Shown here: positions 1 to 64,000 of the stretch, piece after piece
How positions within the stretch are numbered: the first letter of the stretch is position 1
Layout: every line of letters starts with the position of its first letter
NCBI GenBank assembly: GCA_964187785.1
Contig: OZ076409.1
Coordinates: forward strand, 75,952,001 to 76,016,000
DNA: 64,000 nucleotides
From: Amphiscolops sp. MND2022
Taxonomy: Eukaryota
Direction of reading: 5' to 3'
The notes under the pieces: generated by a model
What the model saw: the letters and a program-made list of their open reading frames with translations, nothing else
Told to the model about the DNA's origin: nothing
The model's database searches: none
Made by a program: the position numbers and the translations under genes

Positions 1-10
1 CACCGTCCGT

Positions 11-79
11 GGGCATGCCGAGGCATGCCCTTCGACGACGTATGCCAAATGCCCAGTGCCACGCAGTCATTATCGCTAG
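11..79 (+). repeat. Terminal module (example copy): 20-nt perfect hairpin, tail and CTAG 3' end
   Basis: GGGCATGCC-GA-GGCATGCCC at 11-30 and CTAG at 76-79. A subterminal hairpin plus CTRR is the established Helitron 3' signature. Confidence 0.9.
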
Positions 80-1367
80 GTGCCGGGATTTCTATTCGAT
101 AAAGTATGTGGCGCGCCTTGGGTAGGGTCCCTTGCGCGCTCTTGGGTATGGTGTTCACCAGCTAGGAAATAGGGGTCGATTTTTCGGGATCTCCTAAACT
201 AGCCACACGATTTGGCTGAAATTTGGCACACGTACTCCCCTCGGCATGGTGAAGATGATTCCCTACTAGCGTTTTGCTCGAAAAATTTTTTTTGTTGTCC
301 AAAATAACGGTTTTTGGGGTAAAATTTTGAATTTTTTTTAAATTTTATCTTATATCTCGCCACGGGTTTACGCTAGCGCTTCAAGACCCTGCTAAAGAAA
401 GCTTGCAAACTGTCTCAGGAATGCGGTGTGAAATTTTCAGCTCAATCGGACTTAAACTCAGGGAGATATAGCGTTTTTCCGGAGCGGGGGGGTTTCATTT
501 TTCTAACGGTCCAGCTTATCTTTGCCATTTTTTCGAAAATGCACTCGCCTAAAGGCCTCCCCTGGCCGGTTTTATTCCCAGCAAAACCATTTGGCCCTAA
601 ATACGGAGTTTCAGCGTTCCAGCATTCCCGGGCGAAAAGTTGTGGGACTTAGAAAGTTTCAAAAATTTTCAAAAAAAAATTTTTCCGTTTTCCGCCCTCC
701 CCCCCTAGGGGAAAAGACCCCCCAACCAGTAATTTGAGTGAATTCATGTGGAAAGGCCATGTTTGGAGGAGAAAAATACCGTTTAGATCGTCTTTTTATC
801 TTGGCTCAACGTTGACTTATGACGTTTTGAAGGTGATGTTTGGAGAAGTAAAGCACGTGAAATGTAAACGTTATGAGTATTTATATGATCTTAAAGCCAT
901 TGAGATGCAATCTGTTTTGCTCAAAACGTAATTCATATCCGTTTGGTAGTCAATCAACACCCTTTGTTGTCATTTGACATCTTTTTTTGTTGATATAAGA
1001 AAAAATTTTGTGTATTTATTCATTTTTTTCTCATCAAATAACTTGAAACAGTTGAGTACATTCCATCCCCCCTTCACGGGGGAGATGAGAATGTACTCGC
1101 AAAAAGCCCCAAACTACGGCCCTTACCTTCCTGAGCTACGCAGTATAAAGATTGCATATTGGTTCCGACATTTTGATAGAGTTATATCTTGGTAATCTGT
1201 CTGGGTATGCAGAAAAACCAGCACGTGCTTTTTTATACCAAGTTGCTCACAACGACATTTATTTTATATCAACGCCCCCATATTTATCAACGCCCCCCGT
1301 CCGTGGGCATGCCGAGGCATGCCCTTCGACGACGTATACCAAAATATGTTCGAGCGCGTTAGCCTAG
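80..1367 (+). mobile_element. Non-autonomous unit 1, family A (head GTGCCGGGATT), 1288 bp
   Basis: Bounded by CTAG|GTG junctions. Similar to units at 18743, 21281 and 46172. Confidence 0.8.
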
Positions 1368-2634
1368 GTGGCCGTGTCTTTTCGACGTGCTTTTGCATCG
1401 AGGAGTGGGTAGGGCCCCGCGACGACCTAGAAGAATTGGATGCTCACCGAAACGTGCAGAATTCTACGAGATCTCATAGTTTGAGCCATACGATTTTGCT
1501 GAAATTTGGCATGTGGCCTGGAATTGGTGAGTAGGTAAAACGTGTAGGAGGTGATTTTTCCCAAATTCCACTGTGAGACGAGATATGGGCAAATAACGGT
1601 CCCAAAAATGGCAAAAATGCACTTTTTTCAACTTTGTCAGCCCATATCTCGTTCCCAGGTGCCCGGAGCGGGACGCGTTAAGCTGATTATAAACTCTAGG
1701 GTGTTGAGGCTGTACGGGGAAGTCAGGCCCGTTCCGATCGGACTTGTAGTCTTGGAGAAATAACGGTATTTTTGGGGAACCTTTTCTAACGGTCCAGCTT
1801 ATCTTTGCCATTTTTTCGAAAATGTACTCGCCTAAAGGCCTCCCCCTGGCCGAATTTACTCCCAGCAAAACCATTTGGCCCTAAATACGGAGTTTCAGCG
1901 TTCCAGCATTCCCGGGCGAAAAGTTGTGGGACTTGGAAAATTTTCAAAAATTTTCAAAATTTTTTTTTTCGTTTTCCGGGCCCCCAATGAAGGGGAAACG
2001 ACCCCCAACCAGTATTTTGAGTGAATTCATGTGGAAAGCCCTTGTTTTGACGAGAAAAATACCGTTTAGAACATCTTTTTATCTTGACTCAACGTTGACT
2101 TATGACGTTTTGAATGTGATGTAAGGATGTAGGAGGCATGTGATAAGTTGATGTTTTGAGTCTTTATCACATATGAAAGCGGTTGAGATGCAAGCTGTCC
2201 TGCTCAAAACGTCTTTCGTTGTAATTTTCCAGTGCACCAATACCCTTTGGTGTCATATAAACATACTTTTCGTCGATATATTAACAATTTTAATGTATTT
2301 ATTCCCATTTTTATTATCTTATAACTCAAAACAGTTGAGTACATTTCATCTCCCTTTCGGGGGAGATGAGAATGTACTCGCTAAAGACCTAGCGCCATGA
2401 CCAAAAGTTTGAAACCCACGTTTTTTATCTTCTTACAGACTTGTTTTTGTATTTTTTCGGAATTTTTTAAAAATTAATATACTTGAAATACATTACTTGA
2501 CTTTACTACTACAACCCACCTCCAACGACAACGCCCCCCTGCTTGCATCAACGCCCACCGTCCGTGGGCATGCCGAGGCATGCCCTTCGACGACGTATGC
2601 CAAATGCCCAGTGCCACGCAGTCATTTTCGCTAG
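1368..2634 (+). mobile_element. Non-autonomous unit 2, family B (head GTGGCCGTGTCTTTTCG), 1267 bp
   Basis: Near-identical to units at 39815 and 44903. Confidence 0.8.
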
Positions 2635-4029
2635 GTGGTCGGGTATTTTTTTTTACTCGTATATGACGTTTGCGAGGCTTTGGGGAGGGCCCCGTGCCGA
2701 GCCTGTACCGAAATTGGCCACATGTAGAAATCTGGCACTAAAATGCGAGATCTCAAAAAGTAGCCGTTAGAAATTTCTGAAAATTTGCATGTGGCTCTGA
2801 ATCAATGAGTAATGAAAAAGTGTAGAAGTGACTACCTCTGAAAAAATGGTCCTTGTTGCACTTTTTGCGCAATTTCTGTCGCATTGTTGCGTTTTTTATG
2901 TCATTTTCGACTTTGGAGGCAAAAAACTCATAGATGCTTTATTCCTAGCGTACCAAGTGTGGAGCAGGAAAAGTTGCAGCATCTTCAATAACGTATGCTG
3001 AGAAAATTTGGTTGCCCTCTGGTTACCCCCCACAGAGATAGAGGGGTGCTTCCGGTTACTTTTGACCCGCTAAATTTGGGAAACTGCTAATTTTCGTAAA
3101 GAAGCCGTAGATTTAGCGTGTCCACACCCTGCTGAAGTATTGTTAGGCATTTTAAGATAGATCCGATGACATGCGTTCAGTTCACCCCCCATCACCCCCT
3201 GGACCGGAAATGAATTTTTTTGTGTACTTTAAGACCGGAAGTCTCCATTTTCACCGGTAAGGAGTCCTTGTACGAGCAACTAGCAAGACATCAAAATTGA
3301 AGGAAAACCTGGGGTCAACTTAGTGACCACGTCTTGTCCAGTCATGGGTTCCGCTAAGACCGGAAATGGGGTCAAAACCCCCCTTTTGGTCGTTTTTTTA
3401 TCAGTTTGACCAGAGTTTTTTCCATGTTCAAGTCGCAATGCACATCAAACCAGTGTGAACATAAACTACATATTTATTAAGTAGACGTACCTGACACTGC
3501 CATATACCGGAAGTAACCCCCCTGACCGGAAGTTGTCAATTTTGACCAGAAATGGTCCAAAAAGTAGCGATAAATCAGTTTCTCACTGGTTTTTAGGTCA
3601 AGTTATTACTTTTTTTTCTTTCTTATTGTTTTTTTCCTACTGAAAAACATACTTTGTAGCTTGTTTGGCTAAAGTTCTGGAAAGGGATCACCTTTATCAC
3701 CCCCGATAGCCTTCCAAGTTGACCTTGGGTCAATCTTGAAGGCTATCAGTTCAGAAAACGAAAAATTGTGGAAATTGGGTTTCTCCTTTTTGTTGTAATT
3801 TTTTCCATAAAGTCAATATGTTAAATGAGGCTTTTGTTCACCTGAGTGATCTGAAACTTGTCCAGAGGTGTCACACACACTAATACCATTTCAAGTTGAA
3901 GTAAACATATGAGGGTAGTATTAGACAACATCACACACAATTACCAACGCCCACCGTCCGTGGGCATGCCGAGGCATGCCCTTCGACGACGTATGCCAAA
4001 TAGCGCCACAGGGCGCCCCTATTTGCTAG
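2635..4029 (+). mobile_element. Non-autonomous unit 3, family C (ACCGGAAGT-rich), 1395 bp
   Basis: Bounded by junctions. Related to 4030-5418 and to the first ~1 kb of 47462-49631. Confidence 0.75.
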
Positions 4030-5418
4030 GTGGTTGGGGCGGTCCCCAGAACGCACAAGGAGGCGCGGGGAGGGTCCTGCGCCGACGTAGAATAATTTCA
4101 TATAATACTAGTATCCTACATGGGTGTTTTAGAGGCGATTTTGGAATCTAACCGTAGGATTTGGATAATTTTTTGCATGCGGCCATAACTCGAAATTCTA
4201 AGAACTTTTTCCTACTGTCATTTTCCCCGCAAATTGTTTTTTGTTGACTTATGGCCGAAAAACCGGAAATAACGTCCTTTTTAGACGTTATATCCGAAGT
4301 GTCGTCATAACTTTTTTCCAGGGCATGCTAGCGTTCTCGTTCGCTTTTACACTTAGTTGCAGCATCTCAAAATACAACTGGTGGAAAATTTTGGTTGCAT
4401 TCGGATCACCCCCCACCGAGATAGAAGGGTTCCCCCCTCCAGTTTTACCCCCCAAATTTGCAAAATAGCCAATTTTGAGCATGAAGCCGAGGATTTAGCG
4501 TACCCGCACCCTCCTGATGTTTTGTTGTACGTATTGGGGTCAATCTGACGACTTGTGTGGTTTTCACCCCCAACCCCCCCTTGGAACGGAAATGACACTT
4601 TTTTGTGTTTTTTGGCAGAATTTAGCCTTTTTCATTATTAGGCAGTCGTTTTAGGGACTCCTAGCAGGATATCGAAATTGAAATACAACCTGATCACAAC
4701 CCAGTGACAATATGTTGGCCACTTGGAGGTATCATCATGACCGGAAGTGGGGTCAACCCCCCTTTTTGTGACCGCTTTTTGACCTTGTGCACCAAAATGC
4801 CAACATCTTGAGGCCTAATGAGGCATTCAAATCTGTACAAAGATAAAATGTTAGACAACCGAAGTCCCGGAAGATCTTTAGCATATACCGGAAGTTACCC
4901 CCCATGACCGGAAGTTACCAAATGTGACCGGAAATGGTCCAAAAATTAATGAAAAGTTGAATTTTTCACTATTTCAAGACCACTTAATTGAAACTTTTCA
5001 ATCTCAAAACTAGCGTACTGGCTTGTTTTGCTGAATTTATGGAAATTGATGAGCTCTATCGCCCCCGATAGCCTTCGAAGTTGACCTTGCGTCAACTTTG
5101 GAGGCTATCGATAAAGAAAAATGAACAACAAAGTACATTGTTTCTCTCGTTTTTTTCCCGTTGTTTTTCCTCAAACTTTCTTGTGACATATACATGGCCG
5201 TTAGTTGAAATCAATATTAAGCCCATGTTATAGCTGGAGCAGCGAAGCGTTACACAGACTAGTGTGGTTCTGAAATCACACTTTTTAAATTAACAACTGA
5301 CCGTCTTAGTCAACTCCACACATTCATACCAACGCCCACCGTCTGTGGGCATGCCGAGGCATGCCCTTCGACGACGTATGACGAATCCATTCCAACGACA
5401 CCCGCAGTCCTCAGCTAG
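4030..5418 (+). mobile_element. Non-autonomous unit 4, family C, 1389 bp
   Basis: Bounded by junctions. Shares the internal hairpin GATAGCCTTC...GGCTATC and ACCGGAA repeats with unit 3. Confidence 0.75.
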
Positions 5419-6692
5419 GTGGCCGCGTCTTTTAGATGGACTTTTAACCCTGAGGCGCGGGTAGGGTCCTGCGCCGAAACAGAGAAATTATACTACTGCA
5501 CATAGTCCCGTTCCAGCAACGATCTCGAAAACTGACCGTTAGAAATTCCTGAAAATTTGCATGTGGCCCCCAATTGGCAAGCAATGAAAAAGTGTAGGAA
5601 GTCATTTTTCCCAAATTCCATTGTGAGAGGAGATATATGAAAAAAACGGACCCCAAAATGACGGAAATTTCACTTTTTGACAAAAAATGTGACATTATCT
5701 CCTCAGGCAAGGTTCGGAGCGAAATTTGTCAGAACCCAAACCTCCAGCAGACTGTTAGAGCAGTGCACACAGTAAATTTCAAGGAAATCGGATTATCACA
5801 TGTGGAGAAATTGACGTTTTTCCGGCGAAATTTCTGGCAAGTGCAGTCTATCTCTGCCATTTTTTGCCCAAAATTTTTCCGAGACCCTCTCCTAAAGGCC
5901 TCCCCTGGCCCAATTTCCTCCCAAAAAAACCATTTGGCCCTAAATACGAGGTTTCAGCGTTCCAGCATACCCGTGCGAAATTTTATGGGACTTAAAAAAT
6001 TTTCAAAAATTTTCAAATTTTTTCTGAAAAAGTTCAGGCCGCCCAAAGTGAAGAAACTTCCACACAACTAGTATTGCAAGTGAATGCATGTGGAAAGCCC
6101 TGCACTTGACGAGAAAAATGCCGTTTAGAACGTCTTTTTATCTTAACTTGACGTTGACTTATGATCTTTTGAGTATGGTATAACACGTGATCACAGTAGT
6201 AACAGTCCTAAGTTTCAATTTTTTTTTCAAACAAAAACGCATGAAAAGAACCTGGAAAAGGTACTGATAGGTCAGTTGGGATATCTGAAGCCTGTGTACA
6301 TTCCCGTAGTGTATAGCGGAGGTATTTGAGACTTATTAGAAATTGTGATATATTTTATACAAGTCTTTTTTTCTCTTAGAATCTTATGCCGTTGAGTACA
6401 TTCCATCTCCCTCTCAGGGGAGATGTGAATGTACGTTTGCCAAATGCCTTGTAAAGTTCACATCTTTGATGGATTAAACTAAGTAAACAAGTGTGAGTTG
6501 CGTTTGCCGAATCACTACAGCAAAAAATATTATAACTTTAGTGAGATTGAATGCTTTTTGTCTTTAGTGTTTTTTCTTGCATAGCCGACTTCCACATCCA
6601 AATATCAACGCCCACCGTCCGTGGGCATGCCGAGGCATGCCCTTCGACGACGTATGCCAAATACCATATGCCACGCAGTCTTTTCCCGCTAG
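5419..6692 (+). mobile_element. Non-autonomous unit 5, family D (head GTGGCCGCGTCTTTT), 1274 bp
   Basis: Bounded by junctions. 3' half is highly similar to unit 23827-25098. Confidence 0.8.
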
Positions 6693-7832
6693 GTGCCGGG
6701 ATTTCTATTCGTTCAAGGATGTTGCGCGTGTGGGTAGGGCCCCTGGCGCGCTCTTTTATTTCGGGTACACCTACTCCAAATTCACGATGTGATTTCGACG
6801 ATCTCGTAAACTAGCCACACGATTTGGCTGAAATTTGGCACACAGCTCCGTTGGAACATTGTAAGAACAAATCCCTACTGACGTTTTGCCCGCTAAACAT
6901 TTTTTGTTGGTCAAAAATGCGATTTTCCGACAAAATTTTTGACTTTTTTTTCTTTTTCAACTCATATCTCGCCACAGGGTTACGCTAGCGCTTTGCAACC
7001 TATGATCCTTTTTTGTAGGGCATTGCATGTAGAACACGTATGCCAAATTTGGTGGCGATCGGACTTAAACTCAGGGAGATATAACGATTTTTTAGGTGCA
7101 TTTTTTGACATTTTTTGCTTTTGCTGATTTATCTTTGCCGTTTTTTGCCCAGATTTTTTTTGAGACACTCTCCTAAAGACCTCCCCTGGCCGGTTTACCT
7201 CCCAGCAAAACCATTTGGCCCTAAATACGAAGTTTCAGCGTTCTAGCATTCCCGGGCGAAAAGTTGTGGGACTTAGAATAATTTTTTGGAAACGCAAAAT
7301 GTGTAAAGTCAACTTCAGGCCTCCCAAAGTCAGGGAACTTCCACACAACTAGGATTGCAAGTGGATGCATGTGGAAAGTACTGGGATAGACGAGAAAAAT
7401 GAGCTATAGAACGACTCTGTAGCTTAACTTGACGTTGACTTATGACAATTTTAGTGTGAGCTTGCTAAGGGGTCCGAAAGTCAAAAATTGAAAATTGAGT
7501 TATTCCAAAGCAAATACTCCTTTATATAGGCTAATTAGGTATCAGTAACGTGAAACACGGTTGTACGGAGCGATTATTATCATAGGCGATACGGTTCGTT
7601 CAAAAAAATGTCCAAAAATTTTTTCTCTTTTTTCGTAGGTTTTTTGTCTAGGATTTTTTTCTTTGGTTTTTTCCTTAGGTTATAGGTGTAGGTTATAGAT
7701 TAGGCTTTTTCTAAGGTCCTGTTTTGCTTTCCCTGTTCACTGCATAGTTTGTTTTTAGTGGCAGAAGAAGACGACGACGACCAAGCATACGAGTTTTTCT
7801 TTTTTTTTCCTTGGGTTTTCTTCGGGTTAATG

Positions 7833-7930
7833 GCTATCCCGAAACCAGGTGCTCCTGCTCGAGGGCTTCTCGGGCGCTGGTTTCGTGTATGGGGCTTTCC
7901 CCCCCAGTAGGTAACCTCTGCCCAAATTTT
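7833..7930. other. Hairpin module, diverged copy (stem CGAAACCAG/CTGGTTTCG followed by CCCCCCCAGTAGGTAACCTCTGCCCAAATTTT)
   Basis: Perfect 9-bp inverted repeat at 7840-7848/7877-7885 with an inner stem. The 3' box is shared with the modules at 8557, 26228 and 26965. Confidence 0.5.
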
Positions 7931-8556
7931 CAAACGTCCCTCGTAATTCGCATTTTGCCGGTGTCTTTTTTTTACGGGCGTTTCGTCGAAAAAGATAGAA
8001 TTTTTCTCGGAACCGGCAAAATCGGAAAATCAATCACAAAATAAACGACGTCGAGAAATCAATCAGACTTAACGGCGTCCAGTTGCTACAAAGAAGAAGT
8101 ACAGATTAACCATGCTTCAGTTTCAGGTGCCAATCAATCAAGCTCAAGATGTCTTTTTTTGTAACTTATTAAATAGTCCATAAAATTATGGAAATTAGGA
8201 AAATTTTCAAAGGTTGGTTTTTTTTTGAAATTTAATGCAACTTATTAACATATGTGCCAAAGCTTTTGAAAGCATTAGGAGAAATCAATATAAAGTAAAC
8301 CAATATGCAGTTTAACTGTTCTAACTTCCTTCAGTTTTAGTTCACAGATGAAGATTCGCCGTAGCGATACGTAACGTTTTTTATCTAAATCGAATTTGCG
8401 GAGACTCAATCTGCCTATCGTTCGCACGGTCGTTATTGAGCATAAATTACGCTCATTGAAAAAGTGCGTGATCAGCGTCGTTCAATTTTTACGTGTAATT
8501 ATCATAGGTGCCCATATGTTAAATTGTAAGAATAGAGGTAATAGGTTTTCAAAATC

Positions 8557-8660
8557 CGGCTCATCAGAAGTTAGCTTGCGGCGTTATGCTGAAGGCCCTT
8601 CTGATGATGCTATGTCCCCCCTTTTTTAGTGGGTAACCTATGCCCAAATTTTTTTCCAGC
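8557..8660. ncRNA. Candidate structured RNA/ssDNA module, copy 1
   Basis: Stem TCATCAGAAG/CTTCTGATGA plus a small hairpin TGGGTA-ACCTA-TGCCCA. Conserved with compensatory changes at 26228 and 26965. Confidence 0.5.
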
Positions 8661-9274
8661 AATTTTTCCCAGCATTTTTGTTTTTTGTGAGTCTTAACCA
8701 AAATAATTTCTGATACATATTTTTGATTAAATATTACTTCTTAAAGTAGCTTTTCATTGAATGGTTTTAATACAATCAGAATTGTTTTTCCTTGTAAAGT
8801 TTTTTTGTAATATGAGTTTGTAACTGATGTACATGAGAATGAATTCCACCAATAAAAGACTCGAAACCTCTTGTACTGTATGTTTGATGTATGTTTATTT
8901 TATACTGAGAGTCAAGTAGGACATTACGTCTCTCGATCAAATCATAGATTTTCTTCGCTCTTTTATTTCGTTAATTGCTATTTTCCAAGTGGAACCGCTT
9001 CACACATTTGATTTTGCAAAGAAACATTGAACAAAGGTATTGTTTTAGCATATTTAGAATCAAAATTGAATTTTTCACGTTTGAAAGATTATAAGATTTA
9101 CAAGTTCTCTGATTTTATCCATCGTCTAAAACTTGATTGACTCGATTTTGGTAATTGTTCCAGTGGCGCTTCAACTATTAATTCGATTTCATTAGCCAAT
9201 TCGGTTGATCCGTATCAAATTTTAGTCCCAATGAGATACTGAAATGTTCAATTTCGTTTCATATTTTCAGGGAT

Positions 9275-12200
9275 ATGCCTCCAAGGAGAAATCGGAGTGT
9301 TAGAAACAAGTGCTCCCGGTGCCGTGTGTTTATCCCTCAGTCTTCGACTTTGTGTGCCAGTTGTGCATCTTCCTCCGCCGAGGTAACTCATGACAACGAA
9401 GACAGCAGCAGTGTTTCTATACCCAACGAAGACAACCCTCGGAACATAGTTTACCCTCCTCGTTGTACATTATGTGGATTACATGAACAGTCACAAGGCC
9501 AACTTTGTTGTTTTTGCTGTCCTGTTACTTTACCCGTTTGTACAGATGCAGAATGTCAAAAGTGCCGAAGAATTACCTGTTCATCACTGAATTCAATTTC
9601 TATGGCAGATGTAAAGCAGACCGCGTTTGGTTGCCGATTACCGGGAGAAGCATCTGATTTTGCAAGACTGTGCAACGAGTGTACTCATTACGCAACACAT
9701 GGCTTCCGATCGCCATGGAGGAATATTTGGCCATGCGTCGTTTTAGATTTCCTCAGTGGTAAATATAATGGAATTGCTGATGGAAAACCATTCCATAAAG
9801 TGTTGCCTACTTCTATTTTGGAACAATATCAACATCTGTTGCAGTTTAACACTGATGAAAAAGAGACTGTTTTTGCTGACCTGACACACAAACTGCTGGA
9901 ATTCAAAAGTTTAAAACAAAACCTCAACATTGATGGAGTGCAGAAAGCCCATAACAAGTACAGTTTTCCAGAAGTTCGCTGTCCTTTTGGTTGTACTGAG
10001 TTCGTTGGCGACACGGGATTAATACCCTTGCAATACTTTCTTCTGACGTTAGACAAAAACTTTGCTTTTAACGGAATGAAGTGGAAAAGGCGATTACGTT
10101 GTGTTCGACCAGATTGGTTGACCCCATACAATCACAATGATGCCTTCAACGTAAGACCACACATTGTTGTCGACGAGAAACAAGGACTGTGTCTTGCAAC
10201 CTGTAAATTCCACAACGGGGGATCGCACCAGTTTTTCGTCCATCCACCTACAAATCCCACTGGCAGATTACCCTCGAAAAATGCAGATCGTCTTGGTCCA
10301 GCTACAGTTAGTTATAACTGCTACAAACCAAGCAAGCCCAATTTTTCCACTCACACCTTTTCAATGGGTGTGGCTAAGGGTAATTTCTCCGGAATTAGTT
10401 CGACCACAATTGCCTGTAAGCGAAGGTGGGATATCGCATTTGGTGAAGATGACGTCGTAAGAGAGTCTCTTTGTTCAAACAAACGACAGGATATAAAACC
10501 GCTGTTACAAAAACTTGTGCACAAAGGAGAGTTATCACAGAATCTCTTTGATAGCATTACATCAATTGAAGGTTTGCCTGACGATCAAACAATTCTGGAA
10601 TGTTTGAAGACTGCTACATCCGTCCCTTTGGAGTTAGCTCTTGCATTAAAGAAAATTCAAGAAGAAGGATTAAATGTAAACTATTTTCCGGTATTCTCCC
10701 ATCCTTTCACAAAATACGGATGTGATCCACCTGACACAGTTGTAAACCAGTCAATGCCGAAATATTTATGGATTTATGCTGTAATGTTTGCTTTGAGTTG
10801 CAACTTCCATTTGTCTCTTTTGAAATTCATTTCAACAGATAGTGCCTTCAAAAATGTGTTCCATTTTATGCTGATTAATGATGGTAGACTGGCTGATAAA
10901 AAGAAACGAGAACTTGCAGAGTTCCTTCAACGTTATTCACAAGATCCTAGTTATGACATGGTTGACAGTTTGGAACAATTGCTAACAAACATATCTTTCG
11001 TCAAACACTTCAATGTAACTGACAGAGAAAGTGTTGAATCAATTTTGAAATCTCTGACCGATGACAAAATTGTAACTTTCATTACCAATGCAAGGAGAAG
11101 AGACGATGGTTACTTGCCGGATAGAGTGGTAACTACGAATGGGTCAACATCATACGAACTACGATCAATTGCTGTCACTGAGGGCGGCAACGTAAAAACA
11201 CTCGTTAGACATGGTAATGAATATAATTGTTGGTGGATATACTCTACAGCTCATGAGACTCCATCAAAAATGGGTCTTGAAGATCTGGTGGAGATGAACA
11301 AATTTCATTCTAGTTGGTTGTCCTGCCATTACGAGATCATTGGTTCAGTTGACATGCAGAGAGAAAAATACCAGTACTTGGAATATTTAGGAGGCCAAGG
11401 ACGATTCATTTGTGACGATCATCATGTCCCTCTTACAGTAGCCAGAAAAAATACTCCGACTCTTTGTTCGTTCAGTACCAGCTGTCAGCGAAAACCCGCT
11501 TGGAATTGCCCGTCGGAGAACTGCTTGTCGTCAGTCTGCCGTACTCATTTCGCACAACACCAGCTTAGCAATGAACGTTTCTTTGTCAAATGCCCCACTT
11601 CAAATTGTGACGTTGTTCCTCCACATTCTGCTGAATGTTGTGATGATGATGTAGTTGTTTCTGAACCCGAATCAGACTACGATGAATTTTCTTTTACAAA
11701 TTTCACAACCGACACTGGTCATGTTGAAAATATGACAAATTGTTGTGCTACTGATTCTGGAGACATGCCGTCAGTCGTTGACAGTGTTGACACATCAATT
11801 CCTGCCCATATTTTGCTAAACACTGATTGTCATGTACTAGAAAGGAAGAACTACAGAATTGACCGTTCCAAAACAAGTTCTCGATTTTTACAAAACATTG
11901 TCGCAAGATCATCTGGTAACTCCATCCCTCTCATTTACCCTGACGCAGCACTCTTCCCTACACATTATTATCATGAACAGACGGACAATACTATTACTGG
12001 CGCTGTTCCGGCTCCTCTCTTTTGTGATAAACAGAGCAAACACTTTCTCTTTGCAAGCATTGAGGATCATAAGCGATCAGCTGTTCTGAACCCAAATCTT
12101 TTGCAATCAACCGACGTTAGAAGTATTCAGACATCTTTCGACACCGTGCTGAATAAACGTCTCACTTTTTCCGATACACGTTTGGTTCTCAATCGAGGAT

Positions 12201-15200
12201 TCCAAGAAGTGACTGTGAAGACTTCCAAATCAATAACTCCAACTAATCCAAAACTTCAATTTGATCATGCTGATTCTAGAGTACGCGTAAATGAATTGGC
12301 CGCATTGTTGTCTAAAGAACCTGCTACATTTTTTCTGACACTCACTTGTAACCAGAAATATCACTTTGGGGTAGCACCAATTTTTGAAGCTATTGAAAAT
12401 CGATTCAACAGAAATAATAAACAAGAGTACGAGAGAGCAGTTCAAGCTGAGATGGTGCTACTAACAAGAGCTTGGTATAGATCAGCTGAAGCTTTAATGG
12501 AATGGATCGAAAAATCTCCCGACCAACCACTTGGAACTGTCACCAAAATTTGGTATCGCTATGAGTTCCAGTCTACCAAAGGGAACTTACCGCACATTCA
12601 TTGCGTCATATGGACAAAAGAAAGCAAAGCTGAATTACAACACAAGGTTTCATGCTCTGGATCATCAGCTTTATTCGAATTGAAAAAAATAGCAGCTGAA
12701 ACAAATGTAATTAATAGTGATCAAGTTTTCGATTTGTGGACTCAACTGATGACAATCCAAACTCACTCCTGCGAAAAGGCAAACTATCGCTGTCACAAAA
12801 TTGTCAAAGACGACGGGTCAACAATATGCAGAGTTCCCCGTTACCCGCATTCAAACCGATATTCCTGGAGAAAAGTCCCATCAAGCCATTCGGAAGAAGC
12901 ATTGCAAGTTCTTCATTACCTTGACTTGGCCACACCCTCGAAGTCTCATGACGATACCTTCGAAGTTTCAGAGAGTCTTCAAGGAGGCAAATTCGAATAC
13001 CCAGCTTCAAGTGACGAGCACCTTTCCCCTTTTAACCCACTTGTTTTCATCATTACGATGTCTTCGCAAAACCTTCAATTGTGTGACGAATACTTATCTG
13101 CAAGGTATATTGCAAAATATGCAGCAGGGATCGAAGAACGAGCTGATGCACGTGTTGATCCGGTTTCCTTCAATGAAATTAGAATTCACACTAAAGGAAT
13201 TAATAATTCGAAAATTTCCAGTTGCCGTATCAAAGAAAAAAGTACAGATAGAAAAACAATTGTTCAGATAATTCCTCTCGTTGAAACTGTTTGGTGGTTA
13301 TTGAGTTTCAAATATGTTCACAGTTCTGTTTCCTTCGTTCATTTATCGACTCTTGAAAAGTCAGAACGAACGTCTTTCATCACACCCAGAAAAAATACAA
13401 ACCCAACCCAGCCGTTACCTTTACATGTTACAAAAAGTTTCACTTTACCACTGTCGCGCCAATTCACCCAATCACAGTTGTTGGTTTTAAAAGATTCTAT
13501 GACAAGTGAGCATTCTAACTGCAAAATGACAGTTTTTAGCGGTAGGCCACCAGCGCTTTTGTGTGTTGATAACCCTCAACTGTATTTCACTTGGTTCAAC
13601 AGAGTTAATATTCGGCATCCCCAGGATACATTGAATCATGATGTTAACAATTCAAAATGGATAGACCTTTTCGGACGTGCTGTACACTTGAGACGTTGCT
13701 ATCTTGATGACTTTTCCACTTATGTCAACAATCTCAGAAGAGAGGGACATATCAACTTGTACCGATTCGATGAAGATACATCGATTTTGTTTCTACAAAA
13801 CGACTGTTTGGGATTGAAAACAATAGACGATTCTCCAGTTCAAGTTGTGACATCAAACATTGTGCCAAATAATCGTCGAAAATTTTTGGTGCACTTTGTT
13901 CTATCTAACGGGAAGTTTGAGACAGAACCAGATCTATTCAATCATCCTAGCATGATGGAGGTTTTCATCAACTGCAAGTTACTGCCATCAAAAAGTTCTT
14001 ATACACAACAAGATGCCTGTGATTTAGTGAAATTTTACGTTTTGTCGGAACTCAAATACCTTCCTGGGGCAAGCAGATCGTTCGATCGTCATTTGTTATG
14101 TTGTTACGACTTGATGACCAATCTTGTTCTTCATAACCAGATTCATTCCGAAGCTTTGCCCTCAACTCTTCATTCAGAAATAACCGAAAACGCTGAAATT
14201 GATTACATCCTCCACAGTAACGAAAAACGAGAGCGAAGTGTTCAAGGTTGCCTCTTAAATCCAGCTTTGATGCCATTGCAACCACACAAAGATTCTTTCG
14301 TCGCAGCCACCCGCAGTAACCCGTTTGTGTACAGTTTTCCGTTTCCTCGAGCTCCCGGACAGTCGGACGAATCAAACACTTTTCAACAACGTGTGTTCAA
14401 CGGGTGCATTCAGAAATTGACTAACTTTATTGAAACAAAAGACGGTTTCGTAAAACATCAATTGTTTTTGGGGCGTCCGGGAAGCGGCAAAACACTCATC
14501 TGCACAATGATATATCTGGAAGCTGTGGCGAAAGGTCTCAATTGTGCAGTAACTTGTCTAAGTGGAGAGCGAGCCCAACAACTCGGTGGCGAACATGTCC
14601 ACAAACTATTCAAGTTCAGAGTAAACAAAATACAGAATCCCGAAATAATGGCTTCCCAGAGTTTGAAAAGTCTTCTCAAGGATGTCACAAGGTTCACTGA
14701 GCTGGAACGCCTTGACGTACTTTTTATTGATGAAGTGGGCCAGCTGAATTCTGAATTGATGATAGCTATGGAAATTGTTCTACAATCTGTACGAGAAAAC
14801 AAACTGCCAATGGGAGGAATCTTCACAATCCTAACAGGAGATCCGAAGCAATTGCGCCCTCCACAAGGATCATTGACATGGTTGTCACCGAAGATGCTGA
14901 CAAATTTTGATTTCCACTACTTTAAACACTATGTTCGAGCAAAGCCTGGATTGTTGCGACAGATACTGACTAAATTAGATGAACTTGATATCAGCCCAAT
15001 CGAAGCATCAAATATTGCAAAGGAAATTGTAGCCAATTGTAATATCCATTCAACTTGGGACAATGTTGGTGACAACTTTGACATGCGTGTTTTCAGCACA
15101 CGAGCCGCTGAAAAACAGGCTGTTACACATCATTTTGAAAAAATTCTGGCTGACCAAAGTTGTGTAAATGTTGTGTTAACTGCTAATGATGAAGTGAGTT

Positions 15201-16258
15201 CTACTGGTGCATCAATTTGGCGTCCGGCAGGTGACATTGAACAAAAAATCATCGATTCCACATCCATCACTCCCCGACAACTGCTCTTGTATAAGAAAGC
15301 GCTTCTCAGATTTACAGCCAACCTCCCCAACATTCAGGCTAGGCAAGGACAATTGTGCCTAATTTTGGAAATACCAACCGAAACAGCATCTTCTCTGGAC
15401 GTTTGGATTGCACCACCAGGTTGCCGGACCGTCACAAATTTCGACGAAAATAACCTCATTACATCTGGTTGGCGCAAAGTCTCTATTTCAAAAGTGTTTA
15501 CACCTATAATGACTAACAACAACAAATTCCTAAGGAGATACTCTTTCCCTCTCAAGAACTATGTGGCATCCACTATTCACAAATGCATTGGTGACACGTT
15601 CCCAAAGATTGTTACCAAAGTTTCACTTACGGACAAACATTACAAAATTTGGGAAAAAGAGCAACTTCTTGTGTTGTTGAGTAGAGTCAGTAAGCTCGAC
15701 GACATAACGTTCGTAGGTGAAGAACACGAAATAGAATTAACTTTAACTGCTGCCATTCAGCAAAAGTCCTGCTGGGGAACTTTCATCAATAACCTTCTGG
15801 AAAAATTGGCCTGTACTCCCTCTGACCTGACGCCGCCAACACTCAACCTCCTTTCTTCAAATATTGTACCTTGGAACATTGTCTTACCCGAAGACAATGT
15901 AGGCTTTGTGTATCTTCTGGTAAGCACGAAGATTCCGAATGTTTATTTCATTGGAGAGGCTCTGGAAATTCGGCGAGAATTGAAAGTTATCAACTCTGGA
16001 AATGGCGCATCCGAAACACGCCCAATCGAACGAAGGCCATGGGCAATCTTAGCATTTGCAACAGGTTTCAACACCGAAGATTCTTCCAGCAACAATACGC
16101 AAAGAAAATCGCTTGTATCGAAGATGAGAACGCAATTTACTTCCCTTGGATTAAACTTCACCACCGTGGAATTGTTTGAAACGTTCAAAGAATCAACGAG
16201 AACATATGCTGACGAACGTGATCTAAATTTGAGAGTTATCCAGTGTGGCAGTGTTTAG
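9275..16258 (+). CDS. Helitron-like Rep-helicase transposase, 2327 aa: Cys-rich Zn-finger N-terminus, HUH-Y2 Rep, Pif1-family SF1B helicase, C-terminal SLX1-like GIY-YIG-type domain
   Basis: Rep motifs FFLTLTCN, YEFQSTKGNLPHIHCVIW and YIAKY. Helicase motifs GRPGSGKT, FIDEVGQL, GDPKQLRP, FPLKNYVASTIHKCIGDT and LLSRV. C-terminal GFVYLLVS...YFIGE...RPWAILAF. Acceptor-like TTTTCAG ends 4 nt before the ATG. Confidence 0.93.
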   Translation: MPPRRNRSVRNKCSRCRVFIPQSSTLCASCASSSAEVTHDNEDSSSVSIPNEDNPRNIVYPPRCTLCGLHEQSQGQLCCFCCPVTLPVCTDAECQKCRRITCSSLNSISMADVKQTAFGCRLPGEASDFARLCNECTHYATHGFRSPWRNIWPCVVLDFLSGKYNGIADGKPFHKVLPTSILEQYQHLLQFNTDEKETVFADLTHKLLEFKSLKQNLNIDGVQKAHNKYSFPEVRCPFGCTEFVGDTGLIPLQYFLLTLDKNFAFNGMKWKRRLRCVRPDWLTPYNHNDAFNVRPHIVVDEKQGLCLATCKFHNGGSHQFFVHPPTNPTGRLPSKNADRLGPATVSYNCYKPSKPNFSTHTFSMGVAKGNFSGISSTTIACKRRWDIAFGEDDVVRESLCSNKRQDIKPLLQKLVHKGELSQNLFDSITSIEGLPDDQTILECLKTATSVPLELALALKKIQEEGLNVNYFPVFSHPFTKYGCDPPDTVVNQSMPKYLWIYAVMFALSCNFHLSLLKFISTDSAFKNVFHFMLINDGRLADKKKRELAEFLQRYSQDPSYDMVDSLEQLLTNISFVKHFNVTDRESVESILKSLTDDKIVTFITNARRRDDGYLPDRVVTTNGSTSYELRSIAVTEGGNVKTLVRHGNEYNCWWIYSTAHETPSKMGLEDLVEMNKFHSSWLSCHYEIIGSVDMQREKYQYLEYLGGQGRFICDDHHVPLTVARKNTPTLCSFSTSCQRKPAWNCPSENCLSSVCRTHFAQHQLSNERFFVKCPTSNCDVVPPHSAECCDDDVVVSEPESDYDEFSFTNFTTDTGHVENMTNCCATDSGDMPSVVDSVDTSIPAHILLNTDCHVLERKNYRIDRSKTSSRFLQNIVARSSGNSIPLIYPDAALFPTHYYHEQTDNTITGAVPAPLFCDKQSKHFLFASIEDHKRSAVLNPNLLQSTDVRSIQTSFDTVLNKRLTFSDTRLVLNRGFQEVTVKTSKSITPTNPKLQFDHADSRVRVNELAALLSKEPATFFLTLTCNQKYHFGVAPIFEAIENRFNRNNKQEYERAVQAEMVLLTRAWYRSAEALMEWIEKSPDQPLGTVTKIWYRYEFQSTKGNLPHIHCVIWTKESKAELQHKVSCSGSSALFELKKIAAETNVINSDQVFDLWTQLMTIQTHSCEKANYRCHKIVKDDGSTICRVPRYPHSNRYSWRKVPSSHSEEALQVLHYLDLATPSKSHDDTFEVSESLQGGKFEYPASSDEHLSPFNPLVFIITMSSQNLQLCDEYLSARYIAKYAAGIEERADARVDPVSFNEIRIHTKGINNSKISSCRIKEKSTDRKTIVQIIPLVETVWWLLSFKYVHSSVSFVHLSTLEKSERTSFITPRKNTNPTQPLPLHVTKSFTLPLSRQFTQSQLLVLKDSMTSEHSNCKMTVFSGRPPALLCVDNPQLYFTWFNRVNIRHPQDTLNHDVNNSKWIDLFGRAVHLRRCYLDDFSTYVNNLRREGHINLYRFDEDTSILFLQNDCLGLKTIDDSPVQVVTSNIVPNNRRKFLVHFVLSNGKFETEPDLFNHPSMMEVFINCKLLPSKSSYTQQDACDLVKFYVLSELKYLPGASRSFDRHLLCCYDLMTNLVLHNQIHSEALPSTLHSEITENAEIDYILHSNEKRERSVQGCLLNPALMPLQPHKDSFVAATRSNPFVYSFPFPRAPGQSDESNTFQQRVFNGCIQKLTNFIETKDGFVKHQLFLGRPGSGKTLICTMIYLEAVAKGLNCAVTCLSGERAQQLGGEHVHKLFKFRVNKIQNPEIMASQSLKSLLKDVTRFTELERLDVLFIDEVGQLNSELMIAMEIVLQSVRENKLPMGGIFTILTGDPKQLRPPQGSLTWLSPKMLTNFDFHYFKHYVRAKPGLLRQILTKLDELDISPIEASNIAKEIVANCNIHSTWDNVGDNFDMRVFSTRAAEKQAVTHHFEKILADQSCVNVVLTANDEVSSTGASIWRPAGDIEQKIIDSTSITPRQLLLYKKALLRFTANLPNIQARQGQLCLILEIPTETASSLDVWIAPPGCRTVTNFDENNLITSGWRKVSISKVFTPIMTNNNKFLRRYSFPLKNYVASTIHKCIGDTFPKIVTKVSLTDKHYKIWEKEQLLVLLSRVSKLDDITFVGEEHEIELTLTAAIQQKSCWGTFINNLLEKLACTPSDLTPPTLNLLSSNIVPWNIVLPEDNVGFVYLLVSTKIPNVYFIGEALEIRRELKVINSGNGASETRPIERRPWAILAFATGFNTEDSSSNNTQRKSLVSKMRTQFTSLGLNFTTVELFETFKESTRTYADERDLNLRVIQCGSV

Positions 16259-16818
16259 TTCATTTGGGTTTACAAATATTACACTGTAGAAGTCTCTGAG
16301 AATGGACGATAGATGAAGCATGTGAGGTTGCCCCGGCCACGCAGTGAGCCGAGGGCAAGCTTTATTCAAACTATAGATGAACATCCTTTTTTGTTGAAAA
16401 GTTCTTTGATTATACTTTGCCTTTGCTCATTTTTTCAACGTTCCTTTGTAAATATATACTGATAAAATTGTCACCCGTTGATAATATTACCAGTTGACAC
16501 TGAAGTTGACACCAGTCAAGAAAAAAAATATTTATCTGACTGGAACAAAAAAAGACAAAAAAAACAAGATGGCAAGATTGTTGAAACAGTTCAATTCTTC
16601 AACTTCGATAATCTTTTCCTTAACATATTTTTACCATCACGTGGAGGGAAATAGAAAAACATTTCTACAGTTAATTAGTTCGAAAGAGAAAAATTAGACA
16701 GTATTTAGACGCAGTAGTGATGTTGTACATCGAAAGAAATGAAAATGTGTCGAGAAACATAACTTTATTGTGTTTTTAGATAGCTTTGTCTTCAATCGAG
16801 ACTGAAACAAGATTCAAA

Positions 16819-18209
16819 ATGCCCATCATTAATAAAGATTTGTCGGCAGATGAGGCAGCCACCAGAACAATCAGTAAATTAACAACGTGTGAACTCGATG
16901 AAGTGATGGAATCTAATGCAACGGATCGGAAGTACATGATTTGTACATTGCTTTACGCCAAAAAATGTGTGAAATCAGTATCGTATTTTAAACTAACGAA
17001 TGGACAAAAGCAAAAACAGGAGGCTACATTTAACCGTTTTGTCCTTCTGGGAGTGATCGGAAAAGAGAAAGTAATGGCAATATTTACCTACACCCAACTA
17101 GAAAGCGCGGAGTTGTTGCGTTACTGTTCTGCATTACAACCAGGAAATGCGTGCGCCTTAATACGCCCTAAATTCGATAACAAGTATATGGGATCATCAT
17201 CCACTACCCCAATCATACTAACTTCTGAGCCACTTGTGCCTCTGAACATCAAGAATTACCCTGATGTCAGCTGTCCAAGAATTGTATCATCACCGGACTT
17301 TCAACATTTCTACATGAAAACGAAAGATTTGAAGCTCGATAATATAGATGCCATTGGAAACGTGTGCAATGGGACCTTCTGCGATGGTCAACCGAAGGGC
17401 GACTGTCCTTGTTTAGAGGTCGACAACCGGAAAAGCAGCTGGATCATTACTGCGGATGTGAAATGCAGTGGGTTGTATCACTCATCAAAAATACGATCAA
17501 AACGATTGATAACGGTATTCGCTCCCAAATGTAAGTCGGCGGACCCTAACAAAAGAGAATTTGATGTCCTTGATTTGGGCGATTGTATTGAAAACTGTGT
17601 TGAAGCAGTAAATGCCAAGAATGGATGGGAAATTTTCGGTTGGGTGAAACCAAACGAATCTGCTCTAGAGTTTACAAACTATGAATGCGACCTACACATT
17701 ATACATCTTCAACCTATCGAAATTACAGATGTAGAGTCAGGTAAACCTAAAATTCAAATATTTATTTTTCCAGTTTTTACTTTCTTTTTTCGCTAAAGTT
17801 CTAATTAATTTTCGACCAAAATATGTCTAGCAGAATCAAAATATACATTTTAACAGAATCTCAAACACAACGTTTAGTGTTATTAACAATTGTTTTCGCA
17901 AAAGACATGAACATTAATTTCACCTTGAACTATTATTTTACAACTTGAGACTAAAACTTACAGTCTTTCTTTTTTTCCCAACGTTATTTTTAAGATGACC
18001 GATAATTGACAAATGATAAATATACTTCAGATGCATACAAAGCCTTGCAGTATAAGTTGCCCGAAACATCTGCCCCAGAAGTCGAAATGCCCGTCATAGC
18101 AACTTCATCAGGAACAGCTTCGGTTCCAGCAACAGCTCCAGCAACAGCTCCAGAAACAGCTCCAGCAACAGCTCCACCAGATGAACAAGCAGCTTCGGTT
18201 GAAAGATGA
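16819..18209 (+). CDS. Partner gene of element 1, uncharacterised Cys-rich protein; exons ~16819-17740 and 18031-18209
   Basis: Homologous to 37704-38767 (TFNRFVLLG, CNGTFCDGQ..CPC, GWVKP). A phase-1 GT..AG intron at 17741-18030 joins the two ORFs in frame. Low-complexity PATA tail. Confidence 0.8.
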
Positions 18210-18742
18210 AAATCGCATTATCAACTACGAAAAATGCAGAAATCAAGAGAAGTGACAATGAGCAAAAAACATTGATAGATTTAAAAATCTCGAAACATTT
18301 TGATTCAATAATGTTATAATGTGATCATAAAAAGATTGCAGAAAAAATAATCTTGAAACCGGTAAAAGATTATAAATATCGTATTGTTATGTTCCTTTAG
18401 TTCATATTCTTGAAATAATGTTAATTTGTTATTTTCAAGAAATAAAAATTCACTTTTTCGTTCCCACAAGAAACTTGAATAGAGTGTTCATAGAAAAAAT
18501 ACGTATGTTCATAGACTAGTCAATATTTTCAATACAAATATCTGAACTAGTCAAAATACTAATCTTTTCTTTGCTTTCACTCTGGTATGACATTTGCTAA
18601 ACGTTTGGTCCTTACAACATACACATGACTAACGTCAACGCCACATACTGTTACCAACGCCCACCGTCCGTAGGCATGCCGAGGCATGCCTTTCGACGAC
18701 GTATGCCAAATACCATAAAACCGACGCGCACTCTCCCGCTAG

Positions 18743-20016
18743 GTGCCGGGATTTCCATTCGATAAGGAATTCTGCGCGTGTGGGTAGGGCCCCTGGCGCG
18801 CTCCTGTGTTTTCGGTTTTCCTACTCCTAAATAGGCCCCCTGAATTCCGGGATCTCGTAAACTAGCCATACGATTTGGCTGAAATTTGGCACACGTACCC
18901 CCCTCGGCACGGTGAAGATGATTCCCTACTGACGTTTTGCCCGCTAAACATTTTTTGTTGACCAAAATAACGGTTTTTGGTGGAAAATTTTTGATTTTTT
19001 TTAAATTTCATCTTATATCTCGCCACGGGTTTACGCTAGCGCTTCAAAACCTTGCTGACGAAAGTTTGCAAACTGTCTCAGGAATGCGGTGTGAAATTTT
19101 CAGCTCAATCGGACATAAACTCGAGGAGATATCGCGTTTTTCCGGAGCGGGGGGGTTTCATTTTTCTAACGGTCCAGCTTATCTTTGCCATTTTTTCGAA
19201 AATGCACTCGCCTAAAGGCCTCCCCTGGCCGGTTTTACTCCCAAAAAAACCATTTGGCCCTAAATACGGAGTTTCAGCGTTCTAGCATTCTCGGGCGAAA
19301 AGTTGTGGGACTTAGAAAATTTCAAAAATTTTCAAAAAAATTTTTTTTTGTTATTTGGGCCCCCAAAGTGGGGGAAAGGACCCCCCAACCATTAATTTGA
19401 GTGAAAGCATGTGCAAAGCCCTTGTATAGAGGAGAAAAATGCCGTTTAGAACATCTTTTTATCTTTACTCAACGTTGACTTATGACGTTTTGAAGGTGAC
19501 CGTTAGATATGGAAAATTGATGTTTTGAGTATTTATCTCATCTGAAAGCCATTGAGATACAACATGTTTTGCTCAAAACGGGTTTCATTGCAGTTTCGCT
19601 GTCTATTAACACCCTTTGGTGACTTTTGACATGTTTTTGCTTTTATATAAAACCAATTTTTTGTGCATTTTTTCTTTTTTTTCATCTAATATCTTGAAAC
19701 AGTTGAGTACATTCCATCTCCCTTCCCGGGGGAGATGAGAATGTACTCGCTAAAAGCCAAGAACTACGGCCAATACCTTCCCGAGCTACGCACTACAATT
19801 ATTGCATATGCATGCAGACCTTTTGATACATTTTTATCTTTGTAGATTGACTGGAAAAACCGAAAACTCTGTCCTGATTATACAAAGTTTCCTCACAACG
19901 ACACATGTTTACGTCAACGCCCCATAGTTCTTATCAACGCCCCCCGTCCGTGGGCATGCCGTGGCATGCCCTTCGACGACGTGCACCAAAATATATTCGA
20001 GCGCGGTAGCCGCTAG
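18743..20016 (+). mobile_element. Non-autonomous unit 7, family A, 1274 bp
   Basis: Bounded by junctions. Terminal hairpin has loop variant GT. Confidence 0.8.
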
Positions 20017-21280
20017 GTGCCGGGATTTCTATTCGTTCAGGGAAGATGCGCGCTGTTGGGGAGGGTCCCGGGCGCGCTCAGGTGTTTTGGGTCTTTCAAC
20101 TTTCCAGAACGGGTCTGCTGGGAACGATCTCGAAAACTATCCATACGATTTGACTGAAATTTTGCATGTGGCTCCCAATGGACATTGTAAGAACAAATCC
20201 CTACTGGCGTTTTGCTGGGAAAAATCGAAATGTTGGTCAAAAATGCAATTTTCCGACAAAATTTTTGACTTTTTTTTCTTTGACAGTCTATATCTCGCCA
20301 CAGGGTTACGCTAGCTACCCTAAACCCTGCTAATTATAATTTGCAAACTGTCTCAGGAATGCGGTGTGAAATTTTCAGGTCGATCGGACTAAAACTCAGC
20401 GACTTAGAGCGTTTTTTTAGGTGCATTTTTTGACATTTTTTGCGTTTGCTGATTTATCTCTGCCGTTTTTTGCCAAAATTTTTTCTGAGACACTCTCCTA
20501 AAGACCTCCCCTGGCCGGTTTACTTCCCAGCAAAACCATTTGGCCCTAAATACGAAGTTTCAGCGTTCTAGCATTCCCGGGCGAAAAGTTGTGGGACTTA
20601 GAAAAATTTTTTGAAAACGCAAAATGTGTAAAGTCAGCTTCAGGCCTCCCAAAGTCAAGGAACTTCCACACAACTAGTATTGCAAGTGAATGCATGTGGA
20701 AAGTACTCCAATAGACGAGGAAAATGGGCTATAGAACGTCTCTGTATCTTAACTTGACGTTGACTTATGGTGTTTTGAGTGTGAGCCTGCTATATGGTAA
20801 AATATTCAAAAGATGAAAATCGAAGTTTGTCTCATCCAAAACTCATCGGAATACGTTCAATGCATCCCGAAGCGAATCAATTCCAGGTGTCTAGTGCAGC
20901 AACACCATTCAAGACCATTTGACCCATTTTTATAAGTTTTGACACCGTATTATTCATCCGAGAGCACGAAACAGTTGAGTACATTCCATCTCCCTCTCAG
21001 GGGAGATGAGAATGTACTCGCTAAAGTCCAGGTACTACAACCCATATTTGTTTTTTGCGACGCTCTCATGCTAGTGCGCATACTTATTAATCTTTTAACT
21101 GATTTTTTTTGTCGGCACTTTGACTTTGACCTGACATATAGTGAATATTTTGTCCTTTTAATATACACATGACTAACATCAACGCCCCATCCTTGCATCA
21201 ACGCCCCCCGTCCGTGGGCATGCCGAGGCATGCCCTTCGACGACGTATACCAAGATATACTCCCGAGCGCGTTAGCCTAG
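20017..21280 (+). mobile_element. Non-autonomous unit 8 (A-like head; 5' part resembles autonomous element 1), 1264 bp
   Basis: Bounded by junctions. Shares long matches with 6693-7470. Confidence 0.8.
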
Positions 21281-22552
21281 GTGCCGGGATTTCCATTCGA
21301 TAAGGAATTCTGCGCGTGTGGGTAGGGCCCCTGGCGCGCTCCTGTGTTTTCGGTTTTCCTACTCCTAAATAGACCCCCTAAATTCCGGGATCTCCTAAAC
21401 TATCCATACGATTTGGCTGAAATTTGGCACACGTACCCCCCTTGGCACGGTGAAGATGATTTCCTACTGACGTTTTTCCCGCTAAACATTTTTTGTTGAC
21501 CAAAATAACGGTTTTTGGGGTAAAATTTTCAACTTTTTTTAAATTTCATCTTATATCTCGCCACGGGTACACGCTAGCGCTTCCAAACCTTGCTGACGAA
21601 AGTTTGCAAACTGTCTCGGGAATGCTGTGTGAAATTTTCAGCTCAATCGGACTCAAACTCGAGGAGATATAGCGTTTTTCCGGAGCGGGGGGGTTTCATT
21701 TTTCTAACGGTCCAGCTTATCTTTGCCATTTTTTCGAAAATGCACTCGCCTAAAGGCCTCCCCTGGCCGGTTTTATTCCCAGCAAAACCATTTGGCCCTA
21801 AATACGGAGTTTCAGCGTTCCAGCATTCCCGGGCGAAAAGTTGTGGGACTTAGAAAAGTTCAAAAATTTTCAAAAAAATTTTTTTCCGTTATTTGGGCCC
21901 TCAAAGTGGGGGAAAAGACCCCCCAACCAGTAAAGCAAGTGAATGCATGTGGAAAGCCCTTGTTTAGACGAGAAAAATGCCGTTTAGAACGTCTTTTTAT
22001 CTTAACTTGACATTGACTTTTGTTGTTTTGAAGGTGACCGTTAGATACGGAAAATTGATGTTTTGAGTATTTATCCCATCTGAAAGCCATTGAGATACAA
22101 CATGTTTTGCTCAAAACGTGTTTCATTGCAGGTTCGCTGTCCATTATCACCCTTTGGTGTCTTTTCACGTAATTTTCGTTTCTATAATAACAATTTTTTG
22201 TGTATTTATTCATTTTTTTCTCATCAAATAACTTGAAACAGTTGAGTACATTCCATCTCCCTTCCCGGGGGAGATGAGAATGTACTCGCTAAAGGTCAGG
22301 AACTACGGTCTATATCTTCCACAACACAAAAGGGATTGCAAATGGTTTCAGTTTGTCGCAGAAAACTTCTTTTTGCCCTCTGTGACTCGACAAAATGAAC
22401 GTTTCTTACTTACTTTGAAACTCAGCATACCACAACTCATCTCTAACGTCAGCGCCCCCCTACTTGCATCAACGCCCACTGTCCGTGGGCATGCCGAGGC
22501 ATGCCCTTCGACGACGTATACCAAGATATACCTGGAGCGCGGTAGCCGCTAG
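21281..22552 (+). mobile_element. Non-autonomous unit 9, family A, 1272 bp
   Basis: Bounded by junctions. Very similar to unit 7 except in the 3' ~250 bp. Confidence 0.8.
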
Positions 22553-23826
22553 GTGGCCGGAAATTTTTTTTTTCATCAAAATCTTTGCCATTGGGGGAGG
22601 GGCCCCGGATGGCCAGTAGTACGGGATAGCTTCCTACCAAATCCAGGCGGAAAAAACGTGATTTTGGAAACTAGCCGTCAGAATTTGCTCAAAATTTGCA
22701 TACGGCTTCCTATAACAATCCTAAGAACTAATCCCTACTGGCATTTTGCCCGAAAAACGCAAAAAGTTGGTCAAAATCTTAGTTTTTTGGTCAAAAAATG
22801 GCGTTTTTTCGAAAAAAAAATTTTTCAGAGACAATTACTCGTAACTGGTTCACCCAGCGCAAAAACGCCTAGCTGATTTATTGTTGGGCACTTCATGAGG
22901 AGTGCGTATACAAATTTTCGTCCAAATCGGATAAAAGTTGATTGAGAAATAACCGAAAATTTGAGGCATTTTTTTGGAAATTTTCGAAATCCCAGTCTAT
23001 CTCTGCCGTTTTTTGTTCAGATTTTTTTCCAGACACTTTCCTAAAGACCTCCCCTGGCCGGTTTACCTCCCAGCAAAACCATTTGGCCCTAAATACGGAG
23101 TTTCAGCATTCCAGCAAACCCCGGGTAAAAGATAAATGACTTAGAATTTTTTCGAAAAATTTTCAAAATTTTTTTTTTTTCAAATTCAGGCCTCCCAAAG
23201 TCAAGAAACTTCCACACAACTAGGATTGCAAGTGATAGCATGTGGAAAGTGCTTGAATAGACAAGGAAAATGGGCTATAGAACGACTCTGTAGCTTAACT
23301 TGACGTTGACTCATGACATTTTGAGTGTGAGCTTCGTATGTGCTGAAAAAATCAAAAAAACCTAAAAGTCTTTTAAAAGTAATCAGAATACGTCCAATCA
23401 ACCCCAGAGCTGTTAAATTGCTGTTGTGCAGTGGAGCAACACCATTTAGAGTGTTTTGACCCATTTTGATAAGTTTTGATACCGTCTTGTTCATCCGATA
23501 GCACAAAACAGTTGAGTACATTCCATCTCCCTCCTTGTGGGGGAGATGAGAATGTACTCGCTAAAAGTCAGGCACTATAGCGCCCATTTTGTTTTATTCG
23601 ACGCTAGTGATGCTATTGCACACGAATACAATAGTTTTGTCAAATCATGTTTGACATGATGAATCTTACTATACCTTTAGTTTACGTTAACCTACTACTA
23701 CAACATCGCATCCGTAACGTCAACGCCACATACTCGCGTCAACGCCCACCGTCCGTGGGCATGCCGAGGCATGCCCTTCGACGACGTATGCCAAATAGCG
23801 CCACAAGGCGCAAACTTGTCCGCTAG
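22553..23826 (+). mobile_element. Non-autonomous unit 10, family E (head GTGGCCGG..TTTTTT), 1274 bp
   Basis: Bounded by junctions. Carries the shared core boxes. Confidence 0.78.
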
Positions 23827-25098
23827 GTGGCCGCGTCTTTTGTCGAACTTTAACCATGGAGGCGCGGGTAGGGTCCTGCGCCGACTTAGTGCCTTTACTA
23901 TGATACAAAAATAGGTACCTGAGTAAACGATCTCGAAGATGAGCCGTCAGAAATTCCTGAAAATTTGCATGTGGCCCCCAATTGGCGAGCATATGAAAAG
24001 TGTAGGAGGTCATTTTTCCCAAATTCCACTGTGAGACGAGATAAACGCGAAAAATGAGGTAAAAAATGGACCCATTTTTGATAAATTTTGCAATATCTCG
24101 TTCCAGAGGCATCGGAGGTACCGTATACCTGACGTGGAAAATGCTCGGCATGTGAAGGGGGTTACGTGGACAAATTTTCGTCCAAATCGGATAAAAATTG
24201 ACAGAGTAATAACAAATTTTTTTGTGCATTTTGGCGACTTTTTCAGAAAACCCAGTTTATCTCTGCCGTTTTTTGCCCAAAATTTTTTCGAGACCCTCTC
24301 CTAAAGACCTCCCCTGGCCGGGTTACATCCCAAAAAAACCATTTGGCCCTAAATACGAAGTTTCAGCGTTCCAGCATTATCGGGCGAAATTTTATATGAC
24401 TTAGAAAATTTTCAAAAATTTTCAAAACTTTTCTAAAAAAGTTCAGGCCGCCCAAAGTGAAGAAACTTCCACACAACTAGTATTGTAAGTGAATGCATGT
24501 GGAAAGCCCTGCACTTGACGAGAAAAATGCCATTTAGAACGTCTTTTTATCTTAACTTGATGTTGACTTATGATCTTTTGAGTAGCGTATAACACGTGAT
24601 CACAGTAGTGAAAATCCTAATTTTCAATAATTTTCAAACAATAACGCATGAAAAGAACCTGGAAAAGGTTCCGATGGGTCAGTTGGGATGTCGGAAGCAT
24701 GTGTACATTCCCGTAGTGTATAGCGGATGTATTTGGGACTTATTAGAAATTGTGATATATTTTATACAAGTCTTTGTTTCTCTTAGAATCTTATGCAGTT
24801 GAGTACATTCCATCTCCCTCTCAGGGGAGATGTGAATGTACGTTTGCCAAATGCCTTGTAAAGCTGACAATTTTGATGGTTTAAAATGATTAAACAAGTG
24901 TGACTAGCGTTTGCCGAATCATTGCTGCAAAAAATCTTGAAACTTTAGTGAGATTGAATGCTTTTTGTCTCTAGTGTTTTTTCTTGTGTAGCCGACTTCC
25001 ACATCCAAATATCAACGCCCACCGTCCGTGGGCATGCCGAGGCATGCCCTTCGACGACGTATGCCAAATACCATATGCCACGCTGTCATTCTCGCTAG
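23827..25098 (+). mobile_element. Non-autonomous unit 11, family D, 1272 bp
   Basis: Bounded by junctions. Similar to unit 5. Confidence 0.8.
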
Positions 25099-26227
25099 GT
25101 GGCCGTGTCTTTTCGACGTGCTTTTGCATTGAGGAGTGGGTAGGGCCCCGCGACGACCTAGAAGAATTGGATGCTCACCGAAACGTGCAGAATTCTACGA
25201 GATCTCATAGTTTGAGCCATACGATTTTTCTGAAATTTGGCATGTGGCCTGGAATTGGTGAGTAGGTAAAACGTGTAGGAGGTGATTTTTCCCAAATTCC
25301 ACTGTGAGAGGAGATATGGGCAAATAACGGACCCAAAAATGGCAAAAATGCACTTTTTTCAACTTTGTCAGCCAATATCTCTTTTCCAGGTGTCCGTAGC
25401 GTTCCGCACGTGGACATCAATATTGCTCCGCGCTGTTGGAGGAGTGCGTGGACAAATTTTGGTTTAAATCGGACTTAAACTTGACGAGAAATTAACGGTT
25501 TTTTGGGCGTTTCCGGGGTAAATTTTTTAACGGTCCAGCTTATCTTTGCCATTTTTTCGAAAATGTACATGCCTAAAGGCCTCCCCCTGGCCGAATTTAC
25601 TCCCAGCAAACCCATTTGGCCCTAAATACGGAGTTTCAGCGTTCCAGCATTCCGGGGCGGAAAGTTGTGGGACTTGGAAAAATTTCAAAATTTTTTCAAA
25701 AATTTTTTTTCCCGTTTTCCGGGCCCCCAATGAAGGGGAACGACCCCCCAACCAGTATTTTGAGTGAATTCATGTGGAACGCCCATGTTTGGAGGAGAAA
25801 AATGTCGTTTAGAACGTCTTTTTATAGTAACTTGACATTAAAATTTTTTATTTGAGGCGGCACGTAAGGGATGACTGGGACGAAGTCTCAAATTTTATTT
25901 TAAAAGTATATGAGAAATATAGCGAGACAAACTCAAACAAGAAAAAAATGTGTAATTTTTGATTCGAGGGTTAGAGGAGACAGTTTGAAGCATCCTCTGG
26001 AAAAAAATCTTATCCTTTGATGACTTACTTTTTTGTTTCGCTTAGAATATCGAAAATTGGTTACTCGTTTCGCAGCAATTATGAAACCGTAACTCCATTT
26101 CGAGTAACAGAACAGAATACAGAACCCAGGGATAAAATTAGGTCGTTTTCCACGGCCAGTTTCCATGGGTGGTTTAAATGTTTTCCAAACATCTTTGTGG
26201 TAATTGGGGTTATTGGTTTTTTGAAAT

Positions 26228-26330
26228 CCGGCTCATCAGGAGTTAGCTTGCGGCGTTATGCTGAAGGCCCTCCTGATGAAGCTATGTCCCCCCTTTTTTC
26301 CGTGGGTAACCTATGCCCAAATTTTTTCCA
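26228..26330. ncRNA. Candidate structured RNA/ssDNA module, copy 2
   Basis: Stem TCATCAGGAG/CTCCTGATGA, compensatory relative to copy 1. Confidence 0.5.
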
Positions 26331-26964
26331 GGCAATTTTTTCCAGCATTTTGCTAATTTTTAGTGTCTTCTCAAAATTTTTTTTGATTCAATTTTTGAAT
26401 TGTTTTATCAGGTAGAATGTGATTTTATAGTCTAAAATTTTTCAATATGTTATTAAATGTGATGATTATGTTTATAAATTCAACGAATAAAAAAGTTCTG
26501 TTGTGCTGAACGAATGAAAACGAATCTATTGTGCTAAATATTTGGTGTAAGCTTGTTTTATACTGAAAGTTAAGTTGTTGAAATTCTACTCAAAAACTTG
26601 CATTTAAAATGATACAGCCAACCCTATCAAACCTGATTTTTTCTTCAAAGTTATCGGTTACTGGAGCATCCTTGATTATAAACTGGGATTGTTTGATGTA
26701 TTGCAAGACAATGTTTTAATGGGAAAAAAGTTTGAATGAAAAATCGATTTTTGTTAAGGTAGGAACTGGGGTTAAAATTTTTTTCGAAAAAAAAACGTCA
26801 AAATTTGGATTGAGCCATAATGTGGCAGTCCTTCATGTAGACTATTTGGTCACATATTTTACCTTCTATTTTCCCCAATTTTTCGCCATATATACGGTTT
26901 CTGTAGCATTCAGTTTGAAGAAAAGTTTTGTGATTGTGGTATATGTTTTATGGGATTAAAATTA

Positions 26965-27065
26965 CGGCTCATCAAGAGTTAGCTTGCGGCGTTATGCTGA
27001 AGGCCCTCTTGATGATGCTATGTCCCCCCTTTTTTCAGTGGGTAACCTATGCCCAAAATTTTACC
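26965..27065. ncRNA. Candidate structured RNA/ssDNA module, copy 3
   Basis: Stem TCATCAAGAG/CTCTTGATGA, compensatory relative to copies 1 and 2. Confidence 0.5.
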
Positions 27066-27710
27066 AAGCAAATTTTTCCAGTATTTTTGAATTTTTATAT
27101 TTAAGTATATTTAAAACTTCGATGAAGAAATCATATTTTAAAGTTCATATTGGTGTGCATAATCATAATTCATTTATTATCGATATTTTTATTGTAAATT
27201 TTAAATGTTTTACCCTGATGCCCACAAAAAGTGTCTTTCATAACAAGTTTTATGGAATGGTCGCATATCTTTTAAAGTCAATAATAATAATAGTTAATTG
27301 TTTAGAGAAAAATGGATTTTGACAGATGTATGTATATTTTATACTGAGAGTCAAGAAGGATTAAAGATTATGTTTATTACCTTTTGTTTCCGCGGATACA
27401 ATAAATTTTGGGTAGTTTCTTGCGGAATACTTTGCGTTCAGGTCGGTACAACTAAAATAGAATGATCGTCAATCGAAAAATCGTGGAAGCGTGAAATTCA
27501 ATTTTCAAAAAAATTAATTTAATTGAATAGTCGTATTTAAAAATTTAATAGTCGTAATTTTGCGCACAGTATTTTGGTATGTTCCACAAAAGTTTTGGAC
27601 CTCGTGAATTTGTTTTTACGTTTCGCAAAAAATAGCGTTTTTGCAGTTCAATTTCAATGTATACAATTGAGTTTGGAACGTAGTAATTCGTTTATTTATT
27701 TTCAGTGCAC

Positions 27711-28761
27711 ATGTTGAGCAAATTTCTAAAGTTGTGGTTACTGCGAAGTGGGATAGAGTGGAATCCCGGACCCAAGCGCAAAGTGAGGAAAAAATGTGCA
27801 AAGTGCCAACAATTTGTTACTTCTTCTGGTTTATGTAATACGTGTGATTACAATCCATCTTTGCAAGTTTTTGAAGGAGTGCCTCCAATTGCCCAAACCT
27901 CGTCTATGCAAGACGTTGAAGATGCACCTGGACCTGAAGTCCAAACTTCCACTACACAAGTAGAATTAGCAGAAACACATTTTGTTGACCCCTCTCAAGA
28001 AGCTGCAAGTTTGGCCTTGTATCGTCATATAAATTCTGCCTTTACGATTAATGCAGCAGGTATTCCCAATTTGCTTGAGGCTGGTTTCGTTTTTGGCTAC
28101 TTCGATTCTCCCAGACCTACCGTGTTTTCCCACACAGATAACAATTTATTGAATTACCAAATTGCAGAATTACAGAATGTTGGTGGTGACGGAGCTTGTT
28201 TGTTTAATGTGTTTTCGCTCCTACTGTTCGGCAATGAGACTGCTGCTGGCAACATCAGAAGGAAGATTTGTGACGTTATGCCAACCATTGCATTCCCACT
28301 CGGAACGTTGTTTTCAAATGGTAAAGTGTGCACGACTGTTGAAGAATACCTACAATCCAGCAGCATGCGATATCGATATGCCTACGGAGGAGATGCAGAA
28401 GTTGCTACGTTTTGCAGTTTGACAAATTTATCTGTAATAGTTTTTGTAGCAACTATTAATGCATGGGTTGTCTACAAGGATATCCAATCGGAAGAATCAC
28501 ATGAAACAGGTCCACATGTTTTCTTGTATCTCGAAGGAAACCATTTTCAGCTTGTGAAAATGATGAATTTCATTGGAAACACTGCCGTAATTGATGTCAA
28601 CGTTCCCACAACCATAAATGTACCAGAGACGATAATATCTTCACCTTCGCGGTCTTGTTTTTTGACTGCTATCCCCAACACTTTTAGCTGTCCAACTTCA
28701 ATCGCCCCTGTCATTCAAAATGAACCAACCAAGCAGTCGCCGGTTTTCAACGCTACTCAAG
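27711..28761 (+). CDS. Element 2 Rep-helicase exon 1: 2A-like motif, Zn knuckle, OTU cysteine protease domain
   Basis: LLRSGIEWNPGP, CAKC..CNTC, and OTU motifs GDGACLF, YGGDAE, GNHF. Acceptor TTTTCAG at 27705 precedes ATG 27711. Donor G|GTAATG at 28762. Confidence 0.85.
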
Positions 28762-28984
28762 GTAATGAATTGTTACAAATTAAACAAAACGTTTTTGTAA
28801 AGATAATTCAAAACAATACCTATTTCGTATATGGAAAAAAATTAGGCATGAAATGATCGTTTGGGAGTAGCAAATTTACACACAATTTGAATTTATAAGA
28901 ATTTAAAAAACTAGGAAGATTTTTAGCCTGAGGTTGAGAATTCAAAAAACTTACTTTGTTTCTGTTAATTAAATGTTGTTTCAG

Positions 28985-31900
28985 CTGAAGAACAATTGCC
29001 ATTTACCGATGGTGTTTGCTATCAATTCAATCAGCCTTCATTCAAAGAAGTAAAACAGTTCAAGAACTTTGATGTGGACTGTCCTTCAGCAAACCTGAAT
29101 GATTTAGATTGGAACGATATTGTCGATACAACTGAAATGTGTGCAAAATGTGCGAGAACTTCAACAACTTTCTATCCTTTGACATTTGTTACCATTGATA
29201 ATTCGTTAGTAAAGAAGAGAAAATATGGAAAACAAATAAGAAGATTCAGTCAGCGTGTTTGCCATGATTGCAACACATATTTAACATGTTCAAAGCCACA
29301 ATGGGAACACTCATGGCCAGCAGTTCTTTTTACATTTGCTTTCTCAAAAAATATTTCAAAGTACTTAGATCGAAATCAAAAGTTTTACAGCATTCTTCCT
29401 TATCAAATTCAAACGTCTTGGCTAGCTTATGCAAAAACAATTTGGCCGGAAGTGATTTTCACGCCATTGTTTCGTGATTTGACAAACAATATAAAGCATT
29501 TCCATCAGTTGATACGAACCACAAAAGCGAATGATTACATCAAGGCAATGAACTGCTACAGCTTTCCATCCATTCGTTGTTTTTGCGGCGCTTCTACCCA
29601 TCTTGATTCTTGCGGATTTGTTTCATTCAAACACCTTCTCAATTATTTGGACGAGGAATTCATTTCATTCGGAGCTAATTATAAGTCCAATCTTATGGCT
29701 ATTCGATATGATTTCTTTCAAATTTGTGATTCTCGTATTGTATTTGAATTGAGGCCTGCAGTTGTCTCTGATAGTCGAGGATTGATGCTTCTGACATGTC
29801 AACACCACAATTCCGGTTCAAAGATGCGAATGGTTCACGTACCTCGACATCCTTTAGTTGGTAACTTGTCTCATCCCCACGCTGATCGTATGGCGCCTGT
29901 AGCTTCGTCATTCAGAGAAGCAACACCGATGAAACTTGGAAACTTTTCAAATACATGGTCTTTATCAAAATCAGTACATGGTAAAGACGGTGCTGGTTCT
30001 CTTGTGTTACATTCTGAACGTAACTTGTGTGTTAAGAGTCAGTCGCTTTTGCCAGCTCTTGAATCAGTTCACCTAAACAACAGGAATGACATGGTTCACG
30101 TTGTGGGACAAATTGCTCAGGAAAACTTCCTCCCACCGACATTTGTAAAAAACCTATTTCGACAATACAAAGCTCCTGATTTACCTGCCTGTTTAGATGC
30201 TGCAACAATCATTCCCCAATCAACAACAAACAAGTTGAAAACGTTTTATGAAACTACAACTTCTGTGGAAAACAATGTTCTTAAATTCAAAAAATTGTGT
30301 GTAGTTGATTCCTGTACACAGCATACAATGATGCGACTTGTATACCCCGACGAATGCCTCATTAAACAAGATTCAAAAGTTGCAACTCTTGTTTTCTTTT
30401 TCCTGAATTGTCCCTTATTTGCAAATGTCTTCATTTCCAATAACATATCGCCTTCACTGGAGAAGTTATTTAACATTATTTTAAAAACCAAAGATCAAAG
30501 AACGAAACTAAATCTCCTGCAAAATTTACTCACGTCGTTTTACGGCGATCTGCAAATGCCAGCAAACGCAAACTTTTCAACATTTATCACATGTTTCATA
30601 CATTCCCTGAATAATCCAACTTTCGTGGTGGTTACATCGTTGGATTTGTTTCATGAAATCGATGGAAAACCTGATGTTGTGTTCATTGCCCCTTTTGAAT
30701 CAAGAACAAAAATACCAGATTCTATTACTTCACGGAAAAGTAATGATATTTATCAAGTTATGGCAGTGCATGGAGGCACTTTTGGACGTGGTGTTTTTTA
30801 CTACAGTAATCACGGCTTTTTTTGGAAAGTCAATCTGGATACAAAAAAGTTCGAATTGAGTAGTTTGCCTGAAAAAAGTCGCAGAGTTGATTTTGCCCTT
30901 CTCGTCCGATCTGACCAACAAGAATCACCTGTTTACGGATACCCTTCTGAAATAGGACATGTAGCATGTCCTGAACACAAAAAACCATTCTGCATTGAAG
31001 TTTCCAATTCAAGATTCCTCTGTTCTTACAATGTATCTTGCATATGTAAAGTTGCATGGAGATGTCCGAATATTGATTGTGGTTTCTCCTTGTGTAAAAA
31101 ACATTACCAAAACTATGAAGAAGCAAATACTTCCTTGATACAGCGTTGTAAAACAGAATTGAATTTTCATGCTCCAACGGGTTCTGTTTCTTCTGAATTT
31201 CACTTGGACACTGACGCCGGATCAACATCAGTGAGTCTTGACTTTGAGGATAATTTACAAGGTGAAGTTGTGTCTATGCATGCACTACTGAACCATTTGA
31301 CATCAGTTTTGCGACGAAATGATCCAATACAAGCAACAAAAAGCCTTAAAAGGTTTTTCCAACGTTTTCTCTGCACACATTCTTCATCATCATCTTCGCT
31401 TGTTCAGTTGGAGGCATTACTTTTCCCGTCAATATTTTATTACCAGTTACACGATGGATCTTACCCAGGAGCGATTCCTTTTTTTCTTTACGGGAACGAA
31501 AAAGATTGTTCTGAATTTGGATTTGATAGTTTGTTGTTACACTTCAGAACAAGAATAAATGATCCTACGTTACTGACTTCATCTAACGCAAAGTATTTAC
31601 AGTTCGCCGCTGACACTCTCCTGAACTTGAATTTGAGAGGAAAACACACAAAATCGTACATCCAACGCGGACTCCAGAGTATTGAGCTTGATAAGAACGT
31701 TGGTCGCTCTAAAAGCAGCTGCAACCAGTTCTCATCAGATACAGAAATGCGTGTCGACGAGCTGGGATCGGCTATGAGAACAAATCCTTTGACTTTGTTT
31801 GTTACATTATCCTGCAATCAGAAAAGTCATCCAGGTGTTGCACCTCTCAAACAAGCAATGGATTTTAATTTCAACGACGCAACACTTGAAGAACGAAAGA

Positions 31901-33976
31901 GTGCTGCACAAGCTTATATGCCTTTGTTCGTGCGAAATTGGGCAAGAGCAGTGAAATATCTAATTGACCTACTAATTCACTCGTCTGAAAAGGTTTTGGG
32001 ACAAATTTTGAAATTATGGGGCAGAGCGGAATTTCAAACTCTTGATGGAAATTTACAGCACTACCATTTTCTAATTTGGTTGGTTGAAGGTATGTTTGGA
32101 AGTTTCGAGTTTGTTCAGTGCTGTGAGAAACACATTTTACATTCGCTGCTTAAAGTAGCTGATTCATCACTGAACCTCATTGAAGATGAAAACCACCTCT
32201 ATCAACTATACGATGAATGTGTTCGTTTCAATACTCACAACTGTGAAATAAATGGTGGAAGATGCATGAAACGAAAAGATTTGGAAGGTAATAAAATATG
32301 CCGTTCGCCTCCCTTCCCTCCTTCACACTCACATTGGATTATGCCTATTGAAACTCAATATCCAAATGAAGCTCTAAAAGTTCTCGAGAAACTCGATTTA
32401 GCTGAAAGAATTCCTGGGACAAAGTTTGGACTCCGTCCTAAAGGTCAACTTAAATCGGACAAAGTAATGTATGCAGCGACGAAAGGTGAACACATTTTGC
32501 CTACATCTGTGCCATTGTTTTGTATCACTAGATCAAGTACAAATGTCCTAATTACTACGCAGCGATTTTCTTGCAGTTATTTATCTAGTTATTCAACGAA
32601 AACAGAAGAGCATGCGGATGGACGAATACTACCTGCACAAGATGGTAAAACGTTTAGCCTTAGAACAGAAGGCATACAGAACAAATTTTTGGCATCATCA
32701 AAAATTCTCAATAGACTGGAGAAAGAAAAAGAAAGGAAACGAGAAAAAATTGATTGCAGAATAGTGTCACTCACTGAAAGTGTTTTCTGGACATTGGGTC
32801 TGCCATACGTTATTACAACTATGGACTTCATTCATGTGCAAAATGTCCCACCTGAGCTGCGTAATGTTCAACAAAGAGTAGGAATGCATCACCGCTCTAC
32901 AACTTACAGCGACTTCCGGGAAAAAATTGATGGTCTCAATAATTTTCACCTATTAACAAACAACCAAAAAATCATGGCTGCAGACCTTTGCAACTCAGGA
33001 CAAACTGATGATCAAATGTCTTCTTTCAGCTTGCGACCACCCGAGCTCTTGGTCGTCAACAAACTGGAGTTGTTCTGCAGTTGGTTTGTTTATGAACCAA
33101 GTCGAATACCGTGCAAAGAACTAATATCGATTTTCAAAAATAATCATTTGAAACCTTGGATTAACGCTCGTGGACGACAGGTGAAATTGCGACCAAGCGC
33201 TCTAAACGATTTTCGTGATTTTCTATCTGCTCGAGAAACATCCGATTACACTGAGGCTGTTCAATACAACCAAACAGTTCTTGCAGCCATTGCCGCAGAT
33301 GAAGCACAGAAGAATTTTTATGTAGCAGATTCTGAAAAACTTTCAAAAACAAATGCTGAAGTAGTTTTCGCAACTGTTCACCCAAGAAGAACAATTGATT
33401 TTCTGGTGTCATTCATTCTTCGATTCGGTGAATTCGAAACTGAACTGGACATTTTCCAATGCAACGACTTACTAGAGTCATACATTCGAGGGAAGCTGGT
33501 GACCAGAGGAACATCTTATAACGAAGATACTTTAATGACTTTACTTGACATTTATGTGAAAAAAGAACTGATGTATCTACCAGGTGGCTCACTCACATTT
33601 TCACATAAACTTTTGACAGCAAAAAGGGCCTTCTCAAGTCTCTTGCACATGGATAATTCGGACTTCTGCGATACCCCCGTAGTTTTGATATCTGATATGC
33701 GAGAACGAGTCAATCGTGTTGTGGACAGCTTTTTTGATTCTCGCTTGAATAATCTTTTCACATCTTTGAAACGCCTCAGAATACCAAATTTGCCAACAGA
33801 ATACTTACCTTGGAATAACCCTAGACACTTGTGGAGACCCCAAATTACCTTCGAGCCTGACCAGTCACCCGAGTCAAAACGTGAGCAAACTCAAGTCATA
33901 AATGATTTGTTATCTGCAGTGAATGGAGTTTTGTGTACCACCACACCAACATTGAAGAACAATCATATTGTTATTG
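28985..33976 (+). CDS. Element 2 Rep-helicase exon 2: Cys-rich region and HUH-Y2 Rep domain
   Basis: LFVTLSCN, AEFQTLDGNLQHYHFLIW and YLSSY. Collinear with the element 1 protein (YSFPSIRCFCG vs YSFPEVRCPFG; YLPGGS vs YLPGAS). Phase-1 intron 28762-28984 keeps the frame. Confidence 0.9.
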
Positions 33977-34059
33977 GTAAGTTGTTCAACTTTTTTAAAA
34001 AATGTAAAAGTCGTTGAAGCCTTTTAATTGAAAAATAATATTTTATAATTTTTTAACAG

Positions 34060-35810
34060 GTGCACCTGGCACAGGAAAAAGCCATGTTTGTGGAATAGCA
34101 CTTGCTCACGCTCTCTCAAATGGACTAGTGGCCTTTGTTACAAGCTTGGCATCCCGAAGATCTGTTCAAGTTGGTGGAGAACATCTACATCGGTTGTTCG
34201 CAATACCCGTGATTAATTTACCAGCAACTGAGCTTGCACAAAAAGCCCTATCCCGACTTGACAATGACATGAAAAGACGCTACTTTTTAGAAAAACTGCA
34301 ATTGCTGGTGATTGAGGAAGTTAGCCTCATACATGCAGAACTGTGGGCTACAATAGACCTAATTTTGCAGATGGTGAAAGAAAATGATCTTCCATTTGGC
34401 GGCGTTCTAATTATAGCAAATGGCGATTGCTGCCAATTGCCTAGTGTGACAGGAACAGACATATTCCAATCAAGCAGACTTTTGTTCAATTTTAATTTCC
34501 ACTTTTTACTTGAACTCGTTAGAATGAGAGATGAGAAAGGACAGGAAGTGCTGCGTCTGTTAGAACAAAGACCTGTGCCAAATGCGGCTATTGAAAGAAT
34601 ATGTTTACTACTCTCAGAGAGTTGTAACTTCCATAGCTCGTGGAACAACATGGAACTAGATAATATAATGAAAGTTTTTGGAAAACGATCCGCAGAACGT
34701 AAAGCTCTTGATGACCATAGCACGAGAATACGACAATCCGGACAACCTTTTTTCATTTCAAATGCTAATGATGAAATGTGTCTTAACAAATCTCAAATGT
34801 GGCGTCCAGCTGACACGAGTGCAACAAAAAACCTAAATAAAACGTCGAGAGAACCAGAAAATCTGCTGTTATACCCAAAAGCTGTTTTGAGATTAACAAG
34901 AAACATGGAAAGTTCTTCTCAGGGAGATTTGTTTATACTCGATTTTGATAACAGCAATGATGATTTACTGACTCTTTATAAAGCTCCAAATCCGCACTCA
35001 ATTACAAAAGACTGTCTTGACAACGACTTGTTCAGTGTTTGGTCTACAGTCAATGTCCATAAAACAGCAGGTTTCGTGTTTTCAACAACTGATGGATCGC
35101 TGCGAAGAAAACAGTTTCCTTTTTGTAACTATATCGCATTAACTGTCCACAAATTAATGGGTGACACGTTTCACTGCCTTGCCACGTCTATTTCAGCTCA
35201 TGAATCAATGTATTCTCTGTGGTTAACATCGCAAATTTACGTTATTATAAGCAGAGTCCGGACCTTGGCATCGCTTCATTTTGTTGGCAACAAAGATCAG
35301 ACATTGGATGCTATTAAAAACGTGTTGGGTACGACGCATCTTCATGAAGAGTCGGTATACACCTTCATAAATTACCTAAAGCAGCAACAAAAGAGTAGAG
35401 TAAGAATAACGAATGTACCTTGCACTATGTATTTACGACATCACTTCGAAATACCTTCCACAGAAAATGGTTTCGTTTTCCTCTTAGTCAGTTTGGCAGA
35501 TCGAACGTTTTCCACATTCCACATCGACGAATCAGAAGGTAGTTTATCTGACAAACTGCGACAATGTAATTCTACACATGATTCTTCGATGTTAGCCAAA
35601 CAGCCTTGGGCCATGGGATTCTTCATTTGGCACTTCCCTTCAAGAACAGTCCGGACACAATGTCTCTTGGATATCCGCCGTGTTGTCTATGCTTCCGTCT
35701 GTAACTTTGAATTTGTTTGTGATGCAGTAAAAGTGTTTATTGCGTCAAAATATGTAAATTTGTCAATGTGTGTAACTGGACAAATCATTAATGATGTTAA
35801 TGAAATATGA
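34060..35810 (+). CDS. Element 2 Rep-helicase exon 3: Pif1-like helicase and degenerate GIY-YIG-like tail (spliced product ~2597 aa)
   Basis: Removing intron 33977-34059 (GTAAGT..TAACAG) rebuilds Walker A IG|APGTGKS. Also VIEEVSL, GDCCQLP, FPFCNYIALTVHKLMGDT, YVIISRV and GFVFLLVS...QPWAMGF. Confidence 0.9.
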
Positions 35811-37703
35811 AAATGTATTAAAAGAAGAAAATGAATTGAAGAAACTGACAAAAAATACGAGTCAGTGAGTAAATGATAAATTAAAATTAATTTGGCAATT
35901 CTTGTTTCGTTTGTTCTCTTCTAGTTCACAAATGATATGACAAGAAGTGAAGTGTTCAATCTTTAAGGTCGTTTTAGATCTTAAGCTCGTCAGTATTGTG
36001 TTTAATGAAAGAAGTTTTTCACAAGAAACGATAGATTTGAAATTTTACAGGATTCGCATTTTTTATCAAAGAATTTCAATGTTTACAACAATTCTGAAGA
36101 AAGTTTCACAGTACTTAGAAGAGTTTGAATCATTACTAGCAGAAATGGAATAATTTTCAAAACCTCTTCACGACATTTAGAATGTTTTCAACTCTTTATC
36201 TTTGTTACATCATTTATGAAATTTTTCACCAATTTTTTATCTTGTAAGTAACTATTTTTATTATTTATAACAATTACACTATTTAGACACGTATTGGTAC
36301 AGTACATCAACTTTTAACATAGTGGCCAAAAACTGCTTTATGGCACAAGCCAAAATTTTCCGAGTAAAAGGGAGAACAAATTGTTCAAGTTTTCTAATAT
36401 TTAATTTTAAAAATACACTTTTTATCTTTTTAATGAATACTCTTGATTCATTTTATCAATTTGTTTGCAAAAGTTATAGTTGACCTAAAAAATTTAAGGA
36501 GGTAAAATTTGCATTTTTGAGTTAATTGTTGATTATGTGAAAGTAATAGTTGTTAAAAATGTAGGAAATCCAAATTGGTACGAATTTTACGATTCTAATT
36601 CTGATTCCCTATTAGCATTTTTTGATATGATGAGAGTTTTTCATGTTAAGTCAGCAAATTTAGTCTACTGATTTATATTGTCGTAAATATTTCACAATAT
36701 CTCAGTTCAAAAAAATTTTTATTTGATTTATCAACAAATCACAGAGTTGACGGTGGGACCAAAAGTCTATCTTCAAAACAGAACAATAGGAACTATAATT
36801 AGAATATTTTTTGTTTGGTTTTTCGTTCAAGACTTTTCAGAGTGATAAAAACTTTATTCGGACATTAAATTAGTTATATGTTTATTATTCTTATAAGCTA
36901 ATAAAAGCAATCACGAACTTTGGATGTTATGTCATGAAATTTTGAAAGTCCAATTACCAAATTAAAAAATACTCAAAAGTAATGCGTGATTACAGAAACA
37001 GCAAACTGAGATATTGTGGAGCATTTTCTTCGAAGAAGAAAATGCGATTTGTTGAAATTTTTGATTACTATTTTGGAATTTTACGTGTAAAATGTTAGAG
37101 ACAATGAAACTTATCATGCGAGAAAAAAAAGAAAAGTTTCTCTAGTGTCAAAAAATTCAAACACCACAGCAAGAAGATTCAGAAAGTTGTCACGTCCAGA
37201 CGCAAGTTCAATTTTTTGTTAAGTTAACTTCTAAGGTACAGAAAACAACTGAAATAAAATTCAAGAATTTTTCTGCAAATTTTTACATGTTTGATTGAAA
37301 AACAATTTTATTGAAAAACATCTTGATTAAGATAATGGCGGTATATTGTGTAATTTCGAAATGATGCAGTGATTTGAAAATCAAAAATTTTGAAAGGATT
37401 TTAAAACATTTCGTAGGGAGCCGAACGAGCTTTCATCTTTTATCATATAACATACTCATACACGACGTCATCATATTTTTTTCACCTAAAAAAATCATGT
37501 CCGGAAGTAATTGTCATTAGTTTTCAAATAATATTGTGATGGTTTAAATTTTCATAGCTTGCTTAACTTACGAATAAACATTATATTCACAAATCATCCT
37601 TTGTACTTTTTTCAGTGGATTTTGTTCACGAAAAGACGTCTAAACTTGTTGTACAACCGACTTCTACATCCCCTATCAAATAAATACTACTCTCGCGAAA
37701 AGA

Positions 37704-38767
37704 ATGAATTCTGGATTCTTCAAAAGTTCAGAACCACTTGACAGATGTGTGGGAAGACTAGACCGATTCGAAGCAATTACTTTTGGTCAACTCATTTCAG
37801 ACGCACCGAAGCCAGTGAGATACAGAATCAAAGCAACATATCTATATGCCAGTAAGTCCCAAAAGAAATACAGAACCTTTCAGCCTGCACGAGGATCGTT
37901 GACTCAAGTTAATAAAGAAATATCGACATTCGATCGTTTCGTTGTTTATGGCGTTCCAGGTACACCACATGTCCTCATAAGTTTCTTCAAAACACCAGCA
38001 TCGACCAAACACGCATTGAGATTCAGCAATTACATGTCCCCTGGGACTGATGTTTACTTAATAATGCCACGTATAGCATCATATCTTGGACCTCAGAATC
38101 CGGAAATCATAACAAACGACCCAGTGATTCCAGTTGCAACCTCTCAAGTCTCTACAATCAACGTTATGCCGCCTGCAGATGTGGAAGCACCAAACTACAC
38201 CTGCTTCGACTTCGTTACTAAATCGTTAAATGTCTTTGCTGCAACACCACAGGATAATGTGTGCACAGGATCATTCTGCGATGCGCAGACAAATAACGCA
38301 TCCTGTCCTTGCACTTCGAGTGATCCCCACAAGCATTGGGCACTGGGAATAACATTTACTTGTGCAGAGTTTGACGACATTGCCAGAAGCCACATTGTGC
38401 TGACATCCTTGAAAACATCTAGCGTATTCATCTCGGCTGATAAATTACAATGGCCTCTAACGAACGATGCAATAGATGCTTTCGATCTAGACGACTCTGT
38501 TAGTTTTTATAAATGGTCATCTGATTTTATGAAATAAAAATCAAATATAACAGTGATATATGTTTGCAGGTCCGTAATTTAACAGCTCTTGTCAACGAAT
38601 CTCAAGGTTTTCGACTAAAAGGGTGGTTTAAACCAGCTGTAATCGAAACTGGAGTTACACAGGAGTTGTTCTCGATACATGTCTCTTATTTGGGTCCAAA
38701 CGGATCTCTGACAGATACACAAAAAGATTCAGTCTACAAAGACGGTAATTATGAATTTGTTTTATAA
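37704..38767 (+). CDS. Partner gene of element 2, uncharacterised Cys-rich protein; exons 37704-38498 and 38570-38767
   Basis: TFDRFVVYG, CTGSFCDAQ..CPC and GWFKP match the element 1 partner. Phase-0 intron 38499-38569 (GTTAGT..TTGCAG) restores collinearity. Last exon end is uncertain. Confidence 0.8.
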
Positions 38768-39814
38768 TTCAAGAATAAAAAATTTTAATCATAATTACAA
38801 CAAGATATGTCACACACTTATCAACGATTTGTTTAGGAAAAAAACCTGATTGTATGGAATGTATGGAAGAGCCTCCATCGAAGAAGATACGAAAAGAAGT
38901 TAATGTAGTTGATGTGGATTAAAGGAAAGACTAATAAACATAGATTGAGTTATCATCATGTTGTTGAACAGATATGATTCACAACAGTAATTCTCTTAAA
39001 TTTGCCAGTCGTTAAAAACATGATCTTGAAATATGTGTAGAATATATGAATAATCACTAATCAAAAATCAATTGTTCAATATGCTTGATTTGTATTTTTA
39101 ATCTCTCAAACTTTAACCAATTTATCCAATGATAAATTTGGAGTTGTATATTGGTGAGAATATGTTTGTCTGCACATTATATCATAACAGACAATTAAAA
39201 TTAAATTATTATATCTTTTCCAAAAAGCATTTGGATGAAAAAGTTTAGAATAAAAATCAAAAAATAAAGAATCCAAGCATTTAAATAACATTTTCAGAAT
39301 TAGAATTAGAGTGTCTTTGGAGTTACTAATTTTAAAATGATTTTTGTTGATATAATAAAGTTGTCAATTTTGCCATATTTGACAATGAAATTAAGATCTA
39401 CTTAATATGTGAAAACTGTAAAATACGGAAAATTAAAAATTTGGTTTTTAAGTACAAAAATATTATGTTTGAAATTGAATTAGCAAGGGTTGAAAATTAT
39501 ATTTTTTAAATAAACAAATTTTGAAAAAACAAAATTGAGATTGAAAACAAGCAGTTTTGTTAGCAGTATAAAATACCACATAAAAAGGTGTAAAATTAAA
39601 AACAAAAGTATACCGACAGTCAAAAAGGTATTTAACAATGATGTTTTGTTGGTAGTGGTTTGTAAAAATGTTCAATTGTCTCAATTAGAAATTCACAAAA
39701 AATCATGAAATAGATATAGCAATAGTTCCAACGCCCACCGTCCGTAGGCATGCCGAGGCATGCCTTTCGACGACGTATGCTAATAACACAATGCCACGTT
39801 GTCATTCGCGCTAG

Positions 39815-41082
39815 GTGGCCGTGTCTTTTCGACGTGCTTTTGCATTGAGGAGTGGGTAGGGCCCCGCGACGACCTAGAAGAATTGGATGCTCACCGAAAC
39901 GTGCAGAATTCTACGAGATCTCATAGTTTGAGCCATACGATTTTTCTGAAATTTGGCATGTGGCCTGGAATTGGTGAGTAGGTAAAACGTGTAGGAGGTG
40001 ATTTTTCCCAAATTCCACTGTGAGACGAGATATGGGCAAATAACGGTCCCAAAAATGGCAAAAATGCACTTTTTTCAAGTTTGTCAGCCCATATCTCGTT
40101 CCCAGGTGCCCGGAGCGGGACGCGTTAAGCTGATTATAAACTCTAGGGTGTTGAGGCTGTACGGGGAAGTCAGGCCCGTTCCGATCGGACTTGTAGTCTT
40201 GGAGAAATAACGGTATTTTTGGGGAACCTTTTCTAACGGTCCAGCTTATCTTTGCCATTTTTTCGAAAATGTACTCGCCTAAAGGCCTTCCCCTGGCCAA
40301 ATTTACTCCCAGCAAAACCATTTGGCCCTAAATACGGAGTTTCAGCGTTCCAGCATTCCCGGGCGAAAAGTTGTGGGACTTGGAAAATTTTCAAAAATTT
40401 TCAAAAATTTTTTTTTCGTTTTCCGGGCCCCCAATGAAGGGGAAACGACCCCCAACCAGTATTTTGAGTGAATTCATGTGGAAAGCCCTTGTTTTGACGA
40501 GAAAAATACCGTTTAGAACATCTTTTTATCTTGACTCAACGTTGACTTATGACGTTTTGAATGTGATGTAAGGATGTAGGAGGCATGTGATAAGTTGATG
40601 TTTTGAGTCTTTATCTCATATGAAAGCGGTTGAGATGCAAGCTGTCCTGCTCAAAACGTCTTTCGTTGTAGTTTTCCAGTGCACCAATACCCTTTGGTGT
40701 CATATAAACATACTTTTCGTCGATATATTAACAATTTTAATGTATTTATTCCCATTTTTATTATCTTATAACTCAAAACAGTTGAGTACATTTCATCTCC
40801 CTTTCGGGGGAGATGAGAATGTACTCGCTAAAGACCTAGCGCCATGACCAAAAGTTTGAAACCCACGTTTTTTTATCTTCTTACAGACTTGTTTTTGTAT
40901 TTTTTCGGAATTTTTTAAAAATTAATATACTTGAAATACATTACTTGACTTTACTACTACAATCCACCTCCAACGTCAACGCCCCCCTGCTTGCATCAAC
41001 GCCCACCGTCCGTGGGCATGCCGAGGCATGCCCTTCGACGACGTATGCCAAATGCCCAGTGCCACGCAGTCATTATCGCTAG
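39815..41082 (+). mobile_element. Non-autonomous unit 13, family B, 1268 bp
   Basis: Near-identical to unit 2. Confidence 0.8.
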
Positions 41083-42363
41083 GTGGCCGTGTCTTTTCGA
41101 CGTGCTTTTGCATCGAGGAGTGGGTAGGGCCCCGCGACGACCTAGAAGAATTGGATGCTCACCGAAACGTGCAGAATTCTACGAGATCTCATAGTTTGAG
41201 CCATACGATTTTTCTGAAATTTGGCATGTGGCCTGGAATTGGTGAGTAGGTAAAACGTGTAGAAGGTAATTTTTCCCAAATTCCACTGTGAGAGGAGATA
41301 TGGGCAAATAACGGACCCAAAAATGGCAAAAGTGCACATTTTTCAACTTTGTCAGCCAATATCTCTTTTCCAGGTGCCCGTAGCGTTCCGCACGTGGACA
41401 TCAATATTGCTCAGCGCTGTTGGAGGAGTGCGTGGACAAATTTTGGTTGAAATCGGACTTAAACTTGACGAGAAATTAACGGTTTTTTGGGCGTTTCCGG
41501 GGTAAATTTTTTAACGGTCCAGCTTATCTTTGCCATTTTTTCGAAAATGTACATGCCTAAAGGCCTCCCCCTGGCCGAATTTACTCCCAGCAAACCCATT
41601 TGGCCCTAAATACGGAGTTTCAGCGTTCCAGCATTCCGGGGCGGAAAGTTGTGGGACTTGGAAAAATTTCAAATTTTTTTCAAAATTTTTTTTCCCGTTT
41701 TCCGGGCCCCCAATGAAGGGGAACGACCCCCCAACCAGTATTTTGAGTGAATTCATGTGGAACGCCCATATTTGGAGGAGAAAAATGCCGTTTAGAACAT
41801 CTTTTTATCTTAACTTGACATTGACTTATGACGTTTTGAATGTGATGTTAGGATATATGAAGCATGTTAAAAGTTGAAGTTTTGAGTCTTTATCTCATCG
41901 GAAAACCATTGAGATACAAGCAGTTTTGCTAAAAACGATTTTCATTGTAGGTTAGCAGAGTATTAGTACACTTTGATGTCATTTGAGTATTTTTTTCTTC
42001 TATATAATAACTGTTTTTATGTATTTATTCCAATTTATCTCATCTTTTAACATCAAGCAGTTGAGTACATTTCATCTCCCTTTCGGGGGAGATGAGAATG
42101 TACTCGCTAAAAAACTAATGCTTTGGCGCCAATGTTTGGATGGGAAGTTTTCTATGCTTTGAAAAAAGTTATTTTTAATTACTTGATTTTTTAAAACAAT
42201 AATTAACATGAAGTACATTACTTGCTCCTACTACTACCACCATACATCTCTAACGTCAACGCCCCCTGCTTGCATCAACGCCCCATCGTCCGTGGGCATG
42301 CCGAGGCATGCCCTTCGACGACGTATGCCAAATGCCCAGTGCCACGCAGTCTTTCCCCGCTAG
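41083..42363 (+). mobile_element. Non-autonomous unit 14 (B head, mosaic), 1281 bp
   Basis: 5' ~740 bp matches the head of autonomous element 2. Confidence 0.8.
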
Positions 42364-43633
42364 GTGGCCGTGTCTTTTCGACGTGCTTTTGCATTGAGGA
42401 GTGGGTAGGGCCCCGCGACGACCTAGAAGAATTGGATGCTCACCGAAACGTGCAGAATTCTACGAGATCTCATAGTTTGAGCCATACGATTTTTCTGAAA
42501 TTTGGCATGTGGCCTGGAATTGGTGAGTAGGTAAAACGTGTAGAAGGTAATTTTTCCCAAATTCCACTGTGAGAGGAGATATGGGCAAATAACGGTCCCA
42601 AAAATGGCAAAAATGCACTTTTTTCAACTTTGTCAGCCCATATCTCGTTCCCAGGTGCTCGGAGCGGGACGCGTTAAGCTGATTATAAACTCTAGGGTGT
42701 TGAGGCTGTACGGGGAAGTCAGGCCCGTTCCGATCGGACTTGTAGTCTTGGAGAAATAACGGTATTTTTGGGGAACCTTTTCTAACGGTCCAGCTTATCT
42801 TTGCCATTTTTTCGAAAATGTACTCGCCTAAAGGCCTCCCCCTGGCCGAATTTACTCCCAGCAAAACCATTTGGCCCTAAATACGGAGTTTTAGCGTTCC
42901 AGCATTGCCGGGCGAAAAGTTGTGGGACTTGGAAAATTTTCAAAAATTTTCAAAAAATTTTTTTTCGTTTTCCGGGCCCCCAATGAAGGGGAAACGACCC
43001 CCCAACCCTTATTTTGAGTGAATGCATGTGGAAAGGTCATGGTTAGAGGAGAAAAATACCGTTTAGATTGTCTTTCTATTTTAACTTGACATTGACTTAT
43101 GACGTTTTGAATGTGATGTTAGGATGTGTGAGGCATGTGAAAAGTTGATGTTTTGAGTCTTTATCTCATATGAAAGCAATTGAGATGCACGCTGTCCTGC
43201 TCAAAACGTCTTTCGTTGTAGTTTTCCAGTGCACCAGAACCCTTTGGTGTCATTTGAACATACTTTTCTTCGGTTTATTAACATTTATAATGTGTTTATT
43301 CCAATTTTTATTATCTTATAGCTCAAAACAGTTGAGTACATTTCATCTCCCTTTCGGGGGAGATGAGAATGTACTCGCTAAAGACCTAGCGCCATGACCA
43401 AACTTTGAAGCGCACGTTTTGTATCTTCTTACAGACTTGTTTTTGTATTTTTTCGGATTTTTCAAAAAAATAATAATATACTTGAAATACATTACTTGAC
43501 TTTACTACTACATTCCACCTCCAACGTCAACGCCCCCCTGCTTGCATCAACGCCCACCGTCCGTGGGCATGCCGAGGCATGCCCTTCGACGACGTATGCC
43601 AAATGCCCAGTGCCACGCAGTCATTATCGCTAG
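42364..43633 (+). mobile_element. Non-autonomous unit 15, family B variant, 1270 bp
   Basis: Near-identical to unit 49632-50903. Confidence 0.8.
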
Positions 43634-44902
43634 GTGGCCGGGAACTTTTTTTCCTGCATTTTTCTGTCCAATTGGGGGAGGGGCCCCAAGTGGCTGTTAT
43701 CCGGTTTTACTACCTACCCTAAACACGCTCAAAAAATGACGATCTCGAAAACCACCCCTTAGATTTTCCTGAAATTTTGCATACAGGCCTAGAATCAAAT
43801 CCTAAGAACTATTTCCTACTGGCGTTTTTCCGAATTTTTTCAAAAAGTTGGTCAAAAATGCAACAAAAGTTGCCAATGGACATAAAAAACGCAACTTTTG
43901 GACTTTGAAGGCTAATATCTTTTTCCAGAGTGCCCGGAGCGGTTCGCACGTGGACCACAATATTGCTGAGCATTGTCGGGGGAGTGCGTGGAAAAATTTT
44001 GGTTTGAATCGGATGAAAATTGATTGAGAAATAAACGCAAATTTTCGTGCATTTGTTGCAAATACCAGTCTATCTCTGCCATTTTCGCCCAAAATTTTTC
44101 CCAGAGCCTTTACAGGAGGCAACCCCTGCCCAAATTTCTGCCGAGCAAACCCATTTGACCCTAAATACGAGGTTTCAGCGTTCTAGCATTTCCGGGCAAA
44201 AAGTTGTGGGACTTTGAAAAATTTCAAAAAATTGCAAAAATTGTAAAAAGTAAATTCTGGCGTCCCAAAGTCAAGAAACTTTCACACAACTAGTATTGCA
44301 AGTGAATGCATGTGGAAAGTACTTGGATAGACGAGAAAAATGAGCTATAGAACGACTCTCTAGATTAACCTGACGTTGACTTATGACAATTTGAGTGTGA
44401 GCATCCTATAGGATTTCAATGTCAAAAATGAGATTTTGTAAGTCATGTCTAATCAAAAACTCATCGGAACACGTTCAATCAGCCCCATAGCTGTTCAATC
44501 ACTGTGGCTTAGTATAGCAACGCCATTTACTATCTTTAGGCCCATTTTGAAAATTTTCGTTACCGTCTTATTCGTCCGATATCACGAAACAGTTGAGTAC
44601 ATTCCATCTCCCCCTTGGAGGGAGATGAGAATGTACTCGCCAAAGACCTGATACAATGGCCCATATTGGATTATCTTTGACCTTTCTCACGATATTGCAC
44701 ACGGATAGCTGTGTTTGGTAAAAGTTTTCCTTTGCACCATGTCTCCAGAAGCTGAACCACTTCTTTAGCTTACTACTACTCAAACATCACTAACGTCAAC
44801 GCCACATACTCGCATCAACGCCCACCGTCCGTGGGCATGCCGAGGCATGCCCTTCGACGACGTATGCCAAATAGCGCCACAGGGCGCAAACTTGTCCGCT
44901 AG
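43634..44902 (+). mobile_element. Non-autonomous unit 16, family E, 1269 bp
   Basis: Bounded by junctions. 3' half is related to units 21 and 22; tail is shared with unit 10. Confidence 0.78.
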
Positions 44903-46171
44903 GTGGCCGTGTCTTTTCGACGTGCTTTTGCATTGAGGAGTGGGTAGGGCCCCGCGACGACCTAGAAGAATTGGATGCTCACCGAAACGTGCAGAATTCT
45001 ACGAGATCTCATAGTTTGAGCCATACGATTTTGCTGAAATTTGGCATGTGGCCTGGAATTGGTGAGTAGGTAAAACGTGTAGGAGGTGATTTTTCCCAAA
45101 TTCCACTGTGAGACGAGATATGGGCAAATAACGGTCCCAAAAATGGCAAAAATGCACTTTTTTCAACTTTGTCAGCCCATATCTCGTTCCCAGGTGCCCG
45201 GAGCGGGACGCGTTAAGCTGATTATAAACTCTAGGGTGTTGAGGCTGTACGGGGAAGTCAGGCCCGTTCCGATCGGACTTGTAGTCTTGGAGAAATAACG
45301 GTATTTTTGGGGAACCTTTTCTAACGGTCCAGCTTATCTTTGCCATTTTTTCGAAAATGTACTCGCCTAAAGGCCTCCCCCTGGCCGAATTTACTCCCAG
45401 CAAAACCATTTGGCCCTAAATACGGAGTTTCAGCGTTCCAGCATTCCCGGGTGAAAAGTTGTGGGACTTGGAAAATTTTCAAAAATTTTCAAAAATTTTT
45501 TTTTTCGTTTTCCGGGTCCCCAATGAAGGGGAAACGACCCCCCAACCAGTATTTTGAGCGAATTCATGTGGAAAGCCCTTGTTTTGACGAGAAAAATACC
45601 GTTTAGAACATCTTTTTATCTTGACTCAACGTTGACTTATGACGTTTTGAATGTGATGTAAGGATGTAGGAGGCATGTGATAAGTTGATGTTTTGAGTCT
45701 TTATCTCATATGAAAGCGGTTGAGATGCAAGCTGTCCTGCTCAAAACGTCTTTCGTTGTAATTTTCCAGTGCACCAATACCCTTTGGTGTCATATAAACA
45801 TACTTTTTGTCGATATATTAACAATTTTAATGTATTTATTCCAATTTTTATTATCTTATAACTCAAAACAGTTGAGTACATTTCATCTCCCTTTTGGGGG
45901 AGATGAGAATGTACTCGCTAAAGACCTAGCGCCATGACCAAAAGTTTGAAACCCACGTTTTTTATCTTCTTACAGACTTGTTTTTGTATTTTTTCGGAAT
46001 TTTATAAAAATTAATATACTTGAAATACATTACTTGACTTTACTACTACAACCCACCTCCAACGACAACGCCCCCCTGCTTGCATCAACGCCCACCGTCC
46101 GTGGGCATGCCGAGGCATGCCCTTCGACGACGTATGCCAAATGCCCAGTGCCACGCAGTCATTATCGCTAG
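44903..46171 (+). mobile_element. Non-autonomous unit 17, family B, 1269 bp
   Basis: Near-identical to unit 2. Confidence 0.8.
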
Positions 46172-47461
46172 GTGCCGGGATTTCTATTCGTTCGAGTATG
46201 TGGCGCGTGTGGGTAGGGCCCCTGGCGCGCTCTTGTGTTTGGGGGTTTCCTACTTCTAAATCACGTTCAGATTTCCGGGATCTCGTAAACTATCCATACG
46301 ATTTGGCTGAAATTTGGCACACGTACCCCCCTCGGCACGGTGAAGATGATTTCCTACTGACGTTTTTCCCGCTAAACATTTTTTGTTGACCAAAATAACG
46401 GTTTTTGGTGGAAAATTTTTGATTTTTTTTAAATTTTATCTTATATCTCGCCACGGGTCCACGCTAGCGCTTCCAAACCCTGCTGACGAAACCTCGCAAA
46501 CTGTCTCAGGAATGCTGTGTGAAATTTTCAGGTCAATCGGACTTAAACTCGGGGAGATATAGCGTTTTTCCGGAGCGGGGGGGTTTCATTTTTCTAACGG
46601 TCCAGCTTATCTTTGCCATTTTTTCGAAAATGCACTCGCCTAAAGGCCTCCCCTGGCCGGTTTTACTCCCAAAAAAACCATTTGGCCCTAAATACGGAGT
46701 TTCAGCGTTCTAGCATTCCGGGGCGAAAAGTTGTGGTACTTAGTAAATTTCAAAAATTTTCAAAAATTTTTTTTTCGTTATTTGGGCCCCCAAAGTGGGG
46801 GAAAAGACCCCCCAACCAGTAATTTGAGTGAATTCATGTGGAAAGGCCATGTTTAGCGGCGAAAAATGCTTTTTAGATCGTCTTTTTATTTTAACCTGTT
46901 GTTGACTTATGTTGTTTTGAAGGTGATGTTTGGATGTGTGAAGCATGTGAAAAGGTAATTTTTTGTGTCTTTATCTCTTCTAAAAGCCATTGAGATGCAA
47001 TCTGTTTTGCTCAAAACGTAATTCAATGCAATTTGGCAGTCAATGAACACAATTTGGTGTCTTTTGTTATATTTTTCTGTTGATATAATAAAAAATTTTG
47101 TGTCTTTATTAATTTTTTTTAAATAAAATAACTTGAAACAGTTGAGTACATTCCATCCCCCCCTTCCGGGGGAGATGGAAATGTACTCGCTAAAAGCCGC
47201 GAACAAGAGCCCATACCTTCCTGCGCTACGCAGTATAAAGATTGCATGTTGGTTCCGACTTTTTGGTAGTGTTATATCTTGGTAATTTGACTGAATATGG
47301 AGAAAAATCAGCAAGTGCTCTTTTATAGCAAATTGCTGACAACGACAATTTTTTTATATCAACGCCCCCATATTTATCAACGCCCCCCGTCCGTGGGCAT
47401 GCCGAGGTATGCCCTTCGACGACGTATACCAAGATATACTCCCGAGCGCGGTAGCCGCTAG
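46172..47461 (+). mobile_element. Non-autonomous unit 18, family A, 1290 bp
   Basis: Similar to unit 1. Terminal hairpin carries a G-T variant (GGTATGCCC). Confidence 0.8.
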
Positions 47462-49631
47462 GTGGAGGTTATTATATATCAATTAAAGTGTTTTTTTCCG
47501 GAGTTTGTGGCTTTGGAAAAAACAAAAGGCGAGAAATTGGGCACTCCAGGCTGAACCTAAAAACACCCTAAAATTCGCCCGATTTTTTTACGATCTCGAA
47601 ACCCAACCGTACGATTTGGCTGAAAATTTGCATGTGGCTCCTAATCAATGAGTAATGAAAAAGTGTAGGAGTGACTTTTCCTGGGAAAATTGTTTTTGTT
47701 GCACTTTTTGCGCAATTTTTGACCGATTGTTGCGTTTTTTATGTCACTTTTGACTTTTCAGGCAAAAAACTCATAGATGCTTTGATCCTAGCGCATCGAG
47801 TGTTTCGACCAAAAAGTTGCAACATGGTCTTTTACGTACGTTGAGAAAATTTGGTAGCCATCGTATTACCCCCCACTGAGATAGAGGGAACTTCCGGTGG
47901 ATTTTCGCACTCTAAAAACGAGGACCTCCTAAATTTCAGCATGAAGCCGTAGTTTTAGCGTGCTCATACCCTGCTGAAGTTTTGTTGGGCATATTGAGAT
48001 AGTTATGATATCATGTGTTCAGTTCACCCCCCATCACCCCCTGGACCGGAAATGAACTTTTTTTGCACTATCATACCGGAAGTCTCCAATTTCACCGTTA
48101 AGCAGTTCTTGTACGAGCAACTACCAGGACATCAAAATTGAAGTACCACCTGAGGTCAACGTAGTGACTACGTGTTGTCCAGTCATAGGTTCCGCTATGA
48201 CCGGAAATGGGGTCCAAACCCCCTTTTTTGGTTGTTTTTCAACAATTTTACGAGTGTTTGGTCCACATTCAAGTCGCGTAAGTCAATTGAATCAGTGTGA
48301 GCATAAACTGTATGTTCACTGCGTAGACGTAACTGACACTGACAGATACCGGAAGTAACCCCCCGTGACCGGAAGTTGTCATTTTTGACCGGAAATGGTC
48401 CAAAATGTAGCGTAAAATCAGTTTTCCACTGCTTTTTAAAGTCAACTTATTATTTTTTCAATCTCCGCGAGCTTGTATTCAGGTTCGTTTTTGTTACCCG
48501 TGCACTTTGCAACAAATATACATCTGTAAAATTTTCTCTATAATATCTTCGGATAGAGAAATAACGTGTTTTTGAGACTTTTTTCAAAAATATTAGACTA
48601 TATCTGTCATTTACCCAAAGTTTTTCAACATAACGACCACAGTGGTTCGTCTCTGCCCAAATTTGTGCCTAAAAAACTATTTGGCCCATTGGCCTCAGTT
48701 TGAGCGTTCCAGCTTTGCGTGATCATAAGCTAAGGGACTTGAAAAAATTTCGAACTTTTTTCAAAAAAAAATTCTCACATTCATGTCTCCCAAAGTGAAG
48801 AAACTTCCACACAACTAGGATTGCAAGTGGATGCATGTGGCAAGCCCTATAATTGAAGGGAAAAATGCCGCTTAGAACGTCTCTTTATCGTAACTTGACG
48901 TTAACGTATGGTGCTTTGAATGAGAGCTTGATAAGAGGTCGAGAAGTCAAAGTGTGTAAATGGAACGTATGTCTCGTCGAAAACTCACCGGAATTCATGC
49001 AATGAACCCCAATTGTCCTCAATTGCAGTTGCCTACTGCAACAACGTCTTTCTGGTACATTTTACTCTTTTTCATAAGTGTCAAAATTATTTTTAAATTC
49101 AGTTAGCAAGAAACACTTGAGTACATTTTCATCTCTCCCCAGCGGGTGAGATGAGAATGTTCTTGCTAAATGCCAGGTACTACGGCCCCCCTTTTGTTTT
49201 AATGCGACGCATTCTCTGCTTTAGCACATAGATATTTCATTTCGCCTGGTTTTTTGTATACTCTCTGACTTGTTATTATAAAGTTCTCGTCATTACTGTA
49301 CATAAATTTACAACCATAAATCGTTATCGGCAACGCCACATACACTTAGACACCCACCATTCTGTAGGTATGTCGAGGCATACCTTTCGATTATGTCATA
49401 ACGCAAACGCGATAAAAAGTGCTGAAATTCAGAAACAGTGACAATCAATTTTCACTATTTGACATATGGTAGGTTTTTATAGGGAACTTACACATCACTG
49501 ACATTTCACAACATTCCAGCTGACGCCCACATACCATATCAACGCCCACCGTCCGTGGGCATGCCGAGGCATGCCCTTCGACGACGTATGCCAATTTTTT
49601 TATATCTACACTCAATTGCGGTAGCAGCTAG
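47462..49631 (+). mobile_element. Composite non-autonomous unit 19, 2170 bp
   Basis: Family C 5' part, diverged standard 3' part, relic terminal hairpin at 49366-49385 without CTAG, then an intact terminus at 49557-49631. Confidence 0.72.
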
Positions 49632-50903
49632 GTGGCCGTGTCTTTTCGACGTGCTTTTGCATTGAGGAGTGGGTAGGGCCCCGCGACGACCTAGAAGAAT
49701 TGGATGCTCACCGAAACGTGCAGAATTCTACGAGATCTCATAGTTTGAGCCATACGATTTTTCTGAAATTTGGCATGTGGCCTGGAATTGGTGAGTAGGT
49801 AAAACGTGTAGGAGGTGATTTTTCCCAAATTCCACTGTGAGACGAGATATGGGCAAATAACGGTCCCAAAAATGGCAAAAATGCACTTTTTTCAACTTTG
49901 TCAGCCAATATCTCATTTCCAGGTGCCCGGAGCGGGACGCGTTAAGCTGATTATAAACTCTAGGGTGTTGAGGCTGTACGGGGAAGTCAGGCCCGTTCCG
50001 ATCGGACTTGTAGTCTTGGAGAAATAACGGTATTTTTGGGGAACCTTTTCTAACGGTCCAGCTTATCTTTGCCATTTTTTCGAAAATGTACTCGCCTAAA
50101 GGCCTCCCCCTGGCCGAATTTACTCCCAGCAAAACCATTTGGCCCTAAATACGGAGTTTCAGCGTTCCAGCATTCCCGGGCGAAAAGTTGTGGGACTTGG
50201 AAAATTTTCAAAAATTTTCAAAAAATTTTTTTTTTCGTTTTCCGGGCCCCCAATGAAGGGGAAACGACCCCCCAACCCTTATTTTGAGTGAATGCATGTG
50301 GAAAGGTCATGGTTAGAGGAGAAAAATACCGTTTAGATTGTCTTTCTATTTTAACTTGACATTGACTTATGACGTTTTGAATGTGATGTTAGGATGTGTG
50401 AGGCATGTGAAAAGTTGATGTTTTGAGTCTTTATCTCATATGAAAGCAATTGAGATGCACGCTGTCCTGCTCAAAACGTCTTTCGTTGTAGTTTTCCAGT
50501 GCACCAGAACCCTTTGGTGTCATTTGAACATACTTTTCTTCGGTTTATTAACATTTATAATGTGTTTATTCCAATTTTTATTATCTTATAGCTCAAAACA
50601 GTTGAGTACATTTCATCTCCCTTTCGGGGGAGATGAGAATGTACTCGCTAAAGACCTAGCGCCATGACCAAACTTTGAAGCGCACGTTTTGTATCTTCTT
50701 ACAGACTTGTTTTTGTATTTTTTCGGATTTTTCTAAAAAATAATAATATACTTGAAATACATTACTTGACTTTACTACTACATTCCACCTCCAACGTCAA
50801 CGCCCCCCTGCTTGCATCAACGCCCACCGTCCGTGGGCATGCCGAGGCATGCCCTTCGACGACGTATGCCAAATGCCCAGTGCCACGCAGTCATTATCGC
50901 TAG
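49632..50903 (+). mobile_element. Non-autonomous unit 20, family B variant, 1272 bp
   Basis: Near-identical to unit 15. Confidence 0.8.
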
Positions 50904-52170
50904 GTGGCCGGGAATTTTTTTTCTGCTCAATTCTTTGCCAACTGGGGGAGGGGCCCCTGGTGGCTGTTACCCAAATTACATACCTACCCAAATCGTCCGC
51001 TCCGGATACGATCTCAAAACTGAGCCACACAATTTTCCTGAAACTTTGCATGTGAGCCTAAAATGAGATTGTAAGAACAATGATATAGGCGTTATTCCTG
51101 AATTTTTTCAAAAAGTTGGTCAAAAACGCAAAAAATGGGTCAAAATTGACCTCTTTTTCAACTTTTTTATTTTTGAGAGCCCATATCTCGGAACGAGGTG
51201 GCCGTAGCGGGCCGCATAAGGACTCCGTTTTTGCTGGGCACTTGATGAGGAGTGCGTGGACAAATTTTCGTCCAAATCGAAGGAAAATTGACTGAGTAAT
51301 GAGTGATTTTTTGACGACCTTTTTTGCGAACCCCATTGTATCTCTGCCATTTTCCGCCAAAATTTTCAAAAATGCTTCTACAGGAGGCAACCCCTACCCA
51401 ATTTTCTGCAAAACAAAACCATTTGGCCCTAAATACGAGGTTTCAGCGTTCTAGCATTCCCCGGTGAAAAGTTATAGGACTTAGAAATTTGTCATTGAAA
51501 CGCAAAATTTGTAAAGTCAACTTCCGGTGCCCAAAAGTCACAAAACTTTCACACAACTAGTATTGCAAGTGAATGCATGTGGAAAGTACTGAAATAGACG
51601 AGAAAAATGAGCTATAGAACGACTCTCTACCTTAACCTGACGTTGACTTATGATGTTTTGAATGTGAGCATCCTATCTGATTTTAATGTCAAAAATGAGA
51701 TTTTGTAAGTCATGTCTCATCAAAAACTCAACGGAATACGTTCAATCATCCCCATAGCTGTTCAATTGCCGTGGCTTAGCGCAGCAACGCCATTTAATGT
51801 CTTTGGACCCAATTTGAAAATTATCGATACCGTCTTATTCGTCCGATATCACGAAACAGTTGAGTACATTCCATCTCCCTCTTTGGGGGGAGATGAGAAT
51901 GTACTCGCTAAAGAGCTGGTACAATGGCCCATATTTGTTTTTAACTGACGCTTCTCATGATATTTCACACGTACACCTCTATTTGGTAACACATTTTCCT
52001 TTGCACCATGTTTATATATGCTAAACCACTTCTTTACCTTACTACTTCTACTCTAACATCACCAACGTCAACGCCACATACTCGCATCAACGCCCACCGT
52101 CCGTAGGCATGCCGAGGCATGCCTTTCGACGACGTATACCTAGTATACGCGTTAGCGCGGTAGCCGCTAG
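50904..52170 (+). mobile_element. Non-autonomous unit 21, family E, 1267 bp
   Basis: Close tandem relative of unit 22. Confidence 0.8.
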
Positions 52171-53437
52171 GTGGCTGGGAATTTTTTTTCTGCTCAATTC
52201 TTTGCCAACTGGGGGAGGGGCCCCTGGTGGCTGTTACCCAAAATACATACCTACTAAAATCGTCCGCTCCGGAGACGATCTCGAAAACCAATCCATAACT
52301 TTTTCTGAAACTTTGCATGTGGGCCTAAAATGAGATTGTAAGAACAATGATATAGGCGTCATTTCTGAATTTTTGCAAAAAGTTGGTCAAAAACGCAAAA
52401 AATGGGTCAAAATTGACCACTTTTTCAACTTTTTTATTTTTGAGAGCCCATATCTCGGAACGAGGTGGCCGTAGCGGCCCGCATAAGGACTCCGTTTTTG
52501 CTGGGCACTTGATGAGGAGTGCGTGGACAAATTTTTGTCCCAATCGAAGTAAAATTGACTGAGTAATGAGTGATTTTTTGACGACCTTTTTTGCGAACCC
52601 CATTGTATCTCTGCCATTTTCCGCCAAAATTTTCAAAAGTGCTTCTACAGGAGGCAATCCCTGCCCAATTTTCTGCAAAACAAAACCATTTGGCCCTAAA
52701 TACGAGGTTTCAGCGTTCTAGCATTCCCCGGTGAAAAGTTATGGGACTTAGAAATTTGTCAGTGAAACGCAAAATTTGTAAAGTCAACTTCCGGTGCCCA
52801 AAAGTCACAAAACTTTCACACAACTAGTATTGCAAGTGAATGCATGTGGAAAGTACTGAAATAGACGAGAAAAATGAGCTATAGAACGACTCTCTACCTT
52901 AACCTGACGTTGACTTATGATGTTTTGAATGTGAGCATCCTATGTGATTTTAATGTCAAAAATGAGATTTTGTAAGTCATGTCTCATCAAAAACTCATCG
53001 GAATACGTTCAATCATCTCTATAGCTGTTCAATTGCCGTAGCTTAGTACAGCAACGCCATTGAATGTCTTTGGACCCATTTTGAAAATTATCGATACCGT
53101 CTTATTCGTCCGATATCACGAAACAGTTGAGTACATTCCATCTCCCTCTTTGGGGGGAGATGAGAATGTACTCGCTAAAGAGCTGGTACAATGGCCCATA
53201 TTTGTTTTTAACTGACGCTTCTCATGATATTTCACACGTACACCTCTATTTGGTAACACATTTTCCTTTGCACCATGTTTATATATGCTAAACCACTTCT
53301 TTACCTTACTACTTCTACTCAAACATCACCAACGTCAACGCCACATACTCGCATCAACGCCCACCGTCCGTAGGCATGCCGAGGCATGCCTTTCGACGAC
53401 GTATACCTAGTATACGCGTTAGCGCGGTAGCCGCTAG
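52171..53437 (+). mobile_element. Non-autonomous unit 22, family E, 1267 bp; last unit of the array
   Basis: Ends CCGCTAG followed by unrelated TTAAGAG. Confidence 0.8.
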
Positions 53438-55179
53438 TTAAGAGAAACCAACTAACTAATCAGGCTATGAAGGACATCTTTTTCATTGCTAAATTTATTC
53501 AAGTCGCTTGTCCGCGATTAGCTGAAAATGAAGGTGCAATTTTTGTCCAGCTTTAGGAGATATGGGCTGATTTGATAATTTTTTTGAACTAGTTCTTTTA
53601 TAAAGTACTTATTGTCTACCACTGTAAAAATAGTGAAATCACTATGAAAATACATAGTCTTAACCTAAGAAAATATCAGTGACTAAGAAAGAAATAAAAA
53701 TAGCTACATGGATAGATAATTTTGGCATTCTACAGTCTTCAATATAGCTGATGGGATTTTCACAAACCGCGGGGTAAAATTTCACGAGGACTTTATCCTG
53801 GAGGCCAATTTAATGAATTTCGATATTAGGTGAAAAATCGAAAATTCTGTTTTATTAGAATTTGTGAAAGAATCTAATACTTCGTAGAGATGAAAAAATG
53901 TACGAACACAAAGGCTTGTTCTGTCTAGCATTTGTTGATGAAAAATTCCTCAATAGGCAATTCAATTCAGGACGTCTGTCTCACATCAATGCAAAAAACG
54001 CAAAGAATTATTGAACAAAAAATCATTTCACAGCATTGTTTCATGGTGCAGCAAAATGAGAAGAAAACATGAAAACTTTATTTTTCATCATCTTTGTCAG
54101 CCAGCATGATTCAATATGAAGTTGGAGGTTTTGATAGAAAGTACAATTCTGGTCTCCTATGAATGTGACGTGTGGCCACGTCAGTTACAAATTCACAAAG
54201 CCCCATTTTCGTTTTTTTTCGGCGCTATGAAATTATCAAAAAGCTTCCACGGATTGAAGTACTTCACACTTTAGGCGGGGCGCTGACATGCCGTGCCGTT
54301 TCCTGCTTGGTTGGTTACGTAATCAATTATTGCAAAAGAATGAAATTATTGAGTACTTCTCAAACAAATGAGGCTATTTTTACGTCAAACGATACAATTA
54401 TCTATTTTGATCATGCTTATTAACCTATAATTGATGACACTTGAAGCAAAAATCTCACTGAAAAGTTGGGTTCTGCTGCAATAAAAGTTGATGCCTGAGG
54501 GTAGAATGACTTCGCTCTTCAACAGTAATTGAGGTCTCAGTTTTTCAATTGCCATCAAAAAATCGGAAATTTGTGGAAAAATGCATAAAAATGGATTTTT
54601 TTATTTTTGGCTAATTAGAGGGAATTTGAAGCTCTTAAAAAAAGCACTTTTTTTGATATGAAAAGTTCAAATATCAACGGTCACATAGTCTACGTACCTA
54701 ATTTCATGGTTGTGAAAAAACATCACAAATTCTAATTTTCTTCTTTTGCCATAAATAAAAATATGGGCGAAAATGAATTGCGTTCTCCAGAAATTTTAAC
54801 TGAACACTTAACCGATTTTTTTCCGTTACAATAGTTGTCGAACCCCCCGAGAATTGATAGATCTAAAAAACTTCGTGATCGAAAAATGGTTTATCCGAAA
54901 CGCGAGTATGATATTTGAATTATTTTAAGTTATGTGCGGTAAATGAAGAAAATGCTTACAGTGCAATCAGAATTCAGTTATAAGAAAGTTTGAACCCCGA
55001 ACTGAAAGGAATTTCAGTTCAAAAACTAGTGTGTGTTGACTTTGATCTTTATTAATCCACTAGGATTTATTAACTGATGAGACATTGATGACAAACAGTC
55101 GGTTCTGACTGAAAACTTTTGTTGCACTTAGCATTGATTACGTAACATCAGCTCTATTTGACTGCTTGATATCATCGAA

Positions 55180-55995
55180 ATGGCTCTTGAAACTTTACGA
55201 AATGAAATTACAAACGTGGAATCAACTCAAATTCGAGGACTACTGGAACTTTTCGTTAATTTACTTGAGCAAAAGAATGAAGAGGTGATCACCCTGAAGA
55301 ATCAAGTGCAAAATCTGGAAGAACGAGTCTTGGAAATGGAGCAATATTCATCAAAAGATTGTTTAATTATCGACAACATGCCTTTGGGTCATGGTAAGGT
55401 TACACTGGAGGAACAGGTATGTGCTTTTTTGAAACAATACTTGAATTATCAGTCCAATCCTTCCAATTTCAAAGCCTGTCATTTTCTGGGAAAATACGAG
55501 AAAGGCAAAAAGCAGCCACCAATCATCGTCAAATTTGTTTATTTTGGTGAAAAAGCTGAAATCTTTGGCCGGAAATCTTGGCTCGCTGGCAATCCTAATC
55601 TGTTCAATGGAAGAAGTATTTATTTGAGAGAGCGCCTTCCACTTCATCAAAGACTCATAAAAGAAAAAGCAGAAGAATACGATTTGATAACAACCACTCA
55701 AAATTGTGAAGTGAAAGTGTTCACTAATACTGATGGCAAGTTTACTAGTAAAGCAGTAAAAAGTATTCGCGCTATAGAGGACATAAAGAACGTTGCTGTA
55801 AAGCGTGCATCCAAAAAAAGAAAGCCTCACACACCGAGCACACCAATAGTCAAGAACGATGACGCCCTCAAATCAGTTCTTAAGCGAATTAGAGAGTCTC
55901 CCAATGAAGCTCAAAGTCTTCCCCGGTTGAAACAGATTAGAATGGACACCGAACAATTGGAAGATGAATCAAACCTTGCGGTCAAACTTACTTAA
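55180..55995 (+). CDS. LINE ORF1 protein (coiled coil plus RRM-like domain)
   Basis: Coiled coil followed by EQYSSKDCLIIDNMP, PIIVKF and IYLRERLP, typical of LINE ORF1p. Lies directly upstream of APE-RT. Confidence 0.8.
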   Translation: MALETLRNEITNVESTQIRGLLELFVNLLEQKNEEVITLKNQVQNLEERVLEMEQYSSKDCLIIDNMPLGHGKVTLEEQVCAFLKQYLNYQSNPSNFKACHFLGKYEKGKKQPPIIVKFVYFGEKAEIFGRKSWLAGNPNLFNGRSIYLRERLPLHQRLIKEKAEEYDLITTTQNCEVKVFTNTDGKFTSKAVKSIRAIEDIKNVAVKRASKKRKPHTPSTPIVKNDDALKSVLKRIRESPNEAQSLPRLKQIRMDTEQLEDESNLAVKLT

Positions 55996-56135
55996 GTGTA
56001 AAAACTATTCAATGTGCTGTTGCAACAAAAAGTAAACTACAATTATATAAAACAAGTTTGACTGCAACTACATTGGTCGAAACTTGAAATACTCTAAACA
56101 ACCCAATTATTTTTTTGTTTAACGAGAACCAAACA

Positions 56136-58941
56136 ATGACGCTATCAAACAATCTAATCTTAGGACTAAATATCCAGTGCTTAAGGTACCATAAAGATGA
56201 ACTACAAATCTTTTTGAAAAGTTTACCGAGTCTACCACAAGTTTTAGCTTTTGCTGAAACATGGGTTTCGGAAGAGGATGACCTCTATGATTACAATATT
56301 GATGGTTATCAGCCAATAGAATCAAAGCATAGACATAACGTCAAACGGAGGTCGGGCGGAGTTGCTATTTATGTGAAAAACGGTATCGAGTTCAGCCCTA
56401 TTGCGTTTGACACAGACATAGAATGCAAAATTTTGGAAATAAAATTCAGTGATGACGATGTGAAGCTAGTTTGCGTTGTCTATAGACCAGAGACAATGAG
56501 ATTGACCCAATTTTTCCCGAAATTTGAACACGTTTTGCATTTCATCAACTCTTTCATTCATGAATCGATAATTTTTGGGGATTTCAATATTGATACCCTA
56601 AAAACCGACTATGATCATGAAAACTATGTATCATTGTTAAATGCTTATGATTTCCAGCTCAGAAACTTTGAACCAACGCGAGTCACACCTAAGTCTAGAA
56701 CTTGTATTGATCATATGATATCACAGAATGACATTCTGACAGAAACAGTCAAAACAACAATTAGTGACCACTACAGCGTGCTAGCAAAATTTCCGAAGAC
56801 TGGAAGGCGTGAAAAAACCAGAGAACAACAATTCGTGAGAAATCTGAAAACAATTAAAGGGGATGGAGCTTTGAAATTTCTTTTTCTCCTCGATCAAAAG
56901 CTTAAGAAAATATCGTTGGACTCCCCCGTTGATGACCTCATTGTTCAAATGTCTGAAGCAATAATGGAATGCATCGATAAGTTCGCTCCGAAACAACCGA
57001 TTTTGCATAATAGTGATAATCAGTGGATAACAAATTCGATAAAAAATATATTGCTTAAACGAGACCAATTGTATCAGAAGTGGATTGACAATCCGTGTGA
57101 TGACTATAGAAAGAAATACAAATCCTATCGTAATAAAGTCACGCATATGATACGCGAAGCTAAAAGAATTGATAATTTCAAAAAACTAGGTAAAAATCCG
57201 GATTCCAAAACCATTTACAAAACATTAGGCATAAAGAAACGGCAACAACAAGTTTCAAATCTTCCTGACCTTGATGTGATAAATGAATATTTTGCAAATA
57301 TTGGCTCGAAGTTATCATCTAAATTACCTGAAATCCAAATTAAAACGGATATTGACAGGTTAGAAAAAACAATGGTTGTTCATCAAACAAATGCTTCAGA
57401 GGTAACTAAGATAATATGCGAAATGAAGTGCAAAAAAAGTTATGGTGAAGATGGCATCACCAACGAAATAATCAAATGCTGTTCTCCCATTGTTGAAAAT
57501 TTTATTGCAATTGCTTTTAATAAATGCATCCAAGAAAAAACATATCCGAAGTGTTTCAAAACTGCAAAAGTTATTCCTCTACACAAAAAAGGCGATAAAA
57601 CAGATCCATCCAATTACCGACCAATTAGTCTTTTGAGTTCATTAGGAAAAATTTTCGAGAAACTTTTGCACAAACGTATGGTCAAATTCTGCAAAAAAGA
57701 GAATATATTAACACATATTCAATATGGTTTCAGAGAGAAAAGATCATGCATTGACGCTATTAACTCTGTGACAGAATTCATGAGAAATGAAATTGAGGCA
57801 AAAAGCAAAGGACAAGCTTGCTTTATTGACTTACAGAAAGCGTTTGATACACTTGACCATGAATTTCTAATGTTCAAATTGGAGAAATATGGCTTCAGAG
57901 GAACAATTTTAGAAATACTCCGAGAGTATCTCAGTGACCGGTACCAATTTGTTTGTGAAAATGGAAATCATTCCAAAAAACTCTGTGTTAAAACTGGCGT
58001 TCCCCAGGGCAGTGTACTAGGCCCCTTCCTTTTCCTCCTTTACATCAATGATCTACAAAAAGTTGTGAAGGACAGCCAAATAGTGATGTTTGCAGATGAT
58101 ACAACTATTGTGAAATCTGGAAAACATACTGACCGGAAACTCAACGAAGATCTACATAGAATCACTGATTGGTTCACAGCTAGTAAACTTACAGTTAATA
58201 AAGATAAATGCGAAGCAATATCATTTGGCAGCGGATTGCCAGAAAAAATAATTATTTTAAATGAAGAACTATGTTACAAATCTTCATGTAAATACTTAGG
58301 TCTACATCTAGATGGAAGTCTCAAATTCAGGGAACACATCAATTACGTTGTGAAGAAACTCAATAAATTTTGTGGTTTAATTTACCGTGTCAGAGACTTG
58401 TATCCGAGAAAATGTCTTCTCATGTTCTATAATTCGTTTGCCAGGTCAATAATTTCCTACGGTATCTTAGTGTATGGCTCAGCAGCAAAAACAAATTTGA
58501 AAAAAAATTGAAAACGCACAGCGAAGAATTATCCGAGCTATTTTTTTCAAAAAGCGATCTGAATCCATTTCAAACTTGTTATTGGAAAATAAAGTCCCAA
58601 CAGTTTTTGAACTTTACATGGAAGAGCTTGTCAAGGAGTTGTTTAAGCAACTACGTAATGAGACACCACAAAAGTTTTTCCCTGAGAAAGTAGCAGAAAA
58701 GAATAAACCTACAACCCGCTGGAGTCAAAAAGGACTCTTTTCTTCAACCTATTGCAGAACTGTAGTAAAAAGGAAATCACTTGGGAACACTCTGCGAAAA
58801 GCATTCAATTGGTTGAAGTGGATGAACTTACTCCCGGGAAATATTGAGTCTTTCAGTAAGGTTCAATTGCGTAAATATACAAAAAATCTCACTGATTTGT
58901 ACATTGTTGATAACAAACACCTCTATTCAATTTTTTTCTAG
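56136..58941 (+). pseudogene. LINE ORF2: AP endonuclease plus reverse transcriptase, +1 frameshift in A8 run at 58500-58507
   Basis: APE motifs AETW, GGVAIY, VYRP, GDFNID, CIDH and SDH. RT motifs YRPISLL, QYGF, DLQKAFD, GVPQGSVLGP, FADD and KYLG. Deleting one A continues as KIENAQRRIIRAIF into the 58576-58941 frame. Confidence 0.85.
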
Positions 58942-61571
58942 GCTTTAAAGTAAAACGTAAAATCCATATTCAATTCGTCATAATTGGTTCTCGGGGCAAG
59001 GACTCGAAGAGCATGTATGCTCATTCCTTGTCCTTTTTGGATGTTTTAGATTGATACTTATTTGTATGTATCATTATTTTGTATCTTTTTTGTACGACTT
59101 CATCCAAATAAATTAACTTACTTACTTACTAGGCTATCAAAAAAGACGAGTAGAAACCGAATGTTGACTAAAACGGAACCTTCTTTTTTGTCGACGATTT
59201 TGTTGAGTGAGTGATTCTAGTTTTGGGTCTTTTTCTCGAGACCAGCGAACTAACATTTCTTTAAGCTCTGTAAGTTGCTCCCGCTTTTTGGCCTTGCGGT
59301 TAACGCGGATTTCCAGGCCTAATGACGGGCCTGAGAAGCAGGAGGACGTGGGTTCCAGTGCCACCCTGAGCCGATTTCTCCCCATGCTCGCAAAGGTAGA
59401 CGAAATACCAAAGAGTCCCCATTTGCGTTTTTCTTGCGATTTTTTTACCGGAGCCTCCCTTCAGTTTTTAGCAGAAACAAAACGTTTCGCGAGCATAGAT
59501 CGTCCTTGTGGTTTTCGGAACTATGCAACTTATCTAAAAAAAATTTGCACACTATTTCAGTTTTTTTTTGTTTTTCGGGTCTTAAGGGTGACCTCTTTGG
59601 TTGTTTTTTGGTCACGTGGTAATGATGAGTTTTTAAAAAATAATTGTGAAACTGTTTTTTCGACACTGTGCAACTTTTGGAGAAAAAGTTATTTTTGGTG
59701 AAAGTTTTGCCCCTTCACGGCTTGGAAAAAGCGTTTTGCAAACTTAATGGTTCTCCTCTTGGGTTGGTTGAATTTATGAGAGTTTCCCGAGAGAAAAAAT
59801 GAAAATTTCTTCGAAAAGAGGGTTTTTTGATGTTTCGAGTTGGGGAAATCTGTTTTCGAGTCTCACTGTTTCTGGCTGTTATCACAATATTTCTAACTCT
59901 TTGCATAATTAAAACACTTAACTTTACTACAGTGCTATGAAGAAGGAAAATTTTGGCCACTTCTGTACTTTGAATTGCTCCGATCGGGAGGACACTTCTG
60001 TAATAACACATGATTTTTAATAGTATGTACTTTAAAGACGTGCATTGCAGAAGCGCCTAGCAATCAGAACGAAACAATCAAAGTGATAACGAAAAGATAT
60101 TGGGAATAACCCTTATGAACTGAGAATCTTCCTTGATGCCATTCACGGAGTATATGATTTGATTGACTCCATATATGAACAGTAAAACCGTCCTTGAAGA
60201 TATTTCAACCCGGGGCATTGTTTTGAAAATCATCATTGAGATCACGAGGCAGATGGTTTATTTATTGATGACGTAAGGTTACAACAGGAAAATGTCAACT
60301 GAATAAACACCGAAAGGATTTAAAAGAACGTCAAAATGGAAGTTACTTTGAAAGAAGAAAAATTGGAGAAAAACACAGAAATCTAAAATATTTAAACATG
60401 GTTGGTAGCAATGCCTGATATAATATATGTAAGTGAAGATTCCAATGTTTTAATTTTACTAAGGCTAGGTGTGCAGCCATTTGTACGGTCTGCCGATTGT
60501 GTTTTCCAAAGAACGCCATTTGAGGTTGGTACCACTGGCAGCTATAGTGGCTGACAGACCTTTTGCTTTGCTTTTATCCATGTGTTCACAACCGGCAAGA
60601 TGTTCCGCTGAATGATATCCAACTCAATGTATCCAACTCGAAAACGGAACGACTGTTTATCTATGAAATAGTTAGTTGGTTCTTTTAGGATTTTTGATTT
60701 CGACGTTTCAACAAAAATTTCATCATTTTGCGCGCGGCTCACACTATAGATAGAATTGTTTTTATTGCGTTCCGAGATTCGTAAGTTAGCGAAAACAGCT
60801 GGAAAGGCTGATTATAGTTTTCTCACAGCTCATTTGGCAAACTCCGTGTTCACTCAATAAACGATACTTTTCACCACTTAAATAAGAAGTACAATTGATC
60901 TCAGCAATTAAAATGATTGAATTGACTAAGACAGAGTTGATCGCTTCGAGCGCATTTCACTAATATTTTCTTGCGTGCGGAAACGAGAGGTATGTAAAAA
61001 AGGGCCCGACCGATAAATCATATCTGACTCTGGCTTGTAATATCTCAAACCAACCGGAATAACAAGTGTAGTCGATTTTTAACGTGACCTAAACCGTATT
61101 CGTAACCCATGTGGGGGTAACCGCCTTCAGTAAACAAACCATACGCATGTCATGTAACCCGGGAACTATTAGCACTAGGACAATATAATTTGGCATGTAG
61201 CGACATTAGATGACTACAAATATCTTCAAGGTCACAGATGGACCTCAAGGTCATTTTAGGTGCGACCCTTGAATACATGGAAAAAGGGTTCTTAAAACGT
61301 AAATCAGCGTCGTTTGCGTGATATTTGATACTATTCGGTCAGGCGAGAAGATTCGCGTTGCACCGCACTTAGAATGATTGAAAAGTACCCCTTACACGTA
61401 AAAAAATCATATAAACCACTTAATTGAAGGTCATTGAGCGACGCTTTCGACAATAGAAATATCTCGGGTTACTAGAAGTATTACTTAAACCTAAACTATG
61501 TACAATTTTTGTTGAAGTAATTGTCTATTGGCGGCAAAGAATGTCTAGTCGAAGTATAATTAGAAACTTTC

Positions 61572-61655
61572 GCTATGCCATGAAAAAAAAAGTCAAAATG
61601 AAGCTATGCCATGAAAAAAAATAAGTCAAAATGAAGCTATGTCAATAAGTCAAAA
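61572..61655. repeat. Short tandem duplication (~31-33 bp unit, ~2.5 copies)
   Basis: GCTATGCCATGAAAAAAAA(TA)AGTCAAAATGAA is repeated. Confidence 0.7.
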
Positions 61656-62424
61656 CCATGCAACGTAAAGGGTGACATCAAAACAACAGAAATGCGTGCG
61701 ATGGGTAAATATAAGTGAGGCGGAATTGAAATATACGGGAATAGACACAACCGAGTTAGAGAGCTACAAGCAAGTTGATCCTCGAGACGGGGACAAGAAA
61801 CGCTGCTTAGCAAAAACAACTGGTTCGTCGGTAACACCGTGATCTAGGGATTGAGTTTCCACAAGACACAGTTTTTTGCACTTCGACACAGTTGGCTGAA
61901 TCGCAAATATTTATTTAGTGATTGTTGTGAAGAACCAGATTTGACTTTCCTAATAAACAATAATTCGAATATTACTTCAACTTTCGTAGTCATTTAGACC
62001 CGTAGCAACGGGCATGATTTTGCGTAAACGATAGAGACAGCCGAACGTACCGGTTCTTGCGTTCGATCCTTGGGAATTTCTTTCCGCCTTGCAATCAAAG
62101 TTTTTTACAGTTCCAATTAGAATATAAGGATATTTTGAGTTTTCAAGTTTGTACTGTAACGAAACTACAGTCAAACTCTTCAATATTACGCTCTCATACG
62201 ATTTCTTTTCATGAACAAAAAAATTAGATATTACAGCTTATTTCAAAAAACAATAGTGCTCCGTCCTTGTTTCCAGGAAAGGTCTTTTAAAGCGAAACTG
62301 CAAACTGCTCCTAATTTTTTTATGTCAAGGCGATAACAAGGGCCACTCCCACTACCATGTGAACAATTTTGACTCCTGCAAATCAGGTACTTCGTGGGCA
62401 CGTACCAAAAACACTTTTTTGGAA

Positions 62425-63015
62425 ATGAGTTTCCGAAAAGCACATGTAATACTTGTATATCTCTGCGAGAATGTCACCAAGGACACTTCTGAATTGCGTA
62501 AGCTCTCACGCATGCCGAAAACTACATTTTATAGGAATTTGGAGGAAATTACTCAATATGGGACAACAGAATGAAAACTTGGAAGTGGACTACCCCAAGC
62601 TCTGACTCCAGACGACAAGAGATCAGTTTGAAAAAAGATCTTCGATCGCCAACATAACTTGTGAGTTTCGGGAAGCAAGGGATGTTCAAGTTTCGATGCC
62701 CACCGTCTACCGAACTTTGAAGAAAGCAGGGATTTCCAAGAAAAAAAAGCACGGAAAATTCTATTGTTGACAGATGCCCAGAAACAGAAACTTTTTCCCC
62801 TGTCAAACTCGACAATTTTTTCGCAAATGTGTTTACCACCGACGAGTCATTTTTCCAACTTTATAGAAACAAATATTTGCACTGGTCCAAAGGTCAGAAG
62901 CCTGTGAAACCTGCACCCAAAATTGCCCCAAAATCACGGTGTGGGGTGCTTTCGGCTATTGTGGATTTTATTTTGAAATTTGTGACCGAGGGACAATTAA
63001 CAGCCAACGATATTG
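62425..63015 (+). pseudogene. Decayed, truncated Tc1/mariner-type transposase
   Basis: HTH-like LRKLSRMPKTTFYRNL then stop and KLGSGLP (GSGRP-like linker). Catalytic-domain start VFTTDESFFQL and frameshifted VWGA. Confidence 0.65.
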
Positions 63016-63323
63016 TCTAACCCAACTCTGTGGGCCGGCTTTGAAGAACTTTGCGATGACGAAGGTAAGTTATTTTCGTCACTTTTACTAATAACTGCCA
63101 TTAATAAGTTCTTCAGTTGACTAAACTCGCTTTGTAGCTCATTTATCTTCTTCTCATAGTTCTCCCTTATTTCAGACAACTGGGACGAGATATCTGAAGC
63201 TTCGTTGTTGTCAGAGTCATTGGCGGACGACTGAGCCATGTCTGGATCTATTGGAGAGGATGTTCCTGACGAGGAATTAATAACTCTACCGCTTCTAAGT
63301 TCTGTGCCTTGATCTGGATTCAT
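63015..63323 (-). pseudogene. Possible retrotransposon gag N-terminal fragment interrupting the Tc1 remnant
   Basis: MNPDQGTELRSGRVI start (LRSG motif is common at Ty3/Gypsy gag N-termini) and a coiled coil. No pol or LTR recognised. Confidence 0.35.
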
Positions 63324-64000
63324 GTAATCGAGAGAAAAGAATTATGAGTGGAGACTGGATTATCTGAGATGCTGTTTCGATGTATTTTACTGATTTAAGT
63401 GGTTATTCGATCTCAAAATTCACAAATCTGAACTGAGATGTTTTTTAGAAAGAAGTCGTACAAACAAGTAAGCAGTTAGGTAAGGATAAGGAAAATTAGT
63501 AAGGTACTCAGGAGAAGTTCATCCAATTTTCATCGCAGTCGTAGATGTACCACGTAAATTACTCAGTTTAAGTTCTTTAATTTCTGAAGATGAAATAGAG
63601 ATGTGTTTTCTGACTTTCGCGTGTAAAAATATCCAACTGGTCGGTAGCTTGTCGCAATTCGGGCTGAGTAATATTTAATGGCGGGCCTAATTACAGCAGT
63701 TCACGTGTCTTTTCGGTTGGTAAGACGCTAAATCTCTTACCAACCTTCTCTCATTGGCTGTTGCCAGCTGGTGTTAAAATGGTAAGTCACGTGACCGGTG
63801 TTGTGAACTGCCGCAAAGTGGCCACGCTTCATGGTACATCTACATATGTTAATGGTGTTTAGTCATCGATTTACAATGTCGCAATTGCCTGCACGTAGCA
63901 TCATGGTTTCTATAACAACTAAAATGAACTCAAATCATTCGATAATGCACTAATTTCAAGTCAATTTAAAGTAAAACACAATTTGGGATGGGAAAACGAT

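What the first reader, a model, noticed from the sequence alone, without database searches (positions are those of the whole stretch)
1..53437. Self-targeting Helitron-like cassette array: 22 different units stacked precisely at CTAG|GTG, integron-like
Seen: >53 kb with no spacer DNA, all units in one orientation, at least five short families plus two divergent Rep-helicase units. Tails and heads are shuffled exactly at the junction. The tail ATGCCCAGTGCCACGCAGTCATTATCGCTAG precedes different heads (80, 41083, 43634, 46172, 50904). The head GTGGCCGTGTCTTTTCG follows different tails (1368, 25099, 39815, 41083, 42364, 44903, 49632). Established: rolling-circle overrun gives tandem copies of the same element, and HUH enzymes such as TrwC relaxase and AAV Rep can integrate DNA at copies of their own nick site. 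Inference: excised circles re-integrate at resident end-junctions, giving a growing, reorderable array served in trans by the embedded enzymes. I do not recognise this architecture as described, but cannot search the literature.
Basis: partly seen in the sequence, partly recalled or inferred. Interest (0 to 1): 0.92.

Follow-up and report, generated by a model that had tools for sequence, protein, structure and literature searches.

The report
Self-stacking Helitron-like transposon arrays
A divergent lineage of rolling-circle transposons appears to insert at the seam between its own resident copies, building gap-free, same-direction, mixed-family arrays of megabase size instead of scattering through the genome.

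Summary
Confirmed, and larger than reported. The window is the 3' end of a gapless array: 117 units over 200,740 contiguous bases, inside a roughly 6-Mb block. Genome-wide, 4,555 of 4,668 counted element 3' ends (97.6%) abut another unit's GTG start. Free ends show an IS91-like target, CTNG^(G/A/T)T (15 of 20 flanks), with no target duplication. This matches the elements' own junction, CTAG^GT. Unit order is close to random. Only 3 of 157 neighbours are at least 99% alike, and near-identical copies on other chromosomes mostly have different neighbours. None of 835 internal target-like sites is used in the contiguous stretch, against 116 junction sites. Concatemers, segmental duplication and purging of dispersed copies therefore fit poorly; unit-by-unit insertion at resident junctions fits best. 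The Rep-PIF1-(GIY-YIG) transposases form a branch outside HLE1 and HLE2 (support 100/99), with relatives in Perkinsus and hagfish. Several lineages, those compared about 30-35% identical, share the same arrays. No cargo was found in the short units and the enzyme is not a tyrosine recombinase, so 'integron-like' is only an analogy. Circles, expression and targeting are inferred, not shown. Ten literature searches found no such arrays described.

The parts
1..53437 (+). Gapless head-to-tail array: the tail of an upstream unit (1-79) plus 22 complete units; continues at least 147 kb upstream
76..82 (+). Example junction CTAG|GTG, the inferred nick, circle-closure and integration site (22 such junctions in the window)
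   Evidence: 155 CTAG|GTG and 2 CTGG|GTG among 157 junctions in four regions
80..6692 (+). Short non-coding units U01-U05 (1,267-1,395 bp, four head types)
5454..5475 (+). Example 5' subterminal hairpin (conserved loop, family-specific co-varying stem)
   Evidence: own arms -6.05 vs permuted -3.84 +/- 0.36 kcal/mol over 21 head types; 0 of 10,000 permutations as low
6693..18742 (+). Autonomous-type unit U06, 12,050 bp; a 99.8% identical copy lies 77 kb upstream with different neighbours
9209..16258 (+). Uninterrupted 2,349-codon Rep-helicase frame: HUH at 12593-12601, YxxxY at 13106-13120, PIF1 at about 14459-14860, degenerate GIY-YIG-like end at about 15902-16084
16780..17796 (+). Second ORF, conserved in other autonomous lineages; OB-fold ssDNA-binding-like (lead only)
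   Evidence: 31% over 187 aa to the U12 counterpart, E 9e-24; Atlas neighbours POT1/CTC1/MEIOB at 0.90-0.92 with low recognition; no Pfam hit; model unusable
18743..25098 (+). Short units U07-U11 (1,264-1,274 bp)
25099..39814 (+). Autonomous-type unit U12, 14,716 bp; its first ~740 bp are up to 97% like the commonest short family
27687..28856 (+). Upstream ORF/exon with a 2A-like motif and an OTU-like segment (28158-28475)
   Evidence: matches residues 61-167 of P0023, whose OTU scores E 4.8e-6; motif
28969..35810 (+). U12 Rep-helicase in two frames, separated by a frame-keeping 83-nt GT-AG intron candidate (33977-34059) inside Walker A
37644..38537 (+). U12 second ORF, homologous to 16780-17796
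39815..53437 (+). Short units U13-U22 (1,267-1,290 bp, plus one of 2,170 bp at 47462)
53373..53390 (+). Example 3' subterminal hairpin within the ~45-bp tail block shared by all 22 units
   Evidence: alignment; folds
53434..53439 (+). Free 3' end of this array segment, CTAG|TT, which keeps the 3' half of the genomic target

Best explanation
These are autonomous and non-autonomous rolling-circle (HUH Y2 + PIF1) transposons of a branch outside HLE1 and HLE2. Each unit runs GTG...CTAG (some families CTGG). SHOWN: they sit 3' of a genomic CTNG and 5' of (G/A/T)T with no duplication, so each insertion leaves a target-like site at both of its ends, and a tail|head seam is a perfect CTAG^GT site between the two subterminal hairpins. 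INFERRED from Helraiser and IS91: the Rep nicks CTAG^GTG, the helicase peels one strand, and the 3' hairpin plus CTAG ends and closes a unit-length single-strand circle. INFERRED here: Rep binds and nicks resident seams because they are its own origin and terminus, so circles go in mostly at seams, one unit at a time and always in the same direction. Growth is then proportional to array size, which gives one giant block and many small arrays. Each Rep lineage probably favours seams with its cognate ends, producing short family runs. Recombination inside units probably adds some mosaicism.
For: 4,555 tails abut GTG against 113 free ends; 192 more seams are CTGG|GTG. 15 of 20 non-element 5' flanks are CTNG against a 1.2% background, and only 5 of 20 are CTAG, so there is no TSD. 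21 of 25 A/T/C-starting 3' flanks have T at +2; G-starting free ends are GT in 46 and G-other in 6. In 200,740 contiguous bases, 116 junction sites are used and no nested insertion was seen at 326 (+) and 509 (-) internal CTNG^DT sites. The tail tracks its own head (MI 1.45) far more than the next head (0.63; null about 0.41-0.44); there are 58 tail|head types in 157 seams. 3 of 157 neighbours are at least 99% alike; 75 of 88 cross-region near-identical pairs share neither neighbour; the longest shared run is 4 units. CTAG^DT is rarer inside units on the + strand, 14 vs 38 over 24 family representatives, p 0.001. HUH and Y2 motifs align with Helraiser, and the model's only significant fold match is 7LCC, E 7.8e-8.
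Against: All evidence is static and from one assembly; no circle, transcript, polymorphism or enzyme assay. Order is not fully random: 134 distinct pairs vs 145 +/- 2.6 shuffled, and same-family neighbours 0.457 vs 0.265 expected. That could reflect local duplication followed by divergence, or waves of activity. 4 identical unit pairs exist among 161 units. One nested insertion at an internal CTTG was seen (L103), and 2 of 20 flanks do not fit the target. An older family was found only as dispersed solos, so seam targeting is not universal in the lineage. Genome counts cover one tail type with exact matches and miss decayed solos. The fold match is partial (TM 0.35, rmsd 13 A).
Confidence: 0.7

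Rival explanations
1. Rolling-circle overrun and tandem or segmental duplication seeded the arrays; unequal crossover and gene conversion between homologous units then shuffled them. No seam targeting is needed.
For: Tandem Helitrons from rolling-circle concatemers are reported (passages of PMC5148889 and PMC11934779). Units are homologous along their length, and some look mosaic. Family runs exist. The shared tail block is almost invariant genome-wide (3 and 16 variants at two sites), which homogenisation could cause.
Against: Adjacent same-family units are no more alike than non-adjacent ones (0.881 vs 0.872; 0.904 vs 0.921). Three adjacent 3.07-kb units differ by 4-6%. Crossover within homologous units cannot create new tail|head pairings, yet 58 types occur in 157 seams. 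Crossover in the shared tail block would tie the variable tail to the next head, the opposite of what is seen. No higher-order repeat longer than 4 units.
Confidence: 0.13
2. Insertion is random among CTNG^DT sites or biased to a permissive chromatin region, and selection removes dispersed copies, leaving arrays as safe harbours.
For: About 4.8 million such sites are extrapolated from 28 kb of non-array DNA. Old solos exist. Most sampled variants lie in one block (11 of 16).
Against: Inside the array, 835 internal target-like sites on both strands are unused against 116 seams, and all 117 units share one direction. Regional bias or selection against dispersed copies predicts nested and inverted insertions.
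Confidence: 0.07
3. Seam specificity comes from base pairing between the incoming strand's ends and the resident ends (guide-like, as recalled for IS200/IS605), or from in-place strand transfer without a free circle, rather than from Rep re-binding its origin.
For: Short tail-head pairings appear in several folded circle junctions. Family-level preference. The head hairpin stems co-vary.
Against: The pairings differ between families and were not tested against a control. Near-identical units occur on different chromosomes (18 of 44 C2/C7 units have a match of at least 98% in the C1 stretch), which favours a diffusible intermediate.
Confidence: 0.08
4. Assembly artefact: reads from dispersed copies were concatenated.
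For: No reads were examined (one search listed no run).
Against: 80 distinct types at 97% among 161 units with base-exact seams. Arrays occur on several chromosome-scale contigs with clean flanks. In ENA assemblies, four different Rep clusters (34-69% identical to U06) list the same longest-contig length, 1,297,008, which suggests co-location there too.
Confidence: 0.02

Closest known systems
HLE1 / canonical Helitron (Helraiser, PDB 7LCC)
   Same: HUH Y2 Rep fused to PIF1; 3' hairpin and CTAG end; no TSD; a possible ssDNA-binding gene downstream of RepHel; Helraiser makes circles with exact CTAG|5' joints (PMC4778049 passages).
   Different: 5' end is GTG, not TC; target is CTNG^DT, not A^T; a 5' hairpin is present; C-terminal GIY-YIG; about 2,350-2,600 aa. 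U06 finds no Helraiser match at E 0.01 by phmmer, whereas this genome's own HLE1 scores E 9e-193. Separate branch. 97.6% of counted ends abut another unit.
HLE2 / Helitron2 / Helentron
   Same: Hairpins at both ends; OTU upstream of RepHel in one lineage.
   Different: No DUF6570 and no APE domain in 2 window proteins and 19 relatives, while 6 of this genome's 7 HLE2 loci scanned show DUF6570. Not T^T insertion. Separate branch.
IS91 family (bacterial rolling-circle IS)
   Same: Tetranucleotide target next to the origin end (IS91: CTTG, GTTC, CTCG; T at position 2), a similar tetranucleotide at the terminator (CTCG), no TSD, single-strand circle inserts (PMC13181058 passages). Here the target is CTTG/CTCG/CTAG/CTGG with T at position 2 in 19 of 20.
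   Different: Eukaryotic, with a fused helicase and an intron candidate. No IS91-type relative was sought or found. Mixed megabase arrays are not mentioned in the passages read.
Paramecium Helitrons (third HLE clade)
   Same: Outside HLE1/HLE2; sequence-targeted, orientation-fixed and clustered (PMC13085455 and its preprint).
   Different: They insert in telomere repeats and are flanked by them; 'GIY' has 0 occurrences in either text. Whether the two clades are related could not be tested, as no sequences were held.
Tandem, centromeric or subtelomeric Helitron arrays (plants, Hydractinia, Xenopus, Meloidogyne)
   Same: Helitron-derived tandem arrays, up to megabases in Hydractinia.
   Different: Described as concatemers, truncated copies, decayed single-subfamily repeats, or elements interspersed with satellites, not full-length units of dozens of families joined base-exactly.
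Integrons / superintegrons (recalled, not from a call)
   Same: Same-orientation array of mobile units with hairpin ends, moved singly by an enzyme encoded in the locus.
   Different: HUH transposase rather than a tyrosine recombinase; many enzyme copies inside the array; no conserved cargo; no significant polarity; probably copy-in rather than excise-and-reinsert.

Membership tests
Helitron-like elements (superfamily) | HUH Y2 Rep fused to a PIF1 helicase | tested here: met
   Pfam Helitron_like_N E 5e-8 and PIF1 E 1.3e-8; motifs align with Helraiser; fold hit 7LCC
Helitron-like elements (superfamily) | No target-site duplication | tested here: met
   The 5' flank tetramer differs from the terminal CTAG in 15 of 20 flanks
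Helitron-like elements (superfamily) | 3' subterminal hairpin | tested here: met
   Shared 8-bp stem in 22 of 22 window tails, formed in 14 of 14 folds shown
Helitron-like elements (superfamily) | Circular intermediate and rolling-circle transposition | not testable with these tools
   No run listed
HLE1 | CTRR 3' end | tested here: met
   155 CTAG and 2 CTGG among 157 seams
HLE1 | 5' TC start | tested here: not met
   117 of 117 units start GTG
HLE1 | Insertion at A^T | tested here: not met
   The base before the head is G in 17 of 20 flanks
HLE1 | Transposase in the HLE1 clade | tested here: not met
   Branch of 22 rows apart from HLE1 and HLE2, support 100/99; only 2 HLE1 rows, both from this genome; long-branch warning printed
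HLE2 (Helitron2/Helentron) | DUF6570 marker / APE domain | tested here: not met
   Absent; present in HLE2 controls
HLE2 (Helitron2/Helentron) | Insertion at T^T | tested here: not met
HLE2 (Helitron2/Helentron) | 5' hairpin plus asymmetric terminal inverted repeats of 8-15 bp | tested here: inconclusive
   5' hairpin met, but it lies about 35-55 nt inside the end; only short, family-variable head-tail pairings were seen, without a control
Paramecium HLE clade | Transposase in that clade; insertion in telomere repeats | tested here: inconclusive
   No telomere repeats are visible in the flanks printed; clade membership not testable without their sequences
IS91 family | Tetranucleotide target beside the origin, echoed at the terminator | tested here: met
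IS91 family | Helicase-less IS91-type Y2 transposase | tested here: not met
   Fused PIF1; no IS91 transposase family among the Pfam hits
Integron | Tyrosine-recombinase integrase and attI site | tested here: not met
   No such domain in 11 window ORFs scanned
Integron | Cassettes carry cargo genes | tested here: not met
   112 of 157 short units have no ORF of 100 aa or more; the recurrent 136-aa antisense frame is confined to one family; no Rfam or tRNA hit
Integron | Polar addition at one end | tested here: inconclusive
   Best-hit identity vs position: rho 0.18, p 0.06, over 200 kb of a ~6-Mb block

The most novel reading that the evidence does not exclude
An undescribed, taxonomically wide clade of GIY-YIG-tailed Helitron-like transposases uses IS91-type tetranucleotide targeting and, in this genome, treats its own origin-terminus seam as a preferred integration site. 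Several deeply diverged enzymes and dozens of non-coding families jointly build self-renewing, megabase cassette arrays one unit at a time: a eukaryotic, HUH-driven counterpart of a superintegron and a natural, unlimited-capacity, scar-free site-specific integration system.
Probability: 0.55. Interest if true: 0.88.

Novelty: new variant of a known kind. Interest (0 to 1): 0.8.

Why it matters
Helitron target choice and the origin of Helitron tandem arrays are open questions; the papers read explain arrays by rolling-circle concatemers. These arrays are full-length, mixed and base-exact, which points to self-targeted integration as a separate route to megabase repetitive compartments and a way for a transposon to multiply without disrupting host genes. 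Uninterrupted, recently copied transposase frames and a sharply defined seam make the mechanism directly testable in vitro. A HUH enzyme that integrates cargo repeatedly at a short site while regenerating that site would be of interest for genome engineering. The transposase clade (306 clusters at E<1e-30) seems to be missing from the HLE1/HLE2 scheme.

Tried and rejected
Sequencing runs: none was listed for 9209-17800, so expression and circles are unexamined; this is no evidence either way. CTAG as a 4-bp TSD: rejected. Moving the boundary to CTAGG|TG: rejected, because free ends continue A, T or G after CTAG. Cargo, tRNA or Rfam content: none found. Short-period satellite: TRF found only small incidental repeats. 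One block per chromosome (centromere-like): not favoured, since 11 of 16 sampled tail variants lie in C1 70.5-74.8 Mb, though the sample is small and subfamily-biased. A preferential-attachment toy model gives a dominant array (61-92% of units); it is compatible with the data but is not evidence. Relatives' DNA context: the metagenome scan gave 6 weak helicase-only matches (E 2e-5 to 2e-4, not followed), and the viral scan gave none among 44 candidates, so arrays in other organisms are untested. Structure of the second ORF: pLDDT 32, discarded. 7 of 39 proteins were left out of the tree (including the hagfish one) because my motif pattern missed their HUH. Flanks L042, L045 (two), L069 and L103 were dropped from the target tally as element sequence, and L100, L102, L105, L107 and L110 as other tails, rearranged or truncated. 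Two of the 20 kept flanks came from a pattern that required CTNG; without them the count is 13 of 18. Earlier findings of this scan: nothing returned. The plant centromeric-Helitron paper (Xiong et al. 2016, recalled) is not held.
Full report
OBSERVATION. The window is C1:75,952,001-76,016,000 of a 1.067-Gb eukaryotic assembly; the host was not identified. It holds 22 complete units between CTAG|GTG junctions, from 80 to 53,437, all on +. Nineteen units are 1.26-1.40 kb, one is 2.17 kb, and two (U06, 12,050 bp; U12, 14,716 bp) encode large proteins. All 22 share a ~45-bp tail block with an 8-bp-stem hairpin, then a family-specific 30-45 nt and CTAG. A hairpin 35-55 nt inside the head has a conserved loop and family-specific arms that pair better with their own partner than with others: -6.05 vs -3.84 +/- 0.36 kcal/mol over 21 types, with 0 of 10,000 permutations as low.

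EXTENT. With 150 kb fetched upstream, the array is 117 units in 200,740 contiguous bases with no spacer, all starting GTG. Of 20 samples between 74.95 and 75.88 Mb, 15 carry a tail and 17 a head match, all on +. Further matches place the block at about 70.5-76.5 Mb. Beyond the window's LINE, 2 of 5 samples show an array on the opposite strand, so the block is made of segments. Genome-wide, exact tail matches are followed by CTAG|GTG in 4,555 cases and by a free end in 61 + 46 + 6 = 113, i.e. 97.6% abutting; 5 of 30 'free' ends inspected were in fact damaged internal seams. Another 192 seams end CTGG. Other arrays were seen on C1, C2, C3, C4, C5, C6 and C7. These counts cover one tail type and miss decayed copies.

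TARGET. At 20 free 5' ends whose flanks do not match element sequence, the preceding four bases are CTNG in 15 (5 CTAG, 4 CTTG, 4 CTCG, 2 CTGG), one base off in 3, and unrelated in 2; the background is 1.2%. Two of the 20 came from a pattern that required CTNG; without them the count is 13 of 18. Free 3' ends continue with AT (14), TT (7) or other (4) in 25 loci, and with GT 46 times vs G-other 6 times genome-wide. The target is thus CTNG^DT. CTAG is not a duplication, since single elements such as L090 (CTTG|...CTAG|AT) have different tetramers at their two ends. This is the logic described for IS91: a tetranucleotide target (CTTG, GTTC, CTCG) beside the origin, CTCG at the terminator, and no TSD (PMC13181058, passages). 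Every insertion therefore recreates target-like sites at both its ends.

MORE THAN THE HEXAMER. About 4.8 million CTNG^DT sites are extrapolated for the genome from 28 kb of non-array DNA, against about 4,700 seams. Within the contiguous stretch there are 326 (+) and 509 (-) internal sites against 116 seam sites, and I saw no nested or inverted insertion. One nested insertion and one inverted fragment were seen elsewhere (L103, L102). CTAG^DT is rarer inside units on + than on - (14 vs 38 in 24 family representatives, p 0.001), as expected if it is a functional nick site.

ORDER. Among 161 units from four regions there are 80 types at 97% identity and 134 distinct neighbour pairs in 157 (shuffled 145 +/- 2.6). 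The longest shared run is 4 units, and 248 of 327 pairs at least 98.5% alike share neither neighbour. Only 3 of 157 adjacent pairs are at least 99% alike. Same-family neighbours are in excess (0.457 vs 0.265, gone by lag 4), but they are no more similar than non-adjacent members (0.881 vs 0.872; 0.904 vs 0.921). 18 of 44 units on C2 and C7 have a match of at least 98% in the C1 stretch, and 75 of 88 such cross-region pairs share neither neighbour. U06 has a 99.8% copy 77 kb upstream in another context. The variable tail follows its own head (MI 1.45) much more than the next head (0.63; null 0.41), with 58 tail|head types in 157 seams. Units therefore move singly and switch partners at the seam. 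The residual clustering counts against pure randomness; I read it as family-level preference, but local duplication followed by divergence is not excluded. No clear age gradient was found (rho 0.18, p 0.06); median best-hit identity is 98%.

ENZYMES. U06 has an uninterrupted 2,349-codon frame with Helitron_like_N (E 5e-8) and PIF1 (E 1e-8), HUH and YxxxY. A 58-sequence profile aligns these motifs with Helraiser. The Rep model (pLDDT 82) has 7LCC as its only match at E<0.001, partial at TM 0.35. U12 is 33% identical in this region, has an OTU-like upstream segment and a frame-keeping 83-nt intron candidate. Four more frames of 2,377-2,603 codons sit in arrays on C2, C4, C5 and C6 behind the same tail block, and many frames of about 2,375 codons are listed. 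Short families share about 740-830 bp of head and the tail with particular autonomous units, and the 3.07-kb family shares its head and CTGG tail with the C4 lineage. A C-terminal GIY-YIG scores in 13 of 19 relatives and in two genomic lineages (E 1e-6, 2e-5), but weakly in U06 (E 0.026). By my reading of recalled catalytic residues, it is degenerate in U06 and U12. Its role is unknown and it is not needed for the model.

PLACEMENT. The genome also holds HLE1 (E 9e-193 to Helraiser) and HLE2 (DUF6570). In a Rep-core tree of 32 rows, the arrayed proteins and 16 relatives form one branch apart from both (100/99, stem 2.1). The program warns of long branches, the references come only from this genome, and 7 rows were left out. 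The profile finds 1,181 clusters at E<0.001 and 306 at E<1e-30. Named members among 30 looked up are from Perkinsus olseni and Myxine glutinosa. HELIANO mentions a few unclassified clusters and one GIY-YIG-carrying HLE2 in Sphagnum (PMC11417382, passages). Paramecium has a third, telomere-targeted clade (preprint passages and section 18 part 1; PMC13085455 passages). Overlap with either could not be tested; their supplements were not read and may bear on it.

MECHANISM. Shown: ends, hairpins, target, absence of TSD, exact seams, single-unit mobility as inferred from context, and intact-looking enzymes. From known biology: Helraiser nicks the 5' end, stops at the hairpin and CTAG, makes exactly joined circles and inserts them by two tyrosines (PMC4778049, passages). 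Inferred: here the circle joint and the resident seam are the same sequence, so Rep engaged on a seam yields the free CTAG-3'OH and the enzyme-linked GTG that accept a circle. Confidence 0.7. Rivals are duplication plus crossover (0.13), pairing-guided or circle-free transfer (0.08), selection on random insertion (0.07) and artefact (0.02).

NOVELTY. Tandem Helitrons are known, described as concatemers, truncated copies or decayed repeats (passages of PMC5148889, PMC12001565, PMC11934779 and PMC13404089). Helitron2 ends are described in PMC3627910, Replitron ends in PMC10288648 and head-to-tail Terminon retroelement arrays in PMC6431247, all seen as passages; a centromere atlas preprint added nothing. 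Ten searches (listings and abstract starts) showed no mixed, base-exact, self-targeted Helitron arrays and no GTG...CTAG lineage with a CTNG target. Subscription journals and Repbase were not covered, and the plant concatemer paper was not held. It works like an IS91-targeted Helitron with an integron-like layout; it is a Helitron-like element, but not HLE1, HLE2, IS91 or an integron. Verdict: new variant of a known kind, interest 0.8.

Noticed in passing
window 27687-27790: 2A-like (StopGo-type, label recalled) motif ending NPGP near the start of U12's first ORF; similar motifs in relatives P0099 and P0100, 2 of 261 stored proteins. A search pairing it with Helitrons found nothing relevant.
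   Followed up: partly
window 55162-58511 (+): LINE-type element after the array end: ORF1-like frame, then APE endonuclease plus reverse transcriptase; the RT frame stops at 58511.
   Followed up: no
L213, L214 (C1 76.04-76.07 Mb): An array on the opposite strand faces the window's array; a similar facing pair at C1 23.98 Mb (L042) and a strand switch near C2 102.7 Mb.
   Followed up: partly
L217:3334-4518; L045; L042; L069: Units with other tail types that did not match the shared tail-block pattern (ending CCACTGG, CCATCGCTAG, CCAGCGCTAG) are stacked in the same arrays.
   Followed up: partly
L038, L041, L043, L067, L084, L087, L097: An older ~1.4-kb family, copies about 66-81% alike, found only as dispersed solos with the same ends and target; seam targeting may be a later trait, or old arrays were lost.
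   Followed up: partly
short units, about 150-200 nt before the tail block: A conserved internal inverted repeat, and tightly kept unit sizes (~1.27, 1.39, 2.0, 3.07 kb) across diverged families; unexplained.
   Followed up: no
genome-wide tail block: Very few variants at two CpG-type positions (3 and 16 among about 4,600 copies): copies are young or homogenised.
   Followed up: no
L086:~2062 on the minus strand: A solo unit sits in a flank that looks tRNA-derived (by eye).
   Followed up: no
L187-L196: Canonical HLE1 and several HLE2/Helentron lineages coexist in this genome; one HLE2 carries a JAB-like domain.
   Followed up: partly
seam sequence, e.g. window 43626-43638: Many seams resemble the CTCF-binding motif (recalled consensus, not tested); may be coincidence.
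   Followed up: no

Follow-up and report, generated by a model that had tools for sequence, protein, structure and literature searches.

The window, by which we mean the whole 64-kb stretch of DNA analysed, holds an array of Helitron-like units: 19 short units, one composite unit and two autonomous units (A, 6693-18742; B, 25099-39814). The array and the proteins encoded in the autonomous units are as follows.

1-53437, plus strand: head-to-tail array of Helitron-like units, with 22 complete units on one strand; its left end lies outside the window.
9275-16258, plus strand: RepHel transposase A, 2327 aa, with an HUH motif, a Y-x3-Y motif, a PIF1 helicase and a C-terminal SLX1-like GIY-YIG domain.
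16786-17796, plus strand: accessory ORF A, a predicted RPA-like OB-fold ssDNA-binding protein.
27705-35810, plus strand: RepHel transposase B, in three open frames with OTU-like, Rep and helicase/GIY-YIG parts.
37704-38537, plus strand: accessory ORF B, with 28% identity to its counterpart in unit A.

The two transposases are 26% identical. The frames of transposase B are likely joined by introns, and its ORF at 27705-28856, which alone has no Pfam match, aligns at E 3e-20 to the OTU portion of P0016; an OTU domain occurs in 3/16 aligned family members. The GIY-YIG domain of A has likely lost its catalytic residues, and we rejected an active GIY-YIG nuclease in either element, the domain being apparently decayed in both. 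The model of accessory ORF A has a mean pLDDT of 57.7, and its best Foldseek matches are RPA (E 4e-6). Neither DUF6570 nor an apurinic endonuclease was found in the aligned members (0/16) or the listed relatives (0/44), and no integrase among the 11 ORFs scanned. At E <= 0.001 the Rep core family numbers 887 representatives, more distant Helitrons included; one named relative is found in hagfish.

All 22 internal junctions read CTAG/GTG, and the array terminates as CTAG/TTAA at 53437; no unit pieces were found in 53438-64000. The cut position is ambiguous (CTAG/GTG or C/TAGGTG), because the left end of the array is outside the window and no lone copies were seen in it. Seventeen units are 1264-1290 nt long, and there are at least eight subfamilies. 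A simple rolling-circle concatemer was rejected, as similarity between neighbouring short units is only 53-85% in 14 of 15 pairs. Units that are nearly identical have unrelated neighbours, with the switch exactly at the junction, where joined units have about 7 nt in common; units therefore likely join one by one. Crossover inside the terminal block as the usual means of unit shuffling was also rejected, since spacers travel with the upstream body. Both ends, including the 3' block, are common to non-autonomous and autonomous units, with unit B matching unit 14 at 98% over 741 nt and unit A matching unit 8 at 82% over 806 nt. At its 3' end, unit B has only its last ~86 nt in common with the others and, given that spacer types are shuffled across body lineages, we conclude that ends get exchanged. 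No tRNA was found, Rfam gave a single sub-threshold match on 1-8000, and the 161-nt junction region as a whole folds no better than shuffles (z -0.72).

Each junction is preceded by a terminal hairpin. We searched the plus strand of the window for its 20-mer, allowing up to two mismatches, and found 23 sites, 17 of them exact, with no match in 100 dinucleotide shuffles.

11, 1305, 3962, 5347, 6623, 21216, 22487, 23757 and 25030, plus strand: starts of terminal stems.
41014, 42294, 43565, 44833, 46103, 49557 and 50835, plus strand: starts of further stems.
2547-2603, plus strand: one instance of the near-invariant block of ~55 nt that lies subterminally at the 3' end, with its 9-bp hairpin at 2566-2585.
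18672-18691, plus strand: hairpin closing autonomous unit A, its outer pair A-T.
19952-19971, plus strand: hairpin with a loop-only change.
39746-39765, plus strand: hairpin closing autonomous unit B, its outer pair A-T.
47395-47414, plus strand: hairpin with one G-T wobble.
49366-49385, plus strand: decayed block copy within composite unit 19, its stem fully paired with two double changes and one wobble.
52105-52124, plus strand: hairpin with A-T outer pair, unit 21.
53372-53391, plus strand: hairpin with A-T outer pair, unit 22, the last of the array.

The preliminary description had called this hairpin almost invariant and listed its variants, and these were all recovered among the 23 intact copies and one decayed copy: an A-T pair in place of the outer G-C at four of the 23 sites, closing both autonomous units as described, a loop-only change and a G-T wobble at one site each, and the divergent sequence at 49366, which has five mismatches to the 20-mer. 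The distance from the stem to the end of CTAG is likewise 43-55 nt in 23/23 intact copies, although the spacers at 52105 and 53372 hold an additional, earlier CTAG at +19. The 49366 copy has decayed flanks and no CTAG within 90 nt, and an intact block follows 190 nt further on. The flanking CGTC/GACG bases can extend the stem by pairing across a 3x3 loop in 35/36 cells (nine distinct rows), although single-sequence folding favours other registers of the outer helix. GTRG stands at the 5' foot of the hairpin, overlapping the stem, in 24/24 copies, and spacer hairpins outdo shuffles (p <= 0.05) in only 4/23.

Conservation is not confined to the stem, a point that the preliminary description does not make. 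Bases +1 to +11 on its 3' side show 0/242 changes, compared with 10/440 in the stem, making the flank at least as invariant; the loop is unchanged in 23/24 copies. Between the two autonomous elements the block is 98% identical over 56 nt.

Two further hairpins recur in the units, the first of which the preliminary description overlooked.

5454-5475, plus strand: example of the 5' hairpin, whose loop lies at +41 to +51 in 21/22 units.
2337-2377, plus strand: one instance of the long hairpin inside the units, with a stem of about 18-20 bp and a folding energy of -12.6 to -18.7 kcal/mol.

The 5' hairpin, ~45 nt inside each 5' end, has an invariant core (GG-KAGGGN-CC) and an outer stem that varies by subfamily yet stays paired. 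It covaries more strongly than the 3' stem by an arm-swap test (p = 0.0002); double-changed pairs are as numerous in it as in the average shuffle (257/500), it is weak (-2 to -3 kcal/mol) in seven units, and RNAalifold retains only four of its pairs because subfamilies differ in the register of the outer stem. The long internal hairpin, ~190-240 nt upstream of the terminal block, occurs in two unrelated sequence versions in 20/20 non-coding units and was not found in the two autonomous ones.

The variants of the terminal stem had been read as compensatory substitutions under structural selection, an interpretation that the analysis supports only in part. It is true that no copy breaks a pair: 81/81 cells of the 9-bp stem are paired, equalled by 4/500 column shuffles, on a tool that gives 5/500 or better on its paired-cell and score measures for 5-25% of related alignments free of constraint. 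The compensated pairs are nevertheless not numerous enough to demonstrate selection on the fold. Two stem pairs show a double change, a number equalled in 33/500 shuffles; intact copies contribute a single compensated pair, and the second is confined to 49366. (The copies at 52105 and 53372 were counted once, since their units, 21 and 22, are 97% identical.) Five of the nine pairs are invariable over all copies, and arm-swap tests of the 3' stem were non-significant (p = 0.33, 0.08 and 0.14, with little power at 3-7 variants). Lone changes at paired positions number three (47395, pair 8 of 49366 and the outer helix of 22487); all are C-to-T changes, which leave a G-T pair on the plus strand (n = 3 only). 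In the reading that we favour, the few double changes reflect real coupling between the arms. Their origin is likely either a wobble-then-repair path or one template-switch event followed by spread through block exchange.

We propose, with a probability of roughly 0.6, that the hairpin forms the core of a block of ~55 nt which RepHel reads by sequence plus fold on the displaced plus strand, before a cut near CTAG; the DNA evidence is that of one 64-kb window. In this mechanism RepHel would nick the element at its 5' end, the plus strand would be displaced, and the enzyme would pause on the block. The strand would then be cut at the junction near CTAG, 43-55 nt beyond the stem, and the freed 3' end joined either to its own 5' end, yielding a circle, or to the 5' end of another element, yielding a mixed array. 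As the spacer varies in length, the cut is not placed at a fixed distance from the stem. The proposal draws on RepHel genes lying within units that end in the same block, and on the invariant +1 to +11 bases, constant loop and absence of a broken pair in 24 copies. At 49366, decayed flanks with no end behind them and a fresh block next are as end bypass predicts. In the published account of Helraiser, the hairpin is required to stop and its loop matters (PMC4778049). Helraiser is also described as mobilising the plus strand (PMC5876387), with which the plus-strand G-T bias here, 3/3 changes only, would agree by analogy. Against reading of the block, homogenisation alone could produce its invariance; the exchangeable stem of Helraiser, which is not read by sequence (PMC4778049), also counts against it, as does the ambiguous cut position.

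The best surviving alternative, which we hold as a minority possibility and which is compatible with block reading, is that the compensation has a mutational origin, with one arm copied onto the other by template switching, the variant spread by block exchange, and no selection on pairing. Template switching is reported to yield double changes within one event (bioRxiv 2021.04.15.439925) and so can mimic compensation. Block exchange is suggested by the shuffled spacer types and the short 3' sharing of unit B; the units 21/22 spacer carries a perfect 7-bp inverted repeat that is imperfect in relatives, and the pooled probability that the two G-to-A changes should each face a changed C is 0.29. 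Three body lineages carry the A-T variant; an AU test rejects one clade for them (p = 0.0002), and the variant possibly had one origin and spread by exchange. Yet a single origin needs several short exchanges, since the A-T copies differ on either side of the block, and no copy shows a lone G-to-A change or, among 24, an inverted loop.

It is unlikely that the hairpin is a structure-only terminator as in Helraiser, the view of the preliminary description, in which any stem works and compensation records selection on pairing. That view gains from the fully paired cells and the shuffles that rarely match them, from the A-T variant on three lineages, from compensatory changes described in Helitron2 ends (PMC3627910), and from the decayed copy, since five random changes keep all pairs with two double changes in 0.2-3% of simulations. 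But when the Helraiser stem was replaced, about 90% of activity was reportedly kept (PMC4778049); its stem is thus not read by sequence, and a structure-only terminator should vary more than is seen here. Instead, 7/9 pairs are fixed in the 23 intact copies despite bodies 53-99% alike, the flanks match the stem in invariance, and the fully paired 49366 has lost the end behind it.

Still less probable is that the block is an origin rather than a stop, with replication running from the conserved end into the element, like IS91 oriIS or a reversed HLE2. In IS91, oriIS is the start of replication. The far greater conservation of the 3' block than of the 5' ends would suit this, as would reported Helitrons with reversed ORFs (PMC3627910, PMC5148889, PMC11417382), but left ends are described as normally more diverse in Helitrons (PMC11417382). 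CTAG followed by a host T moreover matches the HLE1 3' end, the lone changes favour the plus strand, and none of the 22 units is truncated to this end alone. A double-stranded palindromic protein site for a host factor or transposase dimer, with no hairpin needed, is very improbable: the 20-mer comprises two 8-bp palindromes 10 bp apart and is one mismatch from the p53 consensus (RRRCWWGYYY x2) in 21/23 intact copies, with R and Y preserved in the A-T variant, but the mismatch at position 10 is fixed in 24/24, R/Y tolerance leaves the joint change of positions 1 and 20 unexplained, and among the papers listed by one literature search, no title concerned p53 sites in Helitrons.

The preliminary description had also noted a resemblance to attC or REP sites. 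Integron attC sites carry the core sites RYYYAAC and GTTRRRY and are used by a tyrosine recombinase; we rejected them here, as neither core site was present (0/24 for each) and none of the 11 ORFs is an integrase. REP/TnpA-REP and IS200/IS605 ends, as outlined in PMC8266576, do have an HUH enzyme, a GTRG-footed hairpin, an irregular conserved zone and a downstream CT. Here, in contrast, the enzyme is a Y2 RepHel rather than Y1, GTRG overlaps the stem, and the guide rule by which GTGG moves REP cleavage to CC (PMC8266576) is broken: the downstream site is the same for GTAG and GTGG copies, both mostly ending GCTAG.

The units belong to the Helitron superfamily in having a two-tyrosine HUH Rep fused to a PIF1 helicase and both ends common to autonomous and non-autonomous copies, but their ends fit neither HLE1 nor HLE2. 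As described in PMC4778049 and PMC5876387, HLE1/Helraiser shares with them a RepHel with HUH and two-tyrosine motifs, a palindrome of ~20 nt close to the 3' end, an RPA-like accessory gene, precise head-to-tail junctions, and a CTAG terminus with a host T after it. CTAG (23/23) agrees with the HLE1 3' CTRR provided the cut follows G, whereas the 5' end is GTG (22/22), or TA by the alternative cut, instead of TC. Relative to these accounts, the units differ in their near-invariant stem and flanks, extra 5' and internal hairpins, and GIY-YIG and OTU-like domains. The remark that the hairpin lies farther from the end than usual is borne out for HLE1 (10-15 nt; PMC13286980), though not for the subterminal repeats given for Helentrons (38-60 nt; PMC4067079) and FoHeli (38-51 nt; PMC5148889).

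HLE2 elements (Helitron2, Helentron/HINE, FoHeli), in the reports cited (PMC3627910, PMC4067079, PMC5148889, PMC11417382), likewise bear a hairpin at either end and an OTU domain (optional and HLE2-restricted per PMC11417382), and their diverged families have in common a palindromic subterminal motif, nearly invariant, at 38-60 nt from the 3' end; these reports include compensatory changes in two Culex elements and a captured GIY-YIG in one moss family. Unlike HLE2 as described there, the units lack T-run ends, an apurinic endonuclease and DUF6570, and their CTAG/GTG junctions show neither T-rich ends nor TT insertion. Against the asymmetric 8-17 nt terminal inverted repeats of HLE2, the best here are 6-9 nt with one mismatch, near the shuffled means of 7-8; an 8-9 nt match of the 5' end to bases just upstream of the stem recurs in 9/22 units. 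Zero-spacer junctions between different elements are known and interpreted as consecutive insertion, but here there are 22 in a row, with at least eight subfamilies, 17 units of 1264-1290 nt, and two transposases of 26% identity behind one shared end.

Beyond the window, the hairpin pattern had no copies in viral contigs and one match in prokaryote genomes, which we deemed chance because its flanks are unrelated. RepHel alignment scans returned four metagenome contigs and one genome contig (1.0-4.4 kb) and no viral ones; no element end was recognised in contig L002 1-2200, and scans with the accessory protein and P0095 gave no matches, so that these scans yielded no copy of any end from outside the window.

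A conserved hairpin is expected at a Helitron end and compensatory changes in such ends are published, so the hairpin alone is a modest finding. More notable is its setting, in which a single end block serves two transposases only 26% alike, with ends outside both described groups and a single exact junction at which about 7 nt are shared. Tentatively, the units may represent an undescribed clade of Helitrons with RPA and a RepHel fused to an SLX1-like GIY-YIG domain, in which one structured end block is both stop signal and landing pad for diverged members that insert exactly at each other's ends, building long mixed arrays of ~1.27-kb fixed-length units with two structure-conserved hairpins ~50 nt either side of each junction. 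The GIY-YIG fusion is recorded in one moss family only in the Helitron literature searched and belongs here to a large protein family, although the family lists of HELIANO and Repbase may already include this clade. If the block directs insertion, it would offer a compact and testable rule for the choice of cut and target sites by a eukaryotic rolling-circle transposase, and a natural site-specific landing pad.

A 20-mer terminal hairpin with a 9-bp stem lies near the 3' end of each unit of the head-to-tail Helitron-like array. Scanning the window with up to two mismatches, we found 23 plus-strand matches and none in 100 shuffles. Seventeen are exact, four replace the outer G-C pair with A-T, one has a changed loop and one has a G-T wobble. 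Position 49366 holds a 24th copy, which carries five changes and still pairs completely. From stem end to the last base of CTAG the distance is 43-55 nt in every intact copy. All the hairpins, variants and distances given in the preliminary description were recovered. Across the 22 copies other than those at 11 and 49366, changes numbered 10/440 in the stem-loop, 0/242 in the following 11 bases and 7/220 in the preceding 10; conservation extends beyond the stem to a block of ~55 nt. The spacers (stem end to CTAG) of the last two units, 21 and 22 (52132-52148 and 53399-53415), hold a perfect 7-bp inverted repeat containing a second CTAG. This repeat is imperfect in relatives, and its perfect form looks like a template-switch product.

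The preliminary description attributed the stem to structural selection with compensatory changes. Pairing is indeed kept throughout: 81/81 cells pair across nine distinct rows, matched by 4/500 shuffles, a value to be read with the pairing tool's warning that, on measures other than double-changed pairs, 5/500 is often attained by unstructured but related sequences. The two double-changed pairs were equalled in 33/500 shuffles. Intact copies contain one compensated pair, the outermost, and a second pair is altered solely in the decayed copy at 49366; when five random changes were simulated, 0.2-3% of runs kept every pair and included two double changes, this copy having been chosen post hoc. 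Each of the three lone changes in paired positions turns C into T, which is harmless only on the plus strand. Arm-swap tests gave p = 0.33, 0.08 and 0.14, with only three to seven variants and little power. A 5' tree of 21 units, omitting the composite unit 19, places the four intact A-T copies on three lineages, and a single clade was rejected (p-AU 0.0002). Coupling between the arms is likely real, and selection on pairing is only plausible. Bodies also swap ends, so the A-T variant may have arisen once and spread in this way: spacer types cross body lineages, the autonomous element B (25099-39814) has only the final ~86 nt in common with short units, and B and the autonomous element A (6693-18742) are 98% identical over 56 nt. 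The double changes may also stem from template switching, which can alter both arms at once (bioRxiv 2021.04.15.439925).

The strongest covariation in the unit belongs to a 5' hairpin, present in 21 of 22 units with its loop at +41 to +51 (for example 5454-5475 and 43669-43693). Its core is fixed and its outer stem varies by subfamily with pairing retained. Own arms folded better than swapped arms (p = 0.0002 for nine subfamily representatives, 0.00003 for 14 distinct variants, 0.033 for five), and no shuffle of 500 reached its 15 double-changed cells. Arm-swapping along the unit gave p <= 0.001 at 2/171 anchors, both within this hairpin, with a long internal hairpin next strongest. The 5' hairpin is weak in seven units, and RNAalifold retains four pairs only. 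The internal hairpin, ~190-240 nt upstream of the block, occurs in 20/20 non-coding units as two unrelated sequence versions in the same place, and none was found in either autonomous unit:

2337-2377 and 19 equivalents: long internal hairpin (other version at 3705 and 5067)

Unlike these two hairpins, the terminal block looks sequence-constrained.

Most likely, RepHel, the transposase encoded by A and B, would nick at the GTG end, displace the plus strand, meet the folded block on it and then cut at CTAG; a cut at C/TAG could instead give a 5' T. In Helraiser, hairpin deletion lowered efficiency to about 9% and raised read-through, and a replaced stem kept about 90% of activity, whereas a loop change did not (PMC4778049). 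By analogy, the fixed loop here fits Helraiser's loop dependence. The fixed stem and flanks exceed that requirement, which suggests sequence reading or, alternatively, recent homogenisation. The decayed copy at 49366 lies 204 nt 3' of its internal hairpin, spaced as in normal units; its flanks no longer match those of other copies, no CTAG comes after it and an intact block lies further on, a pattern that would fit bypass after loss of flanks. The composite unit holding it (47462-49631) joins a unit-3-like 5' kilobase to a unit-16-like second half that carries the decayed end block, and it closes with a new end.

The array elements belong to the Helitron superfamily. Their 3' CTAG matches HLE1, but 5' TC and the hairpin distance do not; an OTU domain is shared with HLE2, whose TT ends are lacking here and whose DUF6570 was found in none of 16 aligned members or 44 listed relatives. 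Terminal inverted repeats, another HLE2 trait, gave best matches of 6-9 nt with one mismatch, close to the means of 7-8 in shuffled controls; in 9 of 22 units an 8-9 nt match recurs between the 5' end and bases immediately before the stem. The hairpin had been described as farther from the end than usual, which holds against HLE1. However, subterminal motifs lie 38-60 nt from the end in Helentrons, near-identical between diverged families (PMC4067079), and 38-51 nt in FoHeli1/2 (PMC5148889), so 43-55 nt is less odd than was held. Compensatory changes have already been described at Helitron2 ends (PMC3627910). The suggested likeness to attC or REP sites was also checked: attC sites were not found, and a REP-like GTRG is present yet does not steer the junction (PMC8266576). 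GIY-YIG was captured in one moss Helitron family (PMC11417382). The comparison also covered Paramecium preprint 2025.11.06.686955, PMC6431247, PMC11934779 and PMC13286980. This clade and end type were not found described in the open-access literature covered on GIY-YIG fusion and self-targeting. We conclude that the terminal hairpin is a real feature whose initial interpretation is partly supported.

The RepHel proteins of the long units have Helitron_like_N and PIF1 matches and are 26% identical over 1607 aligned positions; element B has intron-like breaks, which together with a LINE in the flank indicate a eukaryotic source. Downstream of each lies an ORF whose model has RPA as its best structural matches (pLDDT 57.7, low confidence). 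A C-terminal GIY-YIG domain, present in relatives (10/16 aligned members), matches SLX1 (E 1.5e-7):

about 15890-16150, element A: SLX1-like GIY-YIG fused to RepHel
about 35480-35700, element B: SLX1-like GIY-YIG fused to RepHel

In element A and the 11 listed members of its cluster, F, E, I and V or L stand in place of the catalytic Y, R, H and E of sister families, and the domain of B looks degenerate too, so both are likely inactive. P0014/P0015 are among the sister families in which the motif is intact. The one named relative is from hagfish (32% identical). A relative of this RepHel on a 2.5-kb contig (L005, 1-2512) of a bacterial metagenome-assembled genome is probably eukaryotic DNA binned with it. 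A segment of 134-199 nt upstream of RepHel, common to A (8531-8726) and B (26202-26398 and 26956-27097, doubled), is a candidate promoter or leader.

Cutting after CTAGs yields 22 complete units. Short units (1264-1395 nt) make up 19 of them; the others are a 2170-nt composite and two long units measuring 12,050 and 14,716 nt. All 22 internal junctions read CTAG/GTG, and the array terminates in CTAG/TTAA at 53437. Within 80-53437, 17 short units measure 1264-1290 nt (mean 1273, sd 7) at 65-99% identity, with nucleosome spacing, circle size and replication length as candidate constraints. The flank holds a LINE-type retrotransposon (55180-58941) with an ORF1-like frame, an endonuclease and a reverse transcriptase; it is split at its 3' end. 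CpG is not depleted in units or flank (observed/expected 0.82-0.96), hence there is little sign of methylation.

A simple concatemer was ruled out because 14/15 adjacent short-unit pairs are just 53-85% alike. In the 11 unit pairs at least 94% identical (one five-unit set and one pair), the units' own heads and spacers match at 97-100% and neighbours differ (upstream spacers 39-73%, downstream heads 53-80% alike); similarity therefore switches at the junction. The roughly 7 nt that units share there would not suffice for ordinary crossover. Such an arrangement has a precedent in kind, since a pair in maize was proposed to result from consecutive insertion at the end of a Helitron (PMC2267711); nothing on tandem junctions was found in the text covered of PMC4224331. 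In vitro, Helraiser precisely cleaves the junction between its own two ends, on the plus strand (PMC5876387), which makes genomic junctions a ready target, and joining between molecules would, by analogy, use the chemistry of circle closure.

Follow-up and report, generated by a model that had tools for sequence, protein, structure and literature searches.

Near-constant length of non-autonomous units in a head-to-tail array of Helitron-like elements from Amphiscolops sp. MND2022

Why should units of DNA that carry no genes keep nearly the same length while their sequences diverge? The question is raised by a stretch of 64,000 nucleotides of contig OZ076409.1 (referred to here as the window), in which 22 Helitron-like units abut head-to-tail on the plus strand for ~53 kb, without any spacer. 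Helitron target choice and the needs of non-autonomous copies beyond their ends are both open questions. The answer that we favor, and to which we give an even chance, is that the stack grows by insertion at CTAG ends and that the length of its short units is held by a selected geometry of double-stranded DNA.

Layout of the array

Unit boundaries were placed at the CTAG following each conserved box, and cutting there yields 22 units over 80..53437 (Table 1). GTG starts all of them and CTAG closes 23/23 3′ ends; positions 1–79 are the tail of one further unit to the left of U01. The junctions are flush at CTAG|GTG in 22/22 cases, with neither spacer nor duplication, whereas the last unit ends in CTAG|T, with a T following it; the left end of the array lies outside the window. 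On the plus strand, CTAGGTG occurs at all 22 junctions and once in the flank, and on the minus strand it is absent. The presence of RepHel (HUH Rep and Pif1), the flush junctions, and the ends common to short units and helpers place the array in the Helitron-like superfamily. Judged from these features of the sequence, the short units are non-autonomous elements, and the two RepHel-encoding helpers, which account for 26.8 of the 53.4 kb, are of the autonomous type.

Table 1. Coordinates of the array, its units, and selected features (positions in the window).
Feature	Position	Strand	Remarks
Helitron-like array U01–U22	80..53437	+	left side open; right end CTAG|T at 53437/53438
U01 (family A), U02 (family B)	80..2634	+	1288, 1267 bp
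U03, U04 (second size class)	2635..5418	+	1395, 1389 bp; same ends, other body
U05 (family C)	5419..6692	+	1274 bp
Helper H1 (U06)	6693..18742	+	12,050 bp
H1 RepHel ORF	9275..16258	+	2327 aa; HUH Rep and Pif1 helicase, with GIY-YIG-like C terminus
H1 accessory ORF	16819..17796	+	predicted RPA70C/Teb1/POT1-like OB fold, cysteine cluster
U07–U11 (families A, D, A, E, C)	18743..25098	+	1274, 1264, 1272, 1274, 1272 bp
Internal 44-bp hairpin, example	19705..19748	+	z −5.96
Helper H2 (U12)	25099..39814	+	14,716 bp
H2 upstream exon, OTU-like region	27705..28856	+	Pfam OTU only E 0.18
H2 RepHel	28996..35810	+	two exons
H2 accessory ORF	37704..38537	+	28% identical to H1 RPA-like protein
U13–U18 (families B, B2, B, F, B, A)	39815..47461	+	1268, 1281, 1270, 1269, 1269, 1290 bp
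3′ terminal module, example	41000..41082	+	direct repeats, core hairpin, tail, CTAG
U19 (chimera)	47462..49631	+	2170 bp
U20–U22 (families B, G, G)	49632..53437	+	1272, 1267, 1267 bp

The bodies of U03 and U04 are 60% identical to each other and about 43% to the 1.27-kb class. In U19, a first 1 kb resembling U03 is followed by a diverged second half of the 1.27-kb type, which bears a decayed 3′ box (49331–49390) before the intact end. The sole adjoining near-identical pair is U21/U22 (97%); eleven pairs reach ≥94% identity, and only one of them adjoins. Copies that are 99% identical (U02/U13/U17 and U15/U20) lie 5–43 kb apart with different neighbors on both sides, and the identity of sibling copies begins and ends at the CTAG|GTG junction. 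The order of units is random (adjacent identity, P 0.17; neighbor correlation, P 0.32 and 0.66), with no significant lag and no higher-order repeat within the array. The random order and the different neighbors of the 99%-identical copies argue that the array likely grows through insertion at its own ends. The structure of the array lends no support to the centromere-like satellite proposed in the first-pass annotation. In both helpers an H-y-x-y′ pattern is seen, in which the head resembles the next unit but one (lag-2 excess, P 0.07–0.10), a hint that duplication or conversion has acted locally to some extent. A LINE is present in the right flank, and a search for telomeric repeat dimers found none. 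A single sequencing run was found to contain the sequence, and no RNA run was among those listed. Among 42 contigs from this run, mostly of read size, one carries a joint of 42357 to 46166 at a depth of 2.1; this fits a tail-head pairing absent from the window, with support too weak for use.

Unit ends and helpers

The 3′ module consists of a pair of short direct repeats separated by about 20 bp and a near-invariant 34-bp core, followed by a family-specific tail and CTAG. The core forms a hairpin with an 8-bp stem, finishing 43–55 nt upstream of the 3′ end, and one stem pair has undergone a compensatory change from G-C to A-T in H1, H2, U21, and U22. Some tails bear additional small hairpins. 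The internal 44-bp hairpin is located at about +960 to +1010 in 17/17 short units and is absent from H1, H2, U03, and U04. The tail of a unit follows its own head (rho 0.39, P<0.001), and own heads and tails pair better than random pairs at two window settings (P 0.002–0.018); across genomic junctions they pair no better than random (P 0.22–0.31). At the widest setting, own-end pairing falls to P 0.04–0.10 and neighbors reach P 0.05. The inverted repeat between 5′ end and 3′ tail is 4–9 bp long, imperfect, and co-varying (P 0.002–0.10, depending on the setting); U21 and U22 carry a mismatched tail. Two other divisions of the units were rejected: that the first 750 bp are a host repeat in its own right, hit by a shorter element, because neither helper has a GTG or other terminus at +740–800, and that recombination at the 34-bp box creates the boundary, because tails travel with the upstream body. 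Rfam returned three weak matches far under the gathering score, thus no known RNA family. The 3′ box gave no match in viral contigs. A metagenome scan with an 18-mer, too short a query, returned 120 loci, none of which carries the longer box at ≤10 mismatches.

The first 806 bp of H1 are 82% identical to U08, and the first 741 bp of H2 are 98% identical to U14, so that helpers and their matching units have the first 740–800 bp in common; the last about 100 bp are common to all units. The view of short units as simple deletion derivatives of H1 or H2 nevertheless fails, since their part from +750 to +1170 is missing from both helpers. The ORFs of the helpers are intact, and both RepHels, 26–31% identical, contain the HUH and Pif1 motifs and the catalytic tyrosines (Pfam for H1: Helitron_like_N 4.9e-8, PIF1 1.3e-8). 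A predicted 83-nt GT-AG intron (33977–34059) divides Walker A of H2. The GIY-YIG match of H1 alone is below the cut-off (E 0.026), whereas 11/19 relatives exceed it, and SLX1 is matched by profile at E 5e-7. Such an SLX1-like C terminus is common in the RepHel clade of H1 and H2, which numbers 300 clusters at E<1e-30 and includes a hagfish relative at 30%. The upstream exon of H2 matches the N termini of related RepHels (BLASTP, E 1e-26), two of which carry OTU above the cut-off. No DUF6570 or AP endonuclease was matched by Pfam in either RepHel or the 19 relatives, and none of 35 candidates from viral contigs was confirmed as a RepHel relative. A hammerhead ribozyme considered for a 120-bp helper motif was rejected, because one copy lacks the core of that ribozyme. 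In one ENA assembly, full-length RepHels of several families lie on same-size contigs (e.g., six from three clusters at 1,394,692), which suggests further clusters.

The accessory ORF of H1 looks like an RPA/Teb1-type OB fold in the predicted model (pLDDT 50.6), with a fold match at Z 7.0 and rmsd 3.6 over 131 aligned residues. This match covers the C-terminal half, model residues 1–150 being of low confidence, and a single-sequence fold reached a pLDDT of only 32.7. The best 9 matches of the fold search (VIA) are RPA, Teb1, POT1, or RMI1, with no capsid among the matches listed. Nothing in Pfam was better than E 0.026, and PDB gave no sequence match.

Length of the short units and the geometry of their DNA

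The first-pass annotation had placed 17 of 20 non-coding units at 1264–1290 bp, and all 20 lengths are reproduced number for number. The 17 short units average 1272.8 bp (SD 7.2), the others measuring 1395, 1389, and 2170 bp. The accompanying claim, that families diverge greatly between short shared boxes yet keep their length, holds for the length, but the likeness extends beyond such boxes. The short units, all 17 of them, are homologous end to end at 53–99% identity, and family representatives agree at 70–73% over some 420 alignment columns in the middle. Common ancestry had also been given too little weight as a cause of equal length. As the units fall into about four deep clades and eight families, the effective n is about 8 rather than 17. 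On the sequence evidence, ancestry explains part of the uniformity, not all of it.

The remainder is visible in the lengths of segments between anchors, whose combined SD would be 17–19 bp if they were independent, compared to 4.1–7.9 for the total. This compensation is significant by permutation (P 0.0005–0.004, 6–8 representatives) and in a sign-flip test that keeps relatedness (1–4/128, P 0.01–0.03). Segments occupy discrete states (136/145–146, 62–63/72–73, 42–43/52–53, and 190/199–201/212–213/220–224 bp), with mutually offsetting steps of 9.5–12.5 bp in 7/11 cases; the other four, all near unit ends, are of 5–6 bp. Eleven segments (24, 25, 13, 13, 11, 8, 24, 43, 13, 15, and 10 bp) do not vary in any of the 17 units, over a tree of 2.76 changes per site. 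Pairwise gap lengths have a shoulder at 8–11 bp without a sharp peak; gap counts were excluded as evidence because misalignment makes offsetting gaps. Within the window, length difference does not grow with divergence (means of 2.2, 9.5, 10.7, and 6.7 bp in four bins). A departure from neutral indels is found in tree simulations with power-law sizes (P ≤0.021), and the elements' own recent indel spectrum gives P 0.002–0.10, but with only 1–3 bp indels the total length is unremarkable (P 0.06–0.74). With a single window, some 8 families, and some 11 steps in segment length to go by, a real constraint on length is moderately supported. A length of 1.27 kb is no absolute requirement, since the second size class and the 12–15 kb helpers use the same ends; the difference between 1270 and 1392 does not equal one nucleosome repeat.

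An AA/TT periodicity of 9.8–11.2 bp is significant in 9/10 units and in 0/8 control stretches, and a GC period of 164–184 bp in 9/10 units and 1/8 controls. The unrelated body of U03/U04 has the same periodicities, whereas non-coding helper DNA lacks the 10-bp signal (0/4). The steps and periodicities fit circle geometry or nucleosome phasing, and the likely cause of near-constant length is that the circle is selected, as it transposes, for its helical or nucleosomal geometry. The earlier suggestion of size selection or phasing thus gains from the offsetting steps and both periods, while the fit of the small-indel null counts against it.

By analogy with Helraiser biochemistry, RepHel would copy one unit out as a circle. 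Circle and array junctions being identical in sequence, strand transfer could then be directed at a junction already in the array or at the closing CTAG|T. Many non-autonomous families would compete for few helpers, and the best-copied variants might be those whose conserved boxes stay on one side of the helix and whose circle holds about seven nucleosomes plus a free junction. A one-turn indel would be tolerated and later balanced by a change at another place, or by an exchange of modules within the conserved central block. In Helraiser, precise dsDNA circles act as donors according to the cited sections (PMC4778049, PMC5876387), and for maize consecutive insertion at a CTAG end has been argued (PMC2267711). 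If this reading is right, the array shows end-targeted insertion at scale, with whole-turn internal spacing and total length under selection in gene-less rolling-circle elements. An HUH enzyme integrating at its own junction without duplication could help to stack DNA at one site.

The alternatives differ in what they take the length to be. Neutral descent from one 1.27-kb ancestor, with slipped or out-of-register conversion shifting modules by one helical turn while the total is kept, accounts for the homology throughout, the mosaic nature of the units, and the fit of the small-indel null, and a single such conversion explains the −10/+10 pair around a 93-bp module. We consider it unlikely, since it leaves the eleven unvarying segments, compensation spanning several segments, and the shared periodicities of the unrelated U03/U04 body to be explained. 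Should the host instead select the geometry, with unit length phasing nucleosomes along centromeric, subtelomeric, or insulator chromatin, both periodicities would be expected. An association with centromeres has been described for Helitrons of Meloidogyne (PMC13404089), one with subtelomeres for Helitron-like repeats of Hydractinia (PMC11934779), and an insulator activity for Helitron-derived 10-bp periodic DNA of C. elegans (10.64898/2026.08.08.743475). However, half of the array is helper DNA without the 10-bp signal in its non-coding parts, telomeric dimers are lacking, and the right flank holds a LINE; the lengths of head and tail also compensate each other somewhat better inside one unit (SD 1.8) than over the genomic junction (3.0), albeit weakly, and a role for the host appears distinctly improbable.

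An ordinary satellite, in which unequal crossover or rolling-circle concatemers of a Helitron-derived repeat were later scrambled by gene conversion, would agree with the adjoining U21/U22, the H-y-x-y′ dimers, and the tandem Helitron arrays described in part in PMC12001565 (bats and plant centromeres cited in PMC5876387 and PMC5148889). It is very unlikely in view of the dispersed near-identical pairs, the lack of higher-order structure or local homogenization, sibling identity confined by junctions, and intact helper ORFs. Capsids set the size of geminivirus and nanovirus satellites. Packaging of this kind, once proposed as the size constraint, would suit the similar sizes, the common stem-loop end, and the HUH helper, but it is very improbable here: the sole accessory ORF has a predicted OB-like fold resembling RPA/Teb1, the helical-turn steps point to double-stranded DNA, and the helpers are ten times larger and contain an intron.

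We can also speculate, rather doubtfully, that growth at CTAG ends and selected geometry belong to a distinct RepHel-GIY-YIG clade that lives as self-built cassette arrays, the junction being both origin and integration site. An upstream 3′ box would license the next unit, copies would work only in tandem, unrelated helpers would swap ends with their parasites, and parasite families would be held to one chromatinized circle size in whole helical turns. Site-specific ori-to-ori integration would then have its counterpart in eukaryotic chromosomes, and such arrays would naturally read out which DNA geometry Helitron transposition requires.

Comparison with known Helitron-like systems

Head-to-tail Helitrons are already known, from bats and plant centromeres (cited in PMC2267711, PMC5876387, PMC5148889) and from the maize r1 pair, whose published description (PMC2267711, in part) likewise includes exact CTAG-to-5′ junctions without a target base and takes dissimilar neighbors as consecutive insertions. 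Compared to the cases described there, the present array comprises no fewer than 23 units from about 9 families, two divergent helpers with common ends, 5′ GTG instead of TC, and lengths held constant. The literature searched yielded no stack of several families in which the 5′ ends are non-canonical and length compensation is turn-quantized. With the array, termini become available for a RepHel clade that is widespread and has a GIY-YIG-like C terminus; its GTG start would escape tools seeking TC starts or 11–18 nt inverted repeats.

As outlined in the cited portions of PMC4778049, PMC5876387, and PMC11417382, HLE1 (Helraiser) also has a RepHel, a 3′ CTAG, and a T after the last copy, as well as an RPA-like gene 3′ of RepHel. 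The 3′ CTRR is found here, whereas the 5′ TC is not (GTG in 22/22; a one-base shift gives TG), and the invariant hairpin is much farther upstream than the 10–12 nt from the end seen in HLE1. HLE1 inserts between A and T, of which the T after U22 is present in the window. Helraiser gave no match from a single RepHel at E≤1, and by profile matched at 2e-17, below bacterial Pif1. The parts of PMC3627910, PMC5148889, and PMC11417382 that deal with HLE2 (Helitron2/Helentron/proto-Helentron) describe an OTU upstream, comparable to the OTU-like region here, a short asymmetric inverted repeat from the 5′ end to about 15–25 nt before the 3′ end, and one Sphagnum family with GIY-YIG. The repeat in the window is shorter and imperfect, the 5′ base of the units is G joined to CTAG rather than a 5′ T/T|T target, and the DUF6570/AP-endonuclease match is lacking in its RepHels and the 19 relatives.

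Non-autonomous Helitron DNA bearing PATCs shares the 10-bp A/T periodicity. In the account drawn upon, the consensus has no PATCs, which develop within a 35-bp minisatellite once the element has inserted, whereas here the periodicity belongs to young families of near-identical units that have no minisatellite, and it is accompanied by turn-sized indels and length compensation. In the sections cited, autonomous and non-autonomous Helitrons are clustered in the centromeric holo-clusters of Meloidogyne (PMC13404089), as in the window, and tandem Helitron-like repeats mark chromosome landmarks in the subtelomeric arrays of Hydractinia (PMC11934779). In those systems the elements alternate with short satellites, or were amplified locally and are broad in length, whereas here whole elements abut and the nearest relatives are not neighbors.

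Array layout and the mobile unit

The window contains 23 occurrences of a 34-bp core, all on the + strand with 0–2 mismatches, and CTAG lies downstream of each. Cutting at CTAG yields 22 head-to-tail units (U01–U22), all beginning with GTG; the final CTAG is followed by T and then by unrelated DNA. Two units, the RepHel-coding helpers H1 (U06) and H2 (U12), account for 12,050 and 14,716 bp, and the 20 non-coding lengths listed in the first-pass annotation were reproduced exactly.

The single unit is the mobile entity. In near-identical copies, identity begins at GTG and stops at CTAG, and neither flanking unit is shared among U02, U13, and U17 (99%) or between U15 and U20 (99%). One of the 11 pairs with at least 94% identity is adjacent, and unit order is statistically indistinguishable from random. 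Tail and head of the same unit co-vary (rho 0.39); as an inverted repeat, short and imperfect, they pair better than random combinations (P 0.002–0.018 in two window settings, 0.04–0.10 in the widest), with the exception of U21 and U22. The units are mosaics, copies of families B and B' being 95–100% alike over the first 600 bp and 87–94% beyond. Both helpers are part of an arrangement H-y-x-y', in which the helper's 5' module is most similar to the second unit downstream of it, and the units that come after each helper are relatives (94%, 96%). Together with a slightly raised lag-2 similarity (P 0.07–0.10), this arrangement counts against a pure insertion model; conversion or duplication at a local scale may have played some part as well.

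A LINE with ORF1-like and endonuclease-RT ORFs lies 1.7 kb from the array end, and a decayed Tc1/mariner transposase likeness was judged by eye. CpG observed/expected is 0.89–0.98 in units, helpers, and flank, none of which is CpG-depleted. Full-length RepHels of several families lie on contigs of matching length in an ENA assembly, which, if contigs of one length are one and the same, hints at further clusters.

Positions of features in the window
Feature	Position	Remark
Array U01–U22	80–53437	+ strand
H-y-x-y', first helper	6693–22552
H-y-x-y', second helper	25099–43633
~120-bp motif	8552–8660; 26226–26340; 26962–27070	5' of RepHel
H2 upstream exon, peptide	27705–27775	ends NPGP
Decayed 3' box copy	49331–49390	in U19
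LINE	55180–58941	endonuclease-RT frameshift near 58510
Tc1/mariner likeness	62380–62960	decayed

Helpers and their short partners

Both helpers encode a RepHel with HUH, tyrosine, and Pif1 motifs; a predicted GT-AG intron interrupts one ORF. The C terminus of H1 is GIY-YIG-like (E 0.026 when searched alone), as in 14 of 19 scanned relatives (11 above the cut-off), and the RepHel family profile matches SLX1; a GIY-YIG domain search with the H2 C terminus gave no match. The C-terminal half of the ORF downstream of RepHel in each helper is modelled as an RPA70C/Teb1/POT1-type OB fold, with a best Z of 7.0, below the tool's mark of 8. The one relative carrying an organism name is from hagfish; the window is eukaryotic DNA, as the predicted intron and the LINE also indicate, and probably comes from an animal. 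Full-length relatives (P0009, P0016, P0106, P0110, and P0123) lie on 10.5–11.8 kb contigs of ENA and JGI assemblies, about one helper in size, which could be element-sized contigs or circles.

The ~120-bp motif, of which H2 has two copies within an apparent ~750-bp internal duplication, is 84–88% identical between helpers, as against only 26–31% for their RepHels. It folds into a long stem, in which the three copies show two compensatory pairs, and is possibly a promoter or a structured RNA; an Rfam search with it found no match. The short peptide opening the H2 upstream exon resembles the 2A-like signals of non-LTR elements.

The short units (the gene-less ~1.27-kb class) are non-autonomous partners of the helpers, since each helper matches a short-unit family over its first 740–800 bp (98% to U14, 82% to U08) and closes with the shared ~100-bp 3' module. 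They are no mere deletion derivatives of these two helpers, the +750 to +1170 part being found in neither; within it, a 44-bp hairpin is present in 17/17 short units (z −5.96). In four units, a G-C pair of the 3' box hairpin is replaced by A-T, a compensatory change. In the 2170-bp chimera U19, the decayed box lies ~140 bp upstream of a fresh 3' terminus; read-through followed by capture of another end would leave such a remnant.

Probable constraint on unit length

The distances separating 23 conserved anchors are constant or else shift among discrete states, by 9.5–12.5 bp in seven of 11 steps and by 5–6 bp, near unit ends, in the other four. The steps cancel, with a total-length SD of 4.1–7.9 bp versus 17–19 bp expected for independent segments (1–4 of 128 in a sign-flip test preserving relatedness), and length difference among the window's units plateaus as divergence rises. 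Neutral indels simulated on the unit tree gave a median SD of 17–42 bp for power-law sizes with assumed exponents (P ≤0.021), 12–18 bp for the elements' own recent indel spectrum (P 0.002–0.10), and 6–9 bp for 1–3 bp indels only (P 0.06–0.74). The first-pass observation of 17 of 20 units at 1264–1290 bp is thus confirmed, and the selection inferred from it is partly supported. Equal length is owed in part to common inheritance, all 17 units being homologous and falling into about eight families.

AA/TT periodicity of 9.8–11.2 bp is significant in nine of 10 tested units, including the unrelated body of the 1.39-kb units U03 and U04, and in none of eight control stretches; a GC period of 164–184 bp is significant in nine of 10 units and one of eight controls. 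Because the seven tested 1.27-kb units are related to one another, the 10 tests are not independent.

Proposed mechanism and known Helitrons

Helraiser is reported to make double-stranded circles with precise end-to-end junctions, active as donors (PMC4778049, PMC5876387). By analogy, a circle junction here would equal the array junction, so that a resident CTAG|GTG could directly serve as target and arrays would lengthen by one insertion at a time, an argument that Du et al. made for two unrelated maize Helitrons (PMC2267711). Gene-less families would compete for helpers, so that traits improving copying would be selected at the element level; the turn-sized steps and ~170-bp period suggest that these traits may concern how protein-binding boxes are rotationally phased and whether the circle has room for about seven nucleosomes with a free junction to spare. 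Given the 1.39-kb class and the helpers, 1.27 kb would be the optimum of one lineage and no rule.

Such element-level selection is the most probable of the readings weighed. Neutral out-of-register conversion is an unlikely alternative, and a host chromatin function is less likely still. That the array is an ordinary satellite is improbable, and packaging, also named by the first-pass annotation as a source of size selection, is very improbable.

Head-to-tail Helitrons have already been described, and descriptions are likewise reported for Helitron-rich centromeres and subtelomeres (PMC13404089; PMC11934779) and for 10-bp periodic Helitron DNA (10.64898/2026.08.08.743475); their combination was not found described in the literature searched, where most subscription journals were absent. 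The array element probably works like a Helitron and agrees with the superfamily in each test applied. It resembles HLE1 (canonical Helitrons) in the CTAG end and the downstream RPA-like ORF, and carries a weak end repeat that may be akin to that of HLE2 (Helitron2/Helentron), as these groups are outlined in PMC11417382 and PMC3627910. Its units lack the 5' TC of HLE1 as well as the 5' T of HLE2, and its RepHels gave no match to the DUF6570 of the latter; the clade may belong among the unclassified clusters mentioned by HELIANO.

Follow-up and report, generated by a model that had tools for sequence, protein, structure and literature searches.

The closest described relatives of the elements analysed here are Helitron-like elements (HLEs). 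Published accounts describe the ends of the HLE1 and HLE2 groups and the capture of OTU, RPA and GIY-YIG domains by HLEs (PMC11417382), the use of one strand, dsDNA circles, a terminator hairpin and tandem arrays in Helitrons (PMC5876387), a promoter 5' of the ORF, a spliced transposase and a usual spacing of 10–15 nt between the 3' hairpin and the element end (PMC13286980), and again Helitron arrays (PMC12001565); a separate Paramecium clade is also on record, with no bearing on the present locus shown (PMC13085455). A structured internal RNA, a leader module or a ribozyme of a Helitron was not met in the literature searched, most subscription papers lying outside the reach of that search.

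The window, by which we mean the whole 64-kb stretch of DNA analysed, is occupied over its first 53.4 kb (80–53437) by an array whose start falls beyond the window and which holds 22 complete units; these are arranged head-to-tail with CTAG/GTG junctions and comprise 20 short units and two long coding elements, A and B. The short units measure 1.26–1.40 kb in 19 of 20 cases and 2.17 kb in the remaining one, which resembles a fusion of two unit types; 17 of the 20 fall between 1.26 and 1.29 kb, although their sequence is mosaic and several subfamilies are present in the one array. The divergent short units at 2635–5418 and 47462–48460 carry repeated ACCGGAAGT words, which we take to be ETS-like. 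Just past the array end lies a LINE with an APE endonuclease and a reverse transcriptase (55180–58511), which together with the introns points to a eukaryotic and probably animal source. The main parts of the two coding elements are as follows.

6693–18742, plus strand: coding Helitron-like element A, with GTG start and CTAG end
9257–16258, plus strand: RepHel of element A, an ORF of 2327 aa, and the strong splice acceptor before it, whose AG ends at 9270
16786–17796, plus strand: partner ORF of A, 31% identical to the partner of B (37704–38537; gene span to 38750)
18672–18742, plus strand: right end of A, a 20-nt palindrome followed by CTAG, common to all units
25099–39814, plus strand: coding Helitron-like element B, with GTG start and CTAG end
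27692–35810, plus strand: RepHel gene of B, with an acceptor (AG ends at 27705) and three inferred exons (OTU-like, Rep, helicase)

In a Pfam scan, A has PF14214 (Rep) and PF05970 (PIF1 helicase) both above cut-off, and B has PF05970 above and PF14214 just below cut-off, in separate ORFs; both host elements have the combination of Rep (HUH) and PIF1 helicase that marks Helitron-like elements. The RepHel proteins of A and B are only 26% identical, and despite this the array units are mosaics with common ends. A weak GIY-YIG match (E 0.026) is present at the C-terminus of RepHel A (15800–16255), and among 21 close RepHel homologs in ENA proteins, 10 of which were scanned, GIY-YIG was above cut-off in 5/10 and OTU sub-threshold in 2/10. 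The partner genes of A and B are homologous, spliced and share a Cys-rich motif; they gave zero Pfam matches, and their look-alikes are OB-fold proteins of the POT1/CTC1/RPA type (0.90–0.92, with a low recognition score), which we treat as a lead only. The first coding exon of B (27711–27773) has what we take to be a 2A-like start, ending in GIEWNPGP and missing the usual Asp; counterparts of this stretch are GVEWNPGP in the metagenomic relative L007 (1273–1332) and NIEKNPGP in P0018, and A is without one. The two elements share with HLE1/HLE2 (Helraiser; PMC11417382, PMC5876387) Rep and PIF1 helicase, the palindrome plus CTAG, and head-to-tail arrays with short derivatives, and with HLEs in general the OTU-like, GIY-YIG-like and OB-like extras. 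The 3' hairpin and CTRR end are likewise those of HLE1, but the palindrome, which with CTAG is found at 23/23 unit ends, lies farther off here (about 45–50 nt before CTAG, versus 10–15 nt). Furthermore, the junction is CTAG/GTG and not CTAG/TC, and the 5' TC start is absent, so the elements are not canonical HLE1.

A further difference from the described systems, as far as the literature searched shows, is a module of about 100 nt in the leader of RepHel, for which the following copies and associated islands were delimited.

8557–8655, plus strand: copy 1 of the module, in slot 2 of element A at +1866, with a 21-bp hairpin (8558–8611), a C/T tract, a 6-bp hairpin with GGTAACC, and AAATTTT
26229–26328, plus strand: copy 2, in slot 1 of element B at +1132, in which the AG after the C/T tract is missing
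26965–27064, plus strand: copy 3, in slot 2 of element B at +1868
7832–7933, plus strand: copy 4, diverged, in slot 1 of element A at +1140 (16.6 bits, E 0.026)
8886–8921, no strand assigned: conserved island about 340 nt on from copy 1, with donor-like GTATGT on the plus strand
26529–26575, no strand assigned: island after copy 2, with donor-like GTAAGC at 26547
27325–27360, no strand assigned: island after copy 3, identical to the A island at 34/36 nt

A first reading made from the sequence alone had noted a motif at 8557, 26228 and 26965 that is conserved while its flanks and the encoded proteins are not, and this is borne out, with the second start moved to 26229. Over 100 nt the three close copies are pairwise identical at 0.93/0.91/0.94, and the distant flanks are at shuffle level: in 100-nt bins from −300 to −100 and from +200 to +400, identity is 0.39–0.52 against 0.44–0.48 for shuffles, with slightly raised values (0.48–0.63) in the bins adjoining the module. 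Saturation of the flanks extends to copies 2 and 3, although these two lie inside the same element. A 26-nt core has three exact matches in the window, a number reached in 0/100 shuffles. The fourth, diverged copy goes beyond the earlier reading and gives each coding element two slots at matched offsets, spaced by about 730 nt and situated between the common left end and the RepHel acceptor (offsets +2578 in A and +2607 in B). It was recovered with a covariance model built from the three close copies, which gave 51 matches at E ≤ 10 of which only copy 4 and reverse-strand self-matches were notable. The tail of copy 4 equals that of copy 1 at 19/21 nt and the C-run is kept; its long hairpin has another sequence, a similar shape, the same GCU/GGC upper stem and a 5-nt loop. 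GGTAAC is invariant in 4/4 copies inside the predicted stem of the small hairpin, and a T6 run follows the hairpin in 3/4 copies, copy 4 being without the T run and retaining the tail. The conservation evidence consists of these three close copies and one diverged copy in a single 64-kb window.

The predicted plus-strand fold consists of a 21-bp hairpin, which is interrupted by a 3x1 internal loop and a G-A mismatch, then a C/T linker and a second hairpin of 6 bp; the two loops and the inner stem are invariant among the three close copies. These copies agree in 25 of the 27 stem pairs, differ in two pairs on both sides, and break none (0/81 cells), and the earlier statement that differences in the main stem are compensatory was therefore correct. 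When five random substitutions were simulated in the hairpin, at least two compensated pairs arose in 1 of 10,000 runs, a simulation that leaves out arm-to-arm template switching, which is an established mutational mechanism in which one event can yield a compensated pair; 54/500 shuffles reached the observed covariation, a control that is weak with three rows. Covariation by itself does not prove RNA, because the terminal palindrome has a like double-sided change (G-C to A-T) in 4/23 copies. Structure-keeping, double-sided changes are also found in hairpins of the short units and of the termini, and the stems of the left-end hairpins differ between subfamilies.

The strand, which the sequence-only reading had left undetermined, can be narrowed to plus by the better fold of the three close copies. 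For the whole module, folding z-scores of copies 1–3 are −3.1, −2.4 and −2.9 on the plus strand and −1.8, −1.8 and −1.2 on the minus strand; for the hairpin alone they are −4.3 to −4.5 and −3.4 to −3.7, respectively, with 0/500 shuffles reaching the plus-strand value in any of the three. Four G-U pairs on the plus strand become A-C on the minus strand, and these G-U pairs favour the plus strand. Folding of copy 4 is weakly significant (z −2.6, −2.1 and −1.2 in three runs). The preference for the plus strand suits a sense RNA and a displaced single-stranded plus DNA equally, and the module also folds as DNA, at −14 to −15 kcal/mol. Taken together, the data support a real, constrained, structured element that is under selection and tied to the coding elements.

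This tie is seen in the short units. The long hairpin is missing from 20/20 of them, a query with the copy-1 hairpin giving nothing above shuffle level, and the earlier notion of a structured module belonging to the autonomous elements thus stands. The claim that the whole module is absent from short units needs to be divided, as it holds for the long hairpin but not for the 3' tail, of which a diverged counterpart exists: a query with the copy-4 tail beat all 60 shuffles in 4/20 short units (z 3.5–6.1), three of the four at about +480 from the unit start, and reached z 3.3 in a fifth unit, not above all 60 shuffles. The copy-1 tail beat shuffles in 2/20. For the minus strand, the idea that short units repeat the whole tail received little support (1/20 beating shuffles, z 2.8). 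At its end the tail has a TGCC(C)AAATT box with 13 plus-strand and 16 minus-strand matches among the units across the window. Leader sequence common to 18/20 short units ends at +580 to +806, in every case before the first module slot (+1132), and the other two short units share nothing detectable. Two short units have a 45-nt hairpin in common (3705–3748 and 5066–5111; z −6 and −10), which is stronger than the module hairpin and lies at an offset of about +1050, near that of the first module slot; a link between this hairpin and the module was not significant (z −1.2 and 1.1).

How could the module function? We tentatively favour, while giving it somewhat less than even chances, a role in cis at the RNA level: as a structure in the sense-strand leader, the module would regulate processing of the RepHel pre-mRNA and limit transposase output. 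The strongest argument comes from the short units, which retain about 750 nt on the left and the right end and multiply although the hairpin is missing; it is therefore dispensable for mobilisation, which points to gene expression, a task of coding elements only. The pairing constraint implies a folded single strand, which a duplex promoter would not require. Both RepHel ORFs start just past a strong acceptor, ranking 2 of 132 (A) and 4 of 123 (B) among the AG sites and situated directly before each ORF; the arrangement suggests that the leader is probably spliced and transcribed across both slots. The matching slot offsets in two elements whose RepHel proteins have diverged so far also argue for this reading.

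According to the proposed mechanism, transcription would start in or near the common left end and run through both slots. The 3' arm of the long stem holds a YUGAU word, which we take to be branch-point-like and which precedes a pyrimidine tract with AG by 25–26 nt; the donor-like GGUAAC would be presented by the small hairpin. Folding, or a bound protein, could mask or expose these splice signals and thereby set the share of the transcript that is spliced onto the RepHel acceptor, and the outcome would be a throttled transposase production. This splice-masking mechanism in particular is decidedly doubtful. The C/T tract ends in AG in 3/4 copies (copy 2 being without), and, judged with splice-site matrices that are untrained approximations, for copy 3 this AG has rank 2 of 123, for copy 4 rank 8 of 132, and for copy 1 it falls outside the top 10. 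By the same approximate matrices, the GTAAC donor ranks 2 of 150 in copy 4 but is weak in the close copies (22 of 150, 25 and 23 of 162), and inferred donors of the coding region score 7.9–9.3 in 3/4 cases and 1.1 in the fourth. Further points against it are that the T-rich leaders are rich in acceptor-like sites, 3–30% of 698 windows matching the downstream ones and copy 4 having none, and that a trial spliced leader carries 7 (A) or about 13 (B) ATGs before the RepHel start. Against the cis RNA reading as a whole, double-sided changes are also found in other hairpins of the array, the tail resembles the box of the short units, the downstream island has an Inr/TATA-like reading on the minus strand, and the relative L007 shows no module within 1.27 kb upstream.

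A known system to which such a leader element could be compared is the third-intron silencer of the P element, a splicing-control element in transposase pre-mRNA. This is what the module would most likely work like, limiting transposase in cis through an RNA element that contains words resembling splice sites. The module departs from it in lying in non-coding DNA, in being present twice and strongly base-paired, and in having splice words that are only partly conserved.

It is possible, though on balance doubtful, that the module instead acts at the DNA level, as a hairpin of the displaced plus strand or as a cluster of protein-binding sites for RepHel, the OB-like partner or a host primase or other factor, needed by long or coding elements only and serving second-strand priming or feedback binding near the promoter. 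The plus strand is also the strand that Helitrons peel off, and use of a single strand has been described for them (PMC5876387); the module folds as DNA as well. Other hairpins with conserved structure in these elements, namely the terminal palindrome, the left-end hairpins and the 45-nt hairpin, occur where a DNA function is expected. The TGCC(C)AAATT box is present on both strands, and the small tail hairpin resembles the terminal palindrome by eye. It is also like the right-end terminator hairpin of Helitrons, a plus-strand hairpin kept by double-sided changes, in its GTRGG...TGCCC...AAAT arrangement. In contrast to that terminator, the module lies internally, before the gene on its 5' side; its length is about fivefold greater, it contains internal loops, no CTRR follows it and it is absent from short units. 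Against a DNA-level signal, none of the 20 amplified short units has the long hairpin, the minus-strand likeness of the whole tail is weak, and in Helraiser the terminal sequences suffice in cis (PMC5876387).

A stand-alone small non-coding RNA gene, present in duplicate and with the RepHel message or host silencing as its target in trans, appears quite unlikely, whether as a Pol III-like 70-nt hairpin ending at T6, as an RNA of spliced-leader type or as an antisense RNA transcribed from the TCAGTATAAAA island. It would account for the compact conserved unit, which recurs at ~730 nt and is accompanied by a second island, and the islands, which lie 330–370 nt past each of the three close copies and are lacking after copy 4, read TCAGTATAAAA on the minus strand, presumably an Inr/TATA-like word, in all three. 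The T6 run after the hairpin in 3/4 copies and the donor-like GGUAAC in the stem would also fit; in a spliced-leader test, the GGTAAC donor was in the predicted stem in 4/4 copies, with a weak score in 3/4. The run of T residues is missing in copy 4, which keeps a tail that a terminator would leave untranscribed. With short descriptors, made by us or following a general consensus, box A/box B of a type 2 Pol III gene (tRNA, vault, SINE heads) and the RUGAUGA...CUGA order of box C/D snoRNAs were each found in 0/8 copy-strand searches, and an Sm site (RAU4-6GR) 3' of the donor on the plus strand in none of the four copies, two Sm-like words on the minus strand standing at different places. ARAGORN returned 0 tRNA matches, and a SECIS element was indicated in 1/8, not conserved. 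Searching Rfam 15 over the 64 kb, a check proposed with the earlier verdict that the family was unrecognised, confirmed that verdict, with 0 matches at gathering threshold; at E ≤ 10 the best matches reached 11–18 bits, all far under their thresholds, with no ribozyme family among them.

The last point also bears on catalysis. A self-cleaving ribozyme of an undescribed class, which would cut array read-through transcripts and free the RepHel unit or a ~730-nt inter-copy RNA, is in our view improbable. Invariant loops combined with a variable yet compensated stem, and a direct tandem pair in a mobile element whose array yields read-through by construction, would be in keeping with it. So would an analogy to the 5' ribozymes of retroelements, HDV-like in R2 and hammerheads in Penelope elements and retrozymes, with which the module shares a compact structured form, a tandem context and a position close to the 5' end of its mobile element. 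It differs from them in lacking the catalytic cores and in residing in a DNA transposon without reverse transcriptase; no covarying pseudoknot was seen in the module, and cleavage would uncap the mRNA. A ribozyme of a known class is not supported. The hammerhead core consists of an unpaired CUGAnGA, stem II, GAAA, stem III and NUH around a three-way junction; here, the core words are inconsistent among copies and strands (CUGAUGA is stem-paired, reads UUGAUGA in copy 3 and is absent in copy 4), and the conserved GAAA is missing. An HDV-like ribozyme, with our own descriptor, and twister, twister-sister, pistol, hatchet and hairpin ribozymes, with similarly short descriptors, were found in 0/8 copy-strand searches each, again with no Rfam match. 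It would be a long shot to propose a new catalytic or regulatory RNA class of a eukaryotic DNA transposon, in which the tandem pair processes array read-through and so chooses the RepHel-making units.

There is similarly little to recommend the view that the module is a functionless passenger repeat or captured fragment spread by recombination or gene conversion, with stem changes produced by arm-to-arm template switching. The mosaic units with common ends would allow for it, and only 10.5 kb of the window is non-array DNA. On the other hand, 4/4 copies lie at matched offsets in two leaders, flank saturation holds for copies 2 and 3 of one element too, no convincing target-site duplication surrounds the module (the longest flank words in common are 5–8 nt, all T-rich), and no similarity to the LINE was found. 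The relative L007, which would count in favour of a passenger, has a RepHel 54% identical to that of B and the same OTU-like first exon, and its 1.27 kb of available upstream sequence gave no module (best E 7.7); the corresponding span in B takes in copy 3. The module is therefore perhaps lineage-specific and may have been passed between co-resident elements by exchange, like their ends. RepHel relatives with DNA numbered 0/23 among viral, 1/167 among metagenome (L007) and 1/49 among genome candidates (L008, coding only); the last is a relative with 34% identity at 3–2510 of a 2.5-kb contig in a bacterial MAG titled Candidatus Poribacteria, and this contig is probably host DNA contamination. 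A 17-nt tail pattern matched six viral loci, whose upstream DNA has neither a C-run nor module similarity and which look like chance. The 21-nt core pattern outside the window, a gapped tail pattern in prokaryote genomes and blastn of the module in phages and plasmids each gave 0 matches, and no module homolog was found in the viral, prokaryote, phage and plasmid collections, which hold few eukaryote sequences, so that this blank says little.

Two further readings can be dismissed briefly. Fanzors have reportedly been found in some Helitrons (PMC3627910; 10.1101/2023.06.13.544871), and OMEGA/Fanzor guide RNAs are, as the module may be, structured RNAs encoded by their element, but no TnpB, Fanzor or IscB Pfam domain is present in the 11 ORFs scanned and the module is 5' internal and not at the element 3' end, so the earlier suggestion of a guide-like RNA finds no support. 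A coding micro-ORF or peptide is contradicted by stops in most frames, a 1-nt indel, and stem changes that are all non-synonymous in the longest frame.

Helitrons have been described by their DNA ends and by RepHel, and how transposase is limited inside an array filled with parasites is a wider question. A 100-nt module, repeated twice in each of two coding elements that are only 26% alike, offers a direct handle on it for structure probing, mutation and cleavage assays. If the module acts as RNA, a DNA transposon would harbour an RNA family that is not yet catalogued; an action as DNA would make it an internal cis signal that is missing from current Helitron models; and if it were catalytic, a Helitron would carry a ribozyme-like RNA, of which the literature searched showed no example.
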